A DNA stretch of 64,000 bases, taken from NCBI GenBank assembly GCA_036746235.1, contig DAIOEN010000005.1, forward strand, positions 7,879-71,878, written 5' to 3'. The DNA is from Vulcanimicrobiota bacterium. GTDB lineage: Bacteria; Vulcanimicrobiota; SpSt-956; JAKJGF01. Positions 1 to 64,000 of the stretch are shown here, piece after piece. Both the position numbers and the translations under genes were made by a program. Each line of letters starts with the position of its first letter. The first letter of the stretch is position 1. Under the pieces are notes generated by a model that did no database searches, was not told where the DNA came from, and saw only the letters and a program-made list of their open reading frames with translations.

Positions 1-2817
1 CTTTTTATTCAGTTTATTGCTGAAGAATTTTATGAAATGGTTTGACAGGAGTCTTATATCTTCTTTTCTCTCTCTTAAAGGAGGAAGTTTTATTTCCACT
101 ACTTCGAGGCGATAATATAAATCTTCTCTGAAATTTCCTTCCAGAACTTTCTTTTTTAAATCCTGATTTGTTGCTGCTACAAGGCGGACGTCAACTTTTA
201 CTGATTTTGATGATCCTACCGGTTCAAATTCCTTTTCCTGAAGTACTCGGAGCAGTTTTTTCTGTATTTCAGGATTGATATCTCCTATCTCATCCAGAAA
301 TATGGTGCCGCTGTCAGCCTGTTGAAAGCGACCTGTTTTATCCTTAATGGCACCGGTGAAAGCTCCCTTTACATGCCCAAAAAGTTCACTTTCAAAGAGA
401 TTTTCTGATATAGAAGGACATCCTACCTTTATAAGAGGTTTATGTCTTCTTACACCTTTATAATGCAGTGCTTCTGCTACAAGTTCTTTCCCTGTTCCGC
501 TTTCACCTGTAACAAGCACTGTACTGTTGATGTCGGCGAGATCTTCTATTATAGAGTAAATCTTCTGCATGGAAGGACTTTTCCCTATTATATTATGACA
601 TCTTGAACGTTCTATCTTTGTTTCTATAAGATTTTTTTCTTTTTTCCCTGTTTCATATCTTTCATAGACTCTTACAAAAATTTCTCTCAGCATTTTTAAG
701 AATCTTCTTTCTTCATCTTTCCAATCTCTTTCTCTTTTTTTCATAGTAAAACCGAAACAACCTGTCAGAATATTTTCTCTGTAAATAGGAAACATAAGAA
801 TAGATTTAATTTCATAATATAACCATTCTTTTTCATTGGCCATAACAGAGGAAATATTTATTTCTTCCAGATATTCCGGTTCTTTGAATTTTTCATAAAG
901 GAAGTTTGCAATTGAGTTACCTGTATAATTATGGGAGAGATTTTTAGAACACCATTCATGATTTTTATTTTTATTGAAGAAATAGAGACATACTCTGTCT
1001 GTATCTACAAATTTTCCTGCTGCTTCAAGACTGTGTTTTATTTCTTTATCAAAATCTGCCAATTTAAAATTGATAAATCTTGTAGATATATTTGTAATCA
1101 ATTCTTCCATTGACAGCCAGTAATTCAGATGATTTTCAGCTTTTTTTCTTTGTTCTATTTCCAGAATAAGTTCTTCTGTTCTTTTTTTTACAATATTTTC
1201 AAGGTTTCCCTGATATTCTTTTAATTTTTTTTCTCCTTCGTAACGTTTCCATACATTTACAAATATATCTCCCAGAAGTTTTAAAAGTTTCAGATCTTTT
1301 TTAAGCCAGATTCTTTCTTCAAAATAGCTGAAAAAACCTATAGAGCCAAGGGCTTTTTTATTCAGTGAAAGAGGAATTGAAACCAGAGATTTAACCTTTA
1401 TATGTTCGAAAAATTCTTTTTCTATATGACCTTCAGGAGGAAAATCAGACATTTTTTGTATATAAATAGTTTTAAGTTTCTGTGTCATGTCCATAAGCCA
1501 CGGAAATTTCTTTACATTACGGGCAGGTTTGCTCTGAGGTGGTTCTGCTTCAAAGAACATGGAAACATATATGAAAAAAATTCCTTCTATTATAACCAGC
1601 AATTTTACTATACTATTCTTCTGCCCCGTAAAGTAAAAGAGCTGTCCTGAATAGGTTGAGTGAATAATTCCTCTGTCATATATTTTTTTTAAAGATTTTT
1701 CCACAAGATAATAGTGGCTCAATCTTACTAACATTGGTATAAATCCTTTGGATAACCATTCATATCGGCCAGAACCATCTTCTGTTATAACAGTTATAAT
1801 ACATTCTGCTCCGACAAAATCTCTTATAACTTTTACCGTTTCTTCAATCTCACTGTTAAATCTGGAAAAATCAATATTGATAAATTTTGTGGCTATTTTC
1901 ACTACAAGATTTTCAAGGGACATAGTTCTGTGAGAAATATTTCTTTTATTTACAATATCTCTGGCTTCAATTGTTTTATATAAGATAATTGCTGTATCAT
2001 AATCTTCCGTACCTGAAGGTATTTTTATTATTTTAATATTAAAATAAGAAGTTTTATTTTTTATATTAATTTTCGTATTAAAAGTGAAAACAGGATTATC
2101 CATGGAAGCAAAAATGAGTAATTCAGGTTCTATATGGTTTAGAATATAAGATGAAAAAAAGAGCTTTTTATCACCTCTTTCACCGTATTCTTTCAGAAAT
2201 TTTTCAGAAGCTCTGTTAAGTCTTTTTATTTTATTGCTCTCATTGAGTAAGATAACAGGATTTTCCAGTTTGTTCAGTTCTTTCCAGTTATTTTCATCAT
2301 TTACACAGTTTAAATCAAGTTCTTCTGTGATTATGCTATTTTTCATGCAGAGCCATTCCATAGTAAAAGCCTGCCTGATAAAAGTGAAGCCTTTATTTAT
2401 TATTGAGCAATAATCCAGATATATATGGCCTTTTTCTCTGTCTGTAATAAGATCTATATAGGACTGACTGTAATATTTCAGTAAAAATATAAATTCCCCG
2501 GGATTTATATTTTTTTTCATATACCTTCTTGCCTGTATAATACCTGATGTTGAAAACAGGTCTTCCCTGTAGTTTTTTTTATTGTTTATCAGCGGGTTTG
2601 TCATATAGTTCAGGGAGAGAAGTATAATTTCATAAATAAAGTAGAAAGTAAAAAGAACTTTTTCCTGATTTATATTAAAATCTTCAATACTGTTATGGAT
2701 ATTTATATAACCCTGGAATTTTTCTCTGATGTATATTTTATTGTCTTTAACAAGATTATAGAGGTTTCTGATTGATATGCTGGATTTAAAAACAAATAAA
2801 TTTTCTATCATACCCAT
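1..2817 (-). CDS. sigma-54-dependent transcriptional activator (bEBP) with GAF-type sensory region and AAA+ domain; 3' end runs off the window
   Basis: Frame open from ATG 2817 to nt 1, so it is missing from the ORF track only because it is open-ended. Hand translation gives [34 protein letters not shown] (GAFTGA loop), [16 protein letters not shown]. Collinear paralog of 59421..62432. Confidence 0.85.
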
Positions 2818-2901
2818 TATTTTATCATAGTAAAGTCAAAAAATAAAGATGTCCTGATTTCTCAGGACTTTAAGTCAGGTATAATCTTATTGCTCCACCT
2901 G

Positions 2902-3942
2902 TTAATTTTTATTTTCTTTTTCAGCAGCTATTTCTTTAAAATCAATATTCTGTAAATATTTTAAATTTTCATTTATAGTATCAGGAACTATCAGATCAGA
3001 TGTTAAAATTTTACTTTCCTTTAACTCATTAACTATAAAGATTTTATATGAATCCAGGAGTCTTTTAAAGATTATATTGTAAGATTCATAGAAAAAAGAA
3101 AGGAGAACAGGATATTTTCTGTATGGTTTTAATTTTTTTATTGTCTGAGAATTATAATCAAAGGCCTGGGATGATAGAGCTTTAAGTCTCAGAGAAGACA
3201 GAAATGAAATATCCCATTTATGAGCACCGAGATTTTTTAAATATTCCAGTTTTTTTATATTTTCAATAATTTCTTTTGCTTTATCTCTTGAATTATTACG
3301 CCTTAGCCATGTGAGGGGTGTAATTTTAATCTTACTGTCACAGAGGAGACTTTCATTCAGTCTATTTTTTATATCGGCTGTCAATATATGAGATAATTTA
3401 TTATATATCTCTTCTTCTCCTTCTCCTCTGGCTCTTACTATAATTCTTTCTATTACGGTTATCCCGGGCCTTATAATTTTTTCTTTCAATAATTTTTTAC
3501 ATGCTATAGAATAAAGATAATAATTATCATCATTCTTTACAGATTCTTCTGTGAGCCATTTATTAAGTTCATAGAGATCGAGTTCAGTGGCTTTTCTGAA
3601 GCCAAGATATTCCTGAATCTCCATTAAATGATCTGTTCTCGTCTGTTTTCTGACTTTACCATATTCTTTTAAAACATTTATTTTTATTCCCAGCTGGTTT
3701 CCTATATATTTTGCAATTACAGGTGAAACATTGTTCAGATTTTTCGGACAGAAACCGGAGTAACGTAAAATACACATCTGTAAGGCAAAGCCAAATTTAT
3801 TAAAAGATTTTCTATGTTTGTTTACTTCTTTCATATCATTTTCAGAAAGAGTAAAAAAATCAATCAAATTTTCTTCTGAAACTTCTTCTGTGAATTCTCT
3901 CAAATATTCTCTCTGTTCTTCTGATAAAAATTCTCCAGGCAT
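2902..3942 (-). mobile_element. Tn3-family transposase N-terminal fragment (DUF4158-like region only, no DDE catalytic domain)
   Basis: 346-aa ORF. LSEEQREYL..FFTLSENDM..NKFGFALQMCILRYSGF..VIAKYIGNQLGI resembles the conserved N-terminus of ~1000-aa Tn3 TnpA. The ORF ends before any catalytic domain. No terminal inverted repeats recognised. Confidence 0.55.
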
Positions 3943-4122
3943 AATTTCTACCTCCTTTTTTTTATCTTACTTATATTAAAGGCAGAATTTATACCACTGG
4001 ACTTTAAATAACTTTTAGATAGAATATATAGCAGGTTAAAACCTTATATATAGAGGAATAAAAATATTTTTTATTTTTTTATTGACAGTTAATTTCCATG
4101 AAAAAATACCTGTTTTTTTATC

Positions 4123-4155
4123 TGTAAAATGTAAAACGTAATTTTACATTTTACA
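4123..4155. repeat. perfect 14-bp-arm palindrome tgtaaaatgtaaaa/ttttacattttaca
   Basis: Read directly. Lies 43 nt downstream of the stop of kinase 4198..6357. Core gtaaaatgtaaa/tttacattttac is shared with the palindrome at 42855..42890. Confidence 0.7.
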
Positions 4156-4197
4156 TTTATTCTTTACATTTATTTACATAAATTATTGTGGATCAAT

Positions 4198-6357
4198 TTA
4201 TATAAATTTTCTGACTGTTTCGGATAGTTCCCGGATTGAATATGGTTTTGCAATACATTCTTTTATGCCTGTCTCTTTGATTTTTTCTTTATCCAGGAAA
4301 TCTTTTACTCCTGTTGAGAGTATTACAGTGATAGAAGGTTTTATTTTCAGTATTTCTTCTGCAAGGTTTATACCTGTCAGGCATGGCATGCAGTAATCAG
4401 TTATTACAAGATCAAATATTTCCTGGTTTTCTTTGAAAAGTCTGAGAGCATCGGAACTATTATTTTTTCCTGTTACTCTGTATCCGAATTTCTTCAATAT
4501 ATGGGAAGCTGTAAAAACAATATCTTCTTCATCATCTACAAAAAGAATATGTCCTTTATCTTCTTTAGAATTATATATTTTTTCATCATGTGCTTCAGGT
4601 TCTAAAGCAGATGTTTCCATACATTTATCTTCTTCTATTTGACTTTCAGGCAGAATTATTTCAAAGCATGTACCTTTCCCTTTTTCACTTTTAACAGATA
4701 TTTCTCCACCGTAAATACCTGTTATGCCATGTACTATGGATAATCCGAGTCCTGTGCCTTCTCCCGGAGATTTTGTCGTAAAATAAGGTTCAAATATACG
4801 TTCTGCTGTGTCTTTATCCATGCCGTATCCCGTATCTTTTACAGTAATTTTTACATAAGTGCCTTCTGTTGACATATGAACCCTCTCAAGGCTTATTGAA
4901 AGTATACCTCCTGAATTTTTCATGGCATGGCATGCATTTATAAAGAGATTTGTAAAAATCTGATACAGTCCTGTGTGATCTCCTGAAATTGCAATATCTT
5001 TTTCTTTTATATCTGTTACTATCTGAATATCTGGAGTTATGAAAGACTTTATGAGATTTATTGCTTCTTCTATGGAAGGATATACTTTTACTGGTAACTT
5101 TTTTTCTTCTATTTTTTTACTGAAGGTAAGGATTTTTTTTACCATTTCCGCTCCTCTTTCAGATACTCTGATTATCTCTATCAGATTTGAATAAAGTTCA
5201 CTTCCTTTTTTTGCATTATCGAGAGAAATACCGGCATAACCCATAATAGCCATAAGTATATTGTTGAAATCATGGGAAATACCTCCTGCAAGGGTTCCTA
5301 TGGCTTCCATTTTTCTTGCATGTAAAAGTTTTCTTTCCAGTTCTTCTCTCTCTTTTTCTGCCTTTTCTCTTTTTAGTCTTTCGTAGAGTATTGGTGATAT
5401 GAAATTTGAAATAGATTCTAAAAGTTTTATGTCTTTATCTGTATAGTCATTTTGTTTATTTGCTAAAGTAATAAAACCTACAGGTTTATCTCCATATATA
5501 AGAGGTACTGTAAAGGCTCTTTCCAGAATAATATGTCCTTCCGGCACCGGAATGTATTTATTCTCGCACCTGTGTTTTCCATTCAGAAGGACGTTTTTAT
5601 ATATAGATTCCATGCTGTCATTGGATGGAGTAAATTTTACCTCTTTTAGTTCAATATTATTCCATATATATTTTGTAATTGATTTCTCTGTATTTTTATT
5701 AATAAATCCCATAACTCCCCAGGAGCTTTGCAGGGCATCTGTTAATCTGTTCAGTACATTTCTATATGTATCTTTCCCTTCAGTTGTAAGAAAGATTTTT
5801 GCTATATCGTTTATTATGGAAACTTCGTATTCTGACTGTTTTAATTTTTCTTCTGCCAGTTTTTTTTCTGTTATATTCTGTATCTGCCCTATCATAAAGA
5901 CAGGATTATTTTCATCGTTCCTTACGACTGTCCCGTGGATCATGCCGTATATTATATGGCCTTCTTTATGTATGTATCTTTTTTCTATAAATACCTGTTT
6001 TATATTTCCTTCTATTATTTTTTTTATTTCCTCTTCATCTTTACTGTAGTCTTCCGGTAATGTAATATCTTTTATGTTTTTCTCCAGGAGTTCTTTTTCA
6101 GAATAACCGAGCATATTACAGAAACTTTTATTTGTTTTTACATATTGACCTTTTAAGGATACTATGGCCATGCCTATACCGGAATCTTCAAACATTCTTC
6201 TGAATTTTTCTTCTGAAAGGTTCAGGTTTTTTTCTGCTTCTTTTTTTCTATGAGATAGAATCTGTAATCTCTCTTCCTGTATTTTAAATTTCGCTTTCTG
6301 CGTAATTTTTTTTAATTCTTCAAGGAATTCCTTTCCTCTTTCTCTATTGTAATTCAT
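4198..6357 (-). CDS. hybrid sensor histidine kinase (PAS-GAF-HisKA-HATPase-receiver)
   Basis: 719-aa ORF. PAS (FRRMFEDSGIGMAIV..), H-box GGISHDFNNIL, G-boxes DTGYGMD / GTGLGLSIV, C-terminal receiver (ILFVDDEEDIV..VITDYCMP..KP). Confidence 0.9.
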   Translation of the reverse strand: MNYNRERGKEFLEELKKITQKAKFKIQEERLQILSHRKKEAEKNLNLSEEKFRRMFEDSGIGMAIVSLKGQYVKTNKSFCNMLGYSEKELLEKNIKDITLPEDYSKDEEEIKKIIEGNIKQVFIEKRYIHKEGHIIYGMIHGTVVRNDENNPVFMIGQIQNITEKKLAEEKLKQSEYEVSIINDIAKIFLTTEGKDTYRNVLNRLTDALQSSWGVMGFINKNTEKSITKYIWNNIELKEVKFTPSNDSMESIYKNVLLNGKHRCENKYIPVPEGHIILERAFTVPLIYGDKPVGFITLANKQNDYTDKDIKLLESISNFISPILYERLKREKAEKEREELERKLLHARKMEAIGTLAGGISHDFNNILMAIMGYAGISLDNAKKGSELYSNLIEIIRVSERGAEMVKKILTFSKKIEEKKLPVKVYPSIEEAINLIKSFITPDIQIVTDIKEKDIAISGDHTGLYQIFTNLFINACHAMKNSGGILSISLERVHMSTEGTYVKITVKDTGYGMDKDTAERIFEPYFTTKSPGEGTGLGLSIVHGITGIYGGEISVKSEKGKGTCFEIILPESQIEEDKCMETSALEPEAHDEKIYNSKEDKGHILFVDDEEDIVFTASHILKKFGYRVTGKNNSSDALRLFKENQEIFDLVITDYCMPCLTGINLAEEILKIKPSITVILSTGVKDFLDKEKIKETGIKECIAKPYSIRELSETVRKFI

Positions 6358-7554
6358 ATAAAACTCCCTCTTATTTGTTTTTTTCTATTATAACTTTTTT
6401 AGATGATATTTTATATAGCCTTGAAAATGAAAAGCCCTGAGAATTAGGGTTTTAAAACCTTTGTAATAGTTAAGTTTACAGTGTAAAAGTAAGATTTACA
6501 GTTGTTTTATGTCGATTTGTATTTATGTATAATTTATTTTTAATTACACTATAATGACCTTTTTAAGATAATTTTCATAAAAGATGATTTTCCTGAATGA
6601 AATATTAATTTTTTACAATCTTATGGTGGTTAGTATGATGTTGAAGCAAATAATAAAGTCGAATATACTGAAACTATGGATGAAGACAAACAGGTTATTG
6701 TGGCAAAGACTGTTAATACTAAAAAGTCGTATTTTACAGAAGTGGATAGCAGTACAGGTTTCGTTATAGATGAATGGTAATGGAAGGCAAATTCCGTGAA
6801 AAATTTGAAGAAGACGGTAAAACAGTATATACAGGCTATGTTGACGCCTCCCCCGTAATACTGATAATTGCACGGAAACAAAAGCCGTTCATTTATATCT
6901 TTCTCCTTCAGATGCATCTGCTATAGAGATGTTAAGTGGTGATGATACAGGAGCAGTCCGGTGGATGAAATTAAATAATAAAAACATATTTTCTCTATAT
7001 GCCAGTCACAGTCAATTTGTGAAAGAGGCTGTATTACAGTGGGAAAAAGATACATTTCATCTGAGGGTACAGTTGTGTAAACAGTTTAAACGTAACCTGT
7101 TTACACAACTGTGAAATCCGGGCCGGGGATAGCCTCTTTTAAGATATATGTTCAATGACTTCAGGATTGGCGATTAGATACCATCCTCTAAATGTTGTAA
7201 ATATAGGACAAAAAATAACGAGTACTTTTTTAATGAGTGCTTATAGCGGTAATTATAACAATGATTTTCCGGGACAATCTCTGCAGTGGCACTTCTCGAT
7301 AAAAACATTTGACTTCTGAGTTCATACTCGTTACATCTGGCATCATACGAGCTTCTTATGACACACAATTTGTCATTTCTTATTGCTACGAAATCTGATT
7401 AATCCGGAGCCTCCTGAAGAGATTTAGCTGGTGTCATATTTACCGATTGTAGCACTAATACCTCAGAATCCCCGCTACTCTATACCGGTTATACTTCCTG
7501 AGAATCAGGAAAAATGAAGATTCTCAGCTCTCCGATTATAGTGTACTTATCGCT

Positions 7555-7656
7555 ATCGTTTTTTTTTGTCTGAATTATCAAACGGTAAAATAAGTATACT
7601 TGTTAATAAAATGTTAACATTTTGTTTGATATAATTCTGTAGAAATATGCTATGAT
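7555..7656 (+). promoter_or_regulatory. conserved regulon promoter module, copy A
   Basis: atcgtt 7555-7560, tgtct 7567-7571, 30 nt, gttaataaaatgttaaca 7602-7619, 31 nt, tgc-tatgat (tatgat 7651-7656). Upstream of 7724. Confidence 0.75.
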
Positions 7657-7723
7657 TAGTTCATAAAAATCAGGACATCTAAAAAAATCTGTCCTGAATT
7701 TAAAAGAAAGGAAGTTTTTGTAT

Positions 7724-7933
7724 ATGAAAATTAATCAGACAACTAACTCATCATTTGTAAACACAGGAATAAAAAAGGGAATGGCTGAAGAGGAATTTAG
7801 CTCAAAAGATGTTTTTCAGAAAACAGAAAAACATGAAGATCTTGGGGTTTATAGAGGTAATAAGGCAGTCAAATCAAGTTCATCACCGGGAGAAGATCTT
7901 GCTATCGATCTCATATCAGATTCATGTCAATAA
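7724..7933 (+). CDS. small protein consisting only of the family N-terminal leader (MKINQTTNSSFVNTG...)
   Basis: ATG 7724 sits inside track ORF 7718..7933. The N-terminus aligns with the leaders of 12246..12773 and 30902..31405, but no glycine-zipper part follows. Confidence 0.5.
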   Translation: MKINQTTNSSFVNTGIKKGMAEEEFSSKDVFQKTEKHEDLGVYRGNKAVKSSSSPGEDLAIDLISDSCQ

Positions 7934-8184
7934 GGAACAGACTGCTGCAATAATGTTTTGTGATTATATCAGGGAGCAATTCCTGATAGTCACATATACA
8001 GTATAAACTTATAAGCCCGGTCTGCAATTATGATGCAGTGAATTTAAAAGATATTGCTGATTATTTATTCTGTATAGATTGTTGTACCGGGCAATTTATA
8101 TTCACTTTCGCAAATCTAACAGAAAAAGATAAATTGGAGAAACCCTTTAGAAGTGACGTCAATTTCATCATAAGGAGAGTTATT

Positions 8185-10491
8185 ATGAAACATACAGTAA
8201 TGTCAATACAGGGAAAGTTAAAATCTACAATAAATTTTACTCGAAGTTTTCTAAAAAAACCGGTGGAAATAAATCCTGAGGGAAGAGATTTTTTTATTTC
8301 TTCCGGTAAAGATGAAAAGGAATGGACAGTTCTTATTTACGGAGAAGGTAAAAATAGACTTGCCTATTCCACCGATGCAGCTCTGAATAAAATGGAGAAA
8401 GTCGGTTCAAACAAAGATGTAAATATTGTAGTACAGGCTACAGTCAGTCCGAGCTGGAAAGAAAGATTTTCTCCTGAGATGGGAAGAGTAAATACAAGGC
8501 GTTATTATATTACTAAAGATAATAATGAAGAAAAGATAACTTCTCCTATAGTGGAAGACCTGGGAGAACAAGTTCCCCTGAATGCTGATACTCTGTCAGA
8601 TTTTCTATCCTGGGGTATGAAGGAGTTTCCTGCGAAACATTACATGGTAGTAATAAAGAAACATGGCAGTGGATTTATGAAAACCCGCCATGAGCCACTT
8701 TCTGCAGCAGAACTTGGTGAAGCACTGGAAAAAACAGAGGCGAAAACAGGAAAAACTGTGGATATTCTCTCTTTTGACAGTTGTTCTATGTCACAGATGG
8801 AAGTAGGATATGAAATAAAAGAACATGTGAGAGTTATGGCCGGTTCTCAGGAGGATATATATGCTATTGACTATCCTTATGAAAGAATACTTTCCGGACT
8901 CCAGGAAAAAGCCGGTGTAATAACGGCGAGAGAAGCTGGAGAACTCATTGTTAAATCCCATGAAATAGACGTTCCCAGAGGCATTCAGACAGCAATAGAT
9001 CTGGAAAAATTGAAAAACGTAGGAATAGCCACAAAGGAGCTTGTAGAAACATTAATTAAAAAAGGAATAAAAAGAGAAATAATTTATACCGATATGCTGA
9101 AAACCTCATCTATGGAGCCTGTTGAAAGTAGAAGACTTGCTTTTGATTTCAGAGATGAAAGAGGTTTTCTTAAAAATCTTATGGAAGATAAACATATTAC
9201 ATCAGAAGAAATTAAAGAAAAAGCAAAAATACTGGATGATATGCTTTCAGATGCAGTAATAGCTCATTATATATGGGATACAAAGAAAAAAGTAAAAGAC
9301 GGAAGGGGACTGAACCTTTATATTCCATGGAAAAATCCTTCTAAAGATATAAGAAAAAAATACGACAGTCTTAAATTTGAAAAAGACAGTACCTGGATGA
9401 AACTTATAGATTATATTTTTGAAGATAAACATGTAGCAGAAGATTTTGGAAATGGAATAAAATCATCAGATGAAAAAAATAAACCTGAAAAATTATCTCT
9501 TTCACAGAAATTGGGAAAAGAAATCATACATAATTATAAAAAATATGTTGCCCCCTATCATATGTCTGTCTGCAGGCACATTCCCAGTTGTTCCCAGTAC
9601 GGAAGGGAAGCAATAGAAAAACACGGACTTGTTCAGGGCGGTAAAATGGCTTTTATGCGCATACTGGGCTGTAATTCTGAAGCAACTGCAAAATATGATC
9701 CTGTTCCTGACTTACCACCGGAAGGGGAAGAGGTAAAATGTAATATAGAATATGGAGAAGTACCACCTGATTTCAAAGATAACAACCTTCCTGAAATACT
9801 CGTAACTCCGCCGAAAACAGAAGAAAAATCTCCTTTAAAGAAATATATTGAAAATCATATTATTTCAGCAGGTGCATTAACAGGAAAAATCCTGGGAGGA
9901 ATTACAGGTGCACTTGTTTCATTACCTGTTGGCACTGCTATGGGAGCTATACTTGGAACAAAATCGGGAAGAGATGAAATCACTGATTTCAACAGAAAAC
10001 TCCTCTCAAAATACCACAGAGATTCTGTAAAAGATTTTGCAAATATTGAAAGAGTTGTGGGGACACCGGGTTATAATGTTCATGAAAAAGTAAAAGAACT
10101 TACGGGATCTTTTACAATTACAGAAGATACTCTGAAGAATTCCGGTATAGAAATGTTAAATAGTACATCTGCCGGAACACTTATAAATAAAAGATTTTCA
10201 GAAAAAAAATTAAGAGAAGAACTTTCCGGTCTGAAATTTAACGAAGGAGATATAGATGTAATTATAAATAATGCATCTTACAGTTATAATGAAATCCTTG
10301 CAAAAGTTCTGGGAGGTTCTGCCGGAGCAATAACAGGAACACTTATAGGTGCTCTTGGCGGATCTGCAGTAGGATATCGCTGGGGTTCAAAATTTTCCGG
10401 TTTATTTGCACAGAATTATTTGAAAGAAAAATTTGGAGAACTGGCTACAAAAATAGAAACAGAGCAGATACTTAAATATTATTATGAATAA
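8185..10491 (+). CDS. clostripain-like (C11) cysteine peptidase fused to a YidD-like domain and C-terminal glycine-zipper membrane segments
   Basis: RBS aaggag 7 nt before ATG 8185. C11 motifs WTVLIYGEG.., KKHGSGF (His), LSFDSCSMSQMEVGYE (Cys). YidD motif CRHIPSCSQYGREAIEKHGLVQGGKMAFMRILGCN..YDPVP (nt ~9514-9711). GxxxG-rich hydrophobic stretches near the C-terminus. Confidence 0.8.
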   Translation: MKHTVMSIQGKLKSTINFTRSFLKKPVEINPEGRDFFISSGKDEKEWTVLIYGEGKNRLAYSTDAALNKMEKVGSNKDVNIVVQATVSPSWKERFSPEMGRVNTRRYYITKDNNEEKITSPIVEDLGEQVPLNADTLSDFLSWGMKEFPAKHYMVVIKKHGSGFMKTRHEPLSAAELGEALEKTEAKTGKTVDILSFDSCSMSQMEVGYEIKEHVRVMAGSQEDIYAIDYPYERILSGLQEKAGVITAREAGELIVKSHEIDVPRGIQTAIDLEKLKNVGIATKELVETLIKKGIKREIIYTDMLKTSSMEPVESRRLAFDFRDERGFLKNLMEDKHITSEEIKEKAKILDDMLSDAVIAHYIWDTKKKVKDGRGLNLYIPWKNPSKDIRKKYDSLKFEKDSTWMKLIDYIFEDKHVAEDFGNGIKSSDEKNKPEKLSLSQKLGKEIIHNYKKYVAPYHMSVCRHIPSCSQYGREAIEKHGLVQGGKMAFMRILGCNSEATAKYDPVPDLPPEGEEVKCNIEYGEVPPDFKDNNLPEILVTPPKTEEKSPLKKYIENHIISAGALTGKILGGITGALVSLPVGTAMGAILGTKSGRDEITDFNRKLLSKYHRDSVKDFANIERVVGTPGYNVHEKVKELTGSFTITEDTLKNSGIEMLNSTSAGTLINKRFSEKKLREELSGLKFNEGDIDVIINNASYSYNEILAKVLGGSAGAITGTLIGALGGSAVGYRWGSKFSGLFAQNYLKEKFGELATKIETEQILKYYYE

Positions 10492-10520
10492 TATTATGTG
10501 AAAATACTGTAAGAAAATAA

Positions 10521-10549
10521 AAAAATCAGGTAACTTACCTGATTTTTTT
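10521..10549 (+). terminator. rho-independent terminator after 8185..10491
   Basis: atcaggt/acctgat stem followed by a T7 run. Confidence 0.6.
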
Positions 10550-10579
10550 AGAAATTACTTAATAATTTGAGATTATATG

Positions 10580-10655
10580 AATTTTCATTTTTAACGGCGT
10601 AAAATAAAGCTTTAGATGAAAATTATGTAGAGGCAATTTATCTGAATAATTTATA
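10580..10655 (+). repeat. intergenic repeat family X, copy 1
   Basis: attttcatttttaacggcgtaaaataaagctttagatgaaaattatgtagaggcaatttatctgaataattta. About 75 nt, related to five other copies, all on the + strand. Confidence 0.75.
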
Positions 10656-10658
10656 AAA

Positions 10659-10946
10659 TTAATTATTGCTGCTATTTTTCAGAATATCAAATCTAAAAGA
10701 CCTGGGATATTTCTCTGTAAAAACCAGAGATGAACTCAATTTTTCATGGATAAAACAAAATTCTGATTTTTCTTCATCCACATTTATTCCATTTTCTTTC
10801 AAATCACTTACCATGTTACAGCAGAATTCTTTTACCTGTCCTTCATTGATCAGTAAATTTTTAACAAATTCCATGTAATTTTTAGTTGAAAACTTTTTGT
10901 TGAAAATTATTTCAACCTTTGATTCCGGTAATCTGTAATCGGACAT
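10659..10946 (-). CDS. small hypothetical soluble protein (95 aa) driven by promoter module B
   Basis: ORF with aggtga RBS before ATG 10946 (MSDYRLPESK..). No TM segment or leader. Full promoter module upstream. Confidence 0.5.
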   Translation of the reverse strand: MSDYRLPESKVEIIFNKKFSTKNYMEFVKNLLINEGQVKEFCCNMVSDLKENGINVDEEKSEFCFIHEKLSSSLVFTEKYPRSFRFDILKNSSNN

Positions 10947-10986
10947 TTCTTTCACCTGCTTTCTTCCTTACTGTTTGTTTTTTATT

Positions 10987-11090
10987 ATTATAATCAAAAT
11001 TATGTAAATTTGAAGATAAAAAATGTTAACATTTTGTTAACAGAATACACAATTTATACAACTTTATTTCAGACACAGAGAAACGTTAAC
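10987..11090 (-). promoter_or_regulatory. conserved regulon promoter module, copy B
   Basis: On the minus strand: aacgtt (11082-11087), tgtct (11071-11075), gttaacaaaatgttaaca (11024-11041), 31 nt, tataat (10987-10992). Confidence 0.75.
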
Positions 11091-11187
11091 AATATAATTG
11101 TTTGCTGAAATGATTGTAAAGAGTTGTCAGGAAATAGCTGCATTTTATTACTGTAACAGATAAAAAAATATCCCAGAATCTATAAAT

Positions 11188-11218
11188 AGTGAGTAGTGAA
11201 TAGTGAGTCAGTAATTAC
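11188..11218 (+). repeat. 7-nt tandem array (tagtgag tagtgaa tagtgag) followed by gtaattac palindrome
   Basis: Read directly. Same 7-nt periodicity and trailing (g)taat..attac hairpin as at 53315 and 62917. Confidence 0.6.
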
Positions 11219-11423
11219 CATGTTTTACTCATCCATAAATATTTTAGGACTTTTCATACAGGCTCTTAGTAACTCTGACTATTACCTACATGTATGAGTC
11301 CTTGATAGAGAAAGGATTTTATAATAAGAAAGTGTAAAACTTAAAACATATATATAAAAACCCTGTTGTCAGGCCACTCTAAAAAGATGTGAGTAATAGT
11401 CAGGTATTACTAATCTAATAGGA

Positions 11424-12221
11424 TCAGACAGTCCATCCCTTCCCATCCAGAGAATCCAGATATGGATCTTCTCCGAAAACCAAAATATTCCCACCCGGCG
11501 CATGAACTACATGGGGTACAATTTCTTTTGCAAGTTTTTCCGCTCCTCCATTGTTGAGAAGTTTCCGGAAATATCCTTCTTCTTCTGTATTCTGCTCTTC
11601 CAGAGGTTTATTTATATCATCTGCATCTCTTTTTTCTTCAGTAATATCAAATTCCAGTTTTCCTTTCATCCTGGCAGAAAAACCTTCTTTTCTTTCTACA
11701 TCAATAATACGGCCAGTTTCTTTCTCTACTTTTACTTTTGTATATGTGTCAGGACCAAGAAGACCGCCGTGGCCATCTCTATACTGTGTATATACGCCTA
11801 CTGTTTTTGTATTAAAGAAGCCTTCTTCTCTTTCTTCGTATTTTGACTCTCTCAGAGAATTTTTGACGTCAATTACACCTGTTTGAGTGAATTCTCCTCC
11901 TCCTGTAGCATGAGAATATCCGTTAATATATGAGTTTTCCATGTATCCATCCGGCGCTTCTTCTGTGCTTGTAATTCTGGCATATTTGGTATTTCCTGTC
12001 TCTGTATCATAAGATACTTCTCCGGCGTGAATGAGTCTGGTGCTCTCCGAATCGTAAGAAGTAATACGATTATTTGAACGGGAAGCTATTACCACTTCAC
12101 CTTTATTGAAATTAATGTCTACCTTATCATTATCAAATTTCTTTACTATTTCTATATCTTCTTTTACAGATTTTATGGTATTCTCTCCATATTTACGATT
12201 TTCATATGTCATATTAATTTT
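11424..12221 (-). CDS. hypothetical protein, one unit of the 'xETGxI' (PepSY-like) repeat family
   Basis: aggagg RBS before ATG 12221 (MKINMTYEN..). Motifs VSYDTETGNTKYARI and VKVEKETGRIIDVERKEG. N-terminus is collinear with 16524..18227. Confidence 0.7.
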   Translation of the reverse strand, partial: KINMTYENRKYGENTIKSVKEDIEIVKKFDNDKVDINFNKGEVVIASRSNNRITSYDSESTRLIHAGEVSYDTETGNTKYARITSTEEAPDGYMENSYINGYSHATGGGEFTQTGVIDVKNSLRESKYEEREEGFFNTKTVGVYTQYRDGHGGLLGPDTYTKVKVEKETGRIIDVERKEGFSARMKGKLEFDITEEKRDADDINKPLEEQNTEEEGYFRKLLNNGGAEKLAKEIVPHVVHAPGGNILVFGEDPYLDSLDGKGWTV

Positions 12222-12245
12222 CATTACAATCATCCTCCTTTAAAT

Positions 12246-12773
12246 TTATGACAGTGCTTCATTTAGGAGTCCGCCGCCGACTGATCCAAAAGCTCCTACC
12301 ACTCCAATGCCTCCTATAACACTGAAACCTACAGCCAGTGGATCTTTCGTTATTACTGCTGCTATTCCGGCTCCTCCACCTGCTATTGCACCTGCCAGTG
12401 CACTGGCAATTATCTGTTTCTTATTTCCTTTCTGTCTATCAGAGATCATTGCTCCCATCATTCCTCCAGTAAGAGCTCCTCCTGCTACTGTCATTACAGT
12501 GGCCACAGGCCCTCCAATCGAATAGAGTGCCCCTGCGGCAATCATACTGCCAATACCACCCAGAATTCCGAGAGGACTGAACAGAGGCATGGGAATTTCA
12601 GAAGGATCTTTGTCTGCAGAAGCTTTCTGTTTTTTTATACCATCCATAGAAAGAAATTCAGGTTTTTCTTCGGTCTTGCCAAGGATAACTTTATCTGTTT
12701 CTTCTTTTTTATCATTTTTTCTTAATAAGCCTGTATTTAATACCTGACTTGACGTTATATTTTTTATTTGCAT
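12246..12773 (-). CDS. leader + glycine-zipper membrane protein (175 aa)
   Basis: MQIKNITSSQVLNTG leader, charged linker, then ~110 aa Gly/Ala-rich hydrophobic region (GILGGIGSMIAAGALYSIGG..GGALTGGMMGAMI..GAIAGGGAGIAAV). Confidence 0.75.
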   Translation of the reverse strand: MQIKNITSSQVLNTGLLRKNDKKEETDKVILGKTEEKPEFLSMDGIKKQKASADKDPSEIPMPLFSPLGILGGIGSMIAAGALYSIGGPVATVMTVAGGALTGGMMGAMISDRQKGNKKQIIASALAGAIAGGGAGIAAVITKDPLAVGFSVIGGIGVVGAFGSVGGGLLNEALS

Positions 12774-12803
12774 TTTTTCTCTCCTTTTTCTTTAATTTAT
12801 TAT

Positions 12804-12906
12804 ACTATAGCATAATGTATTTTTTGTGAAACATAAAAGATGTTAACAAAATGTTAACGGGAAATGTATCTGTGAATAATGTAATAAAGACAGAAAATAA
12901 CGTTAT
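12804..12906 (-). promoter_or_regulatory. conserved regulon promoter module, copy C
   Basis: Minus strand: aacgtt 12899-12904, tgtct, gttaacattttgttaaca (12841-12858), 31 nt, tgc-tatagt (12804-12809). Confidence 0.75.
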
Positions 12907-13030
12907 TGTAATAAGGTAAATCCCTTTTACATATACAATCTAAAGGGCCATAAATTTACCTGATGTGGTAATCAATATTCATTTATAGTGTATATCATAA
13001 CATGTTAAAATTTACTGACCTGAGTACAGA

Positions 13031-13092
13031 CAATTTTAATGGCGTAAAATAAAGATTTAGATAAAATTTTATCTGGAGACAAATATCTAAGA
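13031..13092 (+). repeat. intergenic repeat family X, copy 2 (3' end interrupted by element Y1)
   Basis: caattttaatggcgtaaaataaagatttagataaaattttatctggagacaaatatctaa. Confidence 0.7.
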
Positions 13093-13100
13093 GGGTGTTG

Positions 13101-13222
13101 GAAAAATCCCAGAACACAATTAGTCATATTGTGGAGCCGGCTTCCATCCGGCTTGAGCTGGCATCTTGCCAGCTCCACAGGTGTTATTAAAATTTAAAAT
13201 CATATATTTTTCAGACACGCTC
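13101..13222 (+). repeat. repeat Y1 (~120 nt, GC-rich hairpins), upstream flank of the 13532..14620 cassette
   Basis: gaaaaatcccagaa..gagctggcatcttgccagctccacaggtgttattaaaat..catatatttttcaga. Direct repeat of 14620..14729. Confidence 0.75.
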
Positions 13223-13233
13223 TAAGAATATCT

Positions 13234-13334
13234 TAACGTTTTTTTTTGTCTAATTCTTATACTTTAAACTGTTTATACAGTTAACATATTGTTAATAAAT
13301 TATATGAATTTTTATATGATATATATGCTAAAAT
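13234..13334 (+). promoter_or_regulatory. conserved regulon promoter module, copy D
   Basis: aacgtt 13235-13240, tgtct 13247-13251, gttaacatattgttaata 13280-13297, 31 nt, tgc-taaaat (13329-13334). Confidence 0.75.
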
Positions 13335-13417
13335 ATAAATAAATAAAGACTGTAAAATATACAGGAAAGGAGATAATGATTATTATAATATTAGGATTTA
13401 CTATGAAAATAAGATAA

Positions 13418-13472
13418 TCCTGTCTCTGAATGGCATCTAATTCTCATATTTAGTTGTGACCGCTCAGGTTAT
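13418..13472 (+). repeat. repeat family Z, copy 1 (inside the ~190-nt leader of 13532)
   Basis: ..ggcatctaattctcatatttagttgtgaccgctcaggttatg. Related to 24078..24140 (-) and 55847..55907 (+). Confidence 0.6.
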
Positions 13473-13531
13473 GAAATTGAAAAAAATATATGTGCAAATA
13501 TAATTTTAGTTAATATGGAGGTAAAGCAATA

Positions 13532-14620
13532 ATGAAAGTAGAATTGTTAAAAACAGGAACTACTCAAACACAAAAAACAATAAATAATGTAAAAAAAGAA
13601 AAAGAAATTACTGAAATATATGATAATGATACTGTAGAACTTAATTCTAACAAAAGCGGAATAAATATGCCATCTATCACTCAGAGTAAAAATGTTTTCT
13701 TTAAATTTTTTCAAAGTGAAAAAAGTAAAGAAGAAGAAGCTTTCCGTAATGATGTTCTTAATGGAACCTATAAAGATTATTCTTTCTATGAACCTGAAAA
13801 AGTTCTTCTTAAAGATGGCACTGTAAGAGGAGTTAGTCGTAATTCATTTCTGATCGGTTTGGATGAGAAAACTCACAATTACAGGTTGGCAGGTGCTTTT
13901 TCAGGTATGACTCTTGGCCTGGCAGGATCGGCAATTTTTTTCCCGGGATTTCTTCTGGCATTTCCTATCTCTATTATCGCTGGATTAGCTATTGGAGGGG
14001 TTGCGGGAGATTTTATTGGAACAGAGAAAGTAGTAGAAGACTTTAACAAAGATAACAATGTAACTATTGATGATATACATCCTGAAGACAGGCGGGCTAT
14101 TTTTAGGATGTTTAGGATTGAAACGTCTGGGGCTATAGATAAAGATAGATATGTCATTACTGAAGAAGATTTTATTAAAGGAAAAGATTTTAAAGAAACC
14201 ACAAAAGAGTTAATAGATATATTCAAAAAAGTTGGAACTAATAGAATGTCCTACACTTTTGATATAAATAACAGAATTAAAGATATAGAAAATGATAAGG
14301 ATAGAAAGAATGTAAAAGATGCTATTTTTTCTTTTATGGATATACAAAAACCAAAAATTGATGGTTATAGAAGAGGTACACATATTATAGAAATTGCTAT
14401 ATACGTCTTTGATTATATAAAAGAAAATCCTATAAAAGGAAAGAGTAGTGTAGAATCTATAAATGAATTTTATGGACTCTTACAGAGCATGAAAGAACAG
14501 AAAGATGCTCTTCATCTTACATTAAAGATTTATAGAAATATTAAAGGTATAGAAAATGATAATGAAAGAGAATCAGCTAAAAATAAGATTTTAGCAGAGA
14601 GTAACCTCAAAGCATTTTAG
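13532..14620 (+). CDS. hypothetical membrane protein with central glycine-zipper segment
   Basis: 362-aa ORF with ggaggt RBS. N-terminus MKVELLKTGTTQTQKTINNVKKEKEITEIYDNDTVELNSNKSG is collinear with the 11424 and 16524 proteins. Central GAFSGMTLGLAGSAIFFPGFLLAFPISIIAGLAIGGVAG. Confidence 0.7.
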   Translation: MKVELLKTGTTQTQKTINNVKKEKEITEIYDNDTVELNSNKSGINMPSITQSKNVFFKFFQSEKSKEEEAFRNDVLNGTYKDYSFYEPEKVLLKDGTVRGVSRNSFLIGLDEKTHNYRLAGAFSGMTLGLAGSAIFFPGFLLAFPISIIAGLAIGGVAGDFIGTEKVVEDFNKDNNVTIDDIHPEDRRAIFRMFRIETSGAIDKDRYVITEEDFIKGKDFKETTKELIDIFKKVGTNRMSYTFDINNRIKDIENDKDRKNVKDAIFSFMDIQKPKIDGYRRGTHIIEIAIYVFDYIKENPIKGKSSVESINEFYGLLQSMKEQKDALHLTLKIYRNIKGIENDNERESAKNKILAESNLKAF

Positions 14621-14729
14621 AAAAATCCCAGAATATAATAAATATATGGTAGCTTCCAGCTGTCTTGAGCTGGAAGCTTGCCGTCTTCACAGGTGTTATT
14701 AAAATCATATATTTTTCAGATAACTCTCA
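14620..14729 (+). repeat. repeat Y2, downstream flank of the 13532..14620 cassette
   Basis: gaaaaatcccagaatataat..agcttccagctgtcttgagctggaagct..cacaggtgttattaaaatcatatatttttcaga. Starts within the stop codon of 13532..14620. Confidence 0.75.
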
Positions 14730-14821
14730 GATTAGAAAGAGATGTCTTTCTCATAATTTGATGCTCTTATGATGGTAATTTTTCTGAAAATCAAAAATTC
14801 TTTGAAATTTCAGATAAAAGT

Positions 14822-16330
14822 TTATCTTTCTTCAGGCTGATTTACAGACATTTTTTCCATAGTTTCTCCTATTGCTTTACCTGCTTTACCGCCCAGTCTG
14901 CTTCCTGCAGTTACTCCTGCTATGGCACCTGCAATGAGTCCAAGCCATCCTCCTACAGGACCTGCAAGAGCAAATCCTCCCATAACTCCGAGATATGGCC
15001 CTATAAATCCTCCTGCTGTGGCACCTGTTGCACCACCTGCTGCTATAGCAGCTGCCCTGTGCAGGCTTCCTGTTTCTCTAATGTCTTTGCTTTTATTTTC
15101 AAATGATACAGTTTCTGTATTTTCATTATTATTTTTACGCAATTTTCTCCATGGAAGTTTTGATAATATCATATTAATAACTTTACCTGAAGGACCTGCA
15201 ATAATTCCAATAGTATTTTCTATTACTGCTCCTGCCTGTTCTGCAGTAATTTCCTGTCTGTCTATTGCTCTGTTCAGCTCCTGTTTTGCACCATCTATGG
15301 CCATACCTGCCACACAGAATATTTTACTTGCAAAACAGAGTCCTGCCGCAAAATCCAGAGTGCCATTCATCCTGGATTTTACATCTTTTTCTCCTTTTGC
15401 CATTTCTCCAAGACCTCTGTAAACCTGTAGAAAACCTGTAATATAACTTATCATTGCCAGGCCGTTTTGAATATAAGGAATTTTTTCAAGATTTTTTCCT
15501 ATGAATTTTCCAGTTTCCCTGAAGGCTTCATTATCTATAAGCTTTTCAAAGAAATTACTCTTTTCCAGTTCCTGAAGTCTTGCATATTTTTCAGGGCACT
15601 GTGCTTTAAGTTTTTCAGGTTCTCTGTAGTAGTTGGAAAAACTCTCGGCAAAATCTTCCCATCTGTTTGTAGAAGCATATTTACTGATATAAGGAGGCTT
15701 TCCCCAGGCATACCCCTTACTTTCGAAGCCTATAGCACCAAAAAGTGATGTTTCGAAATCTCTTGTATGTCCTACTTCATGAATTATTACATGTTCTGCC
15801 CAGGCTTTTGAATAGTTTAAATATTTTCTGGAAAGATCTATGTGAGGTGATGATGGTATGGCATGGGCAAGACCTGATGCACCATCTATAAAAGGCTTCA
15901 TTGTTATGGTCTTCACTGAATTAATATCTTTAAGAGGAAGTTTATCCAGCGTGGAAATAAGCAGTTCTTTTTCTTCAGATGTCATATTGAGCAGGCCTGG
16001 ATAGATAAAAGATGGAAAAGCTTTTAATGTTTTAAAGAATTTTAATGATGTATTAACAGATTTTTTTACCATGTCATGTTCATCTATATATTCCGATGTT
16101 TGAATAGCAGTGTTTATAAAAGTATCTTTCCCGCGTTCGAAGCTTCCTTTTTCTGCTGATATTGTATTTCTTTTTTCAAAGTTTTCTTTCATTTCTTTTA
16201 ATAGATCGCCTTCTGTTACAGATAAGGAAGATTCAAGCGTTACAACATCTTTAAACTCTTTTTTTATATTATCTCCTGAAATTATGTCATTTATTTTTCC
16301 AGTACTGAATGATATATTATTTATTTTCAT
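14822..16330 (-). CDS. leader + HExxH zinc metallopeptidase-like domain + glycine-zipper C-terminus
   Basis: MKINNISFSTGK leader. HEVGH at nt 15767-15781, with downstream NRWEDFAESFSNYY as in M34/M90-type zincins. C-terminal AAGGATGATAGGFIGPYLGVMGGFALAGPVGGWLGLIAGAIAGVTAG. Confidence 0.75.
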   Translation of the reverse strand: MKINNISFSTGKINDIISGDNIKKEFKDVVTLESSLSVTEGDLLKEMKENFEKRNTISAEKGSFERGKDTFINTAIQTSEYIDEHDMVKKSVNTSLKFFKTLKAFPSFIYPGLLNMTSEEKELLISTLDKLPLKDINSVKTITMKPFIDGASGLAHAIPSSPHIDLSRKYLNYSKAWAEHVIIHEVGHTRDFETSLFGAIGFESKGYAWGKPPYISKYASTNRWEDFAESFSNYYREPEKLKAQCPEKYARLQELEKSNFFEKLIDNEAFRETGKFIGKNLEKIPYIQNGLAMISYITGFLQVYRGLGEMAKGEKDVKSRMNGTLDFAAGLCFASKIFCVAGMAIDGAKQELNRAIDRQEITAEQAGAVIENTIGIIAGPSGKVINMILSKLPWRKLRKNNNENTETVSFENKSKDIRETGSLHRAAAIAAGGATGATAGGFIGPYLGVMGGFALAGPVGGWLGLIAGAIAGVTAGSRLGGKAGKAIGETMEKMSVNQPEER

Positions 16331-16523
16331 ATATTTTCTCTCTCCTTTTTTCTAATGTCTTTTTCCAACTTCTACTCTGTGTGAAAAAAGCAATTTTACT
16401 TAAATTATTTATATCATCAATATTTTCAGTTTTTTCTTTCTTATTTAATATTATCTTATCTTCTCATAGAAACACCGGAACAGGCCAGAACTCTGTCACA
16501 GTAAGGAACAGAAATCCTCTGTA

Positions 16524-18227
16524 TTATCCTTTACGCTCCGGTACATAATATTCTGGAGATATTCTTTCGCTGTGCCACTGTTTTGTATCAATCAATGCAC
16601 CTGTCTCTCTGTTAAATACAGCTTTACCGGAATATATCTTTTCTTCTCTATATATTTCATTATTACTATAATATGGATTTCCATTTTCATAACCATATTC
16701 ATAGATGGATTCCTGATAACTATTTTTTGTTTTAATATACATGGATTCAAGATCTCCTGTTTCACTGTTAAAAGATACCTTTGCTTCATTTACTGACTCT
16801 CCATATCCACCTTCAACCATATTAATATATGGAGAATATTCTCCTCCCCACTGATTTATAAGTCTGGAAGAAGAATTCATTTCGATCCTGCCTGACTCGG
16901 GATTCAGATCTGCTTTACTGTTATCATACTTTAGTATTTCCTTCGATGCAATTTCAATTCTTCTTTTCATTTCGGAAGCAAATTCGTTCCTCTTTTCATT
17001 ATATTTAATCTCTTCTGCTTTTTTATCTTCTTTTAATTGATTTTCTCTTTTTTCTTTTTCTTCTTTTTTGAGATAGTCAAGATAAGCTGAAGGAGTAACA
17101 TCCTTTTCTTCGGAAAGAAAGGGCTTTCCCTTTTCTGAACTGTTATAATGTTTAATTTTGAGTATTTCTCCTGTCTCTTTATCTACTTCTACTGCAGTAG
17201 CCCAGACACATTCATATGATTCCCTGTTGAAATAAACAGATATTTCACGACCGGTGAAGAAATTTTTCTTTTCCTGATACCAGGAAACACCACTCGAAAA
17301 AGGACCCGGTAATCTTCTATATGTTGAAACCTTTCCTTCTTTAATATCTCCTGTAAGAGGATCATAAGAAAGTCTGGCATTTTTTACAATCCTGCGTGGA
17401 CCATATCCATATCTTCCAGTTATGTCATTTTCTCCTTCGAAATCTGTATTATCAAGTTTTATTTCCCCTGTCTTTTCATCTCTATCTTTACCTGCAGCAG
17501 AATTGATAGCTTCATTGCCTTTAGCATTATCATAAAGTTTTGCCAGTTCAAAATCATCTTTTACTCTTTCTATTGCATCAAAGGCTATGTTTAATTCTTT
17601 ATTAGTAAATTTACCTGTCTTGAATTCAGGGTCTGTCGAGTTTAATATTAATCTTTTTTCATCAATATTACTGAACTCTTTTCTTGCTTTTTTCAGAGCA
17701 GAATCTCCTTTTTTTATTTCTACATCAATTATATCTCCGGTTTTCTTATTTATCTCTACTCTGGAAAATATTTCTTTCTTATCTCTGTCATCCTGAAATT
17801 GTGTATATATACATTTATTTTTTTCTGCTATCTCTTCATATTTTGATTCTTTCAGGCTATAGGACAGATCACTTTCACCCTTTTCAAACCTTTCTCCTCC
17901 GCCTATAGCATAAAATACTCCGTCAATATATGAATTTTCCTGTCCCCATTCCCTTAACTGCTGTGAAGTGGATACTCTACCTTCTTTTATATCACCTGTT
18001 TCCGGATTGTACGACACTTTTGCACTGTAAAGTTTCTCTTTATAGTCTGTATCAATGATCTGTGTGGAAGCACCATAAGGATTATGAGTTATATCAACTT
18101 CCCCTTTACTGCAATTAATATCTACTTTATCATTATCAAAATTTTTTGCTATATCTAATTCTTTTTTTACGGAATCTATGGTCTGTTTTGCCTGAACAAG
18201 TTTTCCCTGTGATAAACCAATCTTCAT
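16524..18227 (-). CDS. hypothetical protein with three tandem ~190-aa PepSY-like 'xETGxI' units
   Basis: 567-aa ORF. Recurring VSYNPETGDIKEGRVST / LSYDPLTGDIKEGKVST / VSFNSETGDLESMYI and EINKKTGDIIDVEIKKG / VDKETGEILKIKHY / FNRETGALIDTKQW. Confidence 0.75.
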   Translation of the reverse strand: MKIGLSQGKLVQAKQTIDSVKKELDIAKNFDNDKVDINCSKGEVDITHNPYGASTQIIDTDYKEKLYSAKVSYNPETGDIKEGRVSTSQQLREWGQENSYIDGVFYAIGGGERFEKGESDLSYSLKESKYEEIAEKNKCIYTQFQDDRDKKEIFSRVEINKKTGDIIDVEIKKGDSALKKARKEFSNIDEKRLILNSTDPEFKTGKFTNKELNIAFDAIERVKDDFELAKLYDNAKGNEAINSAAGKDRDEKTGEIKLDNTDFEGENDITGRYGYGPRRIVKNARLSYDPLTGDIKEGKVSTYRRLPGPFSSGVSWYQEKKNFFTGREISVYFNRESYECVWATAVEVDKETGEILKIKHYNSSEKGKPFLSEEKDVTPSAYLDYLKKEEKEKRENQLKEDKKAEEIKYNEKRNEFASEMKRRIEIASKEILKYDNSKADLNPESGRIEMNSSSRLINQWGGEYSPYINMVEGGYGESVNEAKVSFNSETGDLESMYIKTKNSYQESIYEYGYENGNPYYSNNEIYREEKIYSGKAVFNRETGALIDTKQWHSERISPEYYVPERKG

Positions 18228-18392
18228 AATATATTTCTCCTCTCATATGTAATTTTTCAGATAAAATAATCTATACTTTTGCACTTTCTTAAGAAAGCCT
18301 TATTCCATCTTGCAGGGTGAAGCAATGCTTCGCCCCTACAGTGCAACATTTTTTTAAGATTCTGCGAAAGTATAGAATAATATAAAAAATTA

Positions 18393-19019
18393 TTATCCTC
18401 TCGGTGTATAATAAAGGGGAGGATTTCTGAAACATTTATTTTCCGTCATAACGGCATTTTTCTTGCCTATATTATTTAAAAGAACATCCCCTTCAGCCTT
18501 TATATTATCATAGCCACATGGTCTGACAGTAACTATATGTCCGTGGCCTTTACTTCTCTGTGCTCCGATTACAGGTAATCCCATGTTTGCAAGTTTCTGT
18601 GCTTTTTTACTGTCAACTTCCATCCAGTAGCCATCTTTTTCTTTAGCAGAGGTAGCCAGCTTTCTTGCCATAAGGTTTGCCGTATATGGTGTCCCTGTTT
18701 CAGGATGTGCCAGACCTACCTTTGAGTCTGTTATATCTATTCCCAGATCTTTAAGAGTATGAGCCACTCCTATATTACAGAAGGTTTTACCACTGTGAGG
18801 TGCAAGACTTCTGTCTTTTCTGGATTCATCCTGGGCCTTTACAAGAGACTCCATTCTTGCCTTTTTCAATTCCTCCTGAGATGGGAGAATATCTCTGACT
18901 GCATGATTGCTGGATGAGACTTTATTTTGCAAAGGTTTTTTAGTAATGGTATTACTATGCTTTGGAATAATGTTATTACTTTTCGGCCATGAAAATCCTA
19001 TAAATCCCGGTATTGACAT
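18393..19019 (-). CDS. putative papain-like (NlpC/P60-, CHAP- or Tae-type) Cys/His amidase, no signal peptide
   Basis: 208-aa ORF with aggagg RBS. Candidate nucleophile in GKTFCNIGVAHTLKDLG and His in SKGHGHIVTVRP. The assignment rests on motif pattern only. Confidence 0.45.
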   Translation of the reverse strand: MSIPGFIGFSWPKSNNIIPKHSNTITKKPLQNKVSSSNHAVRDILPSQEELKKARMESLVKAQDESRKDRSLAPHSGKTFCNIGVAHTLKDLGIDITDSKVGLAHPETGTPYTANLMARKLATSAKEKDGYWMEVDSKKAQKLANMGLPVIGAQRSKGHGHIVTVRPCGYDNIKAEGDVLLNNIGKKNAVMTENKCFRNPPLYYTPRG

Positions 19020-19085
19020 ATTTTTACCTCCTGTTTTTTATAAATTTAGAGTATCAGAAATTTTCATTTAGAAGTGATTATATAT

Positions 19086-19187
19086 ATTATAATAAAAAAA
19101 ATATCTGATGGCTTATGAAAAATGTTAATAAAATGTTAACAGGAAATAAAATTTATATATAGTAAATTTAGACAAAAATAAACGATA
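19086..19187 (-). promoter_or_regulatory. conserved regulon promoter module, copy E
   Basis: Minus strand: atcgtt (19181-19186), tgtct, gttaacattttattaaca (19123-19140), 31 nt, tataat (19086-19091). Likely drives 18393..19019, 16524..18227 and 14822..16330. Confidence 0.75.
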
Positions 19188-19360
19188 TGGATGGTATTTT
19201 TATCTGCCGCTACTTCAACAGTCCATTCTTCTCCGGATATATAGGTTTCACTGTAATCTTTTTTTAATGTCTGAATAGAATTAAGTATTTCATCATCCAT
19301 ACTTATAAAATCAGATTTATCGATTTTATTTTCAGCCCGGCAATTCTTCATCCCGTAAAT

Positions 19361-19432
19361 CATTTTTTATGGTGTAAATTAAGCTTTAGATAATATTTTA
19401 TCTGGAGACACTTTTATATAAATAATTTAACG
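19361..19432 (+). repeat. intergenic repeat family X, copy 3 (fused to promoter module F)
   Basis: cattttttatggtgtaaattaagctttagataatattttatctggagacacttttatataaataatttaacg. Confidence 0.7.
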
Positions 19433-19529
19433 TTTTTTTTTGTCTTATTTTACTATATTTACCTGTATATCTTTGTTAACATTTTGTTAATATTTTTCTT
19501 GAGCAGAAAAAAATATGTTTATGTATAAT
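19429..19529 (+). promoter_or_regulatory. conserved regulon promoter module, copy F
   Basis: aacgtt 19429-19434, tgtct 19441-19445, gttaacattttgttaata 19475-19492, 31 nt, tg-tataat (19524-19529). Confidence 0.75.
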
Positions 19530-19765
19530 ATAGATGAAATGTAAGAAACACAGGTTCTGCTTCTTATGTTTTTCCTGGAGAAAGTTATATGTTTCACCGG
19601 GAGGCTGTATATGAGTCAGAAGAATGTGATAAAAACCTGTGATCACCTCTATAAGAATTTTTACTGGCAAATAAAAATGTGTCAGAAATTCTGGATATAT
19701 TCCGTCAGGTTTGTCTTTTAAAGATTGAAAAAAATAAAATTATTAAAATGAAGGGAGATATTATT

Positions 19766-20611
19766 ATGATAGGTAGCATAAAAAATAACATAAGCCATTC
19801 ACTGTTAAATACTGAAAGAAATAAAACTCTTTCTGAAGAAAGGGGAGTAGAGAGAGATACTTTATCCGGCAAAAATCCATCAGATAATATAGGAGTTATG
19901 ATTGCAAAATTAAGCCTTGAAGCATCTAAAAATGTATCATCTAATTCCGGGAAAAGACAGATTTTAACAGAAGGTCTTATGAAGATAAAAGATAATGAAA
20001 ATACGAATTCTGAGCAAAAAGAACTGGCCAGACTTGGTATAAATATAGTAAAAGGTAATGACTTCTCTGATATTACTGCAGTAGAAACAAGATATAAATT
20101 TCTGGATGCAATTATGAGTGCCTGTGGCGGGCCTGTTGGCAGTGTGATTGCCAGAGTGACTTCAGATTCGGCAAAAGGTGCATCAACTAATTTTCAATCA
20201 CGACAGATCCTGTATGGCGGTATGGTAGCCATAAAAGATAATGAAAATACGAATTCTGAGCAAAAAGAACTGGCCAGACTTGGTATAAATATAGTAAAAG
20301 GTAATGACTTTTCTGATATTACTGCAGTAGAAACAAGATATAAATTTCTGGATGCAATTGAAAATAAATCTGATAAACCTTTAATACCTGTTATTGCTGA
20401 GGTGACCTTTAATTCTGCCGTTGAAGCATCAGACCTGTTTGAAAAAAGAACAATGTTAAGAACCGGTCTGGAAGCCATATGTGATAATCCTGGGAGTACT
20501 GCCCAGCAGAAAGATATTGCCCGTTTTGGCATAGATAGTGGTGCAGGTCATCATATAAGTGATAGCAGTGCTGTAAATGCACGATTAACTGTTATGAAAT
20601 CTTTGTTTTAA
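19766..20611 (+). CDS. hypothetical protein made of three ~80-aa repeats (MIGSIKNN.. N-terminus)
   Basis: RBS gaaggga before ATG 19766. Repeats 1 and 2 share an almost identical 43-aa block (IKDNENTNSEQKELARLGINIVKGNDFSDITAVETRYKFLDAI). Repeat 3 has diverged. Confidence 0.7.
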   Translation: MIGSIKNNISHSLLNTERNKTLSEERGVERDTLSGKNPSDNIGVMIAKLSLEASKNVSSNSGKRQILTEGLMKIKDNENTNSEQKELARLGINIVKGNDFSDITAVETRYKFLDAIMSACGGPVGSVIARVTSDSAKGASTNFQSRQILYGGMVAIKDNENTNSEQKELARLGINIVKGNDFSDITAVETRYKFLDAIENKSDKPLIPVIAEVTFNSAVEASDLFEKRTMLRTGLEAICDNPGSTAQQKDIARFGIDSGAGHHISDSSAVNARLTVMKSLF

Positions 20612-20620
20612 AAGATAATA

Positions 20621-20660
20621 AAATAAATAGCCTCTTCTAATATGAGGAGGCTATTTATTT
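20621..20660. terminator. bidirectional hairpin terminator between convergent genes
   Basis: aaataaatagcctc / gaggctatttattt 14-bp stem. Confidence 0.6.
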
Positions 20661-20964
20661 TACGATTAACAAAATAGAAATTACCACCGGTTAAAGTAAG
20701 AGAATTTTCTTTTTTTCCATGAAACTCCTCCATCTTTTCCGATCATTCCAATACCTCACGGAATACCGGCAAAACCCGGCATCCCCAGTAATGTCAGAGC
20801 CATTGGAACTTTAACCAGGCCTGCAGCTACTACAATACCTGCCCCGGTAATTGCCACGGCAGTCGCAGTGGCAATTATCTGTTTAGAATTGTTTCCTGAT
20901 TCCTCAGATTTGCTTGCTGCCAGAACTCCTCCCATAATAGCACTGACAGTCTTTTTTATTATAG

Positions 20965-22098
20965 CTAAAGTTCTATAATAGAGTGGCTTTCTCTTTTTAT
21001 CCACTCTCCTGTTTTCCATCCCACTACTGCTCCCAGTAGTCCTGTTGTCGGTATTGCCACTATGGGAGGTAAAACAAGACTTCCAATGGCAGTACCTGCT
21101 GCCATACCTGTCAGACCTGACATAAATTCCCATCCCCTCATACCACTGACAGATTTAAGGGCTTCACCTGTAAAAGATGTTTTAATCTGTTTATCGGGAA
21201 AAAGCTCTTTATCAGGATTTATCTTTACAGGAGGTTCATTATTAATAATACCTGTTGCTCCCAGGGCAAAACCTGCAGTATTTGGTATATTTGTGCCGGG
21301 GTTTCTCATGAGTTTCGGAATAATCCACTCATTAATTCTTCTTTCTTTCGGGAGAATAGAATTTATGAGTCCTACCTGATTGGAATAACAGCTGTTATTC
21401 AGGGTATTATAATAATCTTTATCATGAGATTGAAATGCTTTTTCCAGACTTTTCTTTAGAAACTCCTTCTTTTCTGCTTCAGTGAAATTCAGCTTATATT
21501 TTATAAGTTTATGTCCCCTTCTCCTGGAACATTTCTGTATTGTATCTTCCCAGGTTCCCAGCTGATAAACATTTAAAAATTTATCTTTCATTCCATCTAT
21601 GAGATTGTAAGACTCTCCTTCTTTAAGTCTTGCTTCTATTGATAAAACAAGGCCTTTTGCTGTTTTCCCGTCAGAGGCAGTAACAGGCCCGTCATCTTCA
21701 AATTCAAAATATGAAAGGGCATGTCCTGCAATCCATTCAGGAGCAAAAGGCTCTATTACGAGATAGACACTTTTAACCTTCTCAGGATCTACAGATACTT
21801 CTTTAAAGATAGGCTCCCAGTCGATATCTTCCTTTCCTTCCTTAAAACCGCATCTTACATTCTCCATATGAATCCTGCCGTCTTCCGTTGTTTTTAAATA
21901 TTTTGCAGGTCTCTGGTCCTTCTGCCAGTTTTCCTTTCCTTCTATCCTGGTAGAAGAAGTAAGAAGATTTTCAGGTATAAGGTTTAGAGAGGAAGGATCA
22001 GAAGTGATAAATTTATCTGATATCTTCTCTGAAGAAGTCTTTTTTTGATTTTGATTCGTGAAATTTGTTGTATTAAGCTTATTATTTAATATTTTCAT
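20965..22098 (-). CDS. leader + DUF4105-like domain protein; the glycine-zipper tail appears to continue out of frame to 20756
   Basis: gaggtg RBS before ATG 22098 (MKILNNKLNTTNF). AGHALSYFEF.. and YYNTLNNSCYSNQVGLIN weakly resemble DUF4105. A Gly-rich hydrophobic region begins at GMAAGTAIGSLV. Confidence 0.55.
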   Translation of the reverse strand: MKILNNKLNTTNFTNQNQKKTSSEKISDKFITSDPSSLNLIPENLLTSSTRIEGKENWQKDQRPAKYLKTTEDGRIHMENVRCGFKEGKEDIDWEPIFKEVSVDPEKVKSVYLVIEPFAPEWIAGHALSYFEFEDDGPVTASDGKTAKGLVLSIEARLKEGESYNLIDGMKDKFLNVYQLGTWEDTIQKCSRRRGHKLIKYKLNFTEAEKKEFLKKSLEKAFQSHDKDYYNTLNNSCYSNQVGLINSILPKERRINEWIIPKLMRNPGTNIPNTAGFALGATGIINNEPPVKINPDKELFPDKQIKTSFTGEALKSVSGMRGWEFMSGLTGMAAGTAIGSLVLPPIVAIPTTGLLGAVVGWKTGEWIKRESHSIIEL

Positions 22099-22165
22099 AT
22101 AACACCTCATTTACTATATTTTTAAAATTTTACTTCTAACCAGAAGAAAGAATAATTTTATTTCT

Positions 22166-23764
22166 TCAAAGTGTATATTCTCTTTCTATTACCTTTGTAA
22201 TACAGTTCAGAGCTCCTCTGAAGGAACTTACGGCATTCATATCTACCGGTATGGTATTATATCCATATTTTTCATAAACACTGTTTCCTGCAGTATCAAG
22301 TTCATCTATGCCAAAATTGGGAATGAATATGTTATCTCCGTCTATGACTGCATTGTTATAGGTTATCCAGGGTACATATTTAAGTTTTGTCGTACCCAGA
22401 TAGGGCAATCTTTCCACTTTAAATCCGTCTTTTTCAAGGTCTGCCGCCAGGGAATCAAATTTCTCCTGTAATTCTCTATCACCATCCATAGTATAGAGGA
22501 GATTATCCAGTGGCTTTAAAGGTCCCCAGGTAACTGTATTTTCTATATTTCTTTCATATCTTTCATATTTAAAAGGTTCTCTCTCTTTTATATCTTTAAG
22601 TATCTTTATCGCCATGGAAGGATCTCCCACTGTTACGACTTTTTTCCCTGTTTCTGGATCAATTTTTCCAAGAGGAGTCATGGCCATATCTATATGAAAA
22701 GCAGGCTGTCCCTCATTATTTCCTATTATAACAACCTTCTGTTTCGGAAAAGTTCTGTCTAACATCAATTTACAAAGTTCTTCGTGACTTACATCCTTTG
22801 CATCTATATGCAGGTCACCCTTTATGGTATTGTATTTCTGCGGATAGTTTTTCATATCTTTCATCATAAAAGTTATTGCGTCAGAACCTATATAGATATT
22901 ATCCATTGTAGGAAGCTGGTTTCCTCCATCTATGAATCTCCCTTTCACTCTTTCATATGTGAGTTCAGGATTTACCCCTGCCAGGGAAGAGGCCACTTTC
23001 CAGTCTCCCTGTTGTGGAAAATCCATTCTGTCCTGTTCCATGATTTTACTGCCCTGTACCAGTGTCGAATCCTGTGCCCATATGGAAAGATTTGCTCCTG
23101 TAGAAATTACTGTTATCCTTTCAGGAGAAGATATGGTTCCATCATTACACCATTTCATGATTTCATCTTTCACTTCTCTTCTGCCCTGTTCATCTGATGT
23201 GAGTATGGTAAATTTTGCATCATCCATACTGGATATAAACGTTTTCATGGCATTCAGATAGGCCGGCTTTTCTTGCCCCATATTTCCGAAGGTAAAGCAC
23301 ATATGTTTTATTCTGCCTTCATTCTGAGGTATCATATAACCGTCCATGGCAAGACTCGTTTTTAATTCTCCTGATTTTTCCCTCCCCTCTGTTTCAGTCT
23401 GATTTTTCCCTTCTGTTCCTTTTCTGGCAGTGATGACTCCTGCCATGATACCTCCTGCAATACCGAGAGGTACTGCTGCCATGGCAGGCAGTGCAGAACC
23501 GGTAATATATGATGCAGCAGCACAGGCACCTGTTATAAGCGTTCCTGCTGCAGTACCTGTAATAATACTTTTCTGTAGAGATTTCTTCTCACTTATACCC
23601 TGTGTGAGAAAAGCAATGTTCCGTAAATTATTTATATCATCAATATTGCCGGTTTTTTCGTCCTTATTTAGTATTATCTTATCTTCCTGTTCTATTTTTT
23701 CCTGGACAGAAAATTTTTGCTTTATTAAAGATACAGCAGGTGACAGATTTATGTTTATTTTCAT
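22166..23764 (-). CDS. leader + glycine-zipper segment + agmatine-deiminase/PAD-like (guanidino-group-modifying enzyme superfamily) domain
   Basis: aggaaagga RBS before ATG 23764 (MKININLSP). TGTAAGTLITGACAAASYITG..GIAGGIMAGVI. GME-like motifs SIWAQDS, FIDGGNQ, AFHIDMAM and C-terminal FRGALNCITKV (catalytic Cys context). Confidence 0.6.
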   Translation of the reverse strand: MKININLSPAVSLIKQKFSVQEKIEQEDKIILNKDEKTGNIDDINNLRNIAFLTQGISEKKSLQKSIITGTAAGTLITGACAAASYITGSALPAMAAVPLGIAGGIMAGVITARKGTEGKNQTETEGREKSGELKTSLAMDGYMIPQNEGRIKHMCFTFGNMGQEKPAYLNAMKTFISSMDDAKFTILTSDEQGRREVKDEIMKWCNDGTISSPERITVISTGANLSIWAQDSTLVQGSKIMEQDRMDFPQQGDWKVASSLAGVNPELTYERVKGRFIDGGNQLPTMDNIYIGSDAITFMMKDMKNYPQKYNTIKGDLHIDAKDVSHEELCKLMLDRTFPKQKVVIIGNNEGQPAFHIDMAMTPLGKIDPETGKKVVTVGDPSMAIKILKDIKEREPFKYERYERNIENTVTWGPLKPLDNLLYTMDGDRELQEKFDSLAADLEKDGFKVERLPYLGTTKLKYVPWITYNNAVIDGDNIFIPNFGIDELDTAGNSVYEKYGYNTIPVDMNAVSSFRGALNCITKVIEREYTL

Positions 23765-23819
23765 ATGTTTCATCCTTTCCTGAAGAATTACAGAAAATAT
23801 ATGAATAATTATTATCTAC

Positions 23820-23921
23820 ATAATAGAATAAAAAATATCTGAAAGGCTGTAAAAAATGTTAATAAAATGTTAACAGAAGACAATGTCTCTATATGGTAAT
23901 TTTGGACAAAAATAAACGATA
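23820..23921 (-). promoter_or_regulatory. conserved regulon promoter module, copy G
   Basis: Minus strand: atcgtt (23915-23920), tgtcc, gttaacattttattaaca (23857-23874), 31 nt, tattat (23820-23825). Confidence 0.75.
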
Positions 23922-24077
23922 TGATAATAGTATTCTGTATTAAAAGTTTTCATAAGATTTTTTTCTAAATTTTTTGACTTTTTCTAAATAGGGATATTGC
24001 AGAACAGGTAAAGAGACTTAAAATAACGTAAGATTTTCATGGAGTAATATAAAAATTTCTACATGTATTTTCATACT

Positions 24078-24140
24078 AACAGACATGACCGGAGCGGTCA
24101 CAACTAAATATGAGAATCTGATGCCTGTCAGGCTCTGACG
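24078..24140 (-). repeat. repeat family Z, copy 2
   Basis: The reverse complement reads gcctgacaggcatcagattctcatatttagttgtgaccgctccggtcatgtctgtt. Confidence 0.6.
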
Positions 24141-24210
24141 TCATCATTCTCATATAAATCGCCAGGAATAGCACTTGATGTAACTGCAGTAGATTTTTAA
24201 TATTTTTATT

Positions 24211-24310
24211 AACGTTATTTTCTGTCTGTTTGTTTATATTTTTACTGTTTTTACCGTTAACAATTTGTTAACAATTTTTTTGAATTATTCATCTTAACCC
24301 GTGTTAAAAT
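24211..24310 (+). promoter_or_regulatory. conserved regulon promoter module, copy H
   Basis: aacgtt 24211-24216, tgtct 24223-24227, gttaacaatttgttaaca 24256-24273, 31 nt, tgt-taaaat (24305-24310). Confidence 0.75.
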
Positions 24311-24347
24311 ATAATCAATAAAATCTACTGGAAAGGGGATAATAATT

Positions 24348-25178
24348 ATGAAGATAAACAATATATCGAATCCCATCACACAGAAAACAGATAAAACCGG
24401 TTCTGATAAAAAACTTCAGGATAACAATGACAACACAAAAGATGAATTGAAGTCATCTTCAGCCGGTGAAGCTGATATGGCATTAAAAAACGATCTGGAA
24501 GCAATGAGAATTATTGCAGGAGGTCTCTTCGGTAGAGACATAGTTCATAATATAAAATATATCGTAGAAAATGATAACGGTGAATATGATAAGAATCCGG
24601 AGAAAGGTAAATTCGAAGGAAGGGGAGGAAAAGGAGAATTTTCTATTAATAAGGAAACGGGGGAGATAGAAAAGGCAGAATATATAGATGGTTCCTATAC
24701 AGGGGGAAGTATGTATAAATATGAAAATACCGGTGGCAGGAGAATTTATACCTATTTCGACTCAGATACATTCGATGAGAGCTATGAAAAAAATATCTAT
24801 GATGCACAGACAGGCCAGGTTCTGAATGAGAAGTTCTGGGGTAATAAAAATTCTTCCGATCTTGCATCAACTCTCGGACGTATAGAAAAACCTCTGGAAG
24901 CAAGAGTAATGGCAAAAGAGATTTCTTACAGTGATGGTATTGCAGAAGGAATAAAAAGAGATGCTACTATATGGAGTAAGATTATTGGAGAGTCAGCTCT
25001 TACGGGTACCGCAACGGCTATTCTTGGAGGAGGACTCGGTTTTATCCTGGGAATGAATCCCCTTGTTACAGGAGTAATAGGTGCAACTGCCGGTGCTGCC
25101 TGGACTGTATCAGGTAAACTGGAGGGTATACCTATGCAAAAAGTTTACCTTGAGCTCGAGAGTAGAAAAAAAGAATAA
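24348..25178 (+). CDS. leader + PepSY-like 'xETGxI' region + glycine-zipper C-terminus
   Basis: MKINNISNPITQK leader. FSINKETGEIEKAEYIDG and IYDAQTGQVLNEKFW. C-terminal SALTGTATAILGGGLGFILGMNPLVTGVIGATAGAAW. Confidence 0.75.
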   Translation: MKINNISNPITQKTDKTGSDKKLQDNNDNTKDELKSSSAGEADMALKNDLEAMRIIAGGLFGRDIVHNIKYIVENDNGEYDKNPEKGKFEGRGGKGEFSINKETGEIEKAEYIDGSYTGGSMYKYENTGGRRIYTYFDSDTFDESYEKNIYDAQTGQVLNEKFWGNKNSSDLASTLGRIEKPLEARVMAKEISYSDGIAEGIKRDATIWSKIIGESALTGTATAILGGGLGFILGMNPLVTGVIGATAGAAWTVSGKLEGIPMQKVYLELESRKKE

Positions 25179-25194
25179 AAAGGAGGTAATATAT

Positions 25195-26436
25195 ATGTTT
25201 GCATCATTATTTGCAGCCACTACTGCAGTAAGTGCACTGAGAATAGGCCTGTCTTCCATGAAAGGACAGGAAAGTGAAAGACCTGAATATTTAGACACAT
25301 TTCAACATCAGGGTGAAGGCGATATTCAGGGCAAGTCTTTTTATATGGATGCAGAAGATCTCAGAAATACTGCTATGAAACTCGGTAACAGTATTAAGAA
25401 ATTGGATAATACGGAAAAGGATCTGAATCATGAACAGGGAGTAATAGAAGTGAAAGATGCCCTGTTAGAAGACCTTTCCCTCATCTCTCCTTCTATAAAA
25501 AAGGCAACAGTAACAGTCGATAAAAACTCGGAATTAAAGGGACTGGAAGTTATAACTGAAGATCCTGAACATGGCAAAGGCATATATAAATATGAAAGTA
25601 AAAAAAAGGGATTTATGAAAAGAGAAGAAAAAGTAGAAATCTCTTCTTATGAATATAATAATAATACCGGTAAAGGAGTTTATAGAAAGGGAATCTATGA
25701 TAAAGATACTGAATATGCGAACTCCACTCCATCTCCTGTGAGTTATGCCGAATTCTCCAATGACTATTCCATTAAGAATAAGAAGCATTATATACCTCTT
25801 ATTGAAAATTCTGAAATAGCAAAGGAATTGAAGCAAAAATTAAAAGAAATAGAAATGAGCAGTCAGAGCAGTCCATCTGTTGAATCTACTGTTATAAATA
25901 ACAGAAAAGATGAAGAAAAAGAAATAGAAAGTCTTTTCTCCTCTATTAAAGAAAGTGCAGGGAAAATAGATAAAAAGGGAAAAAAATATGATGAAAAAAC
26001 CGGTAATTTTATAGAAGATATTCTGAAGGATTTCACATATGAACATGATGCTAAAAGATTAAAAATTGGTGATAACGGTTCTATTGTATGTTACAGGCGG
26101 GACTATCATGGTACACATAACTTTTCAGCCTATAAAGAAAAAATTGATTCTTCTGACGGACACATTACATCTGTTTTCTTCCAGAGAAAATCTTATTCCG
26201 ATGCTGTTGGTTCATATAGTAAAATTATAACTATTTATGTGGATAAAAGTTCAGGGGAAATTAAATCTGTAGAATATTACGATCCGAATGATTTCGATGC
26301 ATCCAGTATCTGGAATGACCCTGGCATGAAACTGCACAGAAAAATGCAGGAAAAAGCAGAGATGGCATATGAAAATGCAGATCCGGAAGGATGTATGGAT
26401 GAAATAAGCAACACTCACGTGTCAAACAGATATTGA
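25195..26436 (+). CDS. hypothetical protein of the PepSY-like repeat family
   Basis: aggagg RBS before ATG 25195 (MFASLFAATTAV..). IYVDKSSGEIKSVEYYD. Starts 17 nt after the preceding stop, so likely the same operon. Confidence 0.65.
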   Translation: MFASLFAATTAVSALRIGLSSMKGQESERPEYLDTFQHQGEGDIQGKSFYMDAEDLRNTAMKLGNSIKKLDNTEKDLNHEQGVIEVKDALLEDLSLISPSIKKATVTVDKNSELKGLEVITEDPEHGKGIYKYESKKKGFMKREEKVEISSYEYNNNTGKGVYRKGIYDKDTEYANSTPSPVSYAEFSNDYSIKNKKHYIPLIENSEIAKELKQKLKEIEMSSQSSPSVESTVINNRKDEEKEIESLFSSIKESAGKIDKKGKKYDEKTGNFIEDILKDFTYEHDAKRLKIGDNGSIVCYRRDYHGTHNFSAYKEKIDSSDGHITSVFFQRKSYSDAVGSYSKIITIYVDKSSGEIKSVEYYDPNDFDASSIWNDPGMKLHRKMQEKAEMAYENADPEGCMDEISNTHVSNRY

Positions 26437-26455
26437 TTTTGAAAAATATAACTAT

Positions 26456-26480
26456 AAAAGACCGGTTATACCGGTCTTTT
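26456..26480. terminator. bidirectional terminator hairpin
   Basis: aaaagaccgg-ttata-ccggtctttt between convergent genes. Confidence 0.7.
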
Positions 26481-26583
26481 ATAGTGTACTATCCACTGCT
26501 CTTCAGAAATGGGAAGTACTTTTGATAAATCAGAGTGATTTTGTCAGTTAATGATGAGTGGAATATATATTACCCGCTACTCA

Positions 26584-28866
26584 CTATAATTTTTTTGAAA
26601 TCTTCTTCAATTTACCATACAGTAAGACAGAAATTTCTTTATCTCCTTCCAGGATTTCTACATGAACTTCTTTCTCTTTTACTGTAATACCGAGGAGATT
26701 TCCCTTCCAGTATACTTTAAATTTCAGAGATTTCCACTTTTCCGGCAGCCACTGTGGAGAAAATCCAGGATAGCCTTCTTTACTCACATACATACCGCCG
26801 AATCCGAAAACAGCTGTCTGCCATGTTATTCCTGCACCTGCAGCATGGAGACCCAGACCGGTATTGCCCTGATTATCCTGTAGATCTACAAGGGCAGTCC
26901 TCATGAAATATTCATAACCTTTAGTCATATCGCCCACCACAAGGCCCATAAGACAGTAAAGTCCAGGGCTCAGAGAGGATTTATGCATAGTTCTTTTTTC
27001 ATAATATTCATAATTTATTTTTTTTGTTTCCAGAGAAAAGGTGTCTCCCGGAATATGTAATAACATGATTACATCTGGCTGTTTTATGAGTGTATAATCA
27101 CCGGGTTTTGTAATATCCACTCCATCAGGCCAGAGAGGCATATTGTTTTCATCATATTCTGTTACAGTATAATCTTTCAATTTGAAATAGCCTTCATGCT
27201 GCTCCAGTAACTGTTCTGAACGGGGGATATAGATCTTTTCTGCCACATCTTTCCATTTCTGTAATTCCTTTGCAGTAAGACCTGTTTTTGCGACTATTGT
27301 TTCATAATCATATTTATGATTTTCCTTAAGCCATGCTAAAAGTTCAAAAGATTTTTCAATATTCCATTTAGCCATATAATTGGTATAGAGATTGTTATTT
27401 ACATGTTCATGGAATTCATCAGGCCCTATGACCCTGTTAATGTCATATCTATCTGCTTTTTTATTATATTCTGCCCTGGTGCTCCAGAATCTGGCTGTTT
27501 CAAGGAATATTTCCATGCCATAATTAAAAAAGAAATCCATATCATCTGTTGCCCTGAAATATTCCCATATGGCAAAAGCCACATCTGAAACTATATGATG
27601 TTCCAGATCTCCTGTCCAGATTCTTACAGGATTTCCTTTATAATCAAAACCCCACCGCGGTGTTTCTTCTTTACCTGTATCTGCAGATTCCCATGGGAAC
27701 AGAGCACCTCTGTAGCCGTTTGTAAAAGCATTTTCCCTTGCCATGTCAAGTAAATTATATCGATACATCAGAAGGGATTTTGCTCCTTCTGGCTGAGTAT
27801 AGGTGAAAAAAGGTAACATGAAAATCTCTGTGTCCCAGAAGATATGTCCGTTATAACCTTCTCCATGCATACCTTTTGCTCCTATACTTACTCTACTGTC
27901 TTCTGTATTTACACAGTTCATAAGGTGAAATATATTGAATCTAAGAGCTTTTTCTCCTTCTTCATCACCATCTATTTCTATGTTTTTTATATGCCACAGT
28001 TTTTCATATGACAGAATACTTTCATTTAGAATTTTTTCCATTCCTTCAGCAAGAAATTCATTGAGTCTTTCTTCAGTTTTTTTCTGAAGACCTTCTTTCT
28101 CTATTTCCCTTGAAGTGGCCAGAGATACGTATTTTACTATGTCTGCAGTCATACCTTTCTGCACTTCTATATCAATATTTTCCATGGACATTTCGCCGGA
28201 AGCTATGAATTTTCTGCATGTTCCGGCATTTTCTCCCTTTATTTTTGCTCTCAGTGAAGATGCTATGCCAAGACGATAGTCTTTTTCACATGTTCCTGTT
28301 TCCAGATATATGCCTTTTTTATTCAGATCTTCATTTTTTCTCACAGTGAAATGTTTTATCTTTTCCTTCGGATCATCTTTTTTATTCAATACTGTACCGT
28401 CAATAATATTTTCTACTGTAATTATTCCATCATAATTTTCAGGTGTAATGGCATATTGCATACCTGCCAGATATGTTCTCCTCTTGCTTAAAAACCTGAA
28501 ACCTTCTATTTTTGTAATTCTTCCTTCACTATCTTTTACCCTCACAGACTTATAGAGAAGACCGTGTTTCATATCCAGGGCTCTGTAAAAATTGAGTATT
28601 TTACATGTCTGAAGATCTACATATGCTCTGTTTATATATATTCTCAGTCCGAAGAAAAAAGGCATATTTACAAATTCTGAAACCTGTGCTTCCGATTTAT
28701 CGTAAATACCTGCCATAAAGGTGCCCCTCTGCTCTCCATAAAGTATTTCCTCAAAAGAGCCTCTCACGCCTGCATAGCCATTTGCAAGGGTAAAGTTTGT
28801 TTCCATTTTCCCTGATATTTCAAATTTCTTTTGTTCTATGAGCCATTTTTTTTCCGATAATTTCAT
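26584..28866 (-). CDS. GH65 family disaccharide phosphorylase (maltose/trehalose/kojibiose phosphorylase type)
   Basis: 760-aa ORF of typical GH65 length and sequence (..GAKGMHGEGYNGHIFWDTEIF..). Sits immediately downstream of a beta-phosphoglucomutase gene, which is the canonical pairing. Confidence 0.85.
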   Translation of the reverse strand: MKLSEKKWLIEQKKFEISGKMETNFTLANGYAGVRGSFEEILYGEQRGTFMAGIYDKSEAQVSEFVNMPFFFGLRIYINRAYVDLQTCKILNFYRALDMKHGLLYKSVRVKDSEGRITKIEGFRFLSKRRTYLAGMQYAITPENYDGIITVENIIDGTVLNKKDDPKEKIKHFTVRKNEDLNKKGIYLETGTCEKDYRLGIASSLRAKIKGENAGTCRKFIASGEMSMENIDIEVQKGMTADIVKYVSLATSREIEKEGLQKKTEERLNEFLAEGMEKILNESILSYEKLWHIKNIEIDGDEEGEKALRFNIFHLMNCVNTEDSRVSIGAKGMHGEGYNGHIFWDTEIFMLPFFTYTQPEGAKSLLMYRYNLLDMARENAFTNGYRGALFPWESADTGKEETPRWGFDYKGNPVRIWTGDLEHHIVSDVAFAIWEYFRATDDMDFFFNYGMEIFLETARFWSTRAEYNKKADRYDINRVIGPDEFHEHVNNNLYTNYMAKWNIEKSFELLAWLKENHKYDYETIVAKTGLTAKELQKWKDVAEKIYIPRSEQLLEQHEGYFKLKDYTVTEYDENNMPLWPDGVDITKPGDYTLIKQPDVIMLLHIPGDTFSLETKKINYEYYEKRTMHKSSLSPGLYCLMGLVVGDMTKGYEYFMRTALVDLQDNQGNTGLGLHAAGAGITWQTAVFGFGGMYVSKEGYPGFSPQWLPEKWKSLKFKVYWKGNLLGITVKEKEVHVEILEGDKEISVLLYGKLKKISKKL

Positions 28867-28898
28867 AAGCTGTACCTCCTGATATTTTTAGAATAATC

Positions 28899-29561
28899 TT
28901 ATAGCTTTTCTTTCAATAATTTTTCAATCTTCTGAATAGATAATTCATCAAGGCTTTTTATTACCATATCTGCATGGGATAAATCCATTTCATTTTCCTT
29001 TCTTGCAAGACCGAAGGTGAATATGCCTGCATTCAATCCTGCCCTGACTCCTTCTATGGCATCTTCTATGACTATACAGTTTTCCGGTTCAACCTTTAAC
29101 CTGTCTGCAGCAGTTAAAAATATTTCCGGATCAGGTTTTCCTCTTTTAAAATCACAGCCTGTTATCACTTCATCAAATAAATTATAAATGTCAATCTTGT
29201 TCAGTATAAGTGCCGCATTTTTGCTAGATGATGCAACTGCTGTTTTCAGATTTTCTTTTTTCAGAATTTTAATCAGATTTATTGCATCCTGAAAGGGTAA
29301 AGGAGGATTTTTTTCTACAGATGCCAGAAAATATCTCTGTTTTTTTGATGCCATTTCTTTTAGTTTTTCTTCTGACCCGTTTATTGCTACAGATGAAATA
29401 CCTTCCAGTCTGGGTTTCCCGTCTACTTTTTCTCTGTATATATGTTCATCAAAATAAAAACCTTCTTCTGTAAACATCCTGTACCATGCCCTGTAATGAC
29501 AGGGCACTGTATCGGTAATCACACCATCCATGTCGAAAATAATACCTTTTAATTTCCTCAT
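28899..29561 (-). CDS. pgmB: beta-phosphoglucomutase (HAD superfamily)
   Basis: 220 aa. HAD motif I IIFDMDGVITDT, ..VASSSKNA.., GKPDPEIF, VIEDAIEGV. Adjacent to the GH65 phosphorylase. Confidence 0.85.
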   Translation of the reverse strand: MRKLKGIIFDMDGVITDTVPCHYRAWYRMFTEEGFYFDEHIYREKVDGKPRLEGISSVAINGSEEKLKEMASKKQRYFLASVEKNPPLPFQDAINLIKILKKENLKTAVASSSKNAALILNKIDIYNLFDEVITGCDFKRGKPDPEIFLTAADRLKVEPENCIVIEDAIEGVRAGLNAGIFTFGLARKENEMDLSHADMVIKSLDELSIQKIEKLLKEKL

Positions 29562-29595
29562 AGTAGACCTCCATTGTTTATAAATTTAGAGCACA

Positions 29596-29673
29596 GGAAT
29601 TTTCATTTTTTATGGCGTAAAATAAAGCTTTAGATAAAATCTTATCTGGAAGCAATTATCTAAATAATTTACC
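29596..29673 (+). repeat. intergenic repeat family X, copy 4
   Basis: ggaattttcattttttatggcgtaaaataaagctttagataaaatcttatctggaagcaattatctaaataatttacc. Confidence 0.75.
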
Positions 29674-29971
29674 GTAGAATAAAAATTTATTAACTGTCTC
29701 ATGTTTGCCTGAACCGGCACCTGTGATAACAGGAGTTACGCAGATTTCAAAAATAAATAGACCGGAGCCTTTCCAGTCTTTTTTATATATATTTTTTCCT
29801 GAAAATTATACCGGTCATCTGAGTATAGATAAAAAAATAATTACCCTGAACTGCCTGCAGAGTCTTTATTAATTTAAAGGTATGGGAAATTTTGAGTCTG
29901 TTAGATGTTTTGTGTAAACTCTCCATGAAATAAGGATTATTAGATGTTTACACAAAATTTATGACAATCTC

Positions 29972-30051
29972 GGAATTTTTTTCGTTTTTAATGGCGTAAA
30001 ATAAAGATTTAGATGAAATCTTATCTCGAGCCAGATGTCTAAATAATTTAA
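29972..30051 (+). repeat. intergenic repeat family X, copy 5
   Basis: ggaatttttttcgtttttaatggcgtaaaataaagatttagatgaaatcttatctcgagccagatgtctaaataatttaa. Confidence 0.75.
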
Positions 30052-30272
30052 TCCCTTCAGTTCAAAATACTCCATTACTGGTTTTATACAGAATTTACCG
30101 GATAAAGCCCTGTTACAGGTAGCCATATACTTCTGCCTGGTTCTTATGTTGAAAGATCTCATTTTTAACTCTTTCTCTCTTTTTATCATTTTCTGTATCT
30201 TTAAGTTCACTGTAAATCCTTTTTGAAAGAGATAGAACATTTACTCCCTTTTCTTTCTGCTCCTTTAGGCAA

Positions 30273-30365
30273 TTACTCTGCAGGTTTACCTGTCCTGTCA
30301 TAGGCAGACCTGGCTGTCTTGTAATACTTATTTCCTATGAATGTTCCTGTATTACTTACATTCAT
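30273..30365 (-). CDS. 30-aa ORF (MNVSNTGTFIGNKYYKTARSAYDRTGKPAE) behind a full promoter module; possibly the 5' part of a frameshifted gene
   Basis: Strong RBS aaggagg 8 nt before ATG 30365. Below the track's size cut-off. Overlapped out of frame by ORF 30113..30301. Confidence 0.3.
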   Translation of the reverse strand: MNVSNTGTFIGNKYYKTARSAYDRTGKPAE

Positions 30366-30409
30366 AATATAAACCTCCTTATGTTTTATATTTTCTAAAT
30401 TATAAAATA

Positions 30410-30512
30410 ATTATAGAATAAATTATTTTCTCTGCAATATGTAAAATGTTAATAAAATGTTAATAAAATATATAATTGATAATAATGTAATATAGACAAA
30501 AAATAACGTTAA
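30410..30512 (-). promoter_or_regulatory. conserved regulon promoter module, copy I
   Basis: Minus strand: aacgtt (30505-30510), tgtct, attaacattttattaaca (30447-30464), 31 nt, tataat (30410-30415). Confidence 0.75.
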
Positions 30513-30759
30513 TGTGAAAATATAAAAATCAGATGGATAAAATATCTATGAATTTGAACAGGAAAAATAAGGATATTATGTTTTTATAGATTCTGCCTGA
30601 ATAGATGTAGAATAATTTTTCTATCATGTTCTCAAGGGTAATCAAATAAAAATAGACAGAAAATAACTTTTTGCCTTTTCATCCTTTTTTTGCACATTCT
30701 TTTTAATTTTTTATGATTCTCACAGTTTTATTACAGAATAATTATAGTTGAATAACATT

Positions 30760-30860
30760 AACGTTATATTCTGTCCTTTTTACTATATTTGCATGTATGT
30801 CTTTGTTAACATTTTTTTAACATTTTTTATAAAACAAAAGAGTTTATCTTTCTGTATAAT
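30760..30860 (+). promoter_or_regulatory. conserved regulon promoter module, copy J
   Basis: aacgtt 30760-30765, tgtcc 30772-30776, gttaacatttttttaaca 30805-30822, 32 nt, tg-tataat (30855-30860). Confidence 0.75.
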
Positions 30861-30901
30861 ATAAACACTGTAAAATATAAAATATTAAAGGAGGAGAGAT
30901 T

Positions 30902-31405
30902 ATGAAAATTAATAACCTGACAAATCCTGTAACTCTTCAGATAAGAAAAAATAAAGGGGCGGAAAAAAAAGAGGGTGAATTTAAAGAAGAGGTAATTCCT
31001 GGTAATAGTTTTGAAAAACCGGATTTTCTCAAACTTCAGCCCGGAAATGTGCAAAACTCTTCCATTAAAAAAAGTATTACTGATACAATTACCAATCCTA
31101 AAGTTATTCTTTCTGGCATGGCCTCTGCCTCTGCTGTAGCAGGATATGCGGGATATATTCTGGGCGGACCTGCAGGTACCGGTGTTGCAATGGCATTAAT
31201 GATTACTGCAGGAGGATTAATTGAGAAAAAGATTTATGGTGACGGCTCTTTAATGGCCTTTGTTGGTGCCGGAGCGGCAATTGGAGGAAGCATTTCTGCC
31301 TGTATTGGTTCTCCTCTCTTTTCATTGCCAAGTGCAGCGATTATAGGTTCTACCACTGCTTTCCTTGGAGCAAGTTATCTCATGGGATCCAGCTGGGGAT
31401 CTTAA
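30902..31405 (+). CDS. leader + glycine-zipper membrane protein (167 aa)
   Basis: ggaggag RBS. MKINNLTNPVTLQ leader. C-terminal ~100 aa Gly/Ala-rich hydrophobic region (GMASASAVAGYAGYILGGPAGTGVAMALMITAGG..GAGAAIGGSISACIG). Confidence 0.75.
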   Translation: MKINNLTNPVTLQIRKNKGAEKKEGEFKEEVIPGNSFEKPDFLKLQPGNVQNSSIKKSITDTITNPKVILSGMASASAVAGYAGYILGGPAGTGVAMALMITAGGLIEKKIYGDGSLMAFVGAGAAIGGSISACIGSPLFSLPSAAIIGSTTAFLGASYLMGSSWGS

Positions 31406-31575
31406 TTGAGAGAAAAAATCTGATGTCTCTATTAAAAGTCTATGCTCATCTCTACAGGAACCCTTCAGACAGACAAAAACCTGTCAGAACTTCTGGATTA
31501 AGCAGATTTTTGCACTAACAGACATGGCCGGAGGGGACATGTCTGTTAATCTGAAAAATATAATTTTAAAATATA

Positions 31576-31654
31576 GGAAATTTCATTTTTTATGGCGTAA
31601 AATAAAGCTTTAGATAAAATTTTATCTAAAGACAAATGTCTGAATAATTTAACG
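31576..31654 (+). repeat. intergenic repeat family X, copy 6
   Basis: ggaaatttcattttttatggcgtaaaataaagctttagataaaattttatctaaagacaaatgtctgaataatttaacg. Confidence 0.75.
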
Positions 31655-31721
31655 ACATTTGTTATGTAATTCCAATAAAAACTGACTCATGGATGATGAT
31701 AGCTGAACTCTTACTATATTT

Positions 31722-32663
31722 TTATGTATGTACCGTTCCAGGAATATTTTTTCTTTCCCAGGCAACAGTCCTTATGAGGCCTTCTTCTAAAGATACTATT
31801 TCTTTATAACCCAGTTCTTTTCTTATTCTTTCTGTATTTACAATAAGATCCTGGGCATAATTATTGCCATCGCAGATTTCTTCTCCTTCAAGTATCTCAC
31901 CTTTCCACTCTGCCGCTTCTGCTATCTTTCTTACCCATTCTATGACAGAAAGATGATTTTCATCTCCTCCGTTATAAATTTTTCCTTTTGCCTTTTCATC
32001 TGTTACTGCCAGTGTTATGGCATGAGCCATATTTTCAACATATCCTGCCGGCATATGCCAGGAAGCTCTATTTTTTTCAATTATAAGAGGGCCCGGTTTT
32101 TCATCCATTTCTTTAAGATATTCCCTTACTCTGTGCTGCCCGTCTCCCGGGCCGTAAATTGCAGGAAGTCTTATAATGGTTCCAGGTAAATTCTTACTGG
32201 ATAATACAGTCTTTTCTACGGGGATTTTATCGTAATCTTCACAACCTGCAATTCTGCCCCGGTATGGATAAAGTTTCCGGCGCAGGGGAGAGTCTTCTGT
32301 AAGAGGCATCTTTTCCGGAGGTCCTTCTTCAAAATTCTCAAATATTCCGAAAGCAAGGTAAACATCATGACTGCTTGCAGTCACAATCCTTCCTGCTATA
32401 TCTGTAAAAACCTTCATTACTTCTATGGCATGTTCTTCAGTAAGGGCAATCATATCCAGAATTACATCTGGAGAAAGTTTTTCAAAATCTTTCCTGTAAG
32501 AGTAAAGGTCTTTTCTATCTCCGAGAATTTCCTTTACACCTGGAGGTACTTTTATATTGTTTCTGCCTCTGTGAAAAATTGTAATACTATGACCTGCCTC
32601 ATAAAGGGATTTTACTATAAAAGGACCTGTAAATCTGGTTCCTCCTATTATCAGAATCTTCAT
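31722..32663 (-). CDS. NAD-dependent epimerase/dehydratase (extended SDR)
   Basis: 313 aa. N-terminal Rossmann motif MKILIIGGTRFTGPFIV. Confidence 0.8.
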   Translation of the reverse strand: MKILIIGGTRFTGPFIVKSLYEAGHSITIFHRGRNNIKVPPGVKEILGDRKDLYSYRKDFEKLSPDVILDMIALTEEHAIEVMKVFTDIAGRIVTASSHDVYLAFGIFENFEEGPPEKMPLTEDSPLRRKLYPYRGRIAGCEDYDKIPVEKTVLSSKNLPGTIIRLPAIYGPGDGQHRVREYLKEMDEKPGPLIIEKNRASWHMPAGYVENMAHAITLAVTDEKAKGKIYNGGDENHLSVIEWVRKIAEAAEWKGEILEGEEICDGNNYAQDLIVNTERIRKELGYKEIVSLEEGLIRTVAWERKNIPGTVHT

Positions 32664-32732
32664 ATTTTCTTATCCTTTTCTATAGTATGTTTCTATAATA
32701 TTTTTCATTGGGGAAACAAATATTTTCTCTAT

Positions 32733-33425
32733 TCAGAATCTGTTATTTCCATCTAATTCTATGATCATTTTTGTGAAACTATTTACATTATGACCTGAAG
32801 GTACTTTCATGGAAGTATCTGTTTCAACTATGGATTTTATAAGTTTTCCTTCATTATAAGCAAAATATGTTGTTCCTGTTACTGTCATTGTCTGGGTAAT
32901 ATTTTCCTGAAGGGGTATAACAGTTTCAGGAGAAGAAACATTTATTTTTACACAGTCATAACCTTTTATATGTTCAAAATTTTCCAGTATATGATCTGTT
33001 TTTAATATAACTGTTTTATCGCTTCCAGGTATTTCTAATTTGCTTTCTCCTGCCCATGTGTCCCCCTTACCTACCGGTGTATCGGGAAAAGAAGGATGGG
33101 TCTGTCCTCCTGAGCCATTTTCCGACATCTGAAATATTTCCCCATTTTTTTTCATTTTTACCGGCATAACCTGTCCTGCATAGGGGACAGGTATTTCTTC
33201 CCCATTTCTTTTCAGAGATGCTGAATCTATGGATACTTCTAACTTTATTCCATCATCGGGGAATATACTTTTTACAGTCTGAGTGGTTATCATTTCCATA
33301 ATAGATGATACAATATTTGTTTTACCTTCTGCCATCACTTCCGTATCTGCTTCTACAGTTGTTCTGTATCTTGCCACATCTCCCTGTTTTAATCTGTACT
33401 CCAGTTGAATTTTTTTCTCACTCAT
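32733..33425 (-). CDS. hypothetical soluble beta-rich protein driven by promoter module K
   Basis: aaggagag RBS before ATG 33425 (MSEKKIQLEYRLKQGD..). No recognisable family. Confidence 0.55.
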   Translation of the reverse strand: MSEKKIQLEYRLKQGDVARYRTTVEADTEVMAEGKTNIVSSIMEMITTQTVKSIFPDDGIKLEVSIDSASLKRNGEEIPVPYAGQVMPVKMKKNGEIFQMSENGSGGQTHPSFPDTPVGKGDTWAGESKLEIPGSDKTVILKTDHILENFEHIKGYDCVKINVSSPETVIPLQENITQTMTVTGTTYFAYNEGKLIKSIVETDTSMKVPSGHNVNSFTKMIIELDGNNRF

Positions 33426-33457
33426 AATTAATACTCTCCTTTTTAACATTTATATGT

Positions 33458-33560
33458 ATTTTATCAGAGGTATTTTTAAATTATTCAGATTATTTGTTAA
33501 TAATATGTTAACAGGAATAATAGTAAAATATTATATAAAATGGACTTGAAGTAACGTTTA
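33458..33560 (-). promoter_or_regulatory. conserved regulon promoter module, copy K (upstream box degenerate)
   Basis: Minus strand: aacgtt (33553-33558), agtcc, gttaacatattattaaca (33495-33512), 31 nt, taaaat (33458-33463). Confidence 0.65.
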
Positions 33561-33845
33561 TATGCAGTTTTAAATAATTCATAATCTGTAAAAATTTCAG
33601 CATCTTTCTTTTTTTGAACTTAAATAACTGATTTTATAATGTATTTTGAATTTTTTCTCCTGAATAAACGGCGGTTTAATTATCATCCTGTGGTGAAATG
33701 ATATGAACCATAAATAAAATAGAGAGTAAAGATTCTTTTGTTTAATTTACCATGAAATAAGGCTTTAATAGATGTTTGCAGAAAATTTATGACAGCCATC
33801 GAAAATATTCATTGAAGGTTTTATAATTTTTCTATTTTTTATGTT

Positions 33846-33945
33846 ATCGTTTTCCTCTGTCTGAATTTACTATATTTACATGTATGGATCTGCTGGCATT
33901 TTTTTACGTTTTTTATATTGCATAAGAAATAATTTATTCTATAAT
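33846..33945 (+). promoter_or_regulatory. variant promoter module L (skeleton kept, TTAACA repeats replaced)
   Basis: atcgtt 33846-33851, tgtct 33858-33862, tttactatatttaca as in modules F, J and O. gctggcatttttttacg replaces gttaacatttttttaaca. About 30 nt on is tataat (33940-33945). Confidence 0.55.
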
Positions 33946-33995
33946 ATTTATAATAATTTTATAAACTTTCCTGAGTGATAGAAAGGATTTTATAA

Positions 33996-34382
33996 ATGTA
34001 TAAAGCAAACATAATGATTGTAGACGACGAACCTGATATTCTGGAAGTTTTTACATTGTTTCTGGGAAATGATTGTAATATTTTTACAGAGAGAAATGCA
34101 CTGTATGCCATGGAAAAATTCATTCTGGTAAAACCGGATATTCTTATAACAGATGTGAATATGCCCGGTATGTCAGGTATAGATTTATTAGAAAAGGTAA
34201 AAGAAATATCACCTTCTACGGAAGTTATTGTAATGTCAGGTAATATGGAAGAATTTTTAAATGCCAGACTGTCAGGTGCTTTTGACTGTATGTTAAAACC
34301 TGTAACTGTAGATGAATTAAGAAATACAGTAAATAAGGCCATAAAAAAAATCAATAATGCAGAATATAATGTATGCATATGA
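33996..34382 (+). CDS. single-domain response regulator (CheY-like receiver)
   Basis: IMIVDDEPDILEVF..DILITDVNMPGMSGIDLL..MLKP. No output domain. Confidence 0.85.
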   Translation: MYKANIMIVDDEPDILEVFTLFLGNDCNIFTERNALYAMEKFILVKPDILITDVNMPGMSGIDLLEKVKEISPSTEVIVMSGNMEEFLNARLSGAFDCMLKPVTVDELRNTVNKAIKKINNAEYNVCI

Positions 34383-34483
34383 GATTAACAGAAAATAGAA
34401 TAAACATAGTGGATGTGTATAATTACTCTGGTAAATGCAATTACTTCCATCATGAATGACGAAATAAGAAGGGTTGAGAATTT

Positions 34484-36034
34484 ATGAATAAATTAATAAA
34501 ACTTTTAAATGAACACAGTGAAGATATTTTTATGGAAACAAATAATCTTACCTGTCTTATAGATAATACAGGAAATATTATTGATTTTAACAGGGTTTTT
34601 GAAGAACTTGCAGGTTCTATAAAACCTGGCATCAGTAATATAAATGAATTTCTGACAGATTCAGGTTTTCGTATCCTTTTTCGTATTATTTCGGATTTGA
34701 AGCTGAATAAAAGGAATAATTCTATCAGAGTTGTTCTGAATTTTTCATTTAATGCTCATCCTGTGCCTGTTCCGTATGATTGTCTCATATTGTCATGCAA
34801 AGAAAAGAGTATTATTATTTACGGAGAACTCATTCCTCATTCCTGTCATGAAGAAAAACAGAAATATCTGGAACTTGCCGCTGAAATGTCAGAGGTTAAA
34901 AGAGAAGTGCAGAAGAATAAAGATGACCTGGAAAAACTTTCTTCCGAACTGGCAAAAAAGGATGAAGAACTGTCATATGCAAAAATTGCAATCGAATCTG
35001 CAAATATGGAAAAAAATAAATTTTCTCACCTGATGAGTGATGAAATAATGACTTATGTTAAGGAAATTAAAAGCATGACAGGTTTTCTTATGGATACGGT
35101 TCTCACGTTGGAACAGATGGGATTTGTTGGAAAAATAAGAATTGCCGGAAATAAACTTCTTACTCTTACAAACGGTAATTCCCATGATTCTGATATTGAA
35201 ACATGGAAAAGAGATACCAGAACTGTTCCTTTAAATTCCGTTAACTATGTTGAAGAATCGTCAGATTTAAATGAACCTCTCAAAATACTCCTTGCAGATG
35301 ATCATGCCATGAATCAGAAAATGACAATTAAACTGCTTGAACAGTTCGGATTCATTGCCGAGCGTGCATCGAGCGGCCTGGATGTGATTGAAGCTATGGA
35401 AAAAGAGGATTATGATGTAATTTTAATGGATGTAAAAATGGAAAAAATGGATGGTCTTGAAGCAACCAGATATATTCGAAGTAATATACCGCAGGAAAGA
35501 CAGCCAGCGATAATAGCTATGACTGCGGCGACTTCAACAGAAGATATAGACCTGTGTCTTGAGGCAGGTATGGATGATTATATAGGAAAACCAATAAGAA
35601 TAGAAAAATTGGTTGAAATGCTTAAAAAAAATAATAAGACCGTGGAACATAACAATAATATCCCATATGTAATATGTTCTTCCTCTCCAGCTGAAGAGAT
35701 AGAATTTTTTGATAGAGAAGATTTAATGGAGAGACTTAATTATAATGAAAACTTATGCAGTAAATTGATAAACCTTTTTATGAATAATGTTTCTTCTCAT
35801 ATGGAAAAATTAAAAGTATCACTGTTAAAAGGAGATTTAAAATCTGTAAATTTTATAGCCCATTCCATTAAAGGTCTTTCTTTAAATATATGTTCCAGGA
35901 AACTTTCAGATACTGCTTTGAAAATAGAAGAAGCCTCTCTTGGAGGAAATGGCTCCATATATAGTCTGATTGATAGACTTCAACGGGAATTTCAAAGTTT
36001 TAAGAATGTAGCCGGCAATAATTGTATAAAATGA
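34484..36034 (+). CDS. phosphorelay protein: PAS-like region, degenerate HisKA (no HATPase), receiver, Hpt
   Basis: 516 aa. The H-box-like FSHLMSDEIMTYV has D where the 2031-aa kinase has H ([13 protein letters not shown]). Receiver ILLADDHAMNQ..VILMDVKMEKMDG..GKP. Hpt HSIKGLSLNI. Confidence 0.75.
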   Translation: MNKLIKLLNEHSEDIFMETNNLTCLIDNTGNIIDFNRVFEELAGSIKPGISNINEFLTDSGFRILFRIISDLKLNKRNNSIRVVLNFSFNAHPVPVPYDCLILSCKEKSIIIYGELIPHSCHEEKQKYLELAAEMSEVKREVQKNKDDLEKLSSELAKKDEELSYAKIAIESANMEKNKFSHLMSDEIMTYVKEIKSMTGFLMDTVLTLEQMGFVGKIRIAGNKLLTLTNGNSHDSDIETWKRDTRTVPLNSVNYVEESSDLNEPLKILLADDHAMNQKMTIKLLEQFGFIAERASSGLDVIEAMEKEDYDVILMDVKMEKMDGLEATRYIRSNIPQERQPAIIAMTAATSTEDIDLCLEAGMDDYIGKPIRIEKLVEMLKKNNKTVEHNNNIPYVICSSSPAEEIEFFDREDLMERLNYNENLCSKLINLFMNNVSSHMEKLKVSLLKGDLKSVNFIAHSIKGLSLNICSRKLSDTALKIEEASLGGNGSIYSLIDRLQREFQSFKNVAGNNCIK

Positions 36035-36194
36035 AATTATTTCGGTTATTATCTGTAAAGGATTTGAAAAATGAGCTTGAGAAAGCAGTAGTTTTAGACA
36101 CTGGTTCCCATACGATAGAACTCATGTGTTTCCATGCCGATAAACAGGGCTATATTTTTCCAGTTTTATTTGCCGGTAAAAAACTCCTGTAAAC

Positions 36195-36315
36195 AGTATT
36201 TCCGATGGTATAATCTTTCAATTTAAAATAACCTTCATGCTGCTCCATTATCTTTTCAGAAACAGGAATATATATTTTTTCTCCTGCTTCTTTCCATTTC
36301 TGTAATTCCTTTGAA
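36195..36315 (-). pseudogene. ~120-nt remnant of a GH65 phosphorylase gene
   Basis: By-eye alignment with 27163..27272 (taatctttcaattt.aaata.ccttcatgctgctcca...ccatttctgtaattcctttg). Translates to KELQKWKEAGEKIYIP.SE..EQHEGYFKLKDYT. Confidence 0.7.
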
Positions 36316-36690
36316 TATGTAATTACCGTAAAAGCTGACAGCTGATTGCTGGCATCTGAAAGCTTACAAAAAATAGACAGAAAGCAACATTTATTGTTTT
36401 AATAAAATATAGAGGATATTTAAAGTTTTCTGCAGAAACATTAAATCTGTAAAGGCCGACATAAACGCGATGAATAATGGAGAACTCTGTGTTAAAGTAT
36501 CTGATAATGAGCACTGTACAGGTAGTAGTAATACCGGTTAATCTATGGGGTTATAACTTCATTACCTTTTCACAGGCAATATTCATTTATACTGACTTGG
36601 TTACCATGTTTGCTGGTAATTATCTAACATGGCTTTTATTTTACATGCAGATGATGGTACAGGTAAAATCTGTATGACAGGTTATAAAAT

Positions 36691-39600
36691 ATGAAGAATA
36701 AACAGACTAAGGAACAACACTTTAACAATAACCTGTGGATGGTTACAGGACTTCTGTCCTTACTTGCTATCCTGCTGGTTCTTGGTTTCTGGGAAGGTAA
36801 TAAGCAGGCGGCAGGCGTCGAGGCAGATATGCGGGAGCGATTGCTCTGTCATGCGACTGATATTGCCCGTACCATCAATTATGACCTGGCCAGAAAGCTC
36901 ACATTTACCGCTGCTGACAGAGGGATTCCTGCCTATAAGGTTATAACCAGGCAATTGACTGCCTGCAGTAAACGCATTAAAAACCGGGGTATTTTCAGTG
37001 TTGCCAGGCACGATGGCAGGCTTTTCTTCGGTCCTGAGACCTATCCGGAAAATGACCCTCTATCAAGCAAGGCGGGAACAGAATACAGGAAACCTCCTGC
37101 TGAAATTCAGAATATTTTCTCTACGGGCCAGCCGGCCACAGTGGGCCCCTATACAGATGAATATGGATCATTTGTTACTGCCTTTGTCCCGCTGCTGGAC
37201 GAAGATAGAGGTGATGTCATTATGGTCATCGGTCTGGATATTATGGCAGATGACTGGAAATCAGAGATTAACACAGCCTACAGGGGGCCATTTCTTACTG
37301 TACTTTTAGTATTCCTTTTACTTTTATCCGGAACACTGGCAGTCCGCTGGCGTAACCGGCAGAGATCCATGTCGGACCTGAGGTTCAAGAAATGGGTTGT
37401 TCTTCCTGTGGCCATAGCAATGCTGCTTGCCATGGCTGCTTTTATCTCCTATCATGGCCATCATGCCAGAGAAGAATCTCTCAGAAATATAAACCGGCTT
37501 ATAGGCCAGGCAAATGGTCAATGGGATCGCCTCATGTTTAATAATGTTCAGACCCTTAAGATGCAGGTAGATTACATCTCCTCCGATGCTGCACTGAAGA
37601 AAGCATGGCAGGAACAGGATCTTCCAGTGCTTACATCACTGTCTCTGCCTGTTTTCGACAGGCTGAAACAACAGTTCAATATTACCCAGTTTAACTTCAT
37701 AACACCGGACAGAACCTGTTTTCTGATGGTACATCATCCGGAAATGGGTGGGTACCGTATAGACCGGTTAACTTTACTGACGGCAGAAAGCACCGGTTCA
37801 GATGCATGGGGTGTTGAACTCGGCCCATTTGGGAACTTTATGCTGAGCTTTGTCCGACCTTGGATAAATAATGGCAGAACTGTGGGATACGTGGAACTGG
37901 GAATCGATACAGGAGATCTGCTAGATTCAATGTCTGTGGATATGGATATTGATATAGTATCTGTGAGCCATAAAGAATATATAAGCAGGGAGAATTTCGA
38001 GGCCGGTAAAAAACTCTTCGCCTTTACCGGTAACTGGGACGATTATCCGGATATTGTTGTGACCCATCAGACTATGGCCCTTCTTCCCGATGAACTGTCC
38101 AGACGATTAAAGGCTGGCTACAGTTCCTTTTATGGAAAAGATGCTTTTACTCTCCATCAGGGTGACAGTATTTTTGACTGTGGATTCATACCTCTGCCTG
38201 ATACATCAGGCCGTAATGTGGCAGATTTGATTATATTGCGCGATGTGACTGTTCAAACCGGCAATGCCCACTATGGACTTTTCGTGAAGCTGCTCCTGGC
38301 TCTGGTGTTTTTCTCCGGTATCCTGGCCATGGTCTGGTCTGTTACAGGAAGTGTGGAAGAACAGCTCGGTGCAGCTTTCGCAAAGATCCGGGACAGCGAG
38401 GCAAAATTCCACGACATGTTTACATCTCATTCGGCAGTCATGATGTTAATAGATGCTTCTACCGGCAGAATTCTGGATGCAAACCATTCTGCAGTGACCT
38501 TCTACGGTTACCCCCCGGACAGGCTCCTTGATATGAATATCTCAGATATTAATACCATGTCACCTGAACAGGTTGTAAAAGATTATAAAGAAGCACTTCA
38601 AAAAATACAGAATACTTTTATTTTTCCCCATCGCCTGGCAGATGGAGAAATCCGCACTGTAGAAGTGCATTCATCGCCTGTAATTCAACATGGCACTACA
38701 GTGCTTTTTTCCATCATTCATGATATTACAGAAAGGAAGAAAACAGAGGATGCGCTGAAACGATCAGAGGAAAAATACCGTCTCCTCATCGATAACAGCC
38801 ATGACATTATCTATACTATAAACCCGGACGGTGTATTTACCTTCGTTTCTGCCGGGTGGACTGCCCTTCTGGGACACAGTGTAACAGAAGTGACCGGGAA
38901 ATCATTTCACATGTTCATCCATCCCGACGATATTGAACATTGTCAGGCTTTTTTACAGAAAACTTATGAGACAGGACACAGACAGACAGGTGTGGAATAC
39001 CGGGTCGGTCATACCGACGGTACATGGCGCTGGCACACTACCAATGCCGTTCCTTTAAGGGATGAAACAGGTAAAATTATTGCTTTTGAAGGCAGTGCAA
39101 GTGATATTACAGAGCGCAGGCTTGCAGAAGATGCCCTGTATTTAAGCATGGCAAAACTTGAACTGGCACTTCAGGCATCCAGAATGGGAGTGTGGCAATT
39201 TAATATAAGAGAAAATAAACGTATTTTTGATGATCAGGTATGTTTTCTTCTCGGGATTAATCGTGCTTCCTTTCTGGGAACGGCAGAGGAGTTCTACTGT
39301 GCAGTCCATACAGATGACCGTGAAAAGATCAGGACAGCTTTGAAAAAAACTATTGAAGAGAATGTTCCTTACACACCTGAATACCGTGTTGTATGGCCAG
39401 ATGGGACTGTTCATTACATATCTACTCGAGGCAAACTATTATATGATGGTAAAGGTAATCCTGAAATGGTCAGCGGTATCATATGGGATATTACACCTCA
39501 GAAACAACTGCAGGACATGGTCAGATCCAGCGAGGAGAATTTTCGCAATTTTTTCCAGACTGTAGACGATATTATCGTTGTCGCCACAACTGACGGGCAT

Positions 39601-42600
39601 ATAATTTTCAATAATGATGCATTCATAAGAAAACTTGGTTATACACAGGAAGAAGGGAAGAACATGTGCGTACTGGATATGCATCCCGGAGAATATCAAC
39701 AGGAAGCAGAGATAATCTTTGCCTCTATGGTTCGCGGTGAAAGAGATTATTGTCCCCTTCCATTGCAGACGAAAGGAGGTATTTATCTGCCTGTAGAAAC
39801 CAGGGTCTGGCTCGGGGAATGGAATGGCCTGGAGTGCATCTTCGGTATATGTAAGGATCTCTCTGCACAGCAGGCCGCTCTGGATAAATTCCAGAAAATG
39901 TTCAACAACAATCCTGCTCTCATGGCAGTCACTTCTATACCTGAGAGAAAGTTTCTGGATGTAAACGATTCATTCCTGAAGCGCCTTGGATATACCCGTG
40001 AGCAGGTAATAGGGAAAACCAGTCAGGAATTAAGATTCTTCCATGATGATACATCCCGGCATTTAGTAGCAGAAGAGATTCAGAGATGTGGCCGTATAAT
40101 GGCTGTAGAAATGGAGGTTCGTGCCAGAAATGGCGAGGTGCTGGACGGACTTTTTTCCGGAGAGATAATTGACAATCAGGGAGAGAAGATGCTTCTCACA
40201 GTCATGATAGATCTCACTGCCCAGAAACGTGCCGAGAAATCTCTGAGAAGACTTATGGAAATGCAGGATATTCTGATCAATATTTCTTTAGAATACATAA
40301 ACATTCCACTCCCGGATATTGATAAACACATAAATGACTCGCTGAAAACTATAGGAAGATTTATTTCTGCAGACAGGGCATATGTATGTAATTATGACTT
40401 TACAGAAAATACTGTTTCCACTGAATATGAATGGTGTAATAAAGGAATTGAAACCCAAATACATGTGCTGCAGGATTTGCCGCTCCATGATATGGCAGAA
40501 TGGGTCAATCCACATAAATCTGGTGATTATTTGCATGCTAAAGATGTCCATGGCATGAAACATTCTAAAATGAAGGAAATTCTGGATCTGCTGAAAATAA
40601 AAAGCATGATTGCTGTTCCAATGATGTCAGAAAAAGAATGTATTGGTTTTATAGGCCTTGATTCCTTAAAAGAATACTATGAATATACTCAAAGTGAAAT
40701 AACACTGCTGAAAATTTTCGGACAACTCCTTGTAAATATTAAGAAAAGATCAGAATCAGTACAGATACTGCTTGAAACCAATATTCAACTTGAAGAAGCC
40801 ATAGCCCGTGCAAATGAGATGGCATTACAGGCAGAAATAGCCAGTATGTCCAAGAGTGAATTCCTGGCCAATATGAGCCATGAGATCCGCACACCTATGA
40901 ACGGTGTTATAGGCATGACAGGTCTCCTGCTGGACACAGAACTTGATGAGGAACAGAGGCGTTATGCCGGGATTGTGCGTACCAGCGGCGAGTCCCTCCT
41001 TGCTCTTATCAATGATATTCTGGACTTTTCCAAGATCGAGGCAGGAAAGCTCGAACTTGAGATGCTGGATTTTGACCTCCAGACCCTTCTGGAGAATTTT
41101 GCCGGTATGCTGTCTTTTCGCGCCAGGGAAAAGGGTCTTGAATTCATCTGTGCTGCCGCACCGGATGTACCGTCATGTCTTCATGGTGACCCGGGGCGAC
41201 TGAGGCAGATACTCCTTAATCTGGCCGGTAATGCCTTTAAGTTTACTGATAAAGGAGAAGTCTCAGTTATGGTTACTACTGTGTCTAAAACAGATACTGA
41301 AGTAATGCTGCGCTTTTCGGTAAAGGATACAGGTATAGGCATCCCGGCAGATAAGAAGGATATTCTATTTCAGAAATTCACCCAGGTTGACTCGTCTATC
41401 ATGCGTAAATATGGCGGAACAGGTCTGGGGCTGGCCATATCCAGACAGCTTGTAGAGTTACTGGGTGGTCAGATAGGAGTGGAAAGTGAAACAGGAAAAG
41501 GCTCCGAGTTCTGGTTTACTGCGCATTTTGCCAGACAGGCAGTTGCAGAACGTAACATGTTTCTTCCGGATGTGTATGACGGCGTTCATATCCTTGTGGT
41601 AGACGATAACTCTACAAACTGCCGGGTAATTATGGACTGGCTCCGGTACATGGGTATGAGGCCTGAAGAGGCAGGAGATGGTTCATCTGCCATATATGCC
41701 ATGGACCGGGCAACAGACAGAGGCGATCCATTTCAGATTGCCATAGTGGATATGCATATGCCTGGTATGGATGGTATAACACTGGCCGGAACCATCAGGG
41801 CAGATGAAAAACTGAAGGATATATATCTGATACTTATGACATCTCCGGACCAGAAATGGGATAACAGTCATCTGCAGGAGAAAGGATTTTCCTGCTCTCT
41901 GACCAAACCGGTACATCAGTGGCCCCTCTTTGAACATATCTCATCCCTGTTAACCGGTACTCCCATAGCCCGTCCCATGGTGACACAATTTACCGGTTTG
42001 GAGGCAAAACATATGGTTTATGATAAATTTCGTATCCTCCTTGCAGAAGATAATATTACCAATCAGATGGTAGCCAGAGGTATCCTGAAAAAATTTGGCT
42101 TTTTTGTCGATGGAGTGGCCAACGGTCTGGAAGCTGTCAGTGCTCTGGAAACAGTTCCCTATGATCTGGTCCTCATGGATGTACAGATGCCTGAAATGGA
42201 CGGGTTTGAAGCTACAAGGCAGATACGTAATTCAGAAACTCCGGTTCTGAATCACAGTATTCCCATTATAGCCATGACAGCTTACGCCATGCAGGGTGAC
42301 AGAGAAAGATGCCTGGAATCAGGCATGAATGACTATGTATCCAAGCCGGTTTCCCCCGGGCCTCTGATAGAAGTAATTGAAAAATGGCTGCCTGTATCGG
42401 CTTTACATGCACCAGGGGAACAGGAAGATAGTCCTGTTATTCAAAAACCGGCTGTCATGGTCTTTGACAGGGCAGGCATGATAGAGAGATTGAACGATGA
42501 TGATGAACTTGCACTGGATATACTGGTGACTTTTCTGGAAAGTATACCCGAACAGTTAGAGACAATTAAGAAGTATATTCTATCAGGTGACACAGGGGAG

Positions 42601-42786
42601 GTAAGGAACCAGGCTCACTCCATCAAGGGTGCGGCAGCCAGTATAGGGGCGGAAGCTCTGTGTGCAGCAGTCTCCGAGATGGAAAAAGCCGGCAATGCAG
42701 GCAATCTTGAAGACATATCTGTCATATTTCCAGAACTGGAGAAAGAGTTTGCAAGATTGAAAGAAGCCATTGAAAATAGTTTCTGA
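36691..42786 (+). CDS. giant hybrid sensor histidine kinase (two extracytoplasmic sensor regions, ~5 PAS, GAF, HisKA, HATPase, 2 receivers, Hpt)
   Basis: 2031-aa ORF. Four TM segments, repeated PAS signatures. [25 protein letters not shown] / [10 protein letters not shown]. Receivers [19 protein letters not shown] and [20 protein letters not shown]. Hpt [12 protein letters not shown]. Confidence 0.9.
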
Positions 42787-42854
42787 AAAAGAATAGAAAA
42801 ATATAAACCTTTTATTTACAGGGATTCTAAAAAAGAAGAATTGGAATGTAAAGG

Positions 42855-42890
42855 ACAGGTGTAAAATGTAAATTTACATTTTACACCTGT
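42855..42890 (+). terminator. perfect 36-nt palindrome followed by a T-run (terminator of the giant kinase gene)
   Basis: acaggtgtaaaatgtaaa/tttacattttacacctgt, then atctttttattttt. Confidence 0.7.
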
Positions 42891-43071
42891 ATCTTTTTAT
42901 TTTTACAAATCTTTTTTATAAAACTTTCTGCTTATTAAGGGTAAATTTTTAGAAATGGCTTTAAAATTGATTTTTTCTGTCTTTAATTATAAGCTTTAAT
43001 TTAAATTAATTTTTTTGAGCTATTGGTATGATTTTTGCGTTTATATAAATAAAAATGCAGGGAGTAAAACT

Positions 43072-43482
43072 ATGATGAAATACAAAATTCTTGTAGTGGA
43101 TGATAATGAAGATATATGTTTTGTTTTAAAATCATATTTTGAAGAAACCGGTTATTCGGTACAGGTAGCAGAAAATGCTTTTGAGGCTTTTTCTTTACTG
43201 GAAAAAGAGGAATATGACATGGTCATACTTGATTATAATCTGGGATATGGCCCTACAGGACTGGATATATTTTATAAGATAAAGGAAATGAACCTTCCCG
43301 TAAAGATTCTTATGTCTACAAGTGAAATGGATGATAAATCACTGAATATGGCAATAGAAAGGGAAAATATAAGAGTTTTATATAAACCTTTCAGAATGAA
43401 CAGTCTGTGCAGAGAAGTGAATAATATACTGGAAACAGAAAGAGACAGGAATTTTACAGAGGAATTTTGTTGTGTCATCTGA
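43072..43482 (+). CDS. single-domain response regulator
   Basis: agggag RBS before ATG 43072. KILVVDDNEDICFV..MVILDYNLG..YKP. Confidence 0.8.
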   Translation: MMKYKILVVDDNEDICFVLKSYFEETGYSVQVAENAFEAFSLLEKEEYDMVILDYNLGYGPTGLDIFYKIKEMNLPVKILMSTSEMDDKSLNMAIERENIRVLYKPFRMNSLCREVNNILETERDRNFTEEFCCVI

Positions 43483-43495
43483 GAAGGGAGTGGAA

Positions 43496-43981
43496 ATGGT
43501 GAAAAATACTATAGTAAAGGAAATCTCTGACTTTTATATTTCCAGGGAAGAAGAGATAAAGAAAAAAGGTATAATACCATATCTTACAGTAGCAGGAGAT
43601 AAACTTATGAGATTATCCCTCTCTGAAAATATTTCAAAAGAAGATAGAGAAGTAATATATGGTCAATATCTTTATATGTTTTCTCAGGATATAGAAATGA
43701 TAGAAGAACAGAAAAAGTTATATGGAGAAAATTTGCCCGGTCCTGTATATAGCATTGTAACACCTGTTGAAAATAATATTTTACAGATTATGAAAAAATG
43801 TCTTTATTCAATAGATAATTATATTTTATTTATATGTGAAGAAGAAAAAGATGACGAACTTATTTTAGAGGCCATGGATATTTTAAAAGATGCTTCCTCT
43901 CTTGTTTATGAAACGGAAGATATGCTTGAGTTTGTCATTAGATCAGCAGAGGAAACAGATATTGTTATAAGTGAAGCATAG
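43496..43981 (+). CDS. hypothetical protein
   Basis: aagggag RBS before ATG 43496. Acidic 161-aa ORF with no recognisable motif. Confidence 0.45.
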   Translation: MVKNTIVKEISDFYISREEEIKKKGIIPYLTVAGDKLMRLSLSENISKEDREVIYGQYLYMFSQDIEMIEEQKKLYGENLPGPVYSIVTPVENNILQIMKKCLYSIDNYILFICEEEKDDELILEAMDILKDASSLVYETEDMLEFVIRSAEETDIVISEA

Positions 43982-44188
43982 TATGAAACTGTATGTAAAA
44001 TCAATCATATTTTATTATTGACCGTTATTGAAAAATATGAAACTTATAGAGAAATAACAATGCATAACTGGATTGAGGTTTACTGAATTGTATAACTGGC
44101 AGTCTTTCGAGACAGAACAGGGAAATTAATCGTAAGTTTTAAAATGAAGAAAAATAGATAATTTTAATCTTTCTAAAATAGAGTTCTT

Positions 44189-44288
44189 ATCGTTGTTTTT
44201 TGTCTGTATTATACCTGTTTTTTATGTTGTTATTATTAACATTTTTTTCAGGCATTTTATGTTATTATTATGATAGTAGTGTTAAAAA
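44189..44288 (+). promoter_or_regulatory. variant promoter module M (one TTAACA repeat only)
   Basis: atcgtt 44189-44194, tgtct 44201-44205, ~29 nt, attaaca 44235-44241. The second repeat is replaced by ttcagg. Confidence 0.45.
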
Positions 44289-44452
44289 GAATACATTCTG
44301 AGATGGATGGAGAAGAAATGTTATTAAGAACGGTAAGTAATGAAAAATTTTTTATGTTACCACTTTGTATAATAAAAACAGACTGGACTCATGAAGTTTG
44401 TAATACAGGAGAAAGGAAGAGAATATTTGAAGAAAACAGGGAATGTGAAAGG

Positions 44453-44923
44453 ATGTTTAAAGGAACTAAATACGGTTATAATAATAATTACATATCAAGG
44501 GATGATGAGGAATGTTTTTTCATAACTTCCAGGAATAAGTCAAAAAAAGGTATGTCTCTGGCAGAGATTCTTGTTGCAATCTGTCTTGTATCTACTGTTA
44601 TTGTTATTATAATAGGAACCATGATCGCAGGCCTTGAAGCGGTTCAGAAAGGAACAGGATACAATCAGGCTACCATAATAGCCAGGAGAAATATAGAAGT
44701 GTATAAATCTATGAAATATTCCTCTATACCTGTTAATCCTGATATAATCAAACAGGAACCGGGATTTACAGTAAAAACTGGTATAACAGAAAATACATAT
44801 CCTTTATCAGGTACAATAAAATATAAAAAAATAACTGTTAATGTATCAAATAGCAGCAGTACCGGGGCAAAGAGTGTTAATGTTAAAATGATCATTTATC
44901 TGTTTCCTGATTTAGAGAAATAA
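44453..44923 (+). CDS. prepilin-type N-terminal cleavage/methylation domain protein (pseudopilin-like); start uncertain
   Basis: KKG|MSLAEILVAICLVSTVIVIIIG matches the G/(F,M)xLxE + hydrophobic helix class-III signal. The start could be any Met in ORF 44270..44923. Confidence 0.6.
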   Translation: MFKGTKYGYNNNYISRDDEECFFITSRNKSKKGMSLAEILVAICLVSTVIVIIIGTMIAGLEAVQKGTGYNQATIIARRNIEVYKSMKYSSIPVNPDIIKQEPGFTVKTGITENTYPLSGTIKYKKITVNVSNSSSTGAKSVNVKMIIYLFPDLEK

Positions 44924-44955
44924 TAAATTTTTAGAAAAATGGAGGTTTGTATGTC

Positions 44956-46539
44956 ATGAATTCAAGAAATAAAAAACATAACCATAATGGTTTTGCTCTC
45001 GTAACGGTTTTGATGATGATAGGGCTCCTCGTCATAATGATGACAAGTATCATACTTATGACATCTGCCAGTCTTTATAATGTTAACAGACAGATAAAGG
45101 AGAGTCATCTTATTTCCATAGCAGAGTCTGCCATTACGGAAGTTACAATCAACCTGGATAATAATATAAACTGGGGCAAAAATAATGAACGTCTTTTTAT
45201 GCGCACAGGTAAACAGGATTTAACTGCAGGTGGTCTTATTCCTTCCAGTCTCCCCGTGATAAATTCCAGTTTTTCTTTTGATGATATAGGATGTTATTAT
45301 TATATATCATTTGACCCGAATGATCCTGCCTTTCAGTCAGGAGGAAATTTTTATTCTGTCAATAATCTTGACGGAGATAGTTCTGTTCCGAACTGGCGCG
45401 GTAAACCAGTGCCTCCCCATACGGCAGATATACTTATTACAGTGGGGAAAGATGATAAAGTAAAACATGTGGAATGTTTAATTACCGGCATGCCTCAGAC
45501 ACCATTTAAAAGTGGTTCCAGAGGTAAAATTAATATTAAATCTTCCGATTTTACTATGAAGAGTATCTGTAGTTCACCTGTTACTATCCATTCAAATTAT
45601 AACGACCCCAATGACCCGAATAATATTTCTGTGAATATTAAGTGTACTTCCGATATTAATAACAATGGAACTATATCCGGTTGTGCTGATGTTGTTTGTA
45701 AAGCCAGCGATGTAAGTGATCCCAATAGTATAAAGAGTAATCAGCCTTCTATTAATATACCTGCTCTTCCTGTGAGTACACTTATAAGTGGTATTACTTT
45801 TGAGCCTGTTACTTTACCATCAGGAACATATATAGCAGGTGCATCAAAACTTAAGTATTATAAAGACGGTAAAAATCCTTCTACAGATCAACCTGATACT
45901 ATATATTCAGATGGTGAGATTATACCGGGTGTCAAGCTTGATGGAAATGACTTAATTATCTCGAAAAATATCTCTGTAAATTATAATGTTACTCAGACAC
46001 CAGGCAGTACCGGTAATCTTACTATTAAAGGAATCGGTGATATGAATATTAAAGATGGTATGAGTATTTATGCACCTGGAGATGGATTACAGGATCCAAA
46101 TACAGGAACTTATAATTGCGGAAATATCGTTATAAATGGAGGTTCTGACGTATTATACGGCCAGGGGAATTTATACTCCACCGGTTCTATGACAGTTAAG
46201 GGAAGCGATATTCAGGCAGGTTCAAATAATGACAGTATAGCTATTTATGCCGGTGGTGATGTAAGTATAAATGTTGATTCCGATACATATTTTAGAGGTC
46301 TTATTTATAGTAACGGAAATTTCAACCTGGCCGGTTCTGATTTTACCCTGGAAGGTGCTATGATAATAGCAGGAAAGGACCCGTCTGTTGATCCGGCAGG
46401 AGCTAAATTCAGTCCAGGTGTTATAAATGCATCTCTGAGCTCCGATATGGATTACAGGTATAATGATGCCTGCCTTGCATCTCTCAGTGGAGATATAGGT
46501 GTCGGTTCATTTAAAATGCTCTGCTGGTATGAATTTTAA
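44956..46539 (+). CDS. large pseudopilin-like protein (PilX/minor-pilin-type N-terminus)
   Basis: ggagg RBS. ..HNHNG|FALVTVLMMIGLLVIMM. C-terminus ..MLCWYEF resembles the end of 47406..49283. Confidence 0.65.
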   Translation: MNSRNKKHNHNGFALVTVLMMIGLLVIMMTSIILMTSASLYNVNRQIKESHLISIAESAITEVTINLDNNINWGKNNERLFMRTGKQDLTAGGLIPSSLPVINSSFSFDDIGCYYYISFDPNDPAFQSGGNFYSVNNLDGDSSVPNWRGKPVPPHTADILITVGKDDKVKHVECLITGMPQTPFKSGSRGKINIKSSDFTMKSICSSPVTIHSNYNDPNDPNNISVNIKCTSDINNNGTISGCADVVCKASDVSDPNSIKSNQPSINIPALPVSTLISGITFEPVTLPSGTYIAGASKLKYYKDGKNPSTDQPDTIYSDGEIIPGVKLDGNDLIISKNISVNYNVTQTPGSTGNLTIKGIGDMNIKDGMSIYAPGDGLQDPNTGTYNCGNIVINGGSDVLYGQGNLYSTGSMTVKGSDIQAGSNNDSIAIYAGGDVSINVDSDTYFRGLIYSNGNFNLAGSDFTLEGAMIIAGKDPSVDPAGAKFSPGVINASLSSDMDYRYNDACLASLSGDIGVGSFKMLCWYEF

Positions 46540-46551
46540 ATTTTTTATTTT

Positions 46552-47319
46552 ATGATAAGCTTACAAAAAACATATTCTCTCAATTTTAGCTGTATAAAGA
46601 AAAAAAACGGTGTAACAGTGATAGAAATATTGATTGCTATCGGTATTTTTTCACTCCTTTTAACCCTTATGTTTTACGTTTTTTCAATTTCTGCAAAGAG
46701 CTGGCTTAAAGCCAGAAATACTGTAGACATAAAGGACAGTGGACAGATACTTATATGCAGAATAGAAAGTGAAATAAGGACAAGTGCACCGGGCAGTGTG
46801 GAAATAATTGATTATCCTTCCATATCAGATCCGAATAATCAGAGTAATGCCATATCTTTCCTTTCAGCCTATAATGATACGGGAGAAATACCTGAATTCA
46901 GTATTATTGGCCAGATAAACTGGAAAAAATATGTTATGTTTTATCTCGAAGATGATCCTTCTGTCGCTAAAGAAGGTTATTATCAGCTGTTCACAAGAAA
47001 GCTTTTTCTCGGTTCTTATACTGATAATTTTTCTACAGGTGTCTTGAAAGATCTCTATTATCCTCCTGATGCAAACTCTACTACTACCTATCCCATGGCC
47101 CATTATGTAGATCCAAATACTCCGTCTGATACATATCTTACCCCCAGGCGTCCTGTAACAAGGAATATAAAAAAGCTCAACTTTGTTCTTGATTCTTCAT
47201 CGAATACGATTAATATAGCGGTAAAGATAGGTAAACCGGTGAACGAAAAAGATGCTGCCAGTTCTGAGAGCCCTGAAACATGTAATTTGACAGGCACTGT
47301 ACTGTTGAGAAATAAATAA
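46552..47319 (+). CDS. prepilin-type N-terminal cleavage/methylation domain protein
   Basis: KKNG|VTVIEILIAIGIFSLLLTLMF. Confidence 0.65.
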   Translation: MISLQKTYSLNFSCIKKKNGVTVIEILIAIGIFSLLLTLMFYVFSISAKSWLKARNTVDIKDSGQILICRIESEIRTSAPGSVEIIDYPSISDPNNQSNAISFLSAYNDTGEIPEFSIIGQINWKKYVMFYLEDDPSVAKEGYYQLFTRKLFLGSYTDNFSTGVLKDLYYPPDANSTTTYPMAHYVDPNTPSDTYLTPRRPVTRNIKKLNFVLDSSSNTINIAVKIGKPVNEKDAASSESPETCNLTGTVLLRNK

Positions 47320-47405
47320 AAGTGTGATTTTATTGCGTAGCAAAACTATTATCGATCTTGCAGTCTTTCGAGACATATCGGATCTATTCAGTTAATAAGA
47401 TGATC

Positions 47406-49283
47406 TTATAATTCCTGCCAGGAATATATATTCAATATGGTACTGGCATTAAATTTACCGCTTCTTGTTTTATAGTATTCCGGATAATAAATTATACATG
47501 TATCAGAAGAAATCATATTTATATTACCGCCATGACTTTTTGAAGGATCTGACGGCACAGGATTTGGAGATATGGCAGGATTATTTTTTGCTACAACTCC
47601 ACCAAGAAGATGAACAGATGATACCATGCTCTTCCCGAGATGTAATGTACCATGTGTATAAATTACTGCCTGAAGGAAATTATCGTCATCATTGTTGTAA
47701 AGAGAAGGATTCTTTTTAAAGGTATTCCATCTCTGTGAAGAGGCAGTTGCCCACATCATAAGATCATAGGAAAGAGGATGATTAAACCACTGGCTCATTT
47801 CTTCTGGAACAGGTTTCATTCCTTTAGTTATTAATCCATTGTTACAGTCAGGACATCCTGATAATATATGTGAGCCTGTAATATCCCAGTATAGAAGAGG
47901 AGGGGAGTCTACAAAAGAGTTTTCAAACCAGTTGAATGCATTTACTCCATCTGAGCCGCTTAAACCGAACATATTAAAAGTATCCTTTATAACAGATACA
48001 TCTTCCGGCATGGCATATAAAATTTCTCTCATATCAGTATTTACAGTAATAGCAGAATTTACAATCACATCACCTTCTGTAAATATGCCGAGACCCGTTT
48101 TATTGTCAGTATAAAGACCGGGATTTAAAAGTTCCTCTACGATTAAGGACATGCCGTAGGGAGTATCGGCACTGGAAGAGGCTGGATCATTAAAATACCC
48201 TGCTACATAGAGATTGCCTCTGGAATAGGAAGAGAGATTTCCTTCTATAATCAATACACCGTTTATGAATAAACTGGAGTCGTTTTGTATCTCAAGACTT
48301 CCAGGTGTGCTTCCGTCGTATATAATATGTAGACTGCCATTGATAAAGGTATTATTATTTACGATAAAAGGACCTTTATGGACATAACACTGGTCAGGTG
48401 AAGGAGACGCAAATTCAGGGCGTATCACAGGTGCTGGCAGTGTTTCTGTTGAAGAGAAATCGGCTGCAGTAAGAAGAGAGTAACTGTTAGGGTCAGAAGG
48501 TGTTCCATCTGTCACAAGGGGATTGTTCAGATGCCAGTCGAAAAACTGTGGTTCTACCGGGTAATTCGGTTCTATAAATCTGTTATCTACAGTACCTCCG
48601 TAACCTCCTGAAGGTTTAATAGGCCCTCGGCTTCTGAGTTTACTTCCATTGAAAAATCTGCATCTATCAGGATAGAGATTATAATTAATTCCTTTTTTAC
48701 CATATAGAACACATGGCCCTGGATCCAGATTTTCAATGCTGGAAATGCCATTTACCGTAAAATATCCATTTTGACCTATATTTATAACCCCCTCTCCTCC
48801 ACAGGCAAAATAAGTATTTTTTACAGTCATTTTAACAGTTCTTTTAAAGCCTCCGTATTCTCCCTGACCTATAATTACTGCAGTTTCGCCATAAATTTCC
48901 ATACCTGTAAGAGAAGGATAAAAAGAAGGTGCAGATACAGATGTTCCATTATTCGGATTCTTCAGATTATTTATATATGCTACCCTGCATCTACCGGGAA
49001 GGTCATCTGTGTCAGGACTGACTTCTGTGAAGTAAAGAACGGGGACAGAAGGCATGGAACCAGGTGCCCATACACTGTTACTGTCTTCTGACTGAAGATT
49101 GTACATTGCACACATACAGGAAGAACTGGCAAGAATTAAAGCCTGATGTCTGGCATGAATGGATGATACGGTGCTCAGGTTGCCTGTAGAAAGAGATACA
49201 ATAGAAATCGCGATTATAAGCATAAGAACCATTAAACATAATGCACTGATAAGAACTATTCCAGAATTATAAAATTTTGTCAT
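47406..49283 (-). CDS. large pseudopilin-like protein, start overlapping the stop of the upstream ABC ATPase gene
   Basis: MTKFYNSG|IVLISALCLMVLMLIIAISIV. ATG 49283 overlaps TGA 49280-49282 (ATGA). An alternative ATG lies at 49316. C-terminus ..IYSWQEL. Confidence 0.6.
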   Translation of the reverse strand: MTKFYNSGIVLISALCLMVLMLIIAISIVSLSTGNLSTVSSIHARHQALILASSSCMCAMYNLQSEDSNSVWAPGSMPSVPVLYFTEVSPDTDDLPGRCRVAYINNLKNPNNGTSVSAPSFYPSLTGMEIYGETAVIIGQGEYGGFKRTVKMTVKNTYFACGGEGVINIGQNGYFTVNGISSIENLDPGPCVLYGKKGINYNLYPDRCRFFNGSKLRSRGPIKPSGGYGGTVDNRFIEPNYPVEPQFFDWHLNNPLVTDGTPSDPNSYSLLTAADFSSTETLPAPVIRPEFASPSPDQCYVHKGPFIVNNNTFINGSLHIIYDGSTPGSLEIQNDSSLFINGVLIIEGNLSSYSRGNLYVAGYFNDPASSSADTPYGMSLIVEELLNPGLYTDNKTGLGIFTEGDVIVNSAITVNTDMREILYAMPEDVSVIKDTFNMFGLSGSDGVNAFNWFENSFVDSPPLLYWDITGSHILSGCPDCNNGLITKGMKPVPEEMSQWFNHPLSYDLMMWATASSQRWNTFKKNPSLYNNDDDNFLQAVIYTHGTLHLGKSMVSSVHLLGGVVAKNNPAISPNPVPSDPSKSHGGNINMISSDTCIIYYPEYYKTRSGKFNASTILNIYSWQEL

Positions 49284-50275
49284 AGAGGTAATCTCCTTTT
49301 TGTTGTAAAATGACATGCCACAGAGTGACAGGGAGAGTTTTCCAGTTTGATCAGCTCAGGTTTCTTTTCCATACATATATCTTCAGAATAGGGGCATCTC
49401 GGATTAAAGGGACATCCTTTCGGAGCTTCTGTCGGATCTGGCATATCCAGACTTTTCAGAGGTAATTCTTTTTTTATTCTGGCTTTTTTCGGATCAGGCG
49501 GTGGAAGAGCAGAAAGGAGAGCCTGAAGATAGGGATGGGACGGGTTGTCTATAACATGAGATACATCACCTTCTTCTACAATATTTCCAAGATACATGAC
49601 AATAATCTTTCCACCCTTTCCGAAATATCTGGCAGTGGCGAGATCATGGGTTATATAAAGAAAGGCAATATTATTTTTTTCATTCAATTCCCTCATAAGA
49701 TCCAGAATGGCAATACGCATTGAAGCATCTACACCAGATACAGGTTCGTCTGTTATTATAAGTTCCGGTCCGACTATGGTGGCCCTTGCAATAGATACTC
49801 TCTGTCTCTGACCGCCGCTTAACTGAAAGGGATATTTACTGGCAAAATAATCGGGAGGAGTAAGTCCCACCGATGTGAGGAGTGACAGAACTTTTGCTTC
49901 TGATTCTTTCTGATTTTTCGCCATGCCATGAAATAACATAGGATCACTCAGTATCTGATAAACTGTTTTCACAGGGTTAAGGCTTGCATATGAATCCTGG
50001 TGTACTACCTGAACCATAAGTCTGTATTCTTTATTCCATTTGAAGGATCTGTCCCATATATTTCTGTCACCATAATAAACTTCACCTGAAGAAGGTTTCT
50101 GAACACCAAGGCAGATTCTTCCTATTGTACTTTTACCGCATCCACTTTCACCTACTACTGTGATAATTTCTTTTTTATTGATAGCAAGATTAACATTTAC
50201 AGAAGCCCTGAGTATTTTATCGTTTCCCATGTTGAAATTCATATTTATATTACGGAGATCCACTAAAGGTTTCAT
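49280..50275 (-). CDS. oligopeptide/dipeptide ABC transporter ATP-binding protein (OppF/DppF-like)
   Basis: Walker A GESGCGKST, signature LSGGQRQR, Walker B IITDEP. C-terminal Cys-rich Opp tail GCPFNPRCPY. Confidence 0.9.
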   Translation of the reverse strand: MKPLVDLRNINMNFNMGNDKILRASVNVNLAINKKEIITVVGESGCGKSTIGRICLGVQKPSSGEVYYGDRNIWDRSFKWNKEYRLMVQVVHQDSYASLNPVKTVYQILSDPMLFHGMAKNQKESEAKVLSLLTSVGLTPPDYFASKYPFQLSGGQRQRVSIARATIVGPELIITDEPVSGVDASMRIAILDLMRELNEKNNIAFLYITHDLATARYFGKGGKIIVMYLGNIVEEGDVSHVIDNPSHPYLQALLSALPPPDPKKARIKKELPLKSLDMPDPTEAPKGCPFNPRCPYSEDICMEKKPELIKLENSPCHSVACHFTTKRRLPL

Positions 50276-51261
50276 ATGTTACCTGCCTTATAACAGGCCA
50301 CAAAATGGCCCTTTCCTTTATCCAGAAATTCCGGTTCCTTTTCGGAGCATATCTGTTCTGCATAATCACATCTGGGATGAAAAATACATCCTGAAGGTTT
50401 ATTTATTAGATCCGGTGTCTGGCCTTTTACGGGTTTTCTTTTTATTTCATCACCTTCTATGGAAGGAATGGAATTTAAAAGGCCTTTTGTATATGGATGG
50501 AGGGGGGTGTTAAATAGCCCATCTGCACCGGCAAATTCAAATATTTTTCCGCCGTACATAACACCTATTGCATCTGCAAGTTTTGCCACTGCACTCATAT
50601 CATGGGTAATAAACATCATGGTCTGTCCTGTGCTATCATGAATTTCTTTGAGTATATCGAAAATATAACTCTGAGTAATTACATCGAGGGCTGTTGTCGG
50701 TTCATCAAGGATTATAAATTCCGGTTCTAAAATCATGGCCATTACTATAATTACCCTCTGTCTCATACCGCCGCTCAATTCATGGGGATAGGCATGGAGG
50801 ACTCTTTTCGGGTCAAGTCTTACCATGGAAAATAAATTTCCCAGTCTTTCCCTGTATTTACTGTCACGCCAGTTCTTTCCATGATCTGTAAGAGTATCAA
50901 GAATCTGTGCTTTTATACGTACTGTTGGATTCAGAGCATTCTGTGCTGCCTGAAAAACTACTGATGCTCTGCGCCATCGAAAATCTCTCACTTCATGTTC
51001 TGTCATTTCAAGTATATCTTTTCCATGAAAAATTATTTTACTTTCAGGAGAAATTTTTCCATTGGGCGCAAGGATTCTGAGTATTGTTCCTGTAAGGGTG
51101 CTTTTACCGCTTCCTGATTCTCCTATGAGTGCAGTTATTTTTCCTTTTTCCACATCAAAGGTGACATTATCTACAGATTTTACAAGACCTTCCTTTACCT
51201 GATAATCTACCTTCACATGTTTAAACTGGAGGATAATATTTTTTTCTGTCCTGTCTGTCAT
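50272..51261 (-). CDS. oligopeptide/dipeptide ABC transporter ATP-binding protein (OppD/DppD-like)
   Basis: GESGSGKST, LSGGMRQR, IILDEPTTALD, CIFHPRCDYA. 4-nt overlap with the downstream ATPase gene. Confidence 0.9.
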   Translation of the reverse strand: MTDRTEKNIILQFKHVKVDYQVKEGLVKSVDNVTFDVEKGKITALIGESGSGKSTLTGTILRILAPNGKISPESKIIFHGKDILEMTEHEVRDFRWRRASVVFQAAQNALNPTVRIKAQILDTLTDHGKNWRDSKYRERLGNLFSMVRLDPKRVLHAYPHELSGGMRQRVIIVMAMILEPEFIILDEPTTALDVITQSYIFDILKEIHDSTGQTMMFITHDMSAVAKLADAIGVMYGGKIFEFAGADGLFNTPLHPYTKGLLNSIPSIEGDEIKRKPVKGQTPDLINKPSGCIFHPRCDYAEQICSEKEPEFLDKGKGHFVACYKAGNI

Positions 51262-51384
51262 TTAATGATATCTCCTGTCATAATTATGGATTGTGTTTTT
51301 TTTACGACAGATAACCGGTGAATAGTGAGAAGTAATATGATATTACCCTTTACCATTCACCTTTCACTCTTTTCATCAATAAAA

Positions 51385-52245
51385 TCATCTTGCTCTCAAT
51401 CTCGGATCAAACAGTTCGTCAACACCTGATGCGAAATTGATGAGACTGTATTGAAAAATTACTATAGCCGCCATGGGAGACAGGATATATGAATAGGCCT
51501 TCGGTATATATATGGCTCCTGTCTGAAAAGCGGCCAGATTGAGCATCATGCCCCAGTTCTGAATCTTCAGAGGCACGAGTCCTAAAAGCATGATGCCCAC
51601 ACTTGCAGTTATGGCACCTCTTGCAATATTTATAAAATTAATCGTTATAAAGGGCATCATGTTTGGCATAAGTTCTTTAAACATGATATGACATGTGCTC
51701 ATGCCCATTATGCGGGCAACTTCTATGAATTCTTTCTTTTTCATTGTAAGGATCTGTGTTCTTATGGCTCTTGCCAGAGCAGGCCATGACCAGAGTGCAA
51801 GAATAAGGCCGAACATTACAGGGCTTTTAATCCGGAAAAGAGCGGCAAATATGGCCATGACAGGGAAAGATGGCACAGTGAGAAGAACATCTATCAATCT
51901 CATTATAAAAACATCCAGCTTCCCTCCAAGTAAACCTGCCATGAGTCCTATAATGACTGCGAGCGATATGCCGAACATGCCTGTGGAAAAGGCAATAATC
52001 ATGATGTCTCCCGAACCATGGACTATCTGGGCAAAAATATCCCTTCCTCCGTAATCAGTACCCAGTATATGGGAAAAAGAAGGGGGAAGAAAACGCTTCC
52101 CGTAATCGGGAGTCATATCCAGGGGAATTATTAGAGGGCCAATAGTGGCCATGAAAAGAAATAAAAGAAGCATTATAAAGCCGAAAAAAGCACGCCTGTT
52201 TCCCCTTATTATTTTAAATGATGCCAGTAATCCTGTCATATTCAT
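51385..52245 (-). CDS. peptide ABC transporter permease (OppC/DppC-like)
   Basis: 286-aa polytopic membrane ORF. Abuts the upstream permease gene (stop at 52246, start at 52245). Confidence 0.85.
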   Translation of the reverse strand: MNMTGLLASFKIIRGNRRAFFGFIMLLLFLFMATIGPLIIPLDMTPDYGKRFLPPSFSHILGTDYGGRDIFAQIVHGSGDIMIIAFSTGMFGISLAVIIGLMAGLLGGKLDVFIMRLIDVLLTVPSFPVMAIFAALFRIKSPVMFGLILALWSWPALARAIRTQILTMKKKEFIEVARIMGMSTCHIMFKELMPNMMPFITINFINIARGAITASVGIMLLGLVPLKIQNWGMMLNLAAFQTGAIYIPKAYSYILSPMAAIVIFQYSLINFASGVDELFDPRLRAR

Positions 52246-53244
52246 TCACTCCAGTTTTATTCTCGGATCCAGTTTCGTATAGATTATATCTGCCATGAAG
52301 TTTGCAAAAATAACTGCCACTGTCGTTACGAGGAAAAGGCCCTGTATGAGGCTGTAATCTCTGGTATTAATGGCCTGTCCGAAGAAATACCCTATGCCGG
52401 GATAACCGAAAATAGTTTCTACAAGCATTGAGCCTCCAAGCATGGATGCCATAGTAATGGCAAGACCTGTTATCATTGGCATTATGGCATTTTTCCCCAC
52501 ATATTGAATTAAAATCCTGTTTTCCGTAAGTCCCTTTGCTTTTGCTACATTTATATAATCTTCTCCCAGAACACCTGTGGCACTGGCTTTCATTGCAAGG
52601 GCCCACCCTCCTGTGGCCTGAAGGGAAAAAGCCATGACAGGTAAAATAGCATGATATAAGATGTTTAATATAAAGGGGAGATTGAAACCGGGATCCACCT
52701 CCGGCCCGTAAGCCCCCCTCATGGGAAGCCATCTTAAAGATACACCGAAGGTTACGAGTAAGATTAAACCTATCAGAAAATCCGGCACAGCCTGTGTAAC
52801 TGTAGAATATAATGTGATCAGAGGATCGAGAATGGTTTTTCTTTTCCATGCTATTGCAGTTCCCAGGAACATGCCTGCCGTAAAACTTATAATTACAGAG
52901 AGGGATGTTATGAATATTGTCCATGGAAGGGCTTTACAGATAATAACAGATACAGGTATTCTGTATGTAAGAGAATAGCCGAGATTTCCATGGAATATGA
53001 GATTTGCAAGATATTTATAATATTGAACATATACTGGCACTGTTGGGTCATAATTCATCATGGTTTTTGCGATCTCCCTTGCTTCATTGTATCCTATACC
53101 CTGCTGCATCTGTATCTGTAAAGCCCATGTATGAATTATATCTCCAGGCATCTGTCTTACCAGAAAAAAAGTAAAGGTCATGGCAACGAGTATTGTTAAA
53201 AGGGAAATCAATAATTTTCTGCCTAAAAGTTTCAAGTTATACAT
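52246..53244 (-). CDS. peptide ABC transporter permease (OppB/DppB-like)
   Basis: 332-aa polytopic membrane ORF, with operon context. Confidence 0.85.
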   Translation of the reverse strand: MYNLKLLGRKLLISLLTILVAMTFTFFLVRQMPGDIIHTWALQIQMQQGIGYNEAREIAKTMMNYDPTVPVYVQYYKYLANLIFHGNLGYSLTYRIPVSVIICKALPWTIFITSLSVIISFTAGMFLGTAIAWKRKTILDPLITLYSTVTQAVPDFLIGLILLVTFGVSLRWLPMRGAYGPEVDPGFNLPFILNILYHAILPVMAFSLQATGGWALAMKASATGVLGEDYINVAKAKGLTENRILIQYVGKNAIMPMITGLAITMASMLGGSMLVETIFGYPGIGYFFGQAINTRDYSLIQGLFLVTTVAVIFANFMADIIYTKLDPRIKLE

Positions 53245-53314
53245 AAAATTTTTTCTCCTGTCCCTTGTTATGTGTATGTCATAACCTGACGGGGTGAGTA
53301 TATATCATGTTCAT

Positions 53315-53363
53315 TACTCACGACTCACGACTCACGATTCACGACTCACCACTCACGACTCAC
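53315..53363. repeat. seven tandem 7-nt units (tactcac gactcac gactcac gattcac gactcac cactcac gactcac)
   Basis: Read directly. Lies between the binding-protein gene stop (53367-53369) and the permease gene start. On the mRNA it reads (GUGAGUN)x7, followed by one complementary UACUCAC (53295-53301). Confidence 0.85.
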
Positions 53364-53366
53364 TTC

Positions 53367-55082
53367 TTAATATGCAGGTTTTAACAGACCTTTTACGATC
53401 ATTGTACAGTAGATACTTTCAATACCTCCCGGTGCTGCCTGCCAGAGTTTATCATCACCGTCAGGCCACCCTGCTACTCTTACACCGTCTGAAATAAATA
53501 TAGTTATTCTCTTTTCATAGCAGGTAATAAAGGGGAGATATTCATTTGTAACCCATGCAAGTTTTTCTACAATTTCATCCCTTTTCTCCGGTTCCATTAC
53601 ATAATTTAATTCTTCCGAAAGTTTTTCCGTATCTATTTCTTCATTGTTTTTATATGTTATCTTCGAAGGAAGGCCTGATGCCACTCCGATCATGCTGTCT
53701 CTGTAATAAAATCTGTTAAACGATACGGATGGATGTCCGTATTTACCGGTTTGAGCACCGTTTTCAGAGGCAAAATCGAAATTTCCTTCTTTTATAATGG
53801 TACTGTACAGGTCGAGAGGCACAACCCTTACCTGTGTGAAGAGACCGAATTTTGTCATCTGTGAAGAAGCTGCTTCCGAAAGGAGTATCAAATCTGTAAG
53901 GCCTGATGGCGCTATGATTTCCATGGCAATTTCCTTCCCTTCAGGAGTAAGCCACATGCCCCTCTTATTCTTTTTATAACCTGCTTCATTCAGAATTTTT
54001 ACTGCTTTTTCACTGTTATAATCATAAAGGGTAAGATCTTTAAAGAATTTTTTTGTGAGCCATTTATCCCTTAAAGATTTCGGTACGGCAAGACTGTAAT
54101 CTGTAACTGCATCACCGCAGGAATAGGCTATATTTTTTATCATTTCCCTGTCCAGGATATGGGCCACTGCTTTTCTGAAATTCAGATCATTTACAGGACT
54201 TTTTTTACAGTTACATATGAGTCCGAATTCGCTCATATCGGAAGGAGTAACAATCTCTGTATCAGGATTTTTCTTTAAAATTTCCTGTGCCACATCAAAG
54301 GGACAGGCAGGAGCAACTCCATCCATTTCCTCTGCTATAAGATAGGACCATACTACTTCATTGCTGCCCCACCTCATTATCCTTATCTTATTTATTTTTA
54401 CATTCTCTGCCTCATAGTAAAGGGGAAATTTATCGAGCATTATATCTGAAGATGTGACTTTCCCTATCCTGAAAGGTCCTGTTCCTACAGGCATTTCAGG
54501 GTGGTATTTATAGAGGACTTCCCTTACTTTCTGTTCATCTTTTTTTTCTTTCTGAAGGGCAGGAACCATATCTGCCCATCTGCCGAAAATATGACAGGGA
54601 GATGTAATGAATTCTGTAAGAGCTCTTATGGTATTGGTAGGAGACGGTTTTTTCCATATAAACAGAACGGTATTTTCGTCGGGACATTCAATTCTTTCAA
54701 GATTTCTCCATATTTCCAGGTTTTTCAGGTAGCCTATATAGAAGGTTGTCTTCACATCACTGCTTCCGAAACCATGTCCGTCATGCCATAGAACTCCCTT
54801 TTTTAACCTCACTGTAAGAGTCAGATTGTCTCTGCTTTCCTCAAACGATTCTCCCAGTCTGGAAATATATTCTCCTCTGGAGGGAATATATATAAAAAGT
54901 GGTTCATGCACGAAGGGCCCTGCTGCTCCCACTCCTCCCGGTGCCCAGGGGTTTCCATGATAGGCAGGAGGTATGTCCCAGTTTCCTGCAGTATAAAATA
55001 CTCCTTTCTCGGCTTTTCTCACACTGCAACCTGAAAAGAGAAGAGAGAAAATTAAAAGGATGTGTAATTTTTTTAAAAACAT
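53367..55082 (-). CDS. peptide ABC transporter substrate-binding lipoprotein (family 5, OppA/DppA-like)
   Basis: 571 aa. Lipobox LLFSGC at the N-terminus. First gene of the five-gene operon. Confidence 0.85.
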   Translation of the reverse strand: MFLKKLHILLIFSLLFSGCSVRKAEKGVFYTAGNWDIPPAYHGNPWAPGGVGAAGPFVHEPLFIYIPSRGEYISRLGESFEESRDNLTLTVRLKKGVLWHDGHGFGSSDVKTTFYIGYLKNLEIWRNLERIECPDENTVLFIWKKPSPTNTIRALTEFITSPCHIFGRWADMVPALQKEKKDEQKVREVLYKYHPEMPVGTGPFRIGKVTSSDIMLDKFPLYYEAENVKINKIRIMRWGSNEVVWSYLIAEEMDGVAPACPFDVAQEILKKNPDTEIVTPSDMSEFGLICNCKKSPVNDLNFRKAVAHILDREMIKNIAYSCGDAVTDYSLAVPKSLRDKWLTKKFFKDLTLYDYNSEKAVKILNEAGYKKNKRGMWLTPEGKEIAMEIIAPSGLTDLILLSEAASSQMTKFGLFTQVRVVPLDLYSTIIKEGNFDFASENGAQTGKYGHPSVSFNRFYYRDSMIGVASGLPSKITYKNNEEIDTEKLSEELNYVMEPEKRDEIVEKLAWVTNEYLPFITCYEKRITIFISDGVRVAGWPDGDDKLWQAAPGGIESIYCTMIVKGLLKPAY

Positions 55083-55360
55083 CGATTCATACTTTTCCTT
55101 ACAGTATTTATAGCACTTTAAAAAAGATAATTTCCCCCTCTAGATACTAATAAAGACATTAACATAGAACAAAAAATAGAACAATCTGTAAATAAAGACT
55201 GAAAATAACGATAGGTGCAAAAAGAATTTCATGAATATTTTATATTAAAAAGTTTTTCTTTCATTTTTTTTGCCTGATGTTTTTTTCTGTCTTTTTACTG
55301 ATATTTACTTTTCAAGTAAAATTGATATTATTGAAAAAATTAATGAAAAGAGGTGAATTT

Positions 55361-55729
55361 ATGGTAAAAATTATATCTTTTTTAATTTTGCTTATGTTTA
55401 TAACAGGTATATCTTATGGTGCGGAAAATCTTATTATGACAGATATGTACAGTTATGTGATTAATATTACCGGCTCGGATAACGGTGATGACCTTTTTGT
55501 ATGCACCTTCACAGTAAAGAATAAAAGCGGTAAAATTCTGTATAATCCACGGATTGTTGCCTCTCCTGGTAAAGAAGCTTTAATAGAAACAGGAAATGAA
55601 AAGGATATTAATATTAAATTTAATATACTCATAAACAGGGAAAAAGACGGTGCTCTTTACAATATTAAAACCTTAAAATCACAGAAAGTAATCGATACAT
55701 TTACAGGAACAGTAACATTTGAACAATAA
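55361..55729 (+). CDS. small secreted hypothetical protein
   Basis: agaggtg RBS before ATG 55361. Sec signal MVKIISFLILLMFITGISYGA. Confidence 0.55.
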   Translation: MVKIISFLILLMFITGISYGAENLIMTDMYSYVINITGSDNGDDLFVCTFTVKNKSGKILYNPRIVASPGKEALIETGNEKDINIKFNILINREKDGALYNIKTLKSQKVIDTFTGTVTFEQ

Positions 55730-55755
55730 ATGTTTCTCTTAGCTGAAGAAATATA

Positions 55756-55777
55756 AAATCCCGGAAGGGATTTTTTT
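55756..55777 (+). terminator. rho-independent terminator
   Basis: aaatccc-ggaa-gggattt followed by a T-run. Confidence 0.65.
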
Positions 55778-55846
55778 ATTTACTATTTTTTTCTGTAAAT
55801 AATCGTATGTTAATTAAGTAATGATCTCACTCCTCACCACACATTC

Positions 55847-55907
55847 AGATGCCTGACGAAAAGCATATTCTCATATTTAGCTGTGACCCGCTCCGGTCAT
55901 GCCTGTT
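55847..55907 (+). repeat. repeat family Z, copy 3
   Basis: cagatgcctgacgaaaagcatattctcatatttagctgtgacccgctccggtcatgcctgttt. Confidence 0.6.
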
Positions 55908-56010
55908 TAAAATTCATATGATTTTTATAAAAAATATTGACTTTTGATATTTAATAATATATAATGATATTTATAAATAATTAATGATATAAAATATTGG
56001 AGGAATTTTA

Positions 56011-56685
56011 ATGAAAACATGGTATGAAGGACATGACAGGGCCTATAGAAAGCGAAAGGCAGACGGATGGACAGGGTGGTCAGAAAGAAGGGAAGAAGTA
56101 GAAGAGACAGTATCTGTTCTGGAAAGAGTTATTCTTGCCGATTATGTTCCGAAAAAAGGCAGATTTCTTGAGCTGGGATGCGGTGCAGGAGATTTTACAT
56201 TATGGGCAGCGGGAAAGGGTTATGAAGCTTACGGTGTTGATATTTCTCCCGCTGCTGTAGACTGGGCCAGGGAAAAAGCAGAAAAAAATAATTTGAAAAT
56301 TGATTTTCGTACAGGTAATGTTCTGAATCTGGAAGGTTATTCAGATGATTTTTTTGATTTTATTCTGGACGGGCACTGTCTGCACTGTATAATAGGAGAA
56401 GATAGAAAACTTTTTCTCTCCAGTGCCTTCAGGGTTTTGAAAAGAGGCGGTTTTTTTCATATAGGTACAATGTGCAATGAACCGGGTTTTGATGACGGCA
56501 GTTTTGATACTCATAGCAGATGCACCGTTTACGGTGATATTGCCAGCAGATATATTGGCCTTCCTGAAGATATACTGCAGGAGATCAGAGAGGGAGGATT
56601 TCGTATTTTACACAGTGAGATAATAAAATCAAACAGTAATGGTATCGTGCAGGAAGGTCTTCTTGTAGAGTGTAGAAAAGACTGA
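56011..56685 (+). CDS. class I SAM-dependent methyltransferase
   Basis: Motif I FLELGCGAGDFTLWAA, then YGVDISPAAVDWAREKA. Confidence 0.8.
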   Translation: MKTWYEGHDRAYRKRKADGWTGWSERREEVEETVSVLERVILADYVPKKGRFLELGCGAGDFTLWAAGKGYEAYGVDISPAAVDWAREKAEKNNLKIDFRTGNVLNLEGYSDDFFDFILDGHCLHCIIGEDRKLFLSSAFRVLKRGGFFHIGTMCNEPGFDDGSFDTHSRCTVYGDIASRYIGLPEDILQEIREGGFRILHSEIIKSNSNGIVQEGLLVECRKD

Positions 56686-56721
56686 CATGAATTTCAGATT
56701 GCATCAGATTTTATAAAGAGG

Positions 56722-56753
56722 CAGAAAAAAACACAGTACAATGTTTTTTTCTG
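56722..56753 (+). terminator. terminator hairpin after the methyltransferase gene
   Basis: cagaaaaaaaca / tgtttttttctg stem, T-rich tail. Confidence 0.6.
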
Positions 56754-56924
56754 TCTCTTTGTGTTTTTTTGTAATTCAGATATTTTATGTGAGATATGAT
56801 TTATTGAGTTAATATGACTGTATAGTTTCGTTTTTTTCCTTCTCTCCTGTCTTTTCTGGATGCTCTATTTTTTAGATTAAATATTATTGTAAATACAGGG
56901 TTTTTGTCGTTTTTTTATCATCCT

Positions 56925-57025
56925 ATCGTTTTTTTATGTCTGATTTTACTATATTTACTTATATGTTTATGTTAACAATTTTGTTACATTTTTTTAATAT
57001 TTCAGAGAATTTTTTGTGGTATATT
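56925..57025 (+). promoter_or_regulatory. conserved regulon promoter module, copy O
   Basis: atcgtt 56925-56930, tgtct 56937-56941, gttaacaattttgttaca 56971-56988, 31 nt, tatatt (57020-57025). Confidence 0.7.
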
Positions 57026-57129
57026 TATTTCGAAAAGGCCCTTTAGAAATGGGTAAAGGAAGAGTTGTAATAAGGGATTTAAATGCTATTTTCAGTATTA
57101 AAATACTTATAAAGAAAGGATGTATCTTT

Positions 57130-57684
57130 ATGCCAGTAATAGGCCAGTATGGTGGACAGAATTTTGGAGGTTTTATGGTAGCAGATCGCAGTATTAAATC
57201 TTCTAATACTCCGAGAGAGCTTACGACAATAGGTTTTTCACCTCCTGATAAAACGGGAAAAAAAGAGTTAAACCAGAATCTGAGTGCTATGAATGATTTT
57301 TACGGGAAGGATGCTTCCGGGTTTACTCCTGTAACGGCAGAAAATAATAAAGAAGTGGATGAACCTCACTACTTTGCTCCAGAACCTCAGAAAAGAGGTT
57401 TGTTTTCCCGGGAAAAAAGCGGACATTTCGATGATGCCTTAAATTCTCTATGTTCACCCGGTTCGAAAAAGGGTATAATCGGTGCAACCTCAAATTCTGC
57501 AAAGTTTTTTGGACTTGGTTCTTATTGCCTCGCAGGAGGAGCTGTTGAAAAGATAACCACTTCTACTACTCTTGGTAAAGTTGTAGGCACTGCAGTCGGA
57601 GTTCCCATGGCGGTAATAGGTGGAGGTCTCGGACTTATCTTTGGAACGTTAACGGCTCCTCTGAATGGACATGGTCTTATGTGA
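57130..57684 (+). CDS. hypothetical protein with glycine-zipper C-terminus
   Basis: aaagga RBS before ATG 57130 (MPVIGQYGGQNF..). C-terminal GKVVGTAVGVPMAVIGGGLGLIFGTL. Shares the block NLSAMNDFYGKDASGFT with 57823 (HLTATKDFYTKDTNDFT). Confidence 0.65.
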   Translation: MPVIGQYGGQNFGGFMVADRSIKSSNTPRELTTIGFSPPDKTGKKELNQNLSAMNDFYGKDASGFTPVTAENNKEVDEPHYFAPEPQKRGLFSREKSGHFDDALNSLCSPGSKKGIIGATSNSAKFFGLGSYCLAGGAVEKITTSTTLGKVVGTAVGVPMAVIGGGLGLIFGTLTAPLNGHGLM

Positions 57685-57822
57685 TTGTATATTTCTGAAC
57701 ATATTAACGTTAAATGTTTGAGATAATTTTTATCTGACAGATCCTTATTCCCTGGTGATTTTACACGGAATATCTTAAGATACTCAAATTTTAACAGAAA
57801 ATAGAAAGCGAGGTAAATACTT

Positions 57823-59013
57823 ATGATCGGATCGTTGAAAAATACCGGTATTAATAACAATCAGTATTTAATTGCAAATCAGACAGGTATTAAAACAAGA
57901 GAAACACAGACTTCTTTCGATATAAAAGAAAATGAGCCAAAAAAACTTGACCCAGAGGTTCTGAACAAACATCTTACTGCAACAAAAGATTTTTATACGA
58001 AAGATACAAATGATTTCACTTCTATGGAATCTGCAAAAAATGCTGATAATACAGGCAATAAAGACATGGAAAATCTTAATCTGACAGGTAATGTTAATGA
58101 TCCCGGGACTCCTCAGGAAATCAGGGATTTTGCCGGAAAAGAAGATCTGGAAGGGAATGTGGCTTATTCTAAAAAGGATAATGTCCTTACACTCGTAGAC
58201 AATGGACGTGAGAATGCTTCATGTCTAGAGGAGAATTATTTTGATGGAAAGTCCCATGAAGGTGTGATGAGAGGCGGCGAGCCTGATAAGCCCACGAATT
58301 ATTATTATTGTGCCACTCCTACCGATGATCCCGACCATGTAGAATTAATGGGTACCGGTGAAGGTAAATATGGCAAAAAGTGGAAGGCCCATGTTTACAG
58401 AACTGAAGGCCCTGATGGTAAAATAACTTATAATACTGTGATGGGAAGCAATAAACCAGATCCTGCATTCAGTGCCAATGTAAATATGAAATACGATGCC
58501 GGCACTGTTGATGACCCGAAGACACCGTCAGACATTAAAAATCTTGCCCATGAAGATATGGAAGGAAAGATTGCCTATTATAAAAGCGGTAATGTTGTTA
58601 CAGTAATGGATAATGCCTGTGACAATCCTTCAAAGCTTCCTGAAGAGAATTATTTTGACGGAAAACAGCATGAAGCTGTCATGAAGGGCAGTGATCCCAA
58701 TAATCCGATACATTATAATTATATAGTTCAGCCGGATCCGAAAGACCCTGAGCATGTCACTCTATACGGGGAAGGGACAGGAACCTATGGAACAGGATGG
58801 GATGGAGATGTATACAGAGTGGTAGACCATGACGGTAAGGTTTCATATAAATCGGTTATCAGAATGAACAACAGGAGAGAGGCTATTGTAACAGGAAACA
58901 GTACTGTTTCTGACGATGGTGTAAAAAGGGATATTAACTGCTACAGACTCGGTTCTATGGACTGTTCTGAAGCCTATAACATGGATGGAACGTTTAATAG
59001 AGACTGGCTGTAA
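57823..59013 (+). CDS. hypothetical protein with two ~135-aa internal repeats (MIGSLKNTG.. N-terminus)
   Basis: gcgaggt RBS. Repeat blocks ..DPGTPQEIRDFAGKEDLEGNVAYSKKDNVLTLVDN..EENYFDGKSHEGVM.. and ..DPKTPSDIKNLAHEDMEGKIAYYKSGNVVTVMDN..EENYFDGKQHEAVM.. Confidence 0.7.
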   Translation: MIGSLKNTGINNNQYLIANQTGIKTRETQTSFDIKENEPKKLDPEVLNKHLTATKDFYTKDTNDFTSMESAKNADNTGNKDMENLNLTGNVNDPGTPQEIRDFAGKEDLEGNVAYSKKDNVLTLVDNGRENASCLEENYFDGKSHEGVMRGGEPDKPTNYYYCATPTDDPDHVELMGTGEGKYGKKWKAHVYRTEGPDGKITYNTVMGSNKPDPAFSANVNMKYDAGTVDDPKTPSDIKNLAHEDMEGKIAYYKSGNVVTVMDNACDNPSKLPEENYFDGKQHEAVMKGSDPNNPIHYNYIVQPDPKDPEHVTLYGEGTGTYGTGWDGDVYRVVDHDGKVSYKSVIRMNNRREAIVTGNSTVSDDGVKRDINCYRLGSMDCSEAYNMDGTFNRDWL

Positions 59014-59420
59014 TATGAAAAATATTTATACAAATGAAATGGGGTATGTAACGGAAAAAAGTATCTGTGAATCTGATGTTTCGTCTTGTTCTGTGCCGGA
59101 ATGATAATAATAGTAAGTGCTGATTGTAAAATAGACACAAAAAAACGATAATAAAATATCCATATAGAAAAATAATATATATAAATACCTGCAAAATCTG
59201 ACCTTTTGCATTTTTTATTCTGCTTCATATATTAAAGAAATCATATATTTCTCTCATTTTCATATCTTTTTTTTACTATAAATTAATGTTATCATAAATT
59301 TTATATATCGATTAAGCCTTTATATGTTAAAAGCTATTACCGGTCGGGATAAGGACATAAACATAAAAACCATTTAAAATACTTAATATCATTGCAGAAA
59401 TGAGCAGAATATAAAAAACT

Positions 59421-62400
59421 GTGGAAAAAATATATAAACTCATAAAAGAAAATAAATTATGGATTGAAGAAAAAGCTCTGTATTATATAAATACATACAG
59501 TGAGATTGAGAATCTGAACACCTGTGAAGGGCAGAAAGTATTTACCTTTAACAGTATTCATGAAACCCTGCTCTTAAGCCTGATACATGAGAAAAATCCT
59601 CTTAATAAAAATACTTATGTAGAACATATATGTTCTATGTCTGGAATTTTACATGCCAGAAGATACAGAGAGAAAAAAATAAATCACAGGGAATTTTTAT
59701 TTTTACTGAAATATTATATTCAGGCCCACAGCGATCTCCTTTTACAGGGAGCATACAGTGACATACATCTGGATGCATGTTCAATTACAAACATTGTTTT
59801 TCGTTTTATAAAAAATGGCTTTATTATGGAATGGCTTAATATGGATTATATAATCAACATAAAAGCTCTGGAAACAGGCCTCAGATATAATGAAAGAGAA
59901 TGGAAATATTTAGAAATATTGAAATATCCTGTTGTTCTGGTAAATGGAGAAAATAAAATCACAGTATTAAACAGAGCAGCAGAAAAGATGATAGAAGAAT
60001 ATACCATACCTGATAAAAAAGAATTTTTCTCATCCCATATACTGAAATACATAGAATCGGAAATATTTATTTTTTCTCTGATGAATAATTTTACCTTTAC
60101 CTTTCCTGTAAAAATCAATATAAAGAACAGGCCCTGTTATTTTAATATAAAAATGATAAAAATACTTTCCGGGAAAAAAACTGACAGGGAAATTGCCGTA
60201 ATCTTATCTGAAACGACAGAAGACATGGAAAATCCTGATAGAAACAGTATTCTTCATCGCGGCCTTTCAATTGAAAATCTCGTAGTAAAAATAGCAACCA
60301 GATTTATTAATATAGACTTTGACACTTTTGACAGTGAAATAGAAAAAAGCCTCAGGATTATAGGAGAATATACAGGAACAACATGTATTATAACTATTTT
60401 TTCAGAAGATAATACCTGCCATTATGAATGGTTTCCTGAAGGAACAATCACTACAGAATATTCTCAAAGTAGTAATAATAAAAAATTTCCCTGGCTTATG
60501 GAGATGATAGAAAAAGGTAAAACAATTTATATACCAAGAGTTGCAGATATGTCCTGTGAAGCAGAGATAGAGAAAGAATATTTTAAAAAAATTAATGTTA
60601 AATCCGTACTTGCCATTCCCCTCTGTCTTAATAAAAAACCTCTGGGTTATATGGGATTTTATAATTATTACAATTTGAAAAACTGGTATAAAGATGATAT
60701 AAAACTCCTCACACTCCTGGGAGATATATTTGTAAATGTATGGCACCGTTATGAAACAGACAGGCAATTAAAAAAATATCAGGAAAATCTTGAATATATG
60801 GTAGCAGAAAGAACTTATGAACTGACAGTTGCAAACAGACAGCTTGAAGAAGAAATCTGCAGCAGGAAAAAAGCAGAAGCCTATCTGAACCACTGGCTTT
60901 CTATGGAAGAATTAATTACAAATATAGCTACCAGATTTATTAATATTACAGTAGAAAATTTTGAAAGAGATATAAGGCACAGTCTTGAAGCCATCGGAAA
61001 ATTCGTAGAAATAGACAGAGCATGTCTGTATTTTTTTGAAATAAATAATAATTCCTGTAATTATGAATATTCTTTGGAAAATAACAGAAAAGATTGCAAT
61101 GGAAAAATGATTTCTGATTTTTTTTACAGTATATTAAAAAAAATAGGTAATTTTGAAGAAATAAATATTTCTTCTGTTTCATCTCTCGATGAAAAAAGAG
61201 AAGATAAAAAGTTATGGAAGTCCCATCATATCGAATCCATATTCATGATCCCTCTTTACAGTAGAAACAATCTGACAGGTTCTTTCTGTTTTATCATGAA
61301 AAATAAACATAGAGAATGGAGTGATGAAGAAAAAAGACTGGCTAAAATAACAGGTGAAATTTTAATAAAAGCCTGTGAAAGGTTCCGTATAACAAAAAAA
61401 ATGAATATACCTTCAGAACCATCTTCAGAACTTATGAGGTACCATAATATTATAGGTAAAAGCCAGGCAATGCAGGACATATATTCCAAAATAGAATATC
61501 TTTCAGACATTCAGAGTACAGTCCTTATTACAGGTGAAAGCGGAACAGGTAAAGAGCTTATAGCAGAAGCACTGCATTACAAAGGGGTAAGAAGACATAA
61601 ACCTCTTATAAAGGTAAACTGTCCTGCTCTATCGGAAAGCCTCCTTGAAAGTGAACTCTTCGGTCATGTAAAAGGAGCTTTTACCAGTGCAGTTAACAAC
61701 AGGACAGGACGTTTTAAACAGGCAGATGGAGGCACTATATTTCTGGATGAAATAGGTGATATATCCATTGAAACACAGAAAAAATTATTGAGAGTTCTTC
61801 AGGAGAAAGAATTTGAGCCTGTTGGTTCCTCTGTATCTGTAAAAGTAGACATACGCCTTATATCTGCTACGAATCAGGATCTTACTGAAAAAGTCAGAAA
61901 AGGAGATTTCAGGGAAGATTTATATTACCGTCTTGAAGTGGTGGAAATAAAACTGCCTCCTCTCAGAGAAAGAAAAGAAGATTTAATGTTAATTTCAGAA
62001 TATTTTATAAATATGTACAGTAAAAAATTAAATAAAAAAATAACATCTATGTCTGATGAGGTCCGTAATATTTTTATGAATTATTCATGGCCAGGTAATA
62101 TAAGAGAACTTGAACATACTGTAGAACACAGTCTTATATTCTGTAAAGGTGAAGAGATTATAGCTGAAAATTTACCTGATAAATTTAAATATCTGAATAA
62201 TAAACCTGTAGACGAACATAAAGAATCATGGGAAGCAAAAATTGTATCGGAATTAAAAGAACAGGAATTAAAAAAAGCAAAAAATAATATAGATAAAATT
62301 GACAGTGAAATTATTGCAATAAAAAAAGCTCTGGAAGAATGTAACAATAATATAAGTAAAGCCTCGAAAATTCTATCCATGAGCAGGCCGACATTATATA

Positions 62401-62432
62401 AAAAAATGGAAACATATAAAATAATAATGTAA
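59421..62432 (+). CDS. sigma-54-dependent transcriptional activator (bEBP) with GAF-type sensory region, AAA+ domain and C-terminal HTH
   Basis: 1003 aa, GTG start per track. [42 protein letters not shown]-terminal Fis-type HTH ..NNISKASKILSMSRPTLYKKM. Confidence 0.9.
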   Translation: MEKIYKLIKENKLWIEEKALYYINTYSEIENLNTCEGQKVFTFNSIHETLLLSLIHEKNPLNKNTYVEHICSMSGILHARRYREKKINHREFLFLLKYYIQAHSDLLLQGAYSDIHLDACSITNIVFRFIKNGFIMEWLNMDYIINIKALETGLRYNEREWKYLEILKYPVVLVNGENKITVLNRAAEKMIEEYTIPDKKEFFSSHILKYIESEIFIFSLMNNFTFTFPVKINIKNRPCYFNIKMIKILSGKKTDREIAVILSETTEDMENPDRNSILHRGLSIENLVVKIATRFINIDFDTFDSEIEKSLRIIGEYTGTTCIITIFSEDNTCHYEWFPEGTITTEYSQSSNNKKFPWLMEMIEKGKTIYIPRVADMSCEAEIEKEYFKKINVKSVLAIPLCLNKKPLGYMGFYNYYNLKNWYKDDIKLLTLLGDIFVNVWHRYETDRQLKKYQENLEYMVAERTYELTVANRQLEEEICSRKKAEAYLNHWLSMEELITNIATRFINITVENFERDIRHSLEAIGKFVEIDRACLYFFEINNNSCNYEYSLENNRKDCNGKMISDFFYSILKKIGNFEEINISSVSSLDEKREDKKLWKSHHIESIFMIPLYSRNNLTGSFCFIMKNKHREWSDEEKRLAKITGEILIKACERFRITKKMNIPSEPSSELMRYHNIIGKSQAMQDIYSKIEYLSDIQSTVLITGESGTGKELIAEALHYKGVRRHKPLIKVNCPALSESLLESELFGHVKGAFTSAVNNRTGRFKQADGGTIFLDEIGDISIETQKKLLRVLQEKEFEPVGSSVSVKVDIRLISATNQDLTEKVRKGDFREDLYYRLEVVEIKLPPLRERKEDLMLISEYFINMYSKKLNKKITSMSDEVRNIFMNYSWPGNIRELEHTVEHSLIFCKGEEIIAENLPDKFKYLNNKPVDEHKESWEAKIVSELKEQELKKAKNNIDKIDSEIIAIKKALEECNNNISKASKILSMSRPTLYKKMETYKIIM

Positions 62433-62694
62433 AGATAGCTGTTATTATAGTGGAAATTCCCGGTAAAGGTTCAGAAGAAATAGAGTGAAGTGACAGAAAA
62501 CAACAATTATTTATCTCTATATTTTTTTCAGGTTCTTGAAAAAATATTGCCCTGCAGAGGTGAGATGCTTGGCCCCATATATATCAACCTGAGGCTTTCT
62601 ATGTAAGAGAAAGCAGTAATTGAAAGGTGGAAGATTTCTTTTTTTTGTCAATGATGGTGTCCAGGTAATTTTTATCCCTTTATCTCTTCCTTGT

Positions 62695-62729
62695 ATTATA
62701 GTGTAGTTTGTTGTGAACTACACTATAAT
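62695..62729. repeat. 14-bp-stem inverted repeat attatagtgtagtt-tgttgtg-aactacactataat
   Basis: Read directly. Intergenic, 260 nt after the bEBP stop. Confidence 0.6.
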
Positions 62730-62916
62730 CTTAATTCAACACAGTACTTGACCTTTAAAAAATAAAAAATCCTATGTAATCCAGCTGAAAAATAGAACAA
62801 GTCTGGTTGAAAATTAGACTTTATTTATTCCTGTATAATAATAAGGTTTTTTTAGAGTAAGCTTGTTTCGAGCATCTATAGTGTATTTTATAACTTATTA
62901 GAATTTAAATAATTCT

Positions 62917-62975
62917 TAATGCGTAATGCGTAATGCGTAATAGGTTATTACCCCTTCGCATCATGCTTTACTTAT
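62917..62975 (+). repeat. 7-nt tandem array (taatgcg x3) plus gtaata..tattac hairpin
   Basis: taatgcgtaatgcgtaatgcgtaataggttattaccccttcgcatcatgc. Confidence 0.7.
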
Positions 62976-63065
62976 TACGAGATCATTAATTATGGATTGT
63001 TATGAAATTAACTATAATTGGCTAAAGTCGAGTATAAAATAAATATATTAAGATTTATTTTTTTT

Positions 63066-63165
63066 AACGTTGCTTTTTGCCTATTTTTATATAAAATTAC
63101 TATTTTTGCGGTTAACAATTTGTTAACAAATTATTTAAATAATTTCGCATTTAATCTGTTATGAT
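63066..63165 (+). promoter_or_regulatory. conserved regulon promoter module, copy Q
   Basis: aacgtt 63066-63071, tgcct 63078-63082, gttaacaatttgttaaca 63111-63128, 31 nt, tgt-tatgat (63160-63165). Confidence 0.75.
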
Positions 63166-63224
63166 AAAACAGAAATCAAATATGAATTATTTATGATTAT
63201 TTTAGTATTTAAGGAGTGATTTTA

Positions 63225-64000
63225 ATGATTGGTGATATCAATCTAAGCAGGAAAGAACTAAAAGATTCAGCTGTAAAGATGTTAGGCAAGCTTAAGGAAA
63301 AATCTACAAAGAGTGAAACCCTTTTGGGAAAAATTGACTATAAGGGTTTAGATTGTTTTGTTTCGGCAAGCAACATAGAAACTGAAACTACTTATCTATT
63401 TAGGTGGCAAAGCCCGGAAAAGGGAGAACATTTTCTTCATGATAAATATTCTACTTCAAAAGATGGAGAATTTTACGGAGAGCGTTATAGGAATTATAAA
63501 GGAGAATCTATCGGAAGTGTCTTTAATTATTTGAAAGATGGTTATGGAGAAACTCACTTTAGTATCGACCAGGATTTAATTCGTGGTACTATTGATGAGA
63601 TTACAGACAGACTTATTGATGGAGAAGAGGTTTTTATAGAAGAAGAAAAATTAATAAGAGGCACACTTAATGGGGACTATATAAATGAAGGGGAATTCTA
63701 CAGTACTTTTGATAATACAAGGACACCATTGAATTTGCAATTATTATGTGGTGGTCGAGAAGGTTATAGAACTACTTATTCTACAATTACTCAACTTAAT
63801 TCCGTATCAGACCTTGAAGCCCTGACCAGAATTGAAACTTTTGAAGAACCGAAGACAGAATTCGAAAGAATTGGTCAGTTTTTCGAAAAACTTGATTTAA
63901 AATCATCAAATCAGGAAAATCGTAAATACTGCTATCGTTTAAATGAAACAAAGGAGACAGGTTACAGTATTTACCCGGGGGATACCATATCTCCTTTTGA
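63225..64000 (+). CDS. hypothetical protein (MIGDINLSRKE.. N-terminus), 3' end beyond the window
   Basis: aaggag RBS 7 nt before ATG 63225. The frame looks open to the window edge by hand translation. Not in the track because it is open-ended. Confidence 0.55.
   Translation, partial: MIGDINLSRKELKDSAVKMLGKLKEKSTKSETLLGKIDYKGLDCFVSASNIETETTYLFRWQSPEKGEHFLHDKYSTSKDGEFYGERYRNYKGESIGSVFNYLKDGYGETHFSIDQDLIRGTIDEITDRLIDGEEVFIEEEKLIRGTLNGDYINEGEFYSTFDNTRTPLNLQLLCGGREGYRTTYSTITQLNSVSDLEALTRIETFEEPKTEFERIGQFFEKLDLKSSNQENRKYCYRLNETKETGYSIYPGDTISPF

Follow-up and report, generated by a model that had tools for sequence, protein, structure and literature searches.

Thirteen copies of one promoter unit of about 100 bp, built of three blocks at fixed spacing (U, R and a -10 element), occur in the window, i.e., the whole 64,000-nucleotide stretch analysed, which belongs to a metagenomic Candidatus Eremiobacterota genome of the class Xenobiia, and a 14th copy lies directly beyond the window end. 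The sharing of one promoter by the window copies is confirmed as a real observation. We consider it probable (about 0.6) that the module is an activator-dependent regulon promoter, whose R block would be read by a regulator likely of the OmpR/PhoB winged-helix family. It would represent a new regulon on a known principle, in which one promoter serves 13 genes or operons of mostly orphan, secreted-looking proteins.

Layout, position and predicted targets of the modules

The first-pass annotation had listed thirteen copies with coordinates that proved right within 1 nt. They are given below with their predicted targets and with the related incomplete copies.

Module A, 7554-7656, + strand: U 7554-7571, R 7602-7619, -10 TGC-TATGAT (7651-7656); predicted targets, 69-aa MKINQ gene (7724-7933) and Peptidase_C11-YidD gene (to 10491)
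Module B, 10987-11088, - strand: R 11024-11041, -10 TATAAT (10987-10992); predicted target, 98-aa ORF (10659-10955)
Module C, 12804-12905, - strand: R 12841-12858, -10 TGC-TATAGT; predicted targets, glycine-zipper gene (12246-12773) and PepSY-like gene (11424-12233)
Module D, 13234-13334, + strand: R 13280-13297, -10 TGC-TAAAAT; predicted target, 362-aa gene (13532-14620) with a 197-nt leader
Module E, 19086-19187, - strand: R 19123-19140, -10 TATAAT; predicted target, three-gene operon (18393-19019, 16524-18227 and 14822-16330, the last HExxH)
Module F, 19428-19529, + strand: R 19475-19492, -10 TATAAT; predicted target, MIGSIKNN gene (about 19766-20611)
Module G, 23820-23921, - strand: R 23857-23874, -10 TATTAT; predicted targets, PAD-like gene (22166-23773) and Lnb_N gene (20965-22110)
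Module H, 24210-24310, + strand: R 24256-24273, -10 TGT-TAAAAT; predicted targets, gene 24348-25178 and the following gene ending at 26436
Module I, 30410-30511, - strand: R 30447-30464, -10 TATAAT; only 30- and 62-aa ORFs downstream, so that the target gene is probably disrupted
Module J, 30759-30860, + strand: R 30805-30822, 32 nt to -10 TATAAT; predicted target, glycine-zipper gene (30902-31405)
Module K, 33458-33559, - strand: R 33495-33512, -10 TGA-TAAAAT; predicted targets, gene 32733-33425 and epimerase gene (31722-32663)
Module L, 56924-57025, + strand: R 56971-56988, its second repeat shortened to GTTACA, -10 TGG-TATATT; predicted targets, gene ending at 57684 and gene 57823-59013
Module M, 63065-63165, + strand: R 63111-63128, -10 TGT-TATGAT; predicted target, 316-aa MIGDINLS gene from 63225, extending beyond the window end
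Degenerate copy N, 33845-33945, + strand, upstream of the phosphorelay operon: U and -10 TATAAT at the usual distance, with CTGCTGGCATTTTTTTACG at the R position
Degenerate copy O, 44188-44288, + strand, upstream of the pilin-like genes: U, half an R (TATTAACA) and TGT-TAAAAA at the usual distance
Degenerate copy P, 55107-55213, - strand, upstream of oppA: U, weak R (GTTAATGTCTTTATTA) and TGC-TATAAA, the -10 sitting 5 nt farther off than in full modules
Orphan U block Q, 59133-59150, - strand: neither R nor -10, in the gap upstream of a sigma-54 activator gene
Lone second U block G2, 24014-24031, - strand: 110 nt upstream of the U of module G

The R motif GTTAACA-N4-RTTAACA has 9 exact matches in the window, with 0 expected from 100 shuffles, and 26 strand-matches with up to 2 mismatches, compared with 1.6 expected; the latter correspond to 13 quasi-palindromic sites, most of them counted on both strands, plus two stray 2-mismatch matches (16040 on the - strand and 63122 on the + strand). 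A position weight matrix built from the 13 R sites gave no further match above 8 bits in the 64 kb. The proposed gaps were reproduced in the measured copies: U and R are separated by 28 to 30 nt in all 13, R and the -10 by 31 nt in 12 copies and by 32 nt in J, and the end of U and the -10 by 59 to 61 nt throughout. Identity between copies is 78% in the blocks and 46 to 48% in the spacers (37% expected), and the spacer lengths are nonetheless fixed. Conserved blocks joined by diverged spacers of constant length suggest selection on the sites and their helical phase, unlike recent copying. The spacer sequence ttactatatttac, earlier considered frequent, does occur in one subfamily (E, F, G, J, L and N) but is not module-wide.

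All 13 R blocks and all 18 U blocks are intergenic in a window that is 81% coding (P about 4e-10), and each of the 13 modules points to an ORF on its own strand that has a Shine-Dalgarno site and lies 23 to 197 nt past the -10. The three degenerate copies (33845, 44188 and, on the - strand, 55213) were likewise confirmed, as U-block copies in which the R block is weak or missing. K and L, previously described as a divergent pair, lie 23 kb apart, the partner of K being the degenerate copy at 33845. The target genes are mostly orphans, commonly with an N-terminal MKINN-type leader and often with a glycine-zipper tail, and from their sequences the encoded proteins look mostly lineage-specific and secreted or membrane-targeted. 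Domains can nevertheless be recognised (Peptidase C11, HExxH peptidase, PAD-like enzyme, Lnb_N and PepSY-like repeats), and the description of all units as of unknown function does not hold, since peptidases (C11 with YidD, and HExxH) and a PAD/agmatine-deiminase-like enzyme occur among them, as do Lnb_N, an epimerase and possibly an enhancer-binding protein.

Core promoter, R block and candidate reader

The -35 region matches TTGACA at 2.6 of 6 positions, compared with 2.57 at random positions, and no copy beats random, as anticipated by the claim that a good -35 hexamer is lacking. These promoters should therefore depend on an extended -10, on an activator, or on both. The proposed TAnnAT form of the -10 applies to 11 of the 13 copies, the exceptions being C (TATAGT) and L (TATATT), and the upstream TG, said to be frequent, precedes it as TGn in 7 of 13; these seven copies could fire without an activator.

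The 11-bp periodicity of the two 7-mers in GTTAACA-N4-RTTAACA was confirmed, with a predicted position of about -61 to -44. The motif also fits the WalR/VicR consensus TGTWAH-N5-TGTWAH, and it satisfies the B. subtilis PhoP string TT(A/T/C)ACA-N5 and the CtrA string TTAA-N7-TTAAC, as well as the PmrA consensus site. Its core, the tandem GTTAA-N6-GTTAA, is letter for letter the SaeR box, bound by an OmpR/PhoB-family regulator; this box requires its TTAA and favours A/T within the N6 (PMC5083920). In the mechanism we propose, each copy would be a promoter of the sigma-70 type that lacks a -35 and has a good -10, often extended by TG, and an activator would bind R as a head-to-tail dimer centred near -52.5, recruiting RNA polymerase from the helix face of R. 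We infer such binding, and the family of the activator, from these motif features; most likely it would be a phosphorylated winged-helix response regulator of the OmpR/PhoB family, encoded elsewhere in the genome, and at least 13 transcription units would be switched on jointly. The centre near -52.5 differs from both classical activator positions, class II (-41.5) and class I (-61.5).

Neither the window nor its flanks encode a winged-helix output domain; receiver-only proteins and hybrid kinases are present there, along with two sigma-54 activators. The earlier view that no DNA-binding regulator is evident thus stands for winged-helix proteins, but it had overlooked these two sigma-54 enhancer-binding proteins, which carry Fis-type HTH domains and lie within the window. 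One is on the same strand downstream of module L (59421-62432), where a 408-nt gap (59013-59421) makes co-transcription with the module uncertain. No -24/-12 promoter accompanies the modules.

The distant comparison covered the PAD-like gene family at five loci (L053 to L057) in four other Eremiobacterota/Xenobiia genomes of 52 to 57% GC. In 5/5 loci, the R match ranked first or second within the 21-kb locus falls at most 300 nt upstream of the PAD-like orthologue (joint fraction no more than 4.6e-9), and further matches precede a Peptidase_C11 gene and genes without a Pfam match. The distance from the repeat to the -10 is 21 nt in L054 and L055 and about 30 to 32 nt in L056 and L057; in L053, first assigned about 32 nt, a TAAGAT hexamer stands 34 nt past the repeat. 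The spacings of 21 and about 31 to 32 nt are one helical turn apart. These relatives retain the direct-repeat core GTTAA but not the palindromic ACA tail, which favours head-to-tail winged-helix binding. Furthermore, a closer relative (JGI contig L063) carries an orthologous copy of module A, with U, R and the TGn -10 retained and compensating 1-nt indels, and in a relative of 36% GC the sole RTTAA-N6-RTTAA of the 10-kb locus lies in the upstream region of the K-family orthologue. The activator-dependent, winged-helix interpretation advanced at first pass gains from the lack of a -35, the 11-bp phase, the identity with the SaeR box and the retention of GTTAA in relatives, although the regulator itself was not found; we regard it as the best explanation of R on these sequence data.

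The U block and the rival explanations

The upstream block, first written as (A/T)ACG(T/A)T, is corrected to TA(A/T)CGTT-N7-G(T/C)C(T/C), with a predicted position of about -107 to -90. It had been treated as part of one site with R; it behaves instead as a new element, the second and separate cis element of this lineage. It also occurs alone at Q and G2 and, where R is weak or missing, upstream of the pilin, opp and phosphorelay operons. It was absent from the distant relatives examined and seen only in this lineage. Its absence there, its solitary occurrences and its presence before housekeeping operons are what a simple one-regulator model fails to explain. As for the role of U, we infer that an auxiliary protein most likely binds there. 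U could offer the R-binding regulator a further, weak repeat with 10-bp spacing (GTTWT-N5-GTCY), displaced from R by 44 bp, or four 11-bp steps, in the upstream direction; alternatively, it could serve a second, more global factor.

The copies might owe their likeness to descent rather than to a common regulator, if a mobile promoter cassette, either the ~100-bp unit or a back-to-back pair with the 240 to 330 bp between, had spread before unrelated genes by recombination or transposition, as putative mobile promoters or miniature elements with a promoter do. Subfamilies with 60 to 80% identity across the spacers (E, G, F, J, L, N; H, K, M, D; C, I, B), the non-homology of the downstream genes, including those of the degenerate opp, pilin and phosphorelay copies, the 108-nt inverted repeats formed by divergent pairs (e.g., 19080-19187 and 19428-19535), a truncated Tn3-family transposase at 2902-3942 and a K orthologue lacking the full module in a relative all agree with such an origin, and U in reverse complement (GAAAAnnACGTTAA) bears a loose resemblance to the inner end of Tn3-type inverted repeats. 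However, single modules have no terminal inverted repeats, target duplications or GGGG outer end, spacer identity falls to background in many copy pairs with blocks and spacing unchanged, all 13 copies are intergenic and correctly oriented, and R with a phased -10 is kept before orthologues in the 52 to 57% GC genomes, which share no other module sequence. We consider propagation a rather unlikely account; it would explain the origin of the copies and not their function, and is compatible with a regulon role. Less probable still is an operator for a dimeric regulator of another HTH family (e.g., Xre or TetR), possibly a repressor, with one dimer on each TGTTAACA and two dimers on the same face repressing or modulating a constitutive extended -10 promoter. 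The upstream repeat is the complete 8-bp palindrome TGTTAACA in 8 of 13 copies and a T always stands before the downstream repeat, so that two such dimers are possible in this genome, and the seven TGn promoters need no activator in principle. Yet a site at -61 to -44 is clear of the -10 and the start site, making simple occlusion unlikely, E, G and I have neither -35 nor TGn and would need help to fire, and relatives lack the palindrome (GTTAATT, GTTCATT) while keeping the direct GTTAA-N6-GTTAA register.

Two further readings concern the opposite strand and DNA methylation. On the reverse strand, a promoter scan scores TTAACA-16-TATAGT at 10 of 12 in modules E and F, where the first repeat in reverse complement (TTAACA) would act as the -35. 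G, H, J, L and M have a similar hexamer at a distance of 16 to 17 nt. Transcription from such promoters would run through U (AGACAnAAAAnAACGTTA), which, starting about 6 nt past this reverse -10, would be the conserved 5' end of short divergent RNAs, with an R-bound regulator switching direction. Such a bidirectional element seems highly improbable to us: only one or two subfamilies have the reverse -10, which A and B lack and which is weak in C, D, I and K; U occurs at Q, G2 and N without it; the reverse promoters of divergent pairs would collide; and there is no Rfam family match, nor significant structure in the fold of the module D 5' leader. Methylation as an epigenetic gate on the regulon, at the palindromic hexamers GTTAAC (the HpaI site) or AACGTT, a type of site that DNA methyltransferases recognise, is scarcely credible, even though each R block holds one or two GTTAAC, 17 of the 23 GTTAAC in the window lie in modules and AACGTT occurs in 9 of 13 U blocks (the other four have ATCGTT). 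GTTAAC outside modules shows no clear depletion (6 observed, about 10 expected), the window encodes no DNA methyltransferase (that at 56011-56685 is of the small-molecule type), and relatives retain GTTAA but not the full hexamer.

Comparison with known systems

The closest parallel to the proposed winged-helix regulon is SaeRS of Staphylococcus aureus, with the same direct repeat GTTAA-N6-GTTAA, A/T-rich spacer and essential TTAA core (PMC5083920). The SaeR box precedes more than 20 secreted-protein genes, some targets having a second upstream site, and at low-affinity targets RNA polymerase does not bind without SaeR (PMC5083920). Different from SaeRS, the present modules belong to the phylum Eremiobacterota, with no SaeR-like gene found in the window or flanks, their targets are unrelated orphans, and the single perfect site of each keeps a rigid 31-nt distance to the -10, with an extra U at a fixed distance 28 to 30 nt farther upstream that is not described for Sae promoters.

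The PmrA consensus is a tandem TTAA-N7-TTAA. PmrA of Legionella and Coxiella shares with our modules the tandem repeat, the OmpR-family reader, the set distance to the -10 and lineage-specific secreted proteins, here predicted. Its site stands before dozens of Dot/Icm effector genes, at no fewer than 68 promoters in Coxiella (PMC4117601). The flanking bases differ (cTTAATatT there, GTTAACA here), the secretion system is known there, and the U block is present only here.

The Pho box of PhoB (E. coli), PhoP (B. subtilis), WalR and CtrA likewise use direct repeats in 11-bp phase, which stand in for a missing -35 or lie ahead of it, and all four act through a winged-helix dimer. In our modules 31 nt separate the repeat from the -10, one helical turn more than at the classical -35-replacing position, whereas some relatives have the 21-nt arrangement; moreover, B. 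subtilis PhoP needs four repeats, compared with two here. Finally, putative mobile promoters are homologous promoter sequences upstream of non-homologous genes. Here, too, one promoter recurs before unrelated genes in one genome, and subfamilies indicate copying; different from them, the fixed-spacing blocks and saturated spacers point to long-term selection, and the R block is older than the copies, as distant relatives also carry it.

Architecture of the putative promoter module

The alignment of the extracted regions confirmed the coordinates that the first-pass annotation had assigned to the 13 full copies of the module (A to M), each of which consists of two conserved blocks, U and R, ahead of a -10 hexamer. 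The spacings of the layout proposed there were also right, whereas block U had to be reworded into the form given here.

Elements of the module, from the alignment of the 13 extracted regions
Block U: TA(A/T)CGTT-N7-G(T/C)C(T/C)
Block R: (T)GTTAACA-N4-(G/A)TTAACA, which is equivalent to GTTAA-N6-GTTAA
-10 hexamer: TAnnAT in 11 of 13 copies, with TGn ahead of it in 7 copies

The module is real and strongly non-random. In particular, GTTAACA-N4-RTTAACA has nine exact matches in the window versus none in 100 dinucleotide shuffles, and up to two mismatches in the R pattern give 26 strand-matches versus 1.6 expected, corresponding to 13 quasi-palindromic sites, most of them read on both strands, and two stray matches with two mismatches. 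The scan of the window with a position weight matrix (PWM) of R returned no further site above 8 bits beyond these 13, and the U pattern occurs 19 times versus 2.4 expected. Coding sequence occupies about 81% of the window, yet the 13 R blocks and the 18 U blocks lie without exception between genes (P ~4e-10), and every one of the 13 modules faces an open reading frame on the same strand, provided with a Shine-Dalgarno site, 23 to 197 nt past the -10. A fourteenth full copy, seen on contig L049 of the same species, lies just past the right end of the window, ahead of a CBM9/DUF5916 gene.

The gap between U and R measures 28 to 30 nt across the 13 copies, and R is separated from the -10 by 31 nt, except in module J, where the distance is 32 nt. 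The end of U is 59 to 61 nt from the -10 in all 13; taking the -10 as -12 to -7, R covers about -61 to -44. The T-tracts that follow CGTT, lie within R and follow R are roughly in phase. Identity between copies reaches 78% in the blocks and 46 to 48% in the spacers, versus 37% expected from composition, and in many pairs of copies the spacers are at background identity while their lengths show no drift. Such a pattern is typical of sites to which proteins bind and whose helical phase is kept constant; it does not resemble DNA copied recently. The ttactatatttac spacer, which had been presented as a frequent feature of the modules, is found in one subfamily of copies and does not characterize them all. 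In agreement with the earlier remark that no good -35 is present, the match to TTGACA 16 to 18 nt upstream of the -10 averages 2.6/6, no better than the 2.57/6 of random positions, so that the predicted module promoters are -35-less; copies E, G and I possess neither a -35 nor TGn.

Three degenerate copies complete the set, the first of which, and not L as formerly stated, is the divergent partner of module K.

Degenerate copies of the module
33845: module N, ahead of the phosphorelay operon
44188: module O, ahead of the pilin-like genes
55213 (-): module P, ahead of oppA

In the full modules, block U matches R in conservation and stands at a fixed distance; it behaves, however, independently of R. 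In fact, it keeps its usual distance from the -10 in N and O, where R is degenerate or replaced, it is 5 nt further out in P, and it occurs alone, without R, at Q and G2. It may be read as a weak 10-bp-spaced direct repeat, GTTWT-N5-GTCY, located four 11-bp steps (44 bp) ahead of R, and in this case it would serve the regulator of R as a secondary site, as in the two-site Sae targets; alternatively, it may be the site of a second, broader factor. Neither reading is favored over the other.

Conservation of the R block in relatives

The homologues of the PAD-like gene driven by module G (G gene) all derive from metagenome-assembled genomes (MAGs) named Candidatus Eremiobacterota or Candidatus Xenobiia, with about 60% identity. 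We scored the 21-kb loci around five G-gene orthologues from four other genomes with 52 to 57% GC (L053; L054 and L056, from one MAG; L055; L057), using an R matrix built from the sites of the window alone. The 300 nt upstream of the orthologue contain the best R match of the whole locus in L056 and L057 and the second best in L053, L054, and L055; the product of the window fractions over the five loci is 4.6e-9, as an upper bound. A -10, often with TGn, follows the match at 21 nt in L054 and L055 and at about 30 to 32 nt in L056 and L057, while for L053 the figure is uncertain, with about 32 nt first assigned and 34 nt to TAAGAT counted on the printed sequence. Spacings of 21 and about 31 to 32 nt are one helical turn apart; the shorter one places the proximal repeat in the -35 position, as in the classical arrangement of PhoB type. 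Other strong R matches of the five loci stand ahead of a Peptidase_C11 gene and of genes without a Pfam match. The core conserved in the relatives is the direct repeat GTTAA-N6-GTTAA, and the ACA tail that makes the palindrome is often lost (GTTAATT, GTTCATT). Block U was not detected in any of these distant relatives, its best PWM scores being about 10 bits compared to 22 to 27 bits in the genome of the window.

On a 1-kb JGI contig from a closer relative (L063), the orthologue of module A retains an intact U, a perfect R and a -10 with TGn. Its gap from U to R is shorter by one base and its gap from R to the -10 is longer by one, and since these two 1-nt indels compensate each other, the distance from U to the -10 is unchanged. 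We could also notice a 7-bp hairpin, TTCCTGA-GAA-TCAGGAA, at about 7497-7530 of the window, 30 to 55 nt upstream of the U block of module A, which L063 maintains at about 565-600 through changes on both arms (TTCCCTG-GAAG-CAGGGAA); ahead of the hairpin, the similarity between the two sequences extends for only about 10 nt. In the relative with 36% GC (L064), the only RTTAA-N6-RTTAA of the 10-kb locus of the K orthologue is in the upstream region of that gene, where no full module was found. The contig retrieved for P0026 contains a gene truncated at the 5' end and no promoter. Scanning for the exact pattern CGTT-N7-GTC-N27-32-TTAACA-N5-TTAACA gave 14 matches in the GTDB species genomes and 29 in the JGI metagenome contigs, all in unrelated DNA and none corresponding to the module; the collections scanned are incomplete and this is a weak negative, because L063, which bears the module, was not returned. 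The R box is conserved across genomes from 32% to 57% GC, and it follows that it belongs to an old, class-wide circuit.

As for base composition, the cluster driven by the modules (7000-34000) has 30 to 35% GC, and the giant hybrid kinase and opp permease genes (36000-42000 and 48000-54000) have 39 to 44%; relatives of the same class have 52 to 57%, except for one at 36% (GCA_040217665).

Genes behind the modules and other repeats of the window

The units had been described as wholly of unknown function, which does not hold for several of them, even though recognizable domains are few.

Units predicted to be driven by the modules, from the domain search
Module A: Peptidase_C11, with YidD
Module E: HExxH peptidase; PepSY-like repeats
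Module G: PAD/agmatine-deiminase-like enzyme; Lnb_N
Module K: epimerase
Module L: next gene on the same strand, after a 408-nt gap, encodes a sigma-54 activator, which may or may not belong to the unit

Most of the regulated products begin with a leader, MKINN(I/L)(S/T)...K.E...D.V.L, and several end with glycine-zipper membrane segments; the E1, K and B genes have no leader in common with this set. The first 11 residues of the H and J products are nearly the same and, as read from the sequence, are encoded by different synonymous codons, so that the leader is kept at the protein level. Its profile, compared with 1.84 billion representative proteins, matched only proteins of this organism. Ten N-terminal segments gave no Pfam match; a likeness to FlgM (MKIN start, D.V.L motif) was considered and discarded, since FlgM was not matched with E up to 10. 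Furthermore, the product of the H gene has no homologue among 5.8 billion proteins, and the search of solved structures (PDB) by sequence with E1, G1 and K1 gave no match. PADLOC returned nothing credible for anti-phage defense, no Rfam family matched at gathering score over the whole window, and folding of the leader downstream of module D gave no significant structure (z = -0.5). The gene set, orphan and leader-bearing, is new here, and we found no paper on gene regulation or secreted proteins of the uncultured Eremiobacterota class Xenobiia. The genes behind the box offer a ready catalogue of candidate effectors or toxins, among which are peptidases of the C11 and HExxH types, an enzyme of the PAD-like kind and membrane proteins with glycine zippers, with the N-terminal leader common to all of these.

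Module I is intact and is followed (30100-30380, -) only by short open reading frames of 30 and 62 aa, then by two copies of the 96-nt repeat listed below and by a HAD/GH65 operon; the gene it once served seems to have been disrupted, or its promoter may at present supply the sugar-phosphorylase operon. In the gene behind module F, the coding sequence contains a tandem duplication (19985-20113/20231-20359, 99% identical, 246-nt period), and other samples (ERZ724087 and SRR3330208) have an allele with one unit fewer (228 aa versus 310 aa as called), so that the repeat number varies in the population.

Other repeated elements of the window
10561-10656, 13006-13101, 29579-29674, 29958-30053 and 31559-31654 (all +): intergenic repeat of about 96 nt
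19376-19418: partial copy of the 96-nt repeat
13426-13473 (-), 24084-24131 (+) and 55851-55888 (-): element of about 45 nt, CATGACCGGAGCGGTCACAACTAAATATGAGAAT, with the GC-rich hairpin GACCG-GAG-CGGTC
4123-4170 and 42845-42885: inverted copies of an element rich in TGTAAA/TTTACA (e.g., TGTAAAATGTAAATTTACATTTTACA)
53311-53369, about 62910-62950 and about 11190-11230: 7-nt tandem repeats (CTCACGA about 8 times, TAATGCG 3 to 4 times, CACTATT-like), intergenic, near module-bearing regions

The 96-nt repeat consists of an invariant core ATGGCGTAAAATAAAG, the palindrome AGATAAAATTTTATCT and (G/A)TCTRAATAATTTA; it is found where convergent genes end and also separates the divergent modules of the C/D and E/F pairs, and its predicted RNA structure is weak (-4 kcal/mol). 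Of the three copies of the 45-nt element, one is antisense within the long leader that follows module D, another is between modules G and H, and the last precedes the methyltransferase gene. One TGTAAA/TTTACA copy follows a hybrid kinase gene and the other separates the giant hybrid kinase from a receiver gene; the half-sites resemble TyrR boxes. Several palindromic hexamers are much rarer than in a first-order model (TCTAGA, 2 versus 35; GATATC, 6 versus 38; CTTAAG, 7 versus 20; ATCGAT, 9 versus 23), which suggests restriction-modification pressure; TTTAAA and AATATT are over-represented.

Origin and putative regulator of the module

The module is best interpreted as the promoter common to a regulon of the response-regulator type, in an uncultured member of the Eremiobacterota (Xenobiia), and we assign a probability of roughly 0.6 to the activator-dependent promoter model. 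In all 13 copies R is a tandem direct repeat with 11-bp periodicity, it lies upstream of a region without a good -35, and it keeps its helical phase from the -10, with a constant spacing but for the one extra nucleotide of module J. That the protein reading R is specifically of the OmpR/PhoB family has about even odds. The window and about 11 kb of its flanks contain no winged-helix (Trans_reg_C) regulator, in line with the earlier remark that no DNA-binding regulator for this site is evident in the window; the first-pass annotation overlooked two sigma-54 activators.

These activators are unlikely readers of R, since the modules have no -24/-12 element, and a sigma-54 promoter was likewise discarded for the modules, which have a TATAAT-type -10. 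The strict TGGCAC-N5-TTGCW pattern, with two mismatches, has 14 matches in the window versus 19 expected, and the looser GG-N9-TGCW is modestly enriched (47 versus about 32), mostly in genes; none falls in a module, and no sigma-54 promoter was found in the window. The two genes, paralogues with GAF, AAA+ and HTH_8 domains, lie inverted at the window ends (1-2817, -; 59421-62432, +) and are 72 to 79% identical in nucleotide sequence along about 1.3 kb; in the complete copy, at 59421-62432, the signature loop was read as GAFTSA, not GAFTGA.

The propagation of a promoter to sites ahead of unrelated genes is a plausible account of the growth of the regulon: the modules do precede unrelated genes, with degenerate copies before the opp, pilin and phosphorelay operons, and the copies form subfamilies. 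However, copying does not account for spacings that stay fixed while the spacers are saturated, for copies that are all intergenic and correctly oriented, or for the conservation of R in distant genomes. A mobile repeat proper (MITE, REP or Tn3-derived) was rejected, the module ends TAWCGTT and TAnnAT not being inverted repeats, all 13 copies being intergenic and gene-facing and many spacers being at background identity; the likeness of U to a Tn3 inverted repeat is limited to GAAAAnnACGTTAA, with no GGGG end. Same-species assemblies from other samples carry the same module copies at the sequence level (L049, L058, L061), and L001 to L003 share the gene order of the window; the contig of the window, which is metagenomic, recurs in the ENA assemblies ERZ724080-87 and in the Logan assemblies of the SRR33302xx runs. 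A truncated Tn3-family transposase (2902-3942, -), of which only the N-terminal 346 residues (DUF4158) are left, adjoins the effector-like cluster.

The palindrome of R could accommodate a repressor, which is disfavored by the position of the site and by the loss of the palindrome in the relatives. Some copies do contain TTAACA-16/17-TATAGT as a promoter on the reverse strand; it is specific to a subfamily and is missing from the sites with U alone. The idea that methylation of GTTAAC or AACGTT acts as a switch finds no support, GTTAAC not being avoided outside the modules. Finally, it is possible to hypothesize, although we consider it rather improbable, a two-part cassette assembled and propagated by an AT-rich Xenobiia lineage, in which the ancient, class-wide R would have been coupled at a fixed distance to a new, lineage-specific U and then copied before unrelated genes, so that a single lineage would have acquired many orphan proteins as one co-regulated arsenal; their leader, not described before, would be a putative export signal for a secretion route, and U alone would mark a second, broader regulon including pili, the peptide-uptake operon and the phosphorelay.

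Returning to the response-regulator reading, a short DNA probe, GTTAACAttttGTTAACA, should pull out the putative regulator, which makes the regulon directly testable. The helical-turn shift (21 versus 31 nt) and the added U offer a natural experiment in rebuilding activator-dependent promoters, and even an ordinary two-component regulon would be a clean example of regulon discovery from raw sequence.

The principle, a response-regulator-type regulon promoter, is already known, whereas the phylum, the one-turn-shifted spacing and the U block are, like the gene set, new. The R string satisfies the WalR/VicR consensus TGTWAH-N5-TGTWAH and also TT(A/T/C)ACA-N5 of Bacillus subtilis PhoP, TTAA-N7-TTAAC of CtrA, and the PmrA box of Legionella and Coxiella. 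At least 68 Coxiella promoters, including those of dot/icm and effector genes, are preceded by a PmrA box (PMC4117601). SaeR, a winged-helix regulator of the OmpR/PhoB family that activates more than 20 genes for secreted proteins in Staphylococcus aureus, binds when phosphorylated an experimentally defined site, GTTAA-N6-GTTAA, with an A/T-rich spacer and essential TTAA; at its low-affinity targets, where there are two sites, RNA polymerase does not bind unless SaeR is present (PMC5083920). The Pho-box analogy of the first-pass annotation was therefore sound and can be sharpened, the GTTAA-N6-GTTAA of block R being the identical string to the SaeR box.

Follow-up and report, generated by a model that had tools for sequence, protein, structure and literature searches.

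How do proteins whose enzyme modules normally act outside the cytoplasm reach their site of action when they carry no signal peptide? This question is raised by a 64,000-nucleotide stretch of a Vulcanimicrobiota genome (contig DAIOEN010000005.1; here called the window), which holds a co-regulated, lineage-specific set of about a dozen modular proteins. They are built from an N-terminal extension (the leader), an exchangeable module and, in most members but not all, Gly/Ala helical hairpins of moderate hydrophobicity, one or two per protein. The interchangeable modules, namely C11, zincin, DUF4105 and PepSY-like, are of normally extracytoplasmic types. We tentatively propose that the leader acts in this clade as a Sec-independent targeting signal that replaces the signal peptide.

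The gene set and its promoter

The promoter that the initial annotation described as shared by these genes is real. Its direct repeat, GTTAACA-N4-DTTAACA, has 17 matches, at 13 distinct sites, where 0.19 would be expected (Table 1), and conservation does not extend into the 5' UTRs that separate the promoter copies from the starts. The genes g19019, g18227 and g16330 probably form one operon. g57130 is followed by g57823 (MIGSLKNTGI). The 316-aa MIGDINLS gene at the end of the window is followed, just beyond it, by a 126-aa leader-plus-zipper gene (MKIGKNADF...KDRVILCE).

Table 1. Promoter copies and genes of the modular set; numbers in brackets after hairpins are residues.
Feature	Coordinates	Strand	Description
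Promoter direct repeat (GTTAACA-N4-RTTAACA type)	7601..7618	.	upstream of g7724 and g8185
g7724	7724..7933	+	69-aa leader-only ORF (MKINQTTNSS...), subfamily A, by leader profile
g8185	8185..10491	+	C11 peptidase, YidD domain, two Gly/Ala hairpins, by Pfam, hydrophobic segments and homologues
95-aa gene	10659..10946	-	earlier immunity candidate
Promoter motif	11025-11042		own copy of gene 10659..10946
g12221	11424..12224	-	soluble, 'ETG' repeats, B-type N-terminus (MKINMTYEN...DNDKVDIN)
g12773	12246..12773	-	leader (MQIKNITSS...TDKVILGK), two Gly/Ala hairpins (60-111, 120-174)
Promoter motif	12841-12858		g12773
Promoter motif	13280-13297		g13532
g13532	13532..14620	+	B-type N-terminus (..DNDTVELN), hairpin (119-165), C-terminal domain without assigned family
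g16330	14822..16330	-	leader, HEVGH zincin, C-terminal hairpin (437-481)
Leader remnant	16320..16463	-	g23764-type leader/linker
g18227	16524..18227	-	567-aa soluble protein, B-type N-terminus, repeated PepSY-like 'ETG' modules
g19019	18393..19019	-	208 aa, first gene behind promoter, no leader, Cys...His motif
Promoter motif	19123-19140		g19019
Promoter motif	19475-19492		g19766
g19766	19766..20611	+	MIGSIKNNIS-type N-terminus, internal tandem repeat
Overlapping ORF	20756..21133	-	out of frame, second hairpin, homologous to hairpin 2 of g12773
g22098	20965..22098	-	MKILNNKLN N-terminus, Lnb_N/DUF4105, hairpin (325-361)
g23764	22166..23764	-	leader (MKININLSP...EDKIILNK), hairpin (66-114), C-terminal domain
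Promoter motif	23857-23874		g23764
Promoter motif	24256-24273		g24348
g24348	24348..25178	+	leader (MKINNISNP), 'ETG' module, hairpin (216-251)
g25195	25195..26436	+	413 aa, downstream partner of g24348
Promoter motif	30805-30822		g30902
g30902	30902..31405	+	leader (MKINNLTNP...EEVIPGN), two hairpins (68-108, 115-160)
Promoter motif	56971-56988		g57130
g57130	57130..57684	+	184 aa, no MKIN leader, C-terminal hairpin (145-180)
Promoter motif	63111..63128	+	upstream of 316-aa MIGDINLS gene starting at 63225 and continuing past window end

Pfam confirmed the proposed C11 (1.8e-21), YidD (1.6e-18) and Lnb_N/DUF4105 (3.4e-16) domains. The zincin of g16330 has its HEVGH motif, but its M90/Mx and PPEP-1-like matches are weak and sub-threshold (Pfam 2.5e-4; PPEP-1 0.009). 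The PepSY match on g18227 (2.5e-3) and the PAD_porph match on the C-terminal domain of g23764 (7e-3) are also below the Pfam threshold. The 95-aa gene has no TM segment and no family match. g12221 lies 22 nt downstream of g12773 and is a homologue of g18227. The hydrophobic N-terminal 20 aa of g25195 are accompanied by 'ETG'-type repeats, and g19766 has a 228-aa allele, P0014.

All nine Gly/Ala segments noticed earlier are present (8185, 12246, 13532, 14822, 20756/20965, 22166, 24348, 30902 and 57130). They span 24-55 aa with 36-54% G/A/S, many small-xxx-small spacings and usually an internal Pro, and we read them as helical hairpins; those of g8185 are at residues 559-592 and 703-726. Each flank carries 2-4 K/R per 15 residues, which barely exceeds the protein background, and the cores are almost uncharged. 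The glycine-zipper tails are a compositional class and mostly lack homology to each other, the only homologous pair being g12773 and the 20756-21133 ORF (E 1.5e-6). Since this ORF matches hairpin 2 of g12773, it is likely the frameshifted tail of g22098; gene calls from other samples list it as an 87-aa gene of its own. Two of the three proteins described as little more than leader and zipper, g12773 and g30902, do carry the leader, but 57130 does not. Cassette turnover is visible in the leader-only g7724, an arrangement that recurs in other samples, and in the remnant at 16320-16463. In the latter, about 115 nt are ~88% identical to g23764 codons ~26-62; it has neither start codon nor promoter and adjoins the g16330 RBS.

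The leader sequence

The eight leader starts listed in the initial annotation all exist, the '12221' start being the ATG at 12224-12222. Their near-identity holds only for MKIN(N) and a few more residues; beyond these the leaders fall into several subfamilies by profile. Common to the window leaders are MKIN, a beginning that is poor in acidic residues and rich in S/T/N/I/P, and, near residue 35, a D-x-V-x-L-S/G motif. The general signature of ~40 residues is M-[KRNST]-[IL]-x-[SN], an acid-poor S/T/N/Q/I/P-rich stretch, and D-x-[VF]-x-[LIV]-[SG] near residue 35. Residues 2-13 are 59% S/T/N/Q/I/P versus 35% in controls (p = 1e-9) and contain 0.21 D/E versus 1.05 (p = 2e-5). No leader protein has a hydrophobic stretch within its first ~60 residues, in agreement with the reported lack of a Sec signal. 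Leave-one-out profiles recovered g7724, g12773 and g30902 at about 1e-6 and, marginally, g16330 (4.5e-4) and g24348 (1.6e-3). The g23764 leader matched a pseudogene remnant only, the g22098 N-terminus was not recovered, and g12221, g18227 and g13532 form a separate, B-type subfamily.

MKIN begins 4 of 47 RBS-supported ORFs, all of them family members and none elsewhere in the window, as counted with a crude caller that misses the family starts of g7724 and g23764. MKINN..NP.T is kept between g24348 and g30902 despite synonymous changes in 6 codons, and such identity of amino acids across differing codons indicates that the leader is under protein-level selection.

g8185 has no MKIN start, and g7724 is a separate leader-only ORF upstream. 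The N-terminal extension of g8185 itself is predicted to be disordered and ends RDFFISSGKDEKEW. In an AF2 model, residues 1-41 have pLDDT<50 and lie outside the C11 fold, which starts at residue 45. H160 and C200 are invariant. The Foldseek match is to clostripain (4e-15), and all solved C11 structural matches with a stated location are secreted enzymes.

The leader in related lineages

Sequence searches gave no leader matches elsewhere: phmmer with g12773 against 5.8e9 proteins returned only itself, and Pfam, NCBIfam and PDB profiles gave no match, FlgM included. Relatives were reached through the conserved C11-YidD gene, in MAGs labelled Eremiobacterota, Armatimonadetes or Firmicutes with a GC content of 32-67% (35-62% for leader carriers). 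The same N-terminal pattern occurs there on C11 proteases and a PQQ beta-propeller, so that the proposed logic of leader plus variable payload holds, and weaker look-alikes occur on an S8 peptidase and small Cys-rich proteins. Examples are MKINS..EDKVEVSSGKEKEW (L025), MRIDQG..NDVVEISSG and the PQQ propeller MRIDSS.. (L030), and MNISSLS..SDSVSIGQQ (L071/L073); P0032, P0041, P0049 and P0052 are further carriers. Alignment A3 has an invariant M1 and a D33 conserved in at least 90%. Of 203 ORFs from clade loci, 13 match a simple leader regex, as against 2 of 545 from outgroup loci, with leader examples chosen partly by eye and a partly circular clade/outgroup split. AT-rich codon bias as the origin of the leader is excluded, since relatives with 35-62% GC show the same pattern and leader residues persist through synonymous substitutions.

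The leader takes the place of Sec signals. Most C11 homologues in 79 metagenome loci have a Sec or lipoprotein signal exactly at this position, the classical hydrophobic signal standing immediately before KEWTVLVY. Four related loci have C11-YidD in synteny with a second C11 gene, which bears the leader in L025, L027 and L030.

Possible roles of the leader

A targeting signal of this kind would direct the proteins, probably in unfolded form, into a dedicated export pathway, after which the hairpins would fix the enzyme in a membrane, either of the cell's own envelope or of a target. In the relatives, no secretion apparatus lies within 10 kb of the locus; the Pfam search likewise found none in the window, as noted earlier, and there is no ABC/PCAT or other exporter in the window or flanks. 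YidD normally acts at the cytoplasmic face, which, with K/R on both hairpin flanks, suits a topology without export. The main, if somewhat doubtful, alternative is that the hairpins enter the membrane from the cytoplasmic side through YidC, in the manner of ATP-synthase subunit c or M13 procoat, so that both flanks and the enzyme module remain cytoplasmic. The extension would then be no export signal but a disordered regulatory segment, a pro-peptide, or a site where the co-conserved clan-CD C11 proteases cleave at the nearly invariant Asp. The hairpins, in which the usual internal Pro/Gly suggests tight turns, their K/R flanks and the fusion of C11 to YidD, a membrane-insertion efficiency factor, without an intervening TM segment, found in g8185 and all its orthologues, suit this topology and export equally well. 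The lack of a signal peptide and of a nearby secretion system also favors it, as does a synteny typical of housekeeping or developmental machinery. However, many typically exported domain types would all have to be relocated to the cytoplasm (C11, S8, PQQ/BamB-like propeller, DUF4105/Lnb_N 'periplasmic domain', PPEP-like zincin, PepSY-like modules and Cys-rich repeats). The leader also occurs on proteins without hairpins (g12221, g18227 and the L030 PQQ protein), it occupies the position of the signal peptide in C11 homologues, and the K/R enrichment is slight.

The initial annotation favored a polymorphic toxin, bacteriocin or effector set in which zipper tails permeabilise target membranes and small or PepSY-like neighbors confer immunity. 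The modular logic, displaced cassettes (including the frameshifted tail), hydrolytic payloads (C11, zincin) and two-gene units (g12773-g12221, g24348-g25195) are in line with it. Relatives are also reported to be possibly predatory (PMC9259500). Yet we consider this role improbable. There is no known toxin, trafficking or immunity domain, no PADLOC match, and no T1SS/PCAT, T6SS, T7SS or CDI gene nearby. The immunity pairing yielded no clear case: the putative partners are soluble paralogues with their own leader-type N-terminus, which is unexpected for immunity to membrane toxins. The tails are mostly non-homologous, and whereas polymorphic toxins swap fast, leader-C11 and C11-YidD are conserved orthologues that keep synteny across lineages rather than hypervariable tips. 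It is very improbable that the leader is a hitch-hiker without function, spread by recombination of a promoter/RBS/first-codons cassette, with MKIN reflecting a preference for A-rich start regions in an AT-rich genome. The 13 promoter copies, the payload-less leader fragments and the weak profile similarity between subfamilies would fit, and the genome has many MK and MKI starts, such as that of the epimerase at 32663 (MKILIIGGT). But exact MKIN is confined to the family, different codons encode the same leader residues, and no contiguous cassette was copied, since the 5' UTRs are not conserved. Relatives of 47-62% GC keep the pattern with its nearly invariant Asp at about position 33, so A-rich bias cannot apply there.

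Comparison with type III secretion signals

If the leader is a targeting signal, a flagellar-type T3SS would be the leading candidate route, because in composition and layout the leader comes closest to a type III signal, and more precisely to the secretion region at the N-terminus of FlgM. Marine Eremiobacterota/UBP9 relatives are reported to be motile and to have flagellar genes, varied secretion systems and a wealth of degradative enzymes (PMC9259500). Three FlgM N-termini score higher with the leader HMM than do shuffles that preserve composition (p = 0.0015, 0.0225 and 0.0035). With the reverse HMM of these N-termini, the best non-FlgM match among 9,878 N-termini was the L025 leader-C11 (E = 0.044, full-length alignment). 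The statistics in both directions are marginal and rest on three sequences, each Pfam-confirmed as FlgM, with FlgM chosen for the test after the resemblance was noticed. The leader would represent an undescribed targeting signal where a normal export signal would sit. In composition, its S/T/N/Q/I/P-rich, acid-poor residues 2-13 are like type III secretion signals, and in layout, its motif near residue 35 has a counterpart in D-K-[IV]-x-[IL]-S at residues 32-40 of the three FlgM sequences, exactly where the Pfam FlgM domain begins.

The leader family in the window

All eight hydrophilic N-termini listed in the initial annotation were found at the gene starts it assigned to them (window genes are named here by g and their start coordinate). 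Common to these ~40-residue leaders are an MKIN(N) start, a linker rich in K/E and, around residues 30-35, a motif of the D-K-V-x-L type. Among the RBS-supported ORFs of the window, MKIN occurs in family members only, so the shared start is not due to chance. The residues of g24348 and g30902 are identical despite synonymous changes in six codons, which indicates conservation at the protein level. The first ~60 residues of every leader protein are free of any hydrophobic stretch; thus, as had been proposed, the leader-bearing proteins have no Sec or lipoprotein signal. A double-glycine motif is absent from the leaders in the alignments inspected.

The description of the leaders as near-identical is overstated and holds only for the common start; pairwise and leave-one-out profile tests against all window ORFs split them into groups. 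The core subfamily A consists of g7724, g12773 and g30902, each recovered at ~1e-6, with marginal recovery of g16330 (4.5e-4) and g24348 (1.6e-3). A second subfamily (B) comprises g12221, g18227 and g13532. The sole resemblance of the g23764 leader is to a pseudogene remnant, and the N-terminus of g22098 was not recovered by the leave-one-out leader profile among all window ORFs. The leader attributed to g57130 is not there, as this protein lacks an MKIN start. The start of g8185, which encodes a C11 peptidase with a YidD domain and two Gly/Ala-rich hairpins, is also not MKIN; g7724 is a separate, leader-only ORF of 69 aa in every sample. The window has a GC content of ~32% and no rRNA or tRNA genes, and the same metagenome-assembled organism is present in several ENA and Logan assemblies. 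Scanning a genome collection for the composite promoter motif yielded eight matches, all of them single and attributable to chance, so the collection does not contain this species. In tblastn searches of a plasmid collection, the conserved GH65 and Tn3-transposase proteins reached no more than ~35% identity, with matches in scattered phyla.

By database search, the leader family is an orphan. A phmmer search of 5.8 billion proteins with g12773 matched only g12773 itself. The profile search for relatives that had been suggested was run exhaustively against 1.84 billion representatives with 11 window leaders, and it returned only this organism's own proteins. A cross-species leader profile (A3) searched against 5.8e9 proteins found only variants of g7724. 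Nothing relevant was found for 20 leader segments in Pfam and NCBIfam, or in a profile search of the PDB.

The leader in place of a signal peptide

The relatives were reached through the conserved enzyme g8185. Its full-length homologues are 36-64% identical, and the named ones belong to MAGs labelled Armatimonadetes, Candidatus Eremiobacterota or Firmicutes. The leader pattern recurs in genes neighbouring the C11-YidD loci of these relatives over a wide range of GC content (see the table), which marks it as a protein-level trait of the whole clade and rules out AT-rich codon usage as its cause. Scanning metagenomes with the C11-YidD alignment as seed yielded 79 loci, whose C11 N-termini were then read. 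In most of the C11 homologues, the first strand, KEWTVLVY, comes immediately after a classical signal peptide. In a subset at 47-62% GC, a hydrophilic leader of the same design fills the signal-peptide position, for example MNISSLSNTAPALRNAPARAAAPKQDAAPAPSDSVSIGQQQ; the codon bias that the initial annotation had named as a possible refutation does not account for this. Further examples are the proteins P0032, P0033, P0036/37, P0041, P0045, P0049, P0052 and P0054. On a marine contig, the neighbours of P0049 have hydrophilic M-x-I-type N-termini with no clear D-x-V-x-L motif.

A 17-sequence leader alignment shows an invariant Met1 and, at position 33, an Asp with a conservation of at least 90%; the residues past this Asp are alternating hydrophobics of the form x-[VF]-x-[LIV]-[SG]. 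A regular expression for the leader matched 13 of 203 RBS-supported ORFs in clade loci versus 2 of 545 in outgroup loci, an enrichment that is indicative only because the definition of the clade is partly circular. Solved C11 structural matches with a stated location are all secreted enzymes. On enzymes of kinds that are usually exported, the leader thus takes the place of the Sec signal, and it is a clade-wide N-terminal signature of ~40 residues standing where a signal peptide would be. The leader is also present on proteins without any hydrophobic segment and is therefore independent of the hairpin tail.

The neighbourhood shared by the relatives consists of a small Cys-rich repeat protein, a second C11 gene and the C11-YidD-hairpin gene. 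The repeat units of the Cys-rich protein are GDTGIECLFGSDT or DFPPECLFGGDT; it starts with MKINS or MNINS in loci L025, L027, L030 and L031, and with MTPLTS in L029. The second C11 gene adjoins C11-YidD in four related loci. It encodes a leader-C11-hairpin protein in L025, L027 and L030 and a leaderless protein of 441 aa in L029. The window retains only g7724 and g8185 of this conserved neighbourhood.

Features of the window and of related loci (L numbers), with their coordinates
Feature	Location	Description
Promoter sites (18 nt each)	window 7601, 11025, 12841, 13280, 19123, 19475, 23857, 24256, 30447, 30805, 33495, 56971, 63111	motif match
Related promoter motif	L027, position 7399	upstream of a leader-C11 gene
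Phosphorelay cluster	window 33996-43482	REC-only; REC+Hpt; 2031-aa dCache/PAS/GAF hybrid kinase with REC and Hpt; another REC protein
Sigma-54 activators	window 59421-62432, and left of the window
Apparently disrupted gene	window 29959-30440, minus strand	behind promoter 30447
MIGS/MIGD-type genes	window 19766 (19766-20611), 57823, 63225
MIGS/MIGD-type repeat protein	L027 3428-7066	1212 aa, C-terminal Gly-rich hairpins
Tn3-family transposase fragment	window 2902-3942	N-terminal part (DUF4158), 346 aa
Two family-less genes	window 44270-46539	217 and 530 aa
Prepilin-type methylation motif protein	window 46552-47319	N-terminal motif
Leader remnant	window 16320-16463	borders the g16330 RBS; ~115 nt match g23764 codons ~26-62 at ~88% identity
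Hairpin ORF	window 20756-21133	out of frame
Leader protein, L025		777-aa C11, start MKINSLYKTNSPVELNPYHKTYTEQQLLPSYEDKVEVSSGKEKEW, C-terminal hairpins
Leader protein, L027		MKILRSS...YDRLDLTSGIKEKEW
Leader proteins, L030 (45% GC)		C11, MRIDQGPTQ...NDVVEISSGESKEKEW; PQQ beta-propeller, MRIDSSNSS
Leader protein, L029 (54% GC)		...GRDQVEVGR
Leader protein, L019	just right of the window	126-aa leader plus zipper, MKIGKNADF...KDRVILCE
Shared neighbourhood	L025 4039-11048; L027 7507-13021; L029 7890-12070; L030 9273-14090; L031
NolX-matching neighbour of C11-YidD gene	L029 13874-15436	520 aa; ends in a Cys...His region reminiscent of g19019

Enzyme modules and hairpins

The enzyme modules proposed for the family differ in how well they stand. 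The C11 domain of g8185 matches Pfam at 1.8e-21 (77.6 bits, cutoff 25.8), residues H160-G161 and C200 are invariant in 14 homologues, and Foldseek aligns the fold with clostripain 9cip at 4e-15. Thus, g8185 and the leader-C11 proteins of its relatives are true members of the clostripain (C11) family. The YidD domain of g8185 (PF01809, 1.6e-18, 66.7 bits, cutoff 27), in which C463, C469 and C496 are invariant, and the Lnb_N/DUF4105 domain of g22098 (3.4e-16, 59.7 bits, cutoff 22.2) are equally clear. The zincin-like g16330 does contain HEVGH; its M90 match (2.5e-4, 21.2 bits) falls below the cutoff of 26.2, and the match to PPEP-1 is at 0.009. The PAD-like assignment of g23764 comes from a PAD_porph match at 7e-3, with 16 bits under a cutoff of 25, and no match in the PDB. 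Similarly, the PepSY match in g18227 (2.5e-3, 18.5 bits) lies under its cutoff of 24. The related downstream partners g12221 and g25195 are 'ETG'-module repeat proteins that are PepSY-like only through this sub-threshold match.

An AlphaFold model of g8185 built with 14 homologues has a mean pLDDT of 73. The C11 fold begins at residue 45, and residues 1-41 have a pLDDT below 50, so the model suggests that the leader-equivalent region is a flexible extension outside the fold. Both hydrophobic segments of g8185 are modelled as long helices.

All nine Gly/Ala-rich hydrophobic segments that had been reported are present. They are 24-55 residues long with 36-54% Gly/Ala/Ser, many small-xxx-small spacings and usually an internal Pro, and they read best as two-helix hairpins, not single spans. 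As computed, the hydrophobicity contrast between the hairpins and bona fide TM helices is not significant. Only one pair of tails is significantly homologous; the others are alike in composition alone. The hairpin encoded by the out-of-frame ORF at 20756-21133 shares homology with hairpin 2 of g12773 (E 1.5e-6). The g22098 protein (20756-22098 region) stops after one hairpin, and an overlapping ORF in another frame supplies the second. The same split is found in other samples, so the frameshift is either fixed or programmed.

A shared promoter and candidate regulators

The shared promoter that had been proposed is borne out by the direct repeat GTTAACA-N4-(G/A/T)TTAACA, which has 17 matches at 13 distinct sites versus 0.19 expected. 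The full cassette runs CGTT-N7-GTC, then a TTACTATAT box, ~15-20 nt, the direct repeat, ~31 nt and a TATAAT-like box. Its copies are frequently arranged in divergent pairs. A number of family genes lack such a copy and are apparently operon members; the apparent operons are g19019-g18227-g16330, g12773-g12221, g23764-g22098 and g24348-g25195. Response regulators of the OmpR/PhoB type bind a layout of this kind, an 11-bp TTAACA direct repeat, and the promoter repeat looks like such a site. No sigma-54, sigma-28 or ECF consensus fits the promoter on inspection. Within the window, the leader is carried by hairpin-anchored enzymes that form a regulon of a putative two-component type. In a relative, a related motif is found upstream of a leader-C11 gene.

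A dense phosphorelay cluster adjoins the regulon, and sigma-54 activators are found both inside the window and to its left. All of them are candidates for controlling the regulon from upstream. An OmpR-type regulator with a DNA-binding domain was not seen.

A second N-terminal type, MIGS/MIGD, is found on other regulon genes and on a repeat protein of L027 (MIGSIKNNIS, MIGSLKNTGI, MIGDINLS and MIGSVQPKAV). The gene of this type at 19766 has an internal tandem repeat of ~80 residues (GLMKIKDNENTNSEQKELARLGINIVKGNDFSDITAVETRYKFLDAI...). P0014, a 228-aa allele of it that is ~82 residues short of the 310-aa GTG-start ORF, is probably a repeat-number variant. The gene behind promoter 30447 is apparently disrupted: after a 30-codon ORF (MNVSNTGTFIGNKYYKTARSAYDRTGKPAE*) the sequence continues in other frames, one stretch being ...KGVNVLSLSKR..., and gene callers report two fragments of 30 and 62 aa. 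The Tn3-family fragment, about a third the length of the full enzyme (~1000 aa), lies between a hybrid kinase and a sigma-54 activator and points to earlier activity of a mobile element at the island edge. The prepilin-type protein stands beside the two family-less genes, and together they may form a pseudopilin cluster; no evidence links them to the leader family.

Resemblance to type III signals and FlgM

N-terminal type III secretion signals contain much S/T/N/I/P and few acidic residues. Leader residues 2-13 are 59% S/T/N/Q/I/P versus 35% for the remaining proteins of these loci (p = 1e-9), with D/E at 0.21 versus 1.05 (p = 2e-5), the leader set for this test being partly chosen by eye. 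This composition points to type III signals, and as far as the sequence can be read the leaders appear disordered, S/T/N/I/P-rich, acid-poor and not cleaved by signal peptidase, as such signals are.

In FlgM, the secretion determinants reportedly run from the N-terminus as far as the beginning of the anti-sigma-28 domain, and FlgM fusions can take foreign cargo out through the flagellar T3SS. Pfam places the start of the FlgM domain precisely at D-K-[IV]-x-[IL]-S in three FlgM sequences (residues 32, 40 and 35). The leader HMM scored these three N-termini above 2,000 composition-preserving shuffles of each (p = 0.0015, 0.0225 and 0.0035), in a comparison that used three sequences, each Pfam-confirmed as FlgM, and whose hypothesis was picked after the resemblance had been noticed. 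B. subtilis FlgM was among the top few non-seed matches of the leader HMM in ~9,900 candidate N-termini (E = 3.2). In the reverse direction, the best non-FlgM match of an HMM of the three FlgM N-termini was the leader-C11 protein of L025 (E = 0.044, end-to-end). The FlgM models (PF04316 and NCBIfam FlgM) gave no match at E<=10 to the 20 leader segments, and no FlgM chain appeared in the PDB profile search with the leader. The leaders are not FlgM family members; all that they share with the domain is its opening ~6 residues (D-x-V-x-L-S). The likeness is a weak reciprocal similarity of pattern.

Among possible relatives, marine Eremiobacterota of the order UBP9 are predicted Gram-negative, motile bacteria that have flagellar genes, diverse secretion systems and many degradative enzymes (Paoli et al. 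2022, PMC9259500). The NolX Pfam match (5.9e-10) beside the C11-YidD gene of L029 was rejected as a sign of a T3SS, since it consists of a thrice-repeated DG-x-I-S-x-x-DL motif.

Interpretation

We tentatively favour, with somewhat less than even confidence, a reading in which the leader would act as a targeting signal independent of Sec; the leading candidate for its route is type III/FlgM-like. The main competitor, coherent but less likely, is that these are cytoplasm-facing membrane enzymes inserted by YidC with both ends inside. Hairpins with apparently tight turns fit YidC insertion from the cytoplasm; they are nearly chargeless inside, have 2-4 K/R within 15 residues on both flanks and are only moderately hydrophobic. 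In the conserved C11 member, the fusion partner is YidD, an insertion factor of the cytoplasmic face, and no TM segment separates the two domains. However, this explanation requires that a whole set of typically exported domain families has turned cytoplasmic. Hairpin-less proteins also bear the leader, which moreover stands in for Sec signals position for position. If it were true, co-regulated, hairpin-tethered proteases that face the cytoplasm and have a built-in YidD would form an unusual module of membrane biology.

The toxin and immunity function proposed in the initial annotation would agree with hydrolytic payloads and with signs of cassette turnover, namely the leader remnant, the leader-only g7724 and the out-of-frame hairpin ORF. 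We nevertheless consider it very unlikely. Pfam and NCBIfam show no known toxin, trafficking or immunity domain, and PADLOC gave no matches, which also removes a defence-system reading. No exporter genes were found in the window, its flanks or around the relatives' loci, nor type III apparatus genes around the relatives' loci fetched. The would-be immunity genes are soluble paralogues with leader-type N-termini of their own, no link of g12221 or g25195 to immunity was found, and the tails are for the most part alike only in composition. C11-YidD and the second C11 gene are syntenic in four related loci, often with the small Cys-rich protein alongside, and this looks like conserved machinery instead of hypervariable weaponry. 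The leader family is not, on present evidence, a toxin system. That it is a functionless hitch-hiker cassette seems highly improbable.

If the extension is a targeting signal, it would be an undescribed N-terminal sorting signal that marks dozens of enzymes in a poorly known clade, and it would imply wholesale replacement of Sec signals by another route. The ~40-aa motif would then be a handle with which to predict the proteins that these organisms export or place in membranes, and its link to FlgM-type flagellar secretion is directly testable. In a bolder and quite unlikely scenario, the clade has swapped the Sec signals on its hydrolases for a portable FlgM-like signal read by flagellar or related type III export, and the hairpins insert in a recipient membrane. 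This would amount to a flagellum-dependent, two-component-regulated arsenal, possibly for predation.

Comparison with known systems

Families that join a leader to variable payloads are of a known kind. No description of this leader, of the replacement of Sec signals or of the way it is combined with Gly/Ala hairpins and a C11-YidD core was found in the libraries searched. Like FlgM, the leader has M-x-I-x, ~30 residues and then D-x-V-x-L-S where the Pfam FlgM domain begins, and like type III substrates it is a disordered, uncleaved-looking N-terminal stretch of ~30-40 residues. Unlike FlgM, it lacks the rest of the domain and is matched by no FlgM model, its cargo consists of enzymes of 170-800 aa with membrane hairpins, and its promoters are not sigma-28-like.

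Chlamydial Inc proteins and other hairpin effectors of T3SS and T4SS also have a hydrophilic N-terminus followed by a bilobed hydrophobic hairpin of 40-60 aa and moderate hydrophobicity; as in Inc proteins, both termini are expected on one side of the membrane. However, no sequence relation was found, many of the hairpins here are C-terminal behind an enzyme module, and no T3SS was seen in the loci. Large PAS/GAF hybrid kinases and sigma-54 activators point to a signalling repertoire of some size in the host, which is not identified as a chlamydia. Polymorphic toxins, T6SS MIX/FIX effectors and eCIS/PVC payload leaders resemble the family in their common N-terminus, variable modules and displaced fragments. 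They differ in their known secretion link, toxin domains and immunity pairs, none of which is seen here, where the core is syntenic across lineages.

The Gly/Ala small-xxx-small helical hairpins recall the CdzC/D bacteriocins and the SlyB/Pcp lipoproteins. The proteins here are mostly large and carry enzymes, and their tails are not homologous to those families. The Gly-zipper_Omp match of g8185 is sub-threshold (19.5 bits, cutoff 25), and in contrast to the SlyB/Pcp glycine zipper 2TM proteins there is no lipobox or hydrophobic N-terminus. Cdz-like and class II bacteriocins were rejected because there is no GG leader or adjacent T1SS/PCAT and the proteins are 167-768 aa long; the only ABC system is an Opp-type importer.

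YidC-only substrates such as F0 subunit c and M13 procoat have comparable Gly-rich two-helix hairpins with apparently tight turns and basic flanks, and YidD is fused into the conserved g8185. Here, however, large soluble enzyme domains are tethered and many members have no YidD, so the likeness is one of mechanism and not of family. Finally, the solved clostripain relatives with a stated location are secreted and most metagenomic homologues are Sec-signalled, whereas the enzymes described here have the leader together with YidD, hairpins or both.
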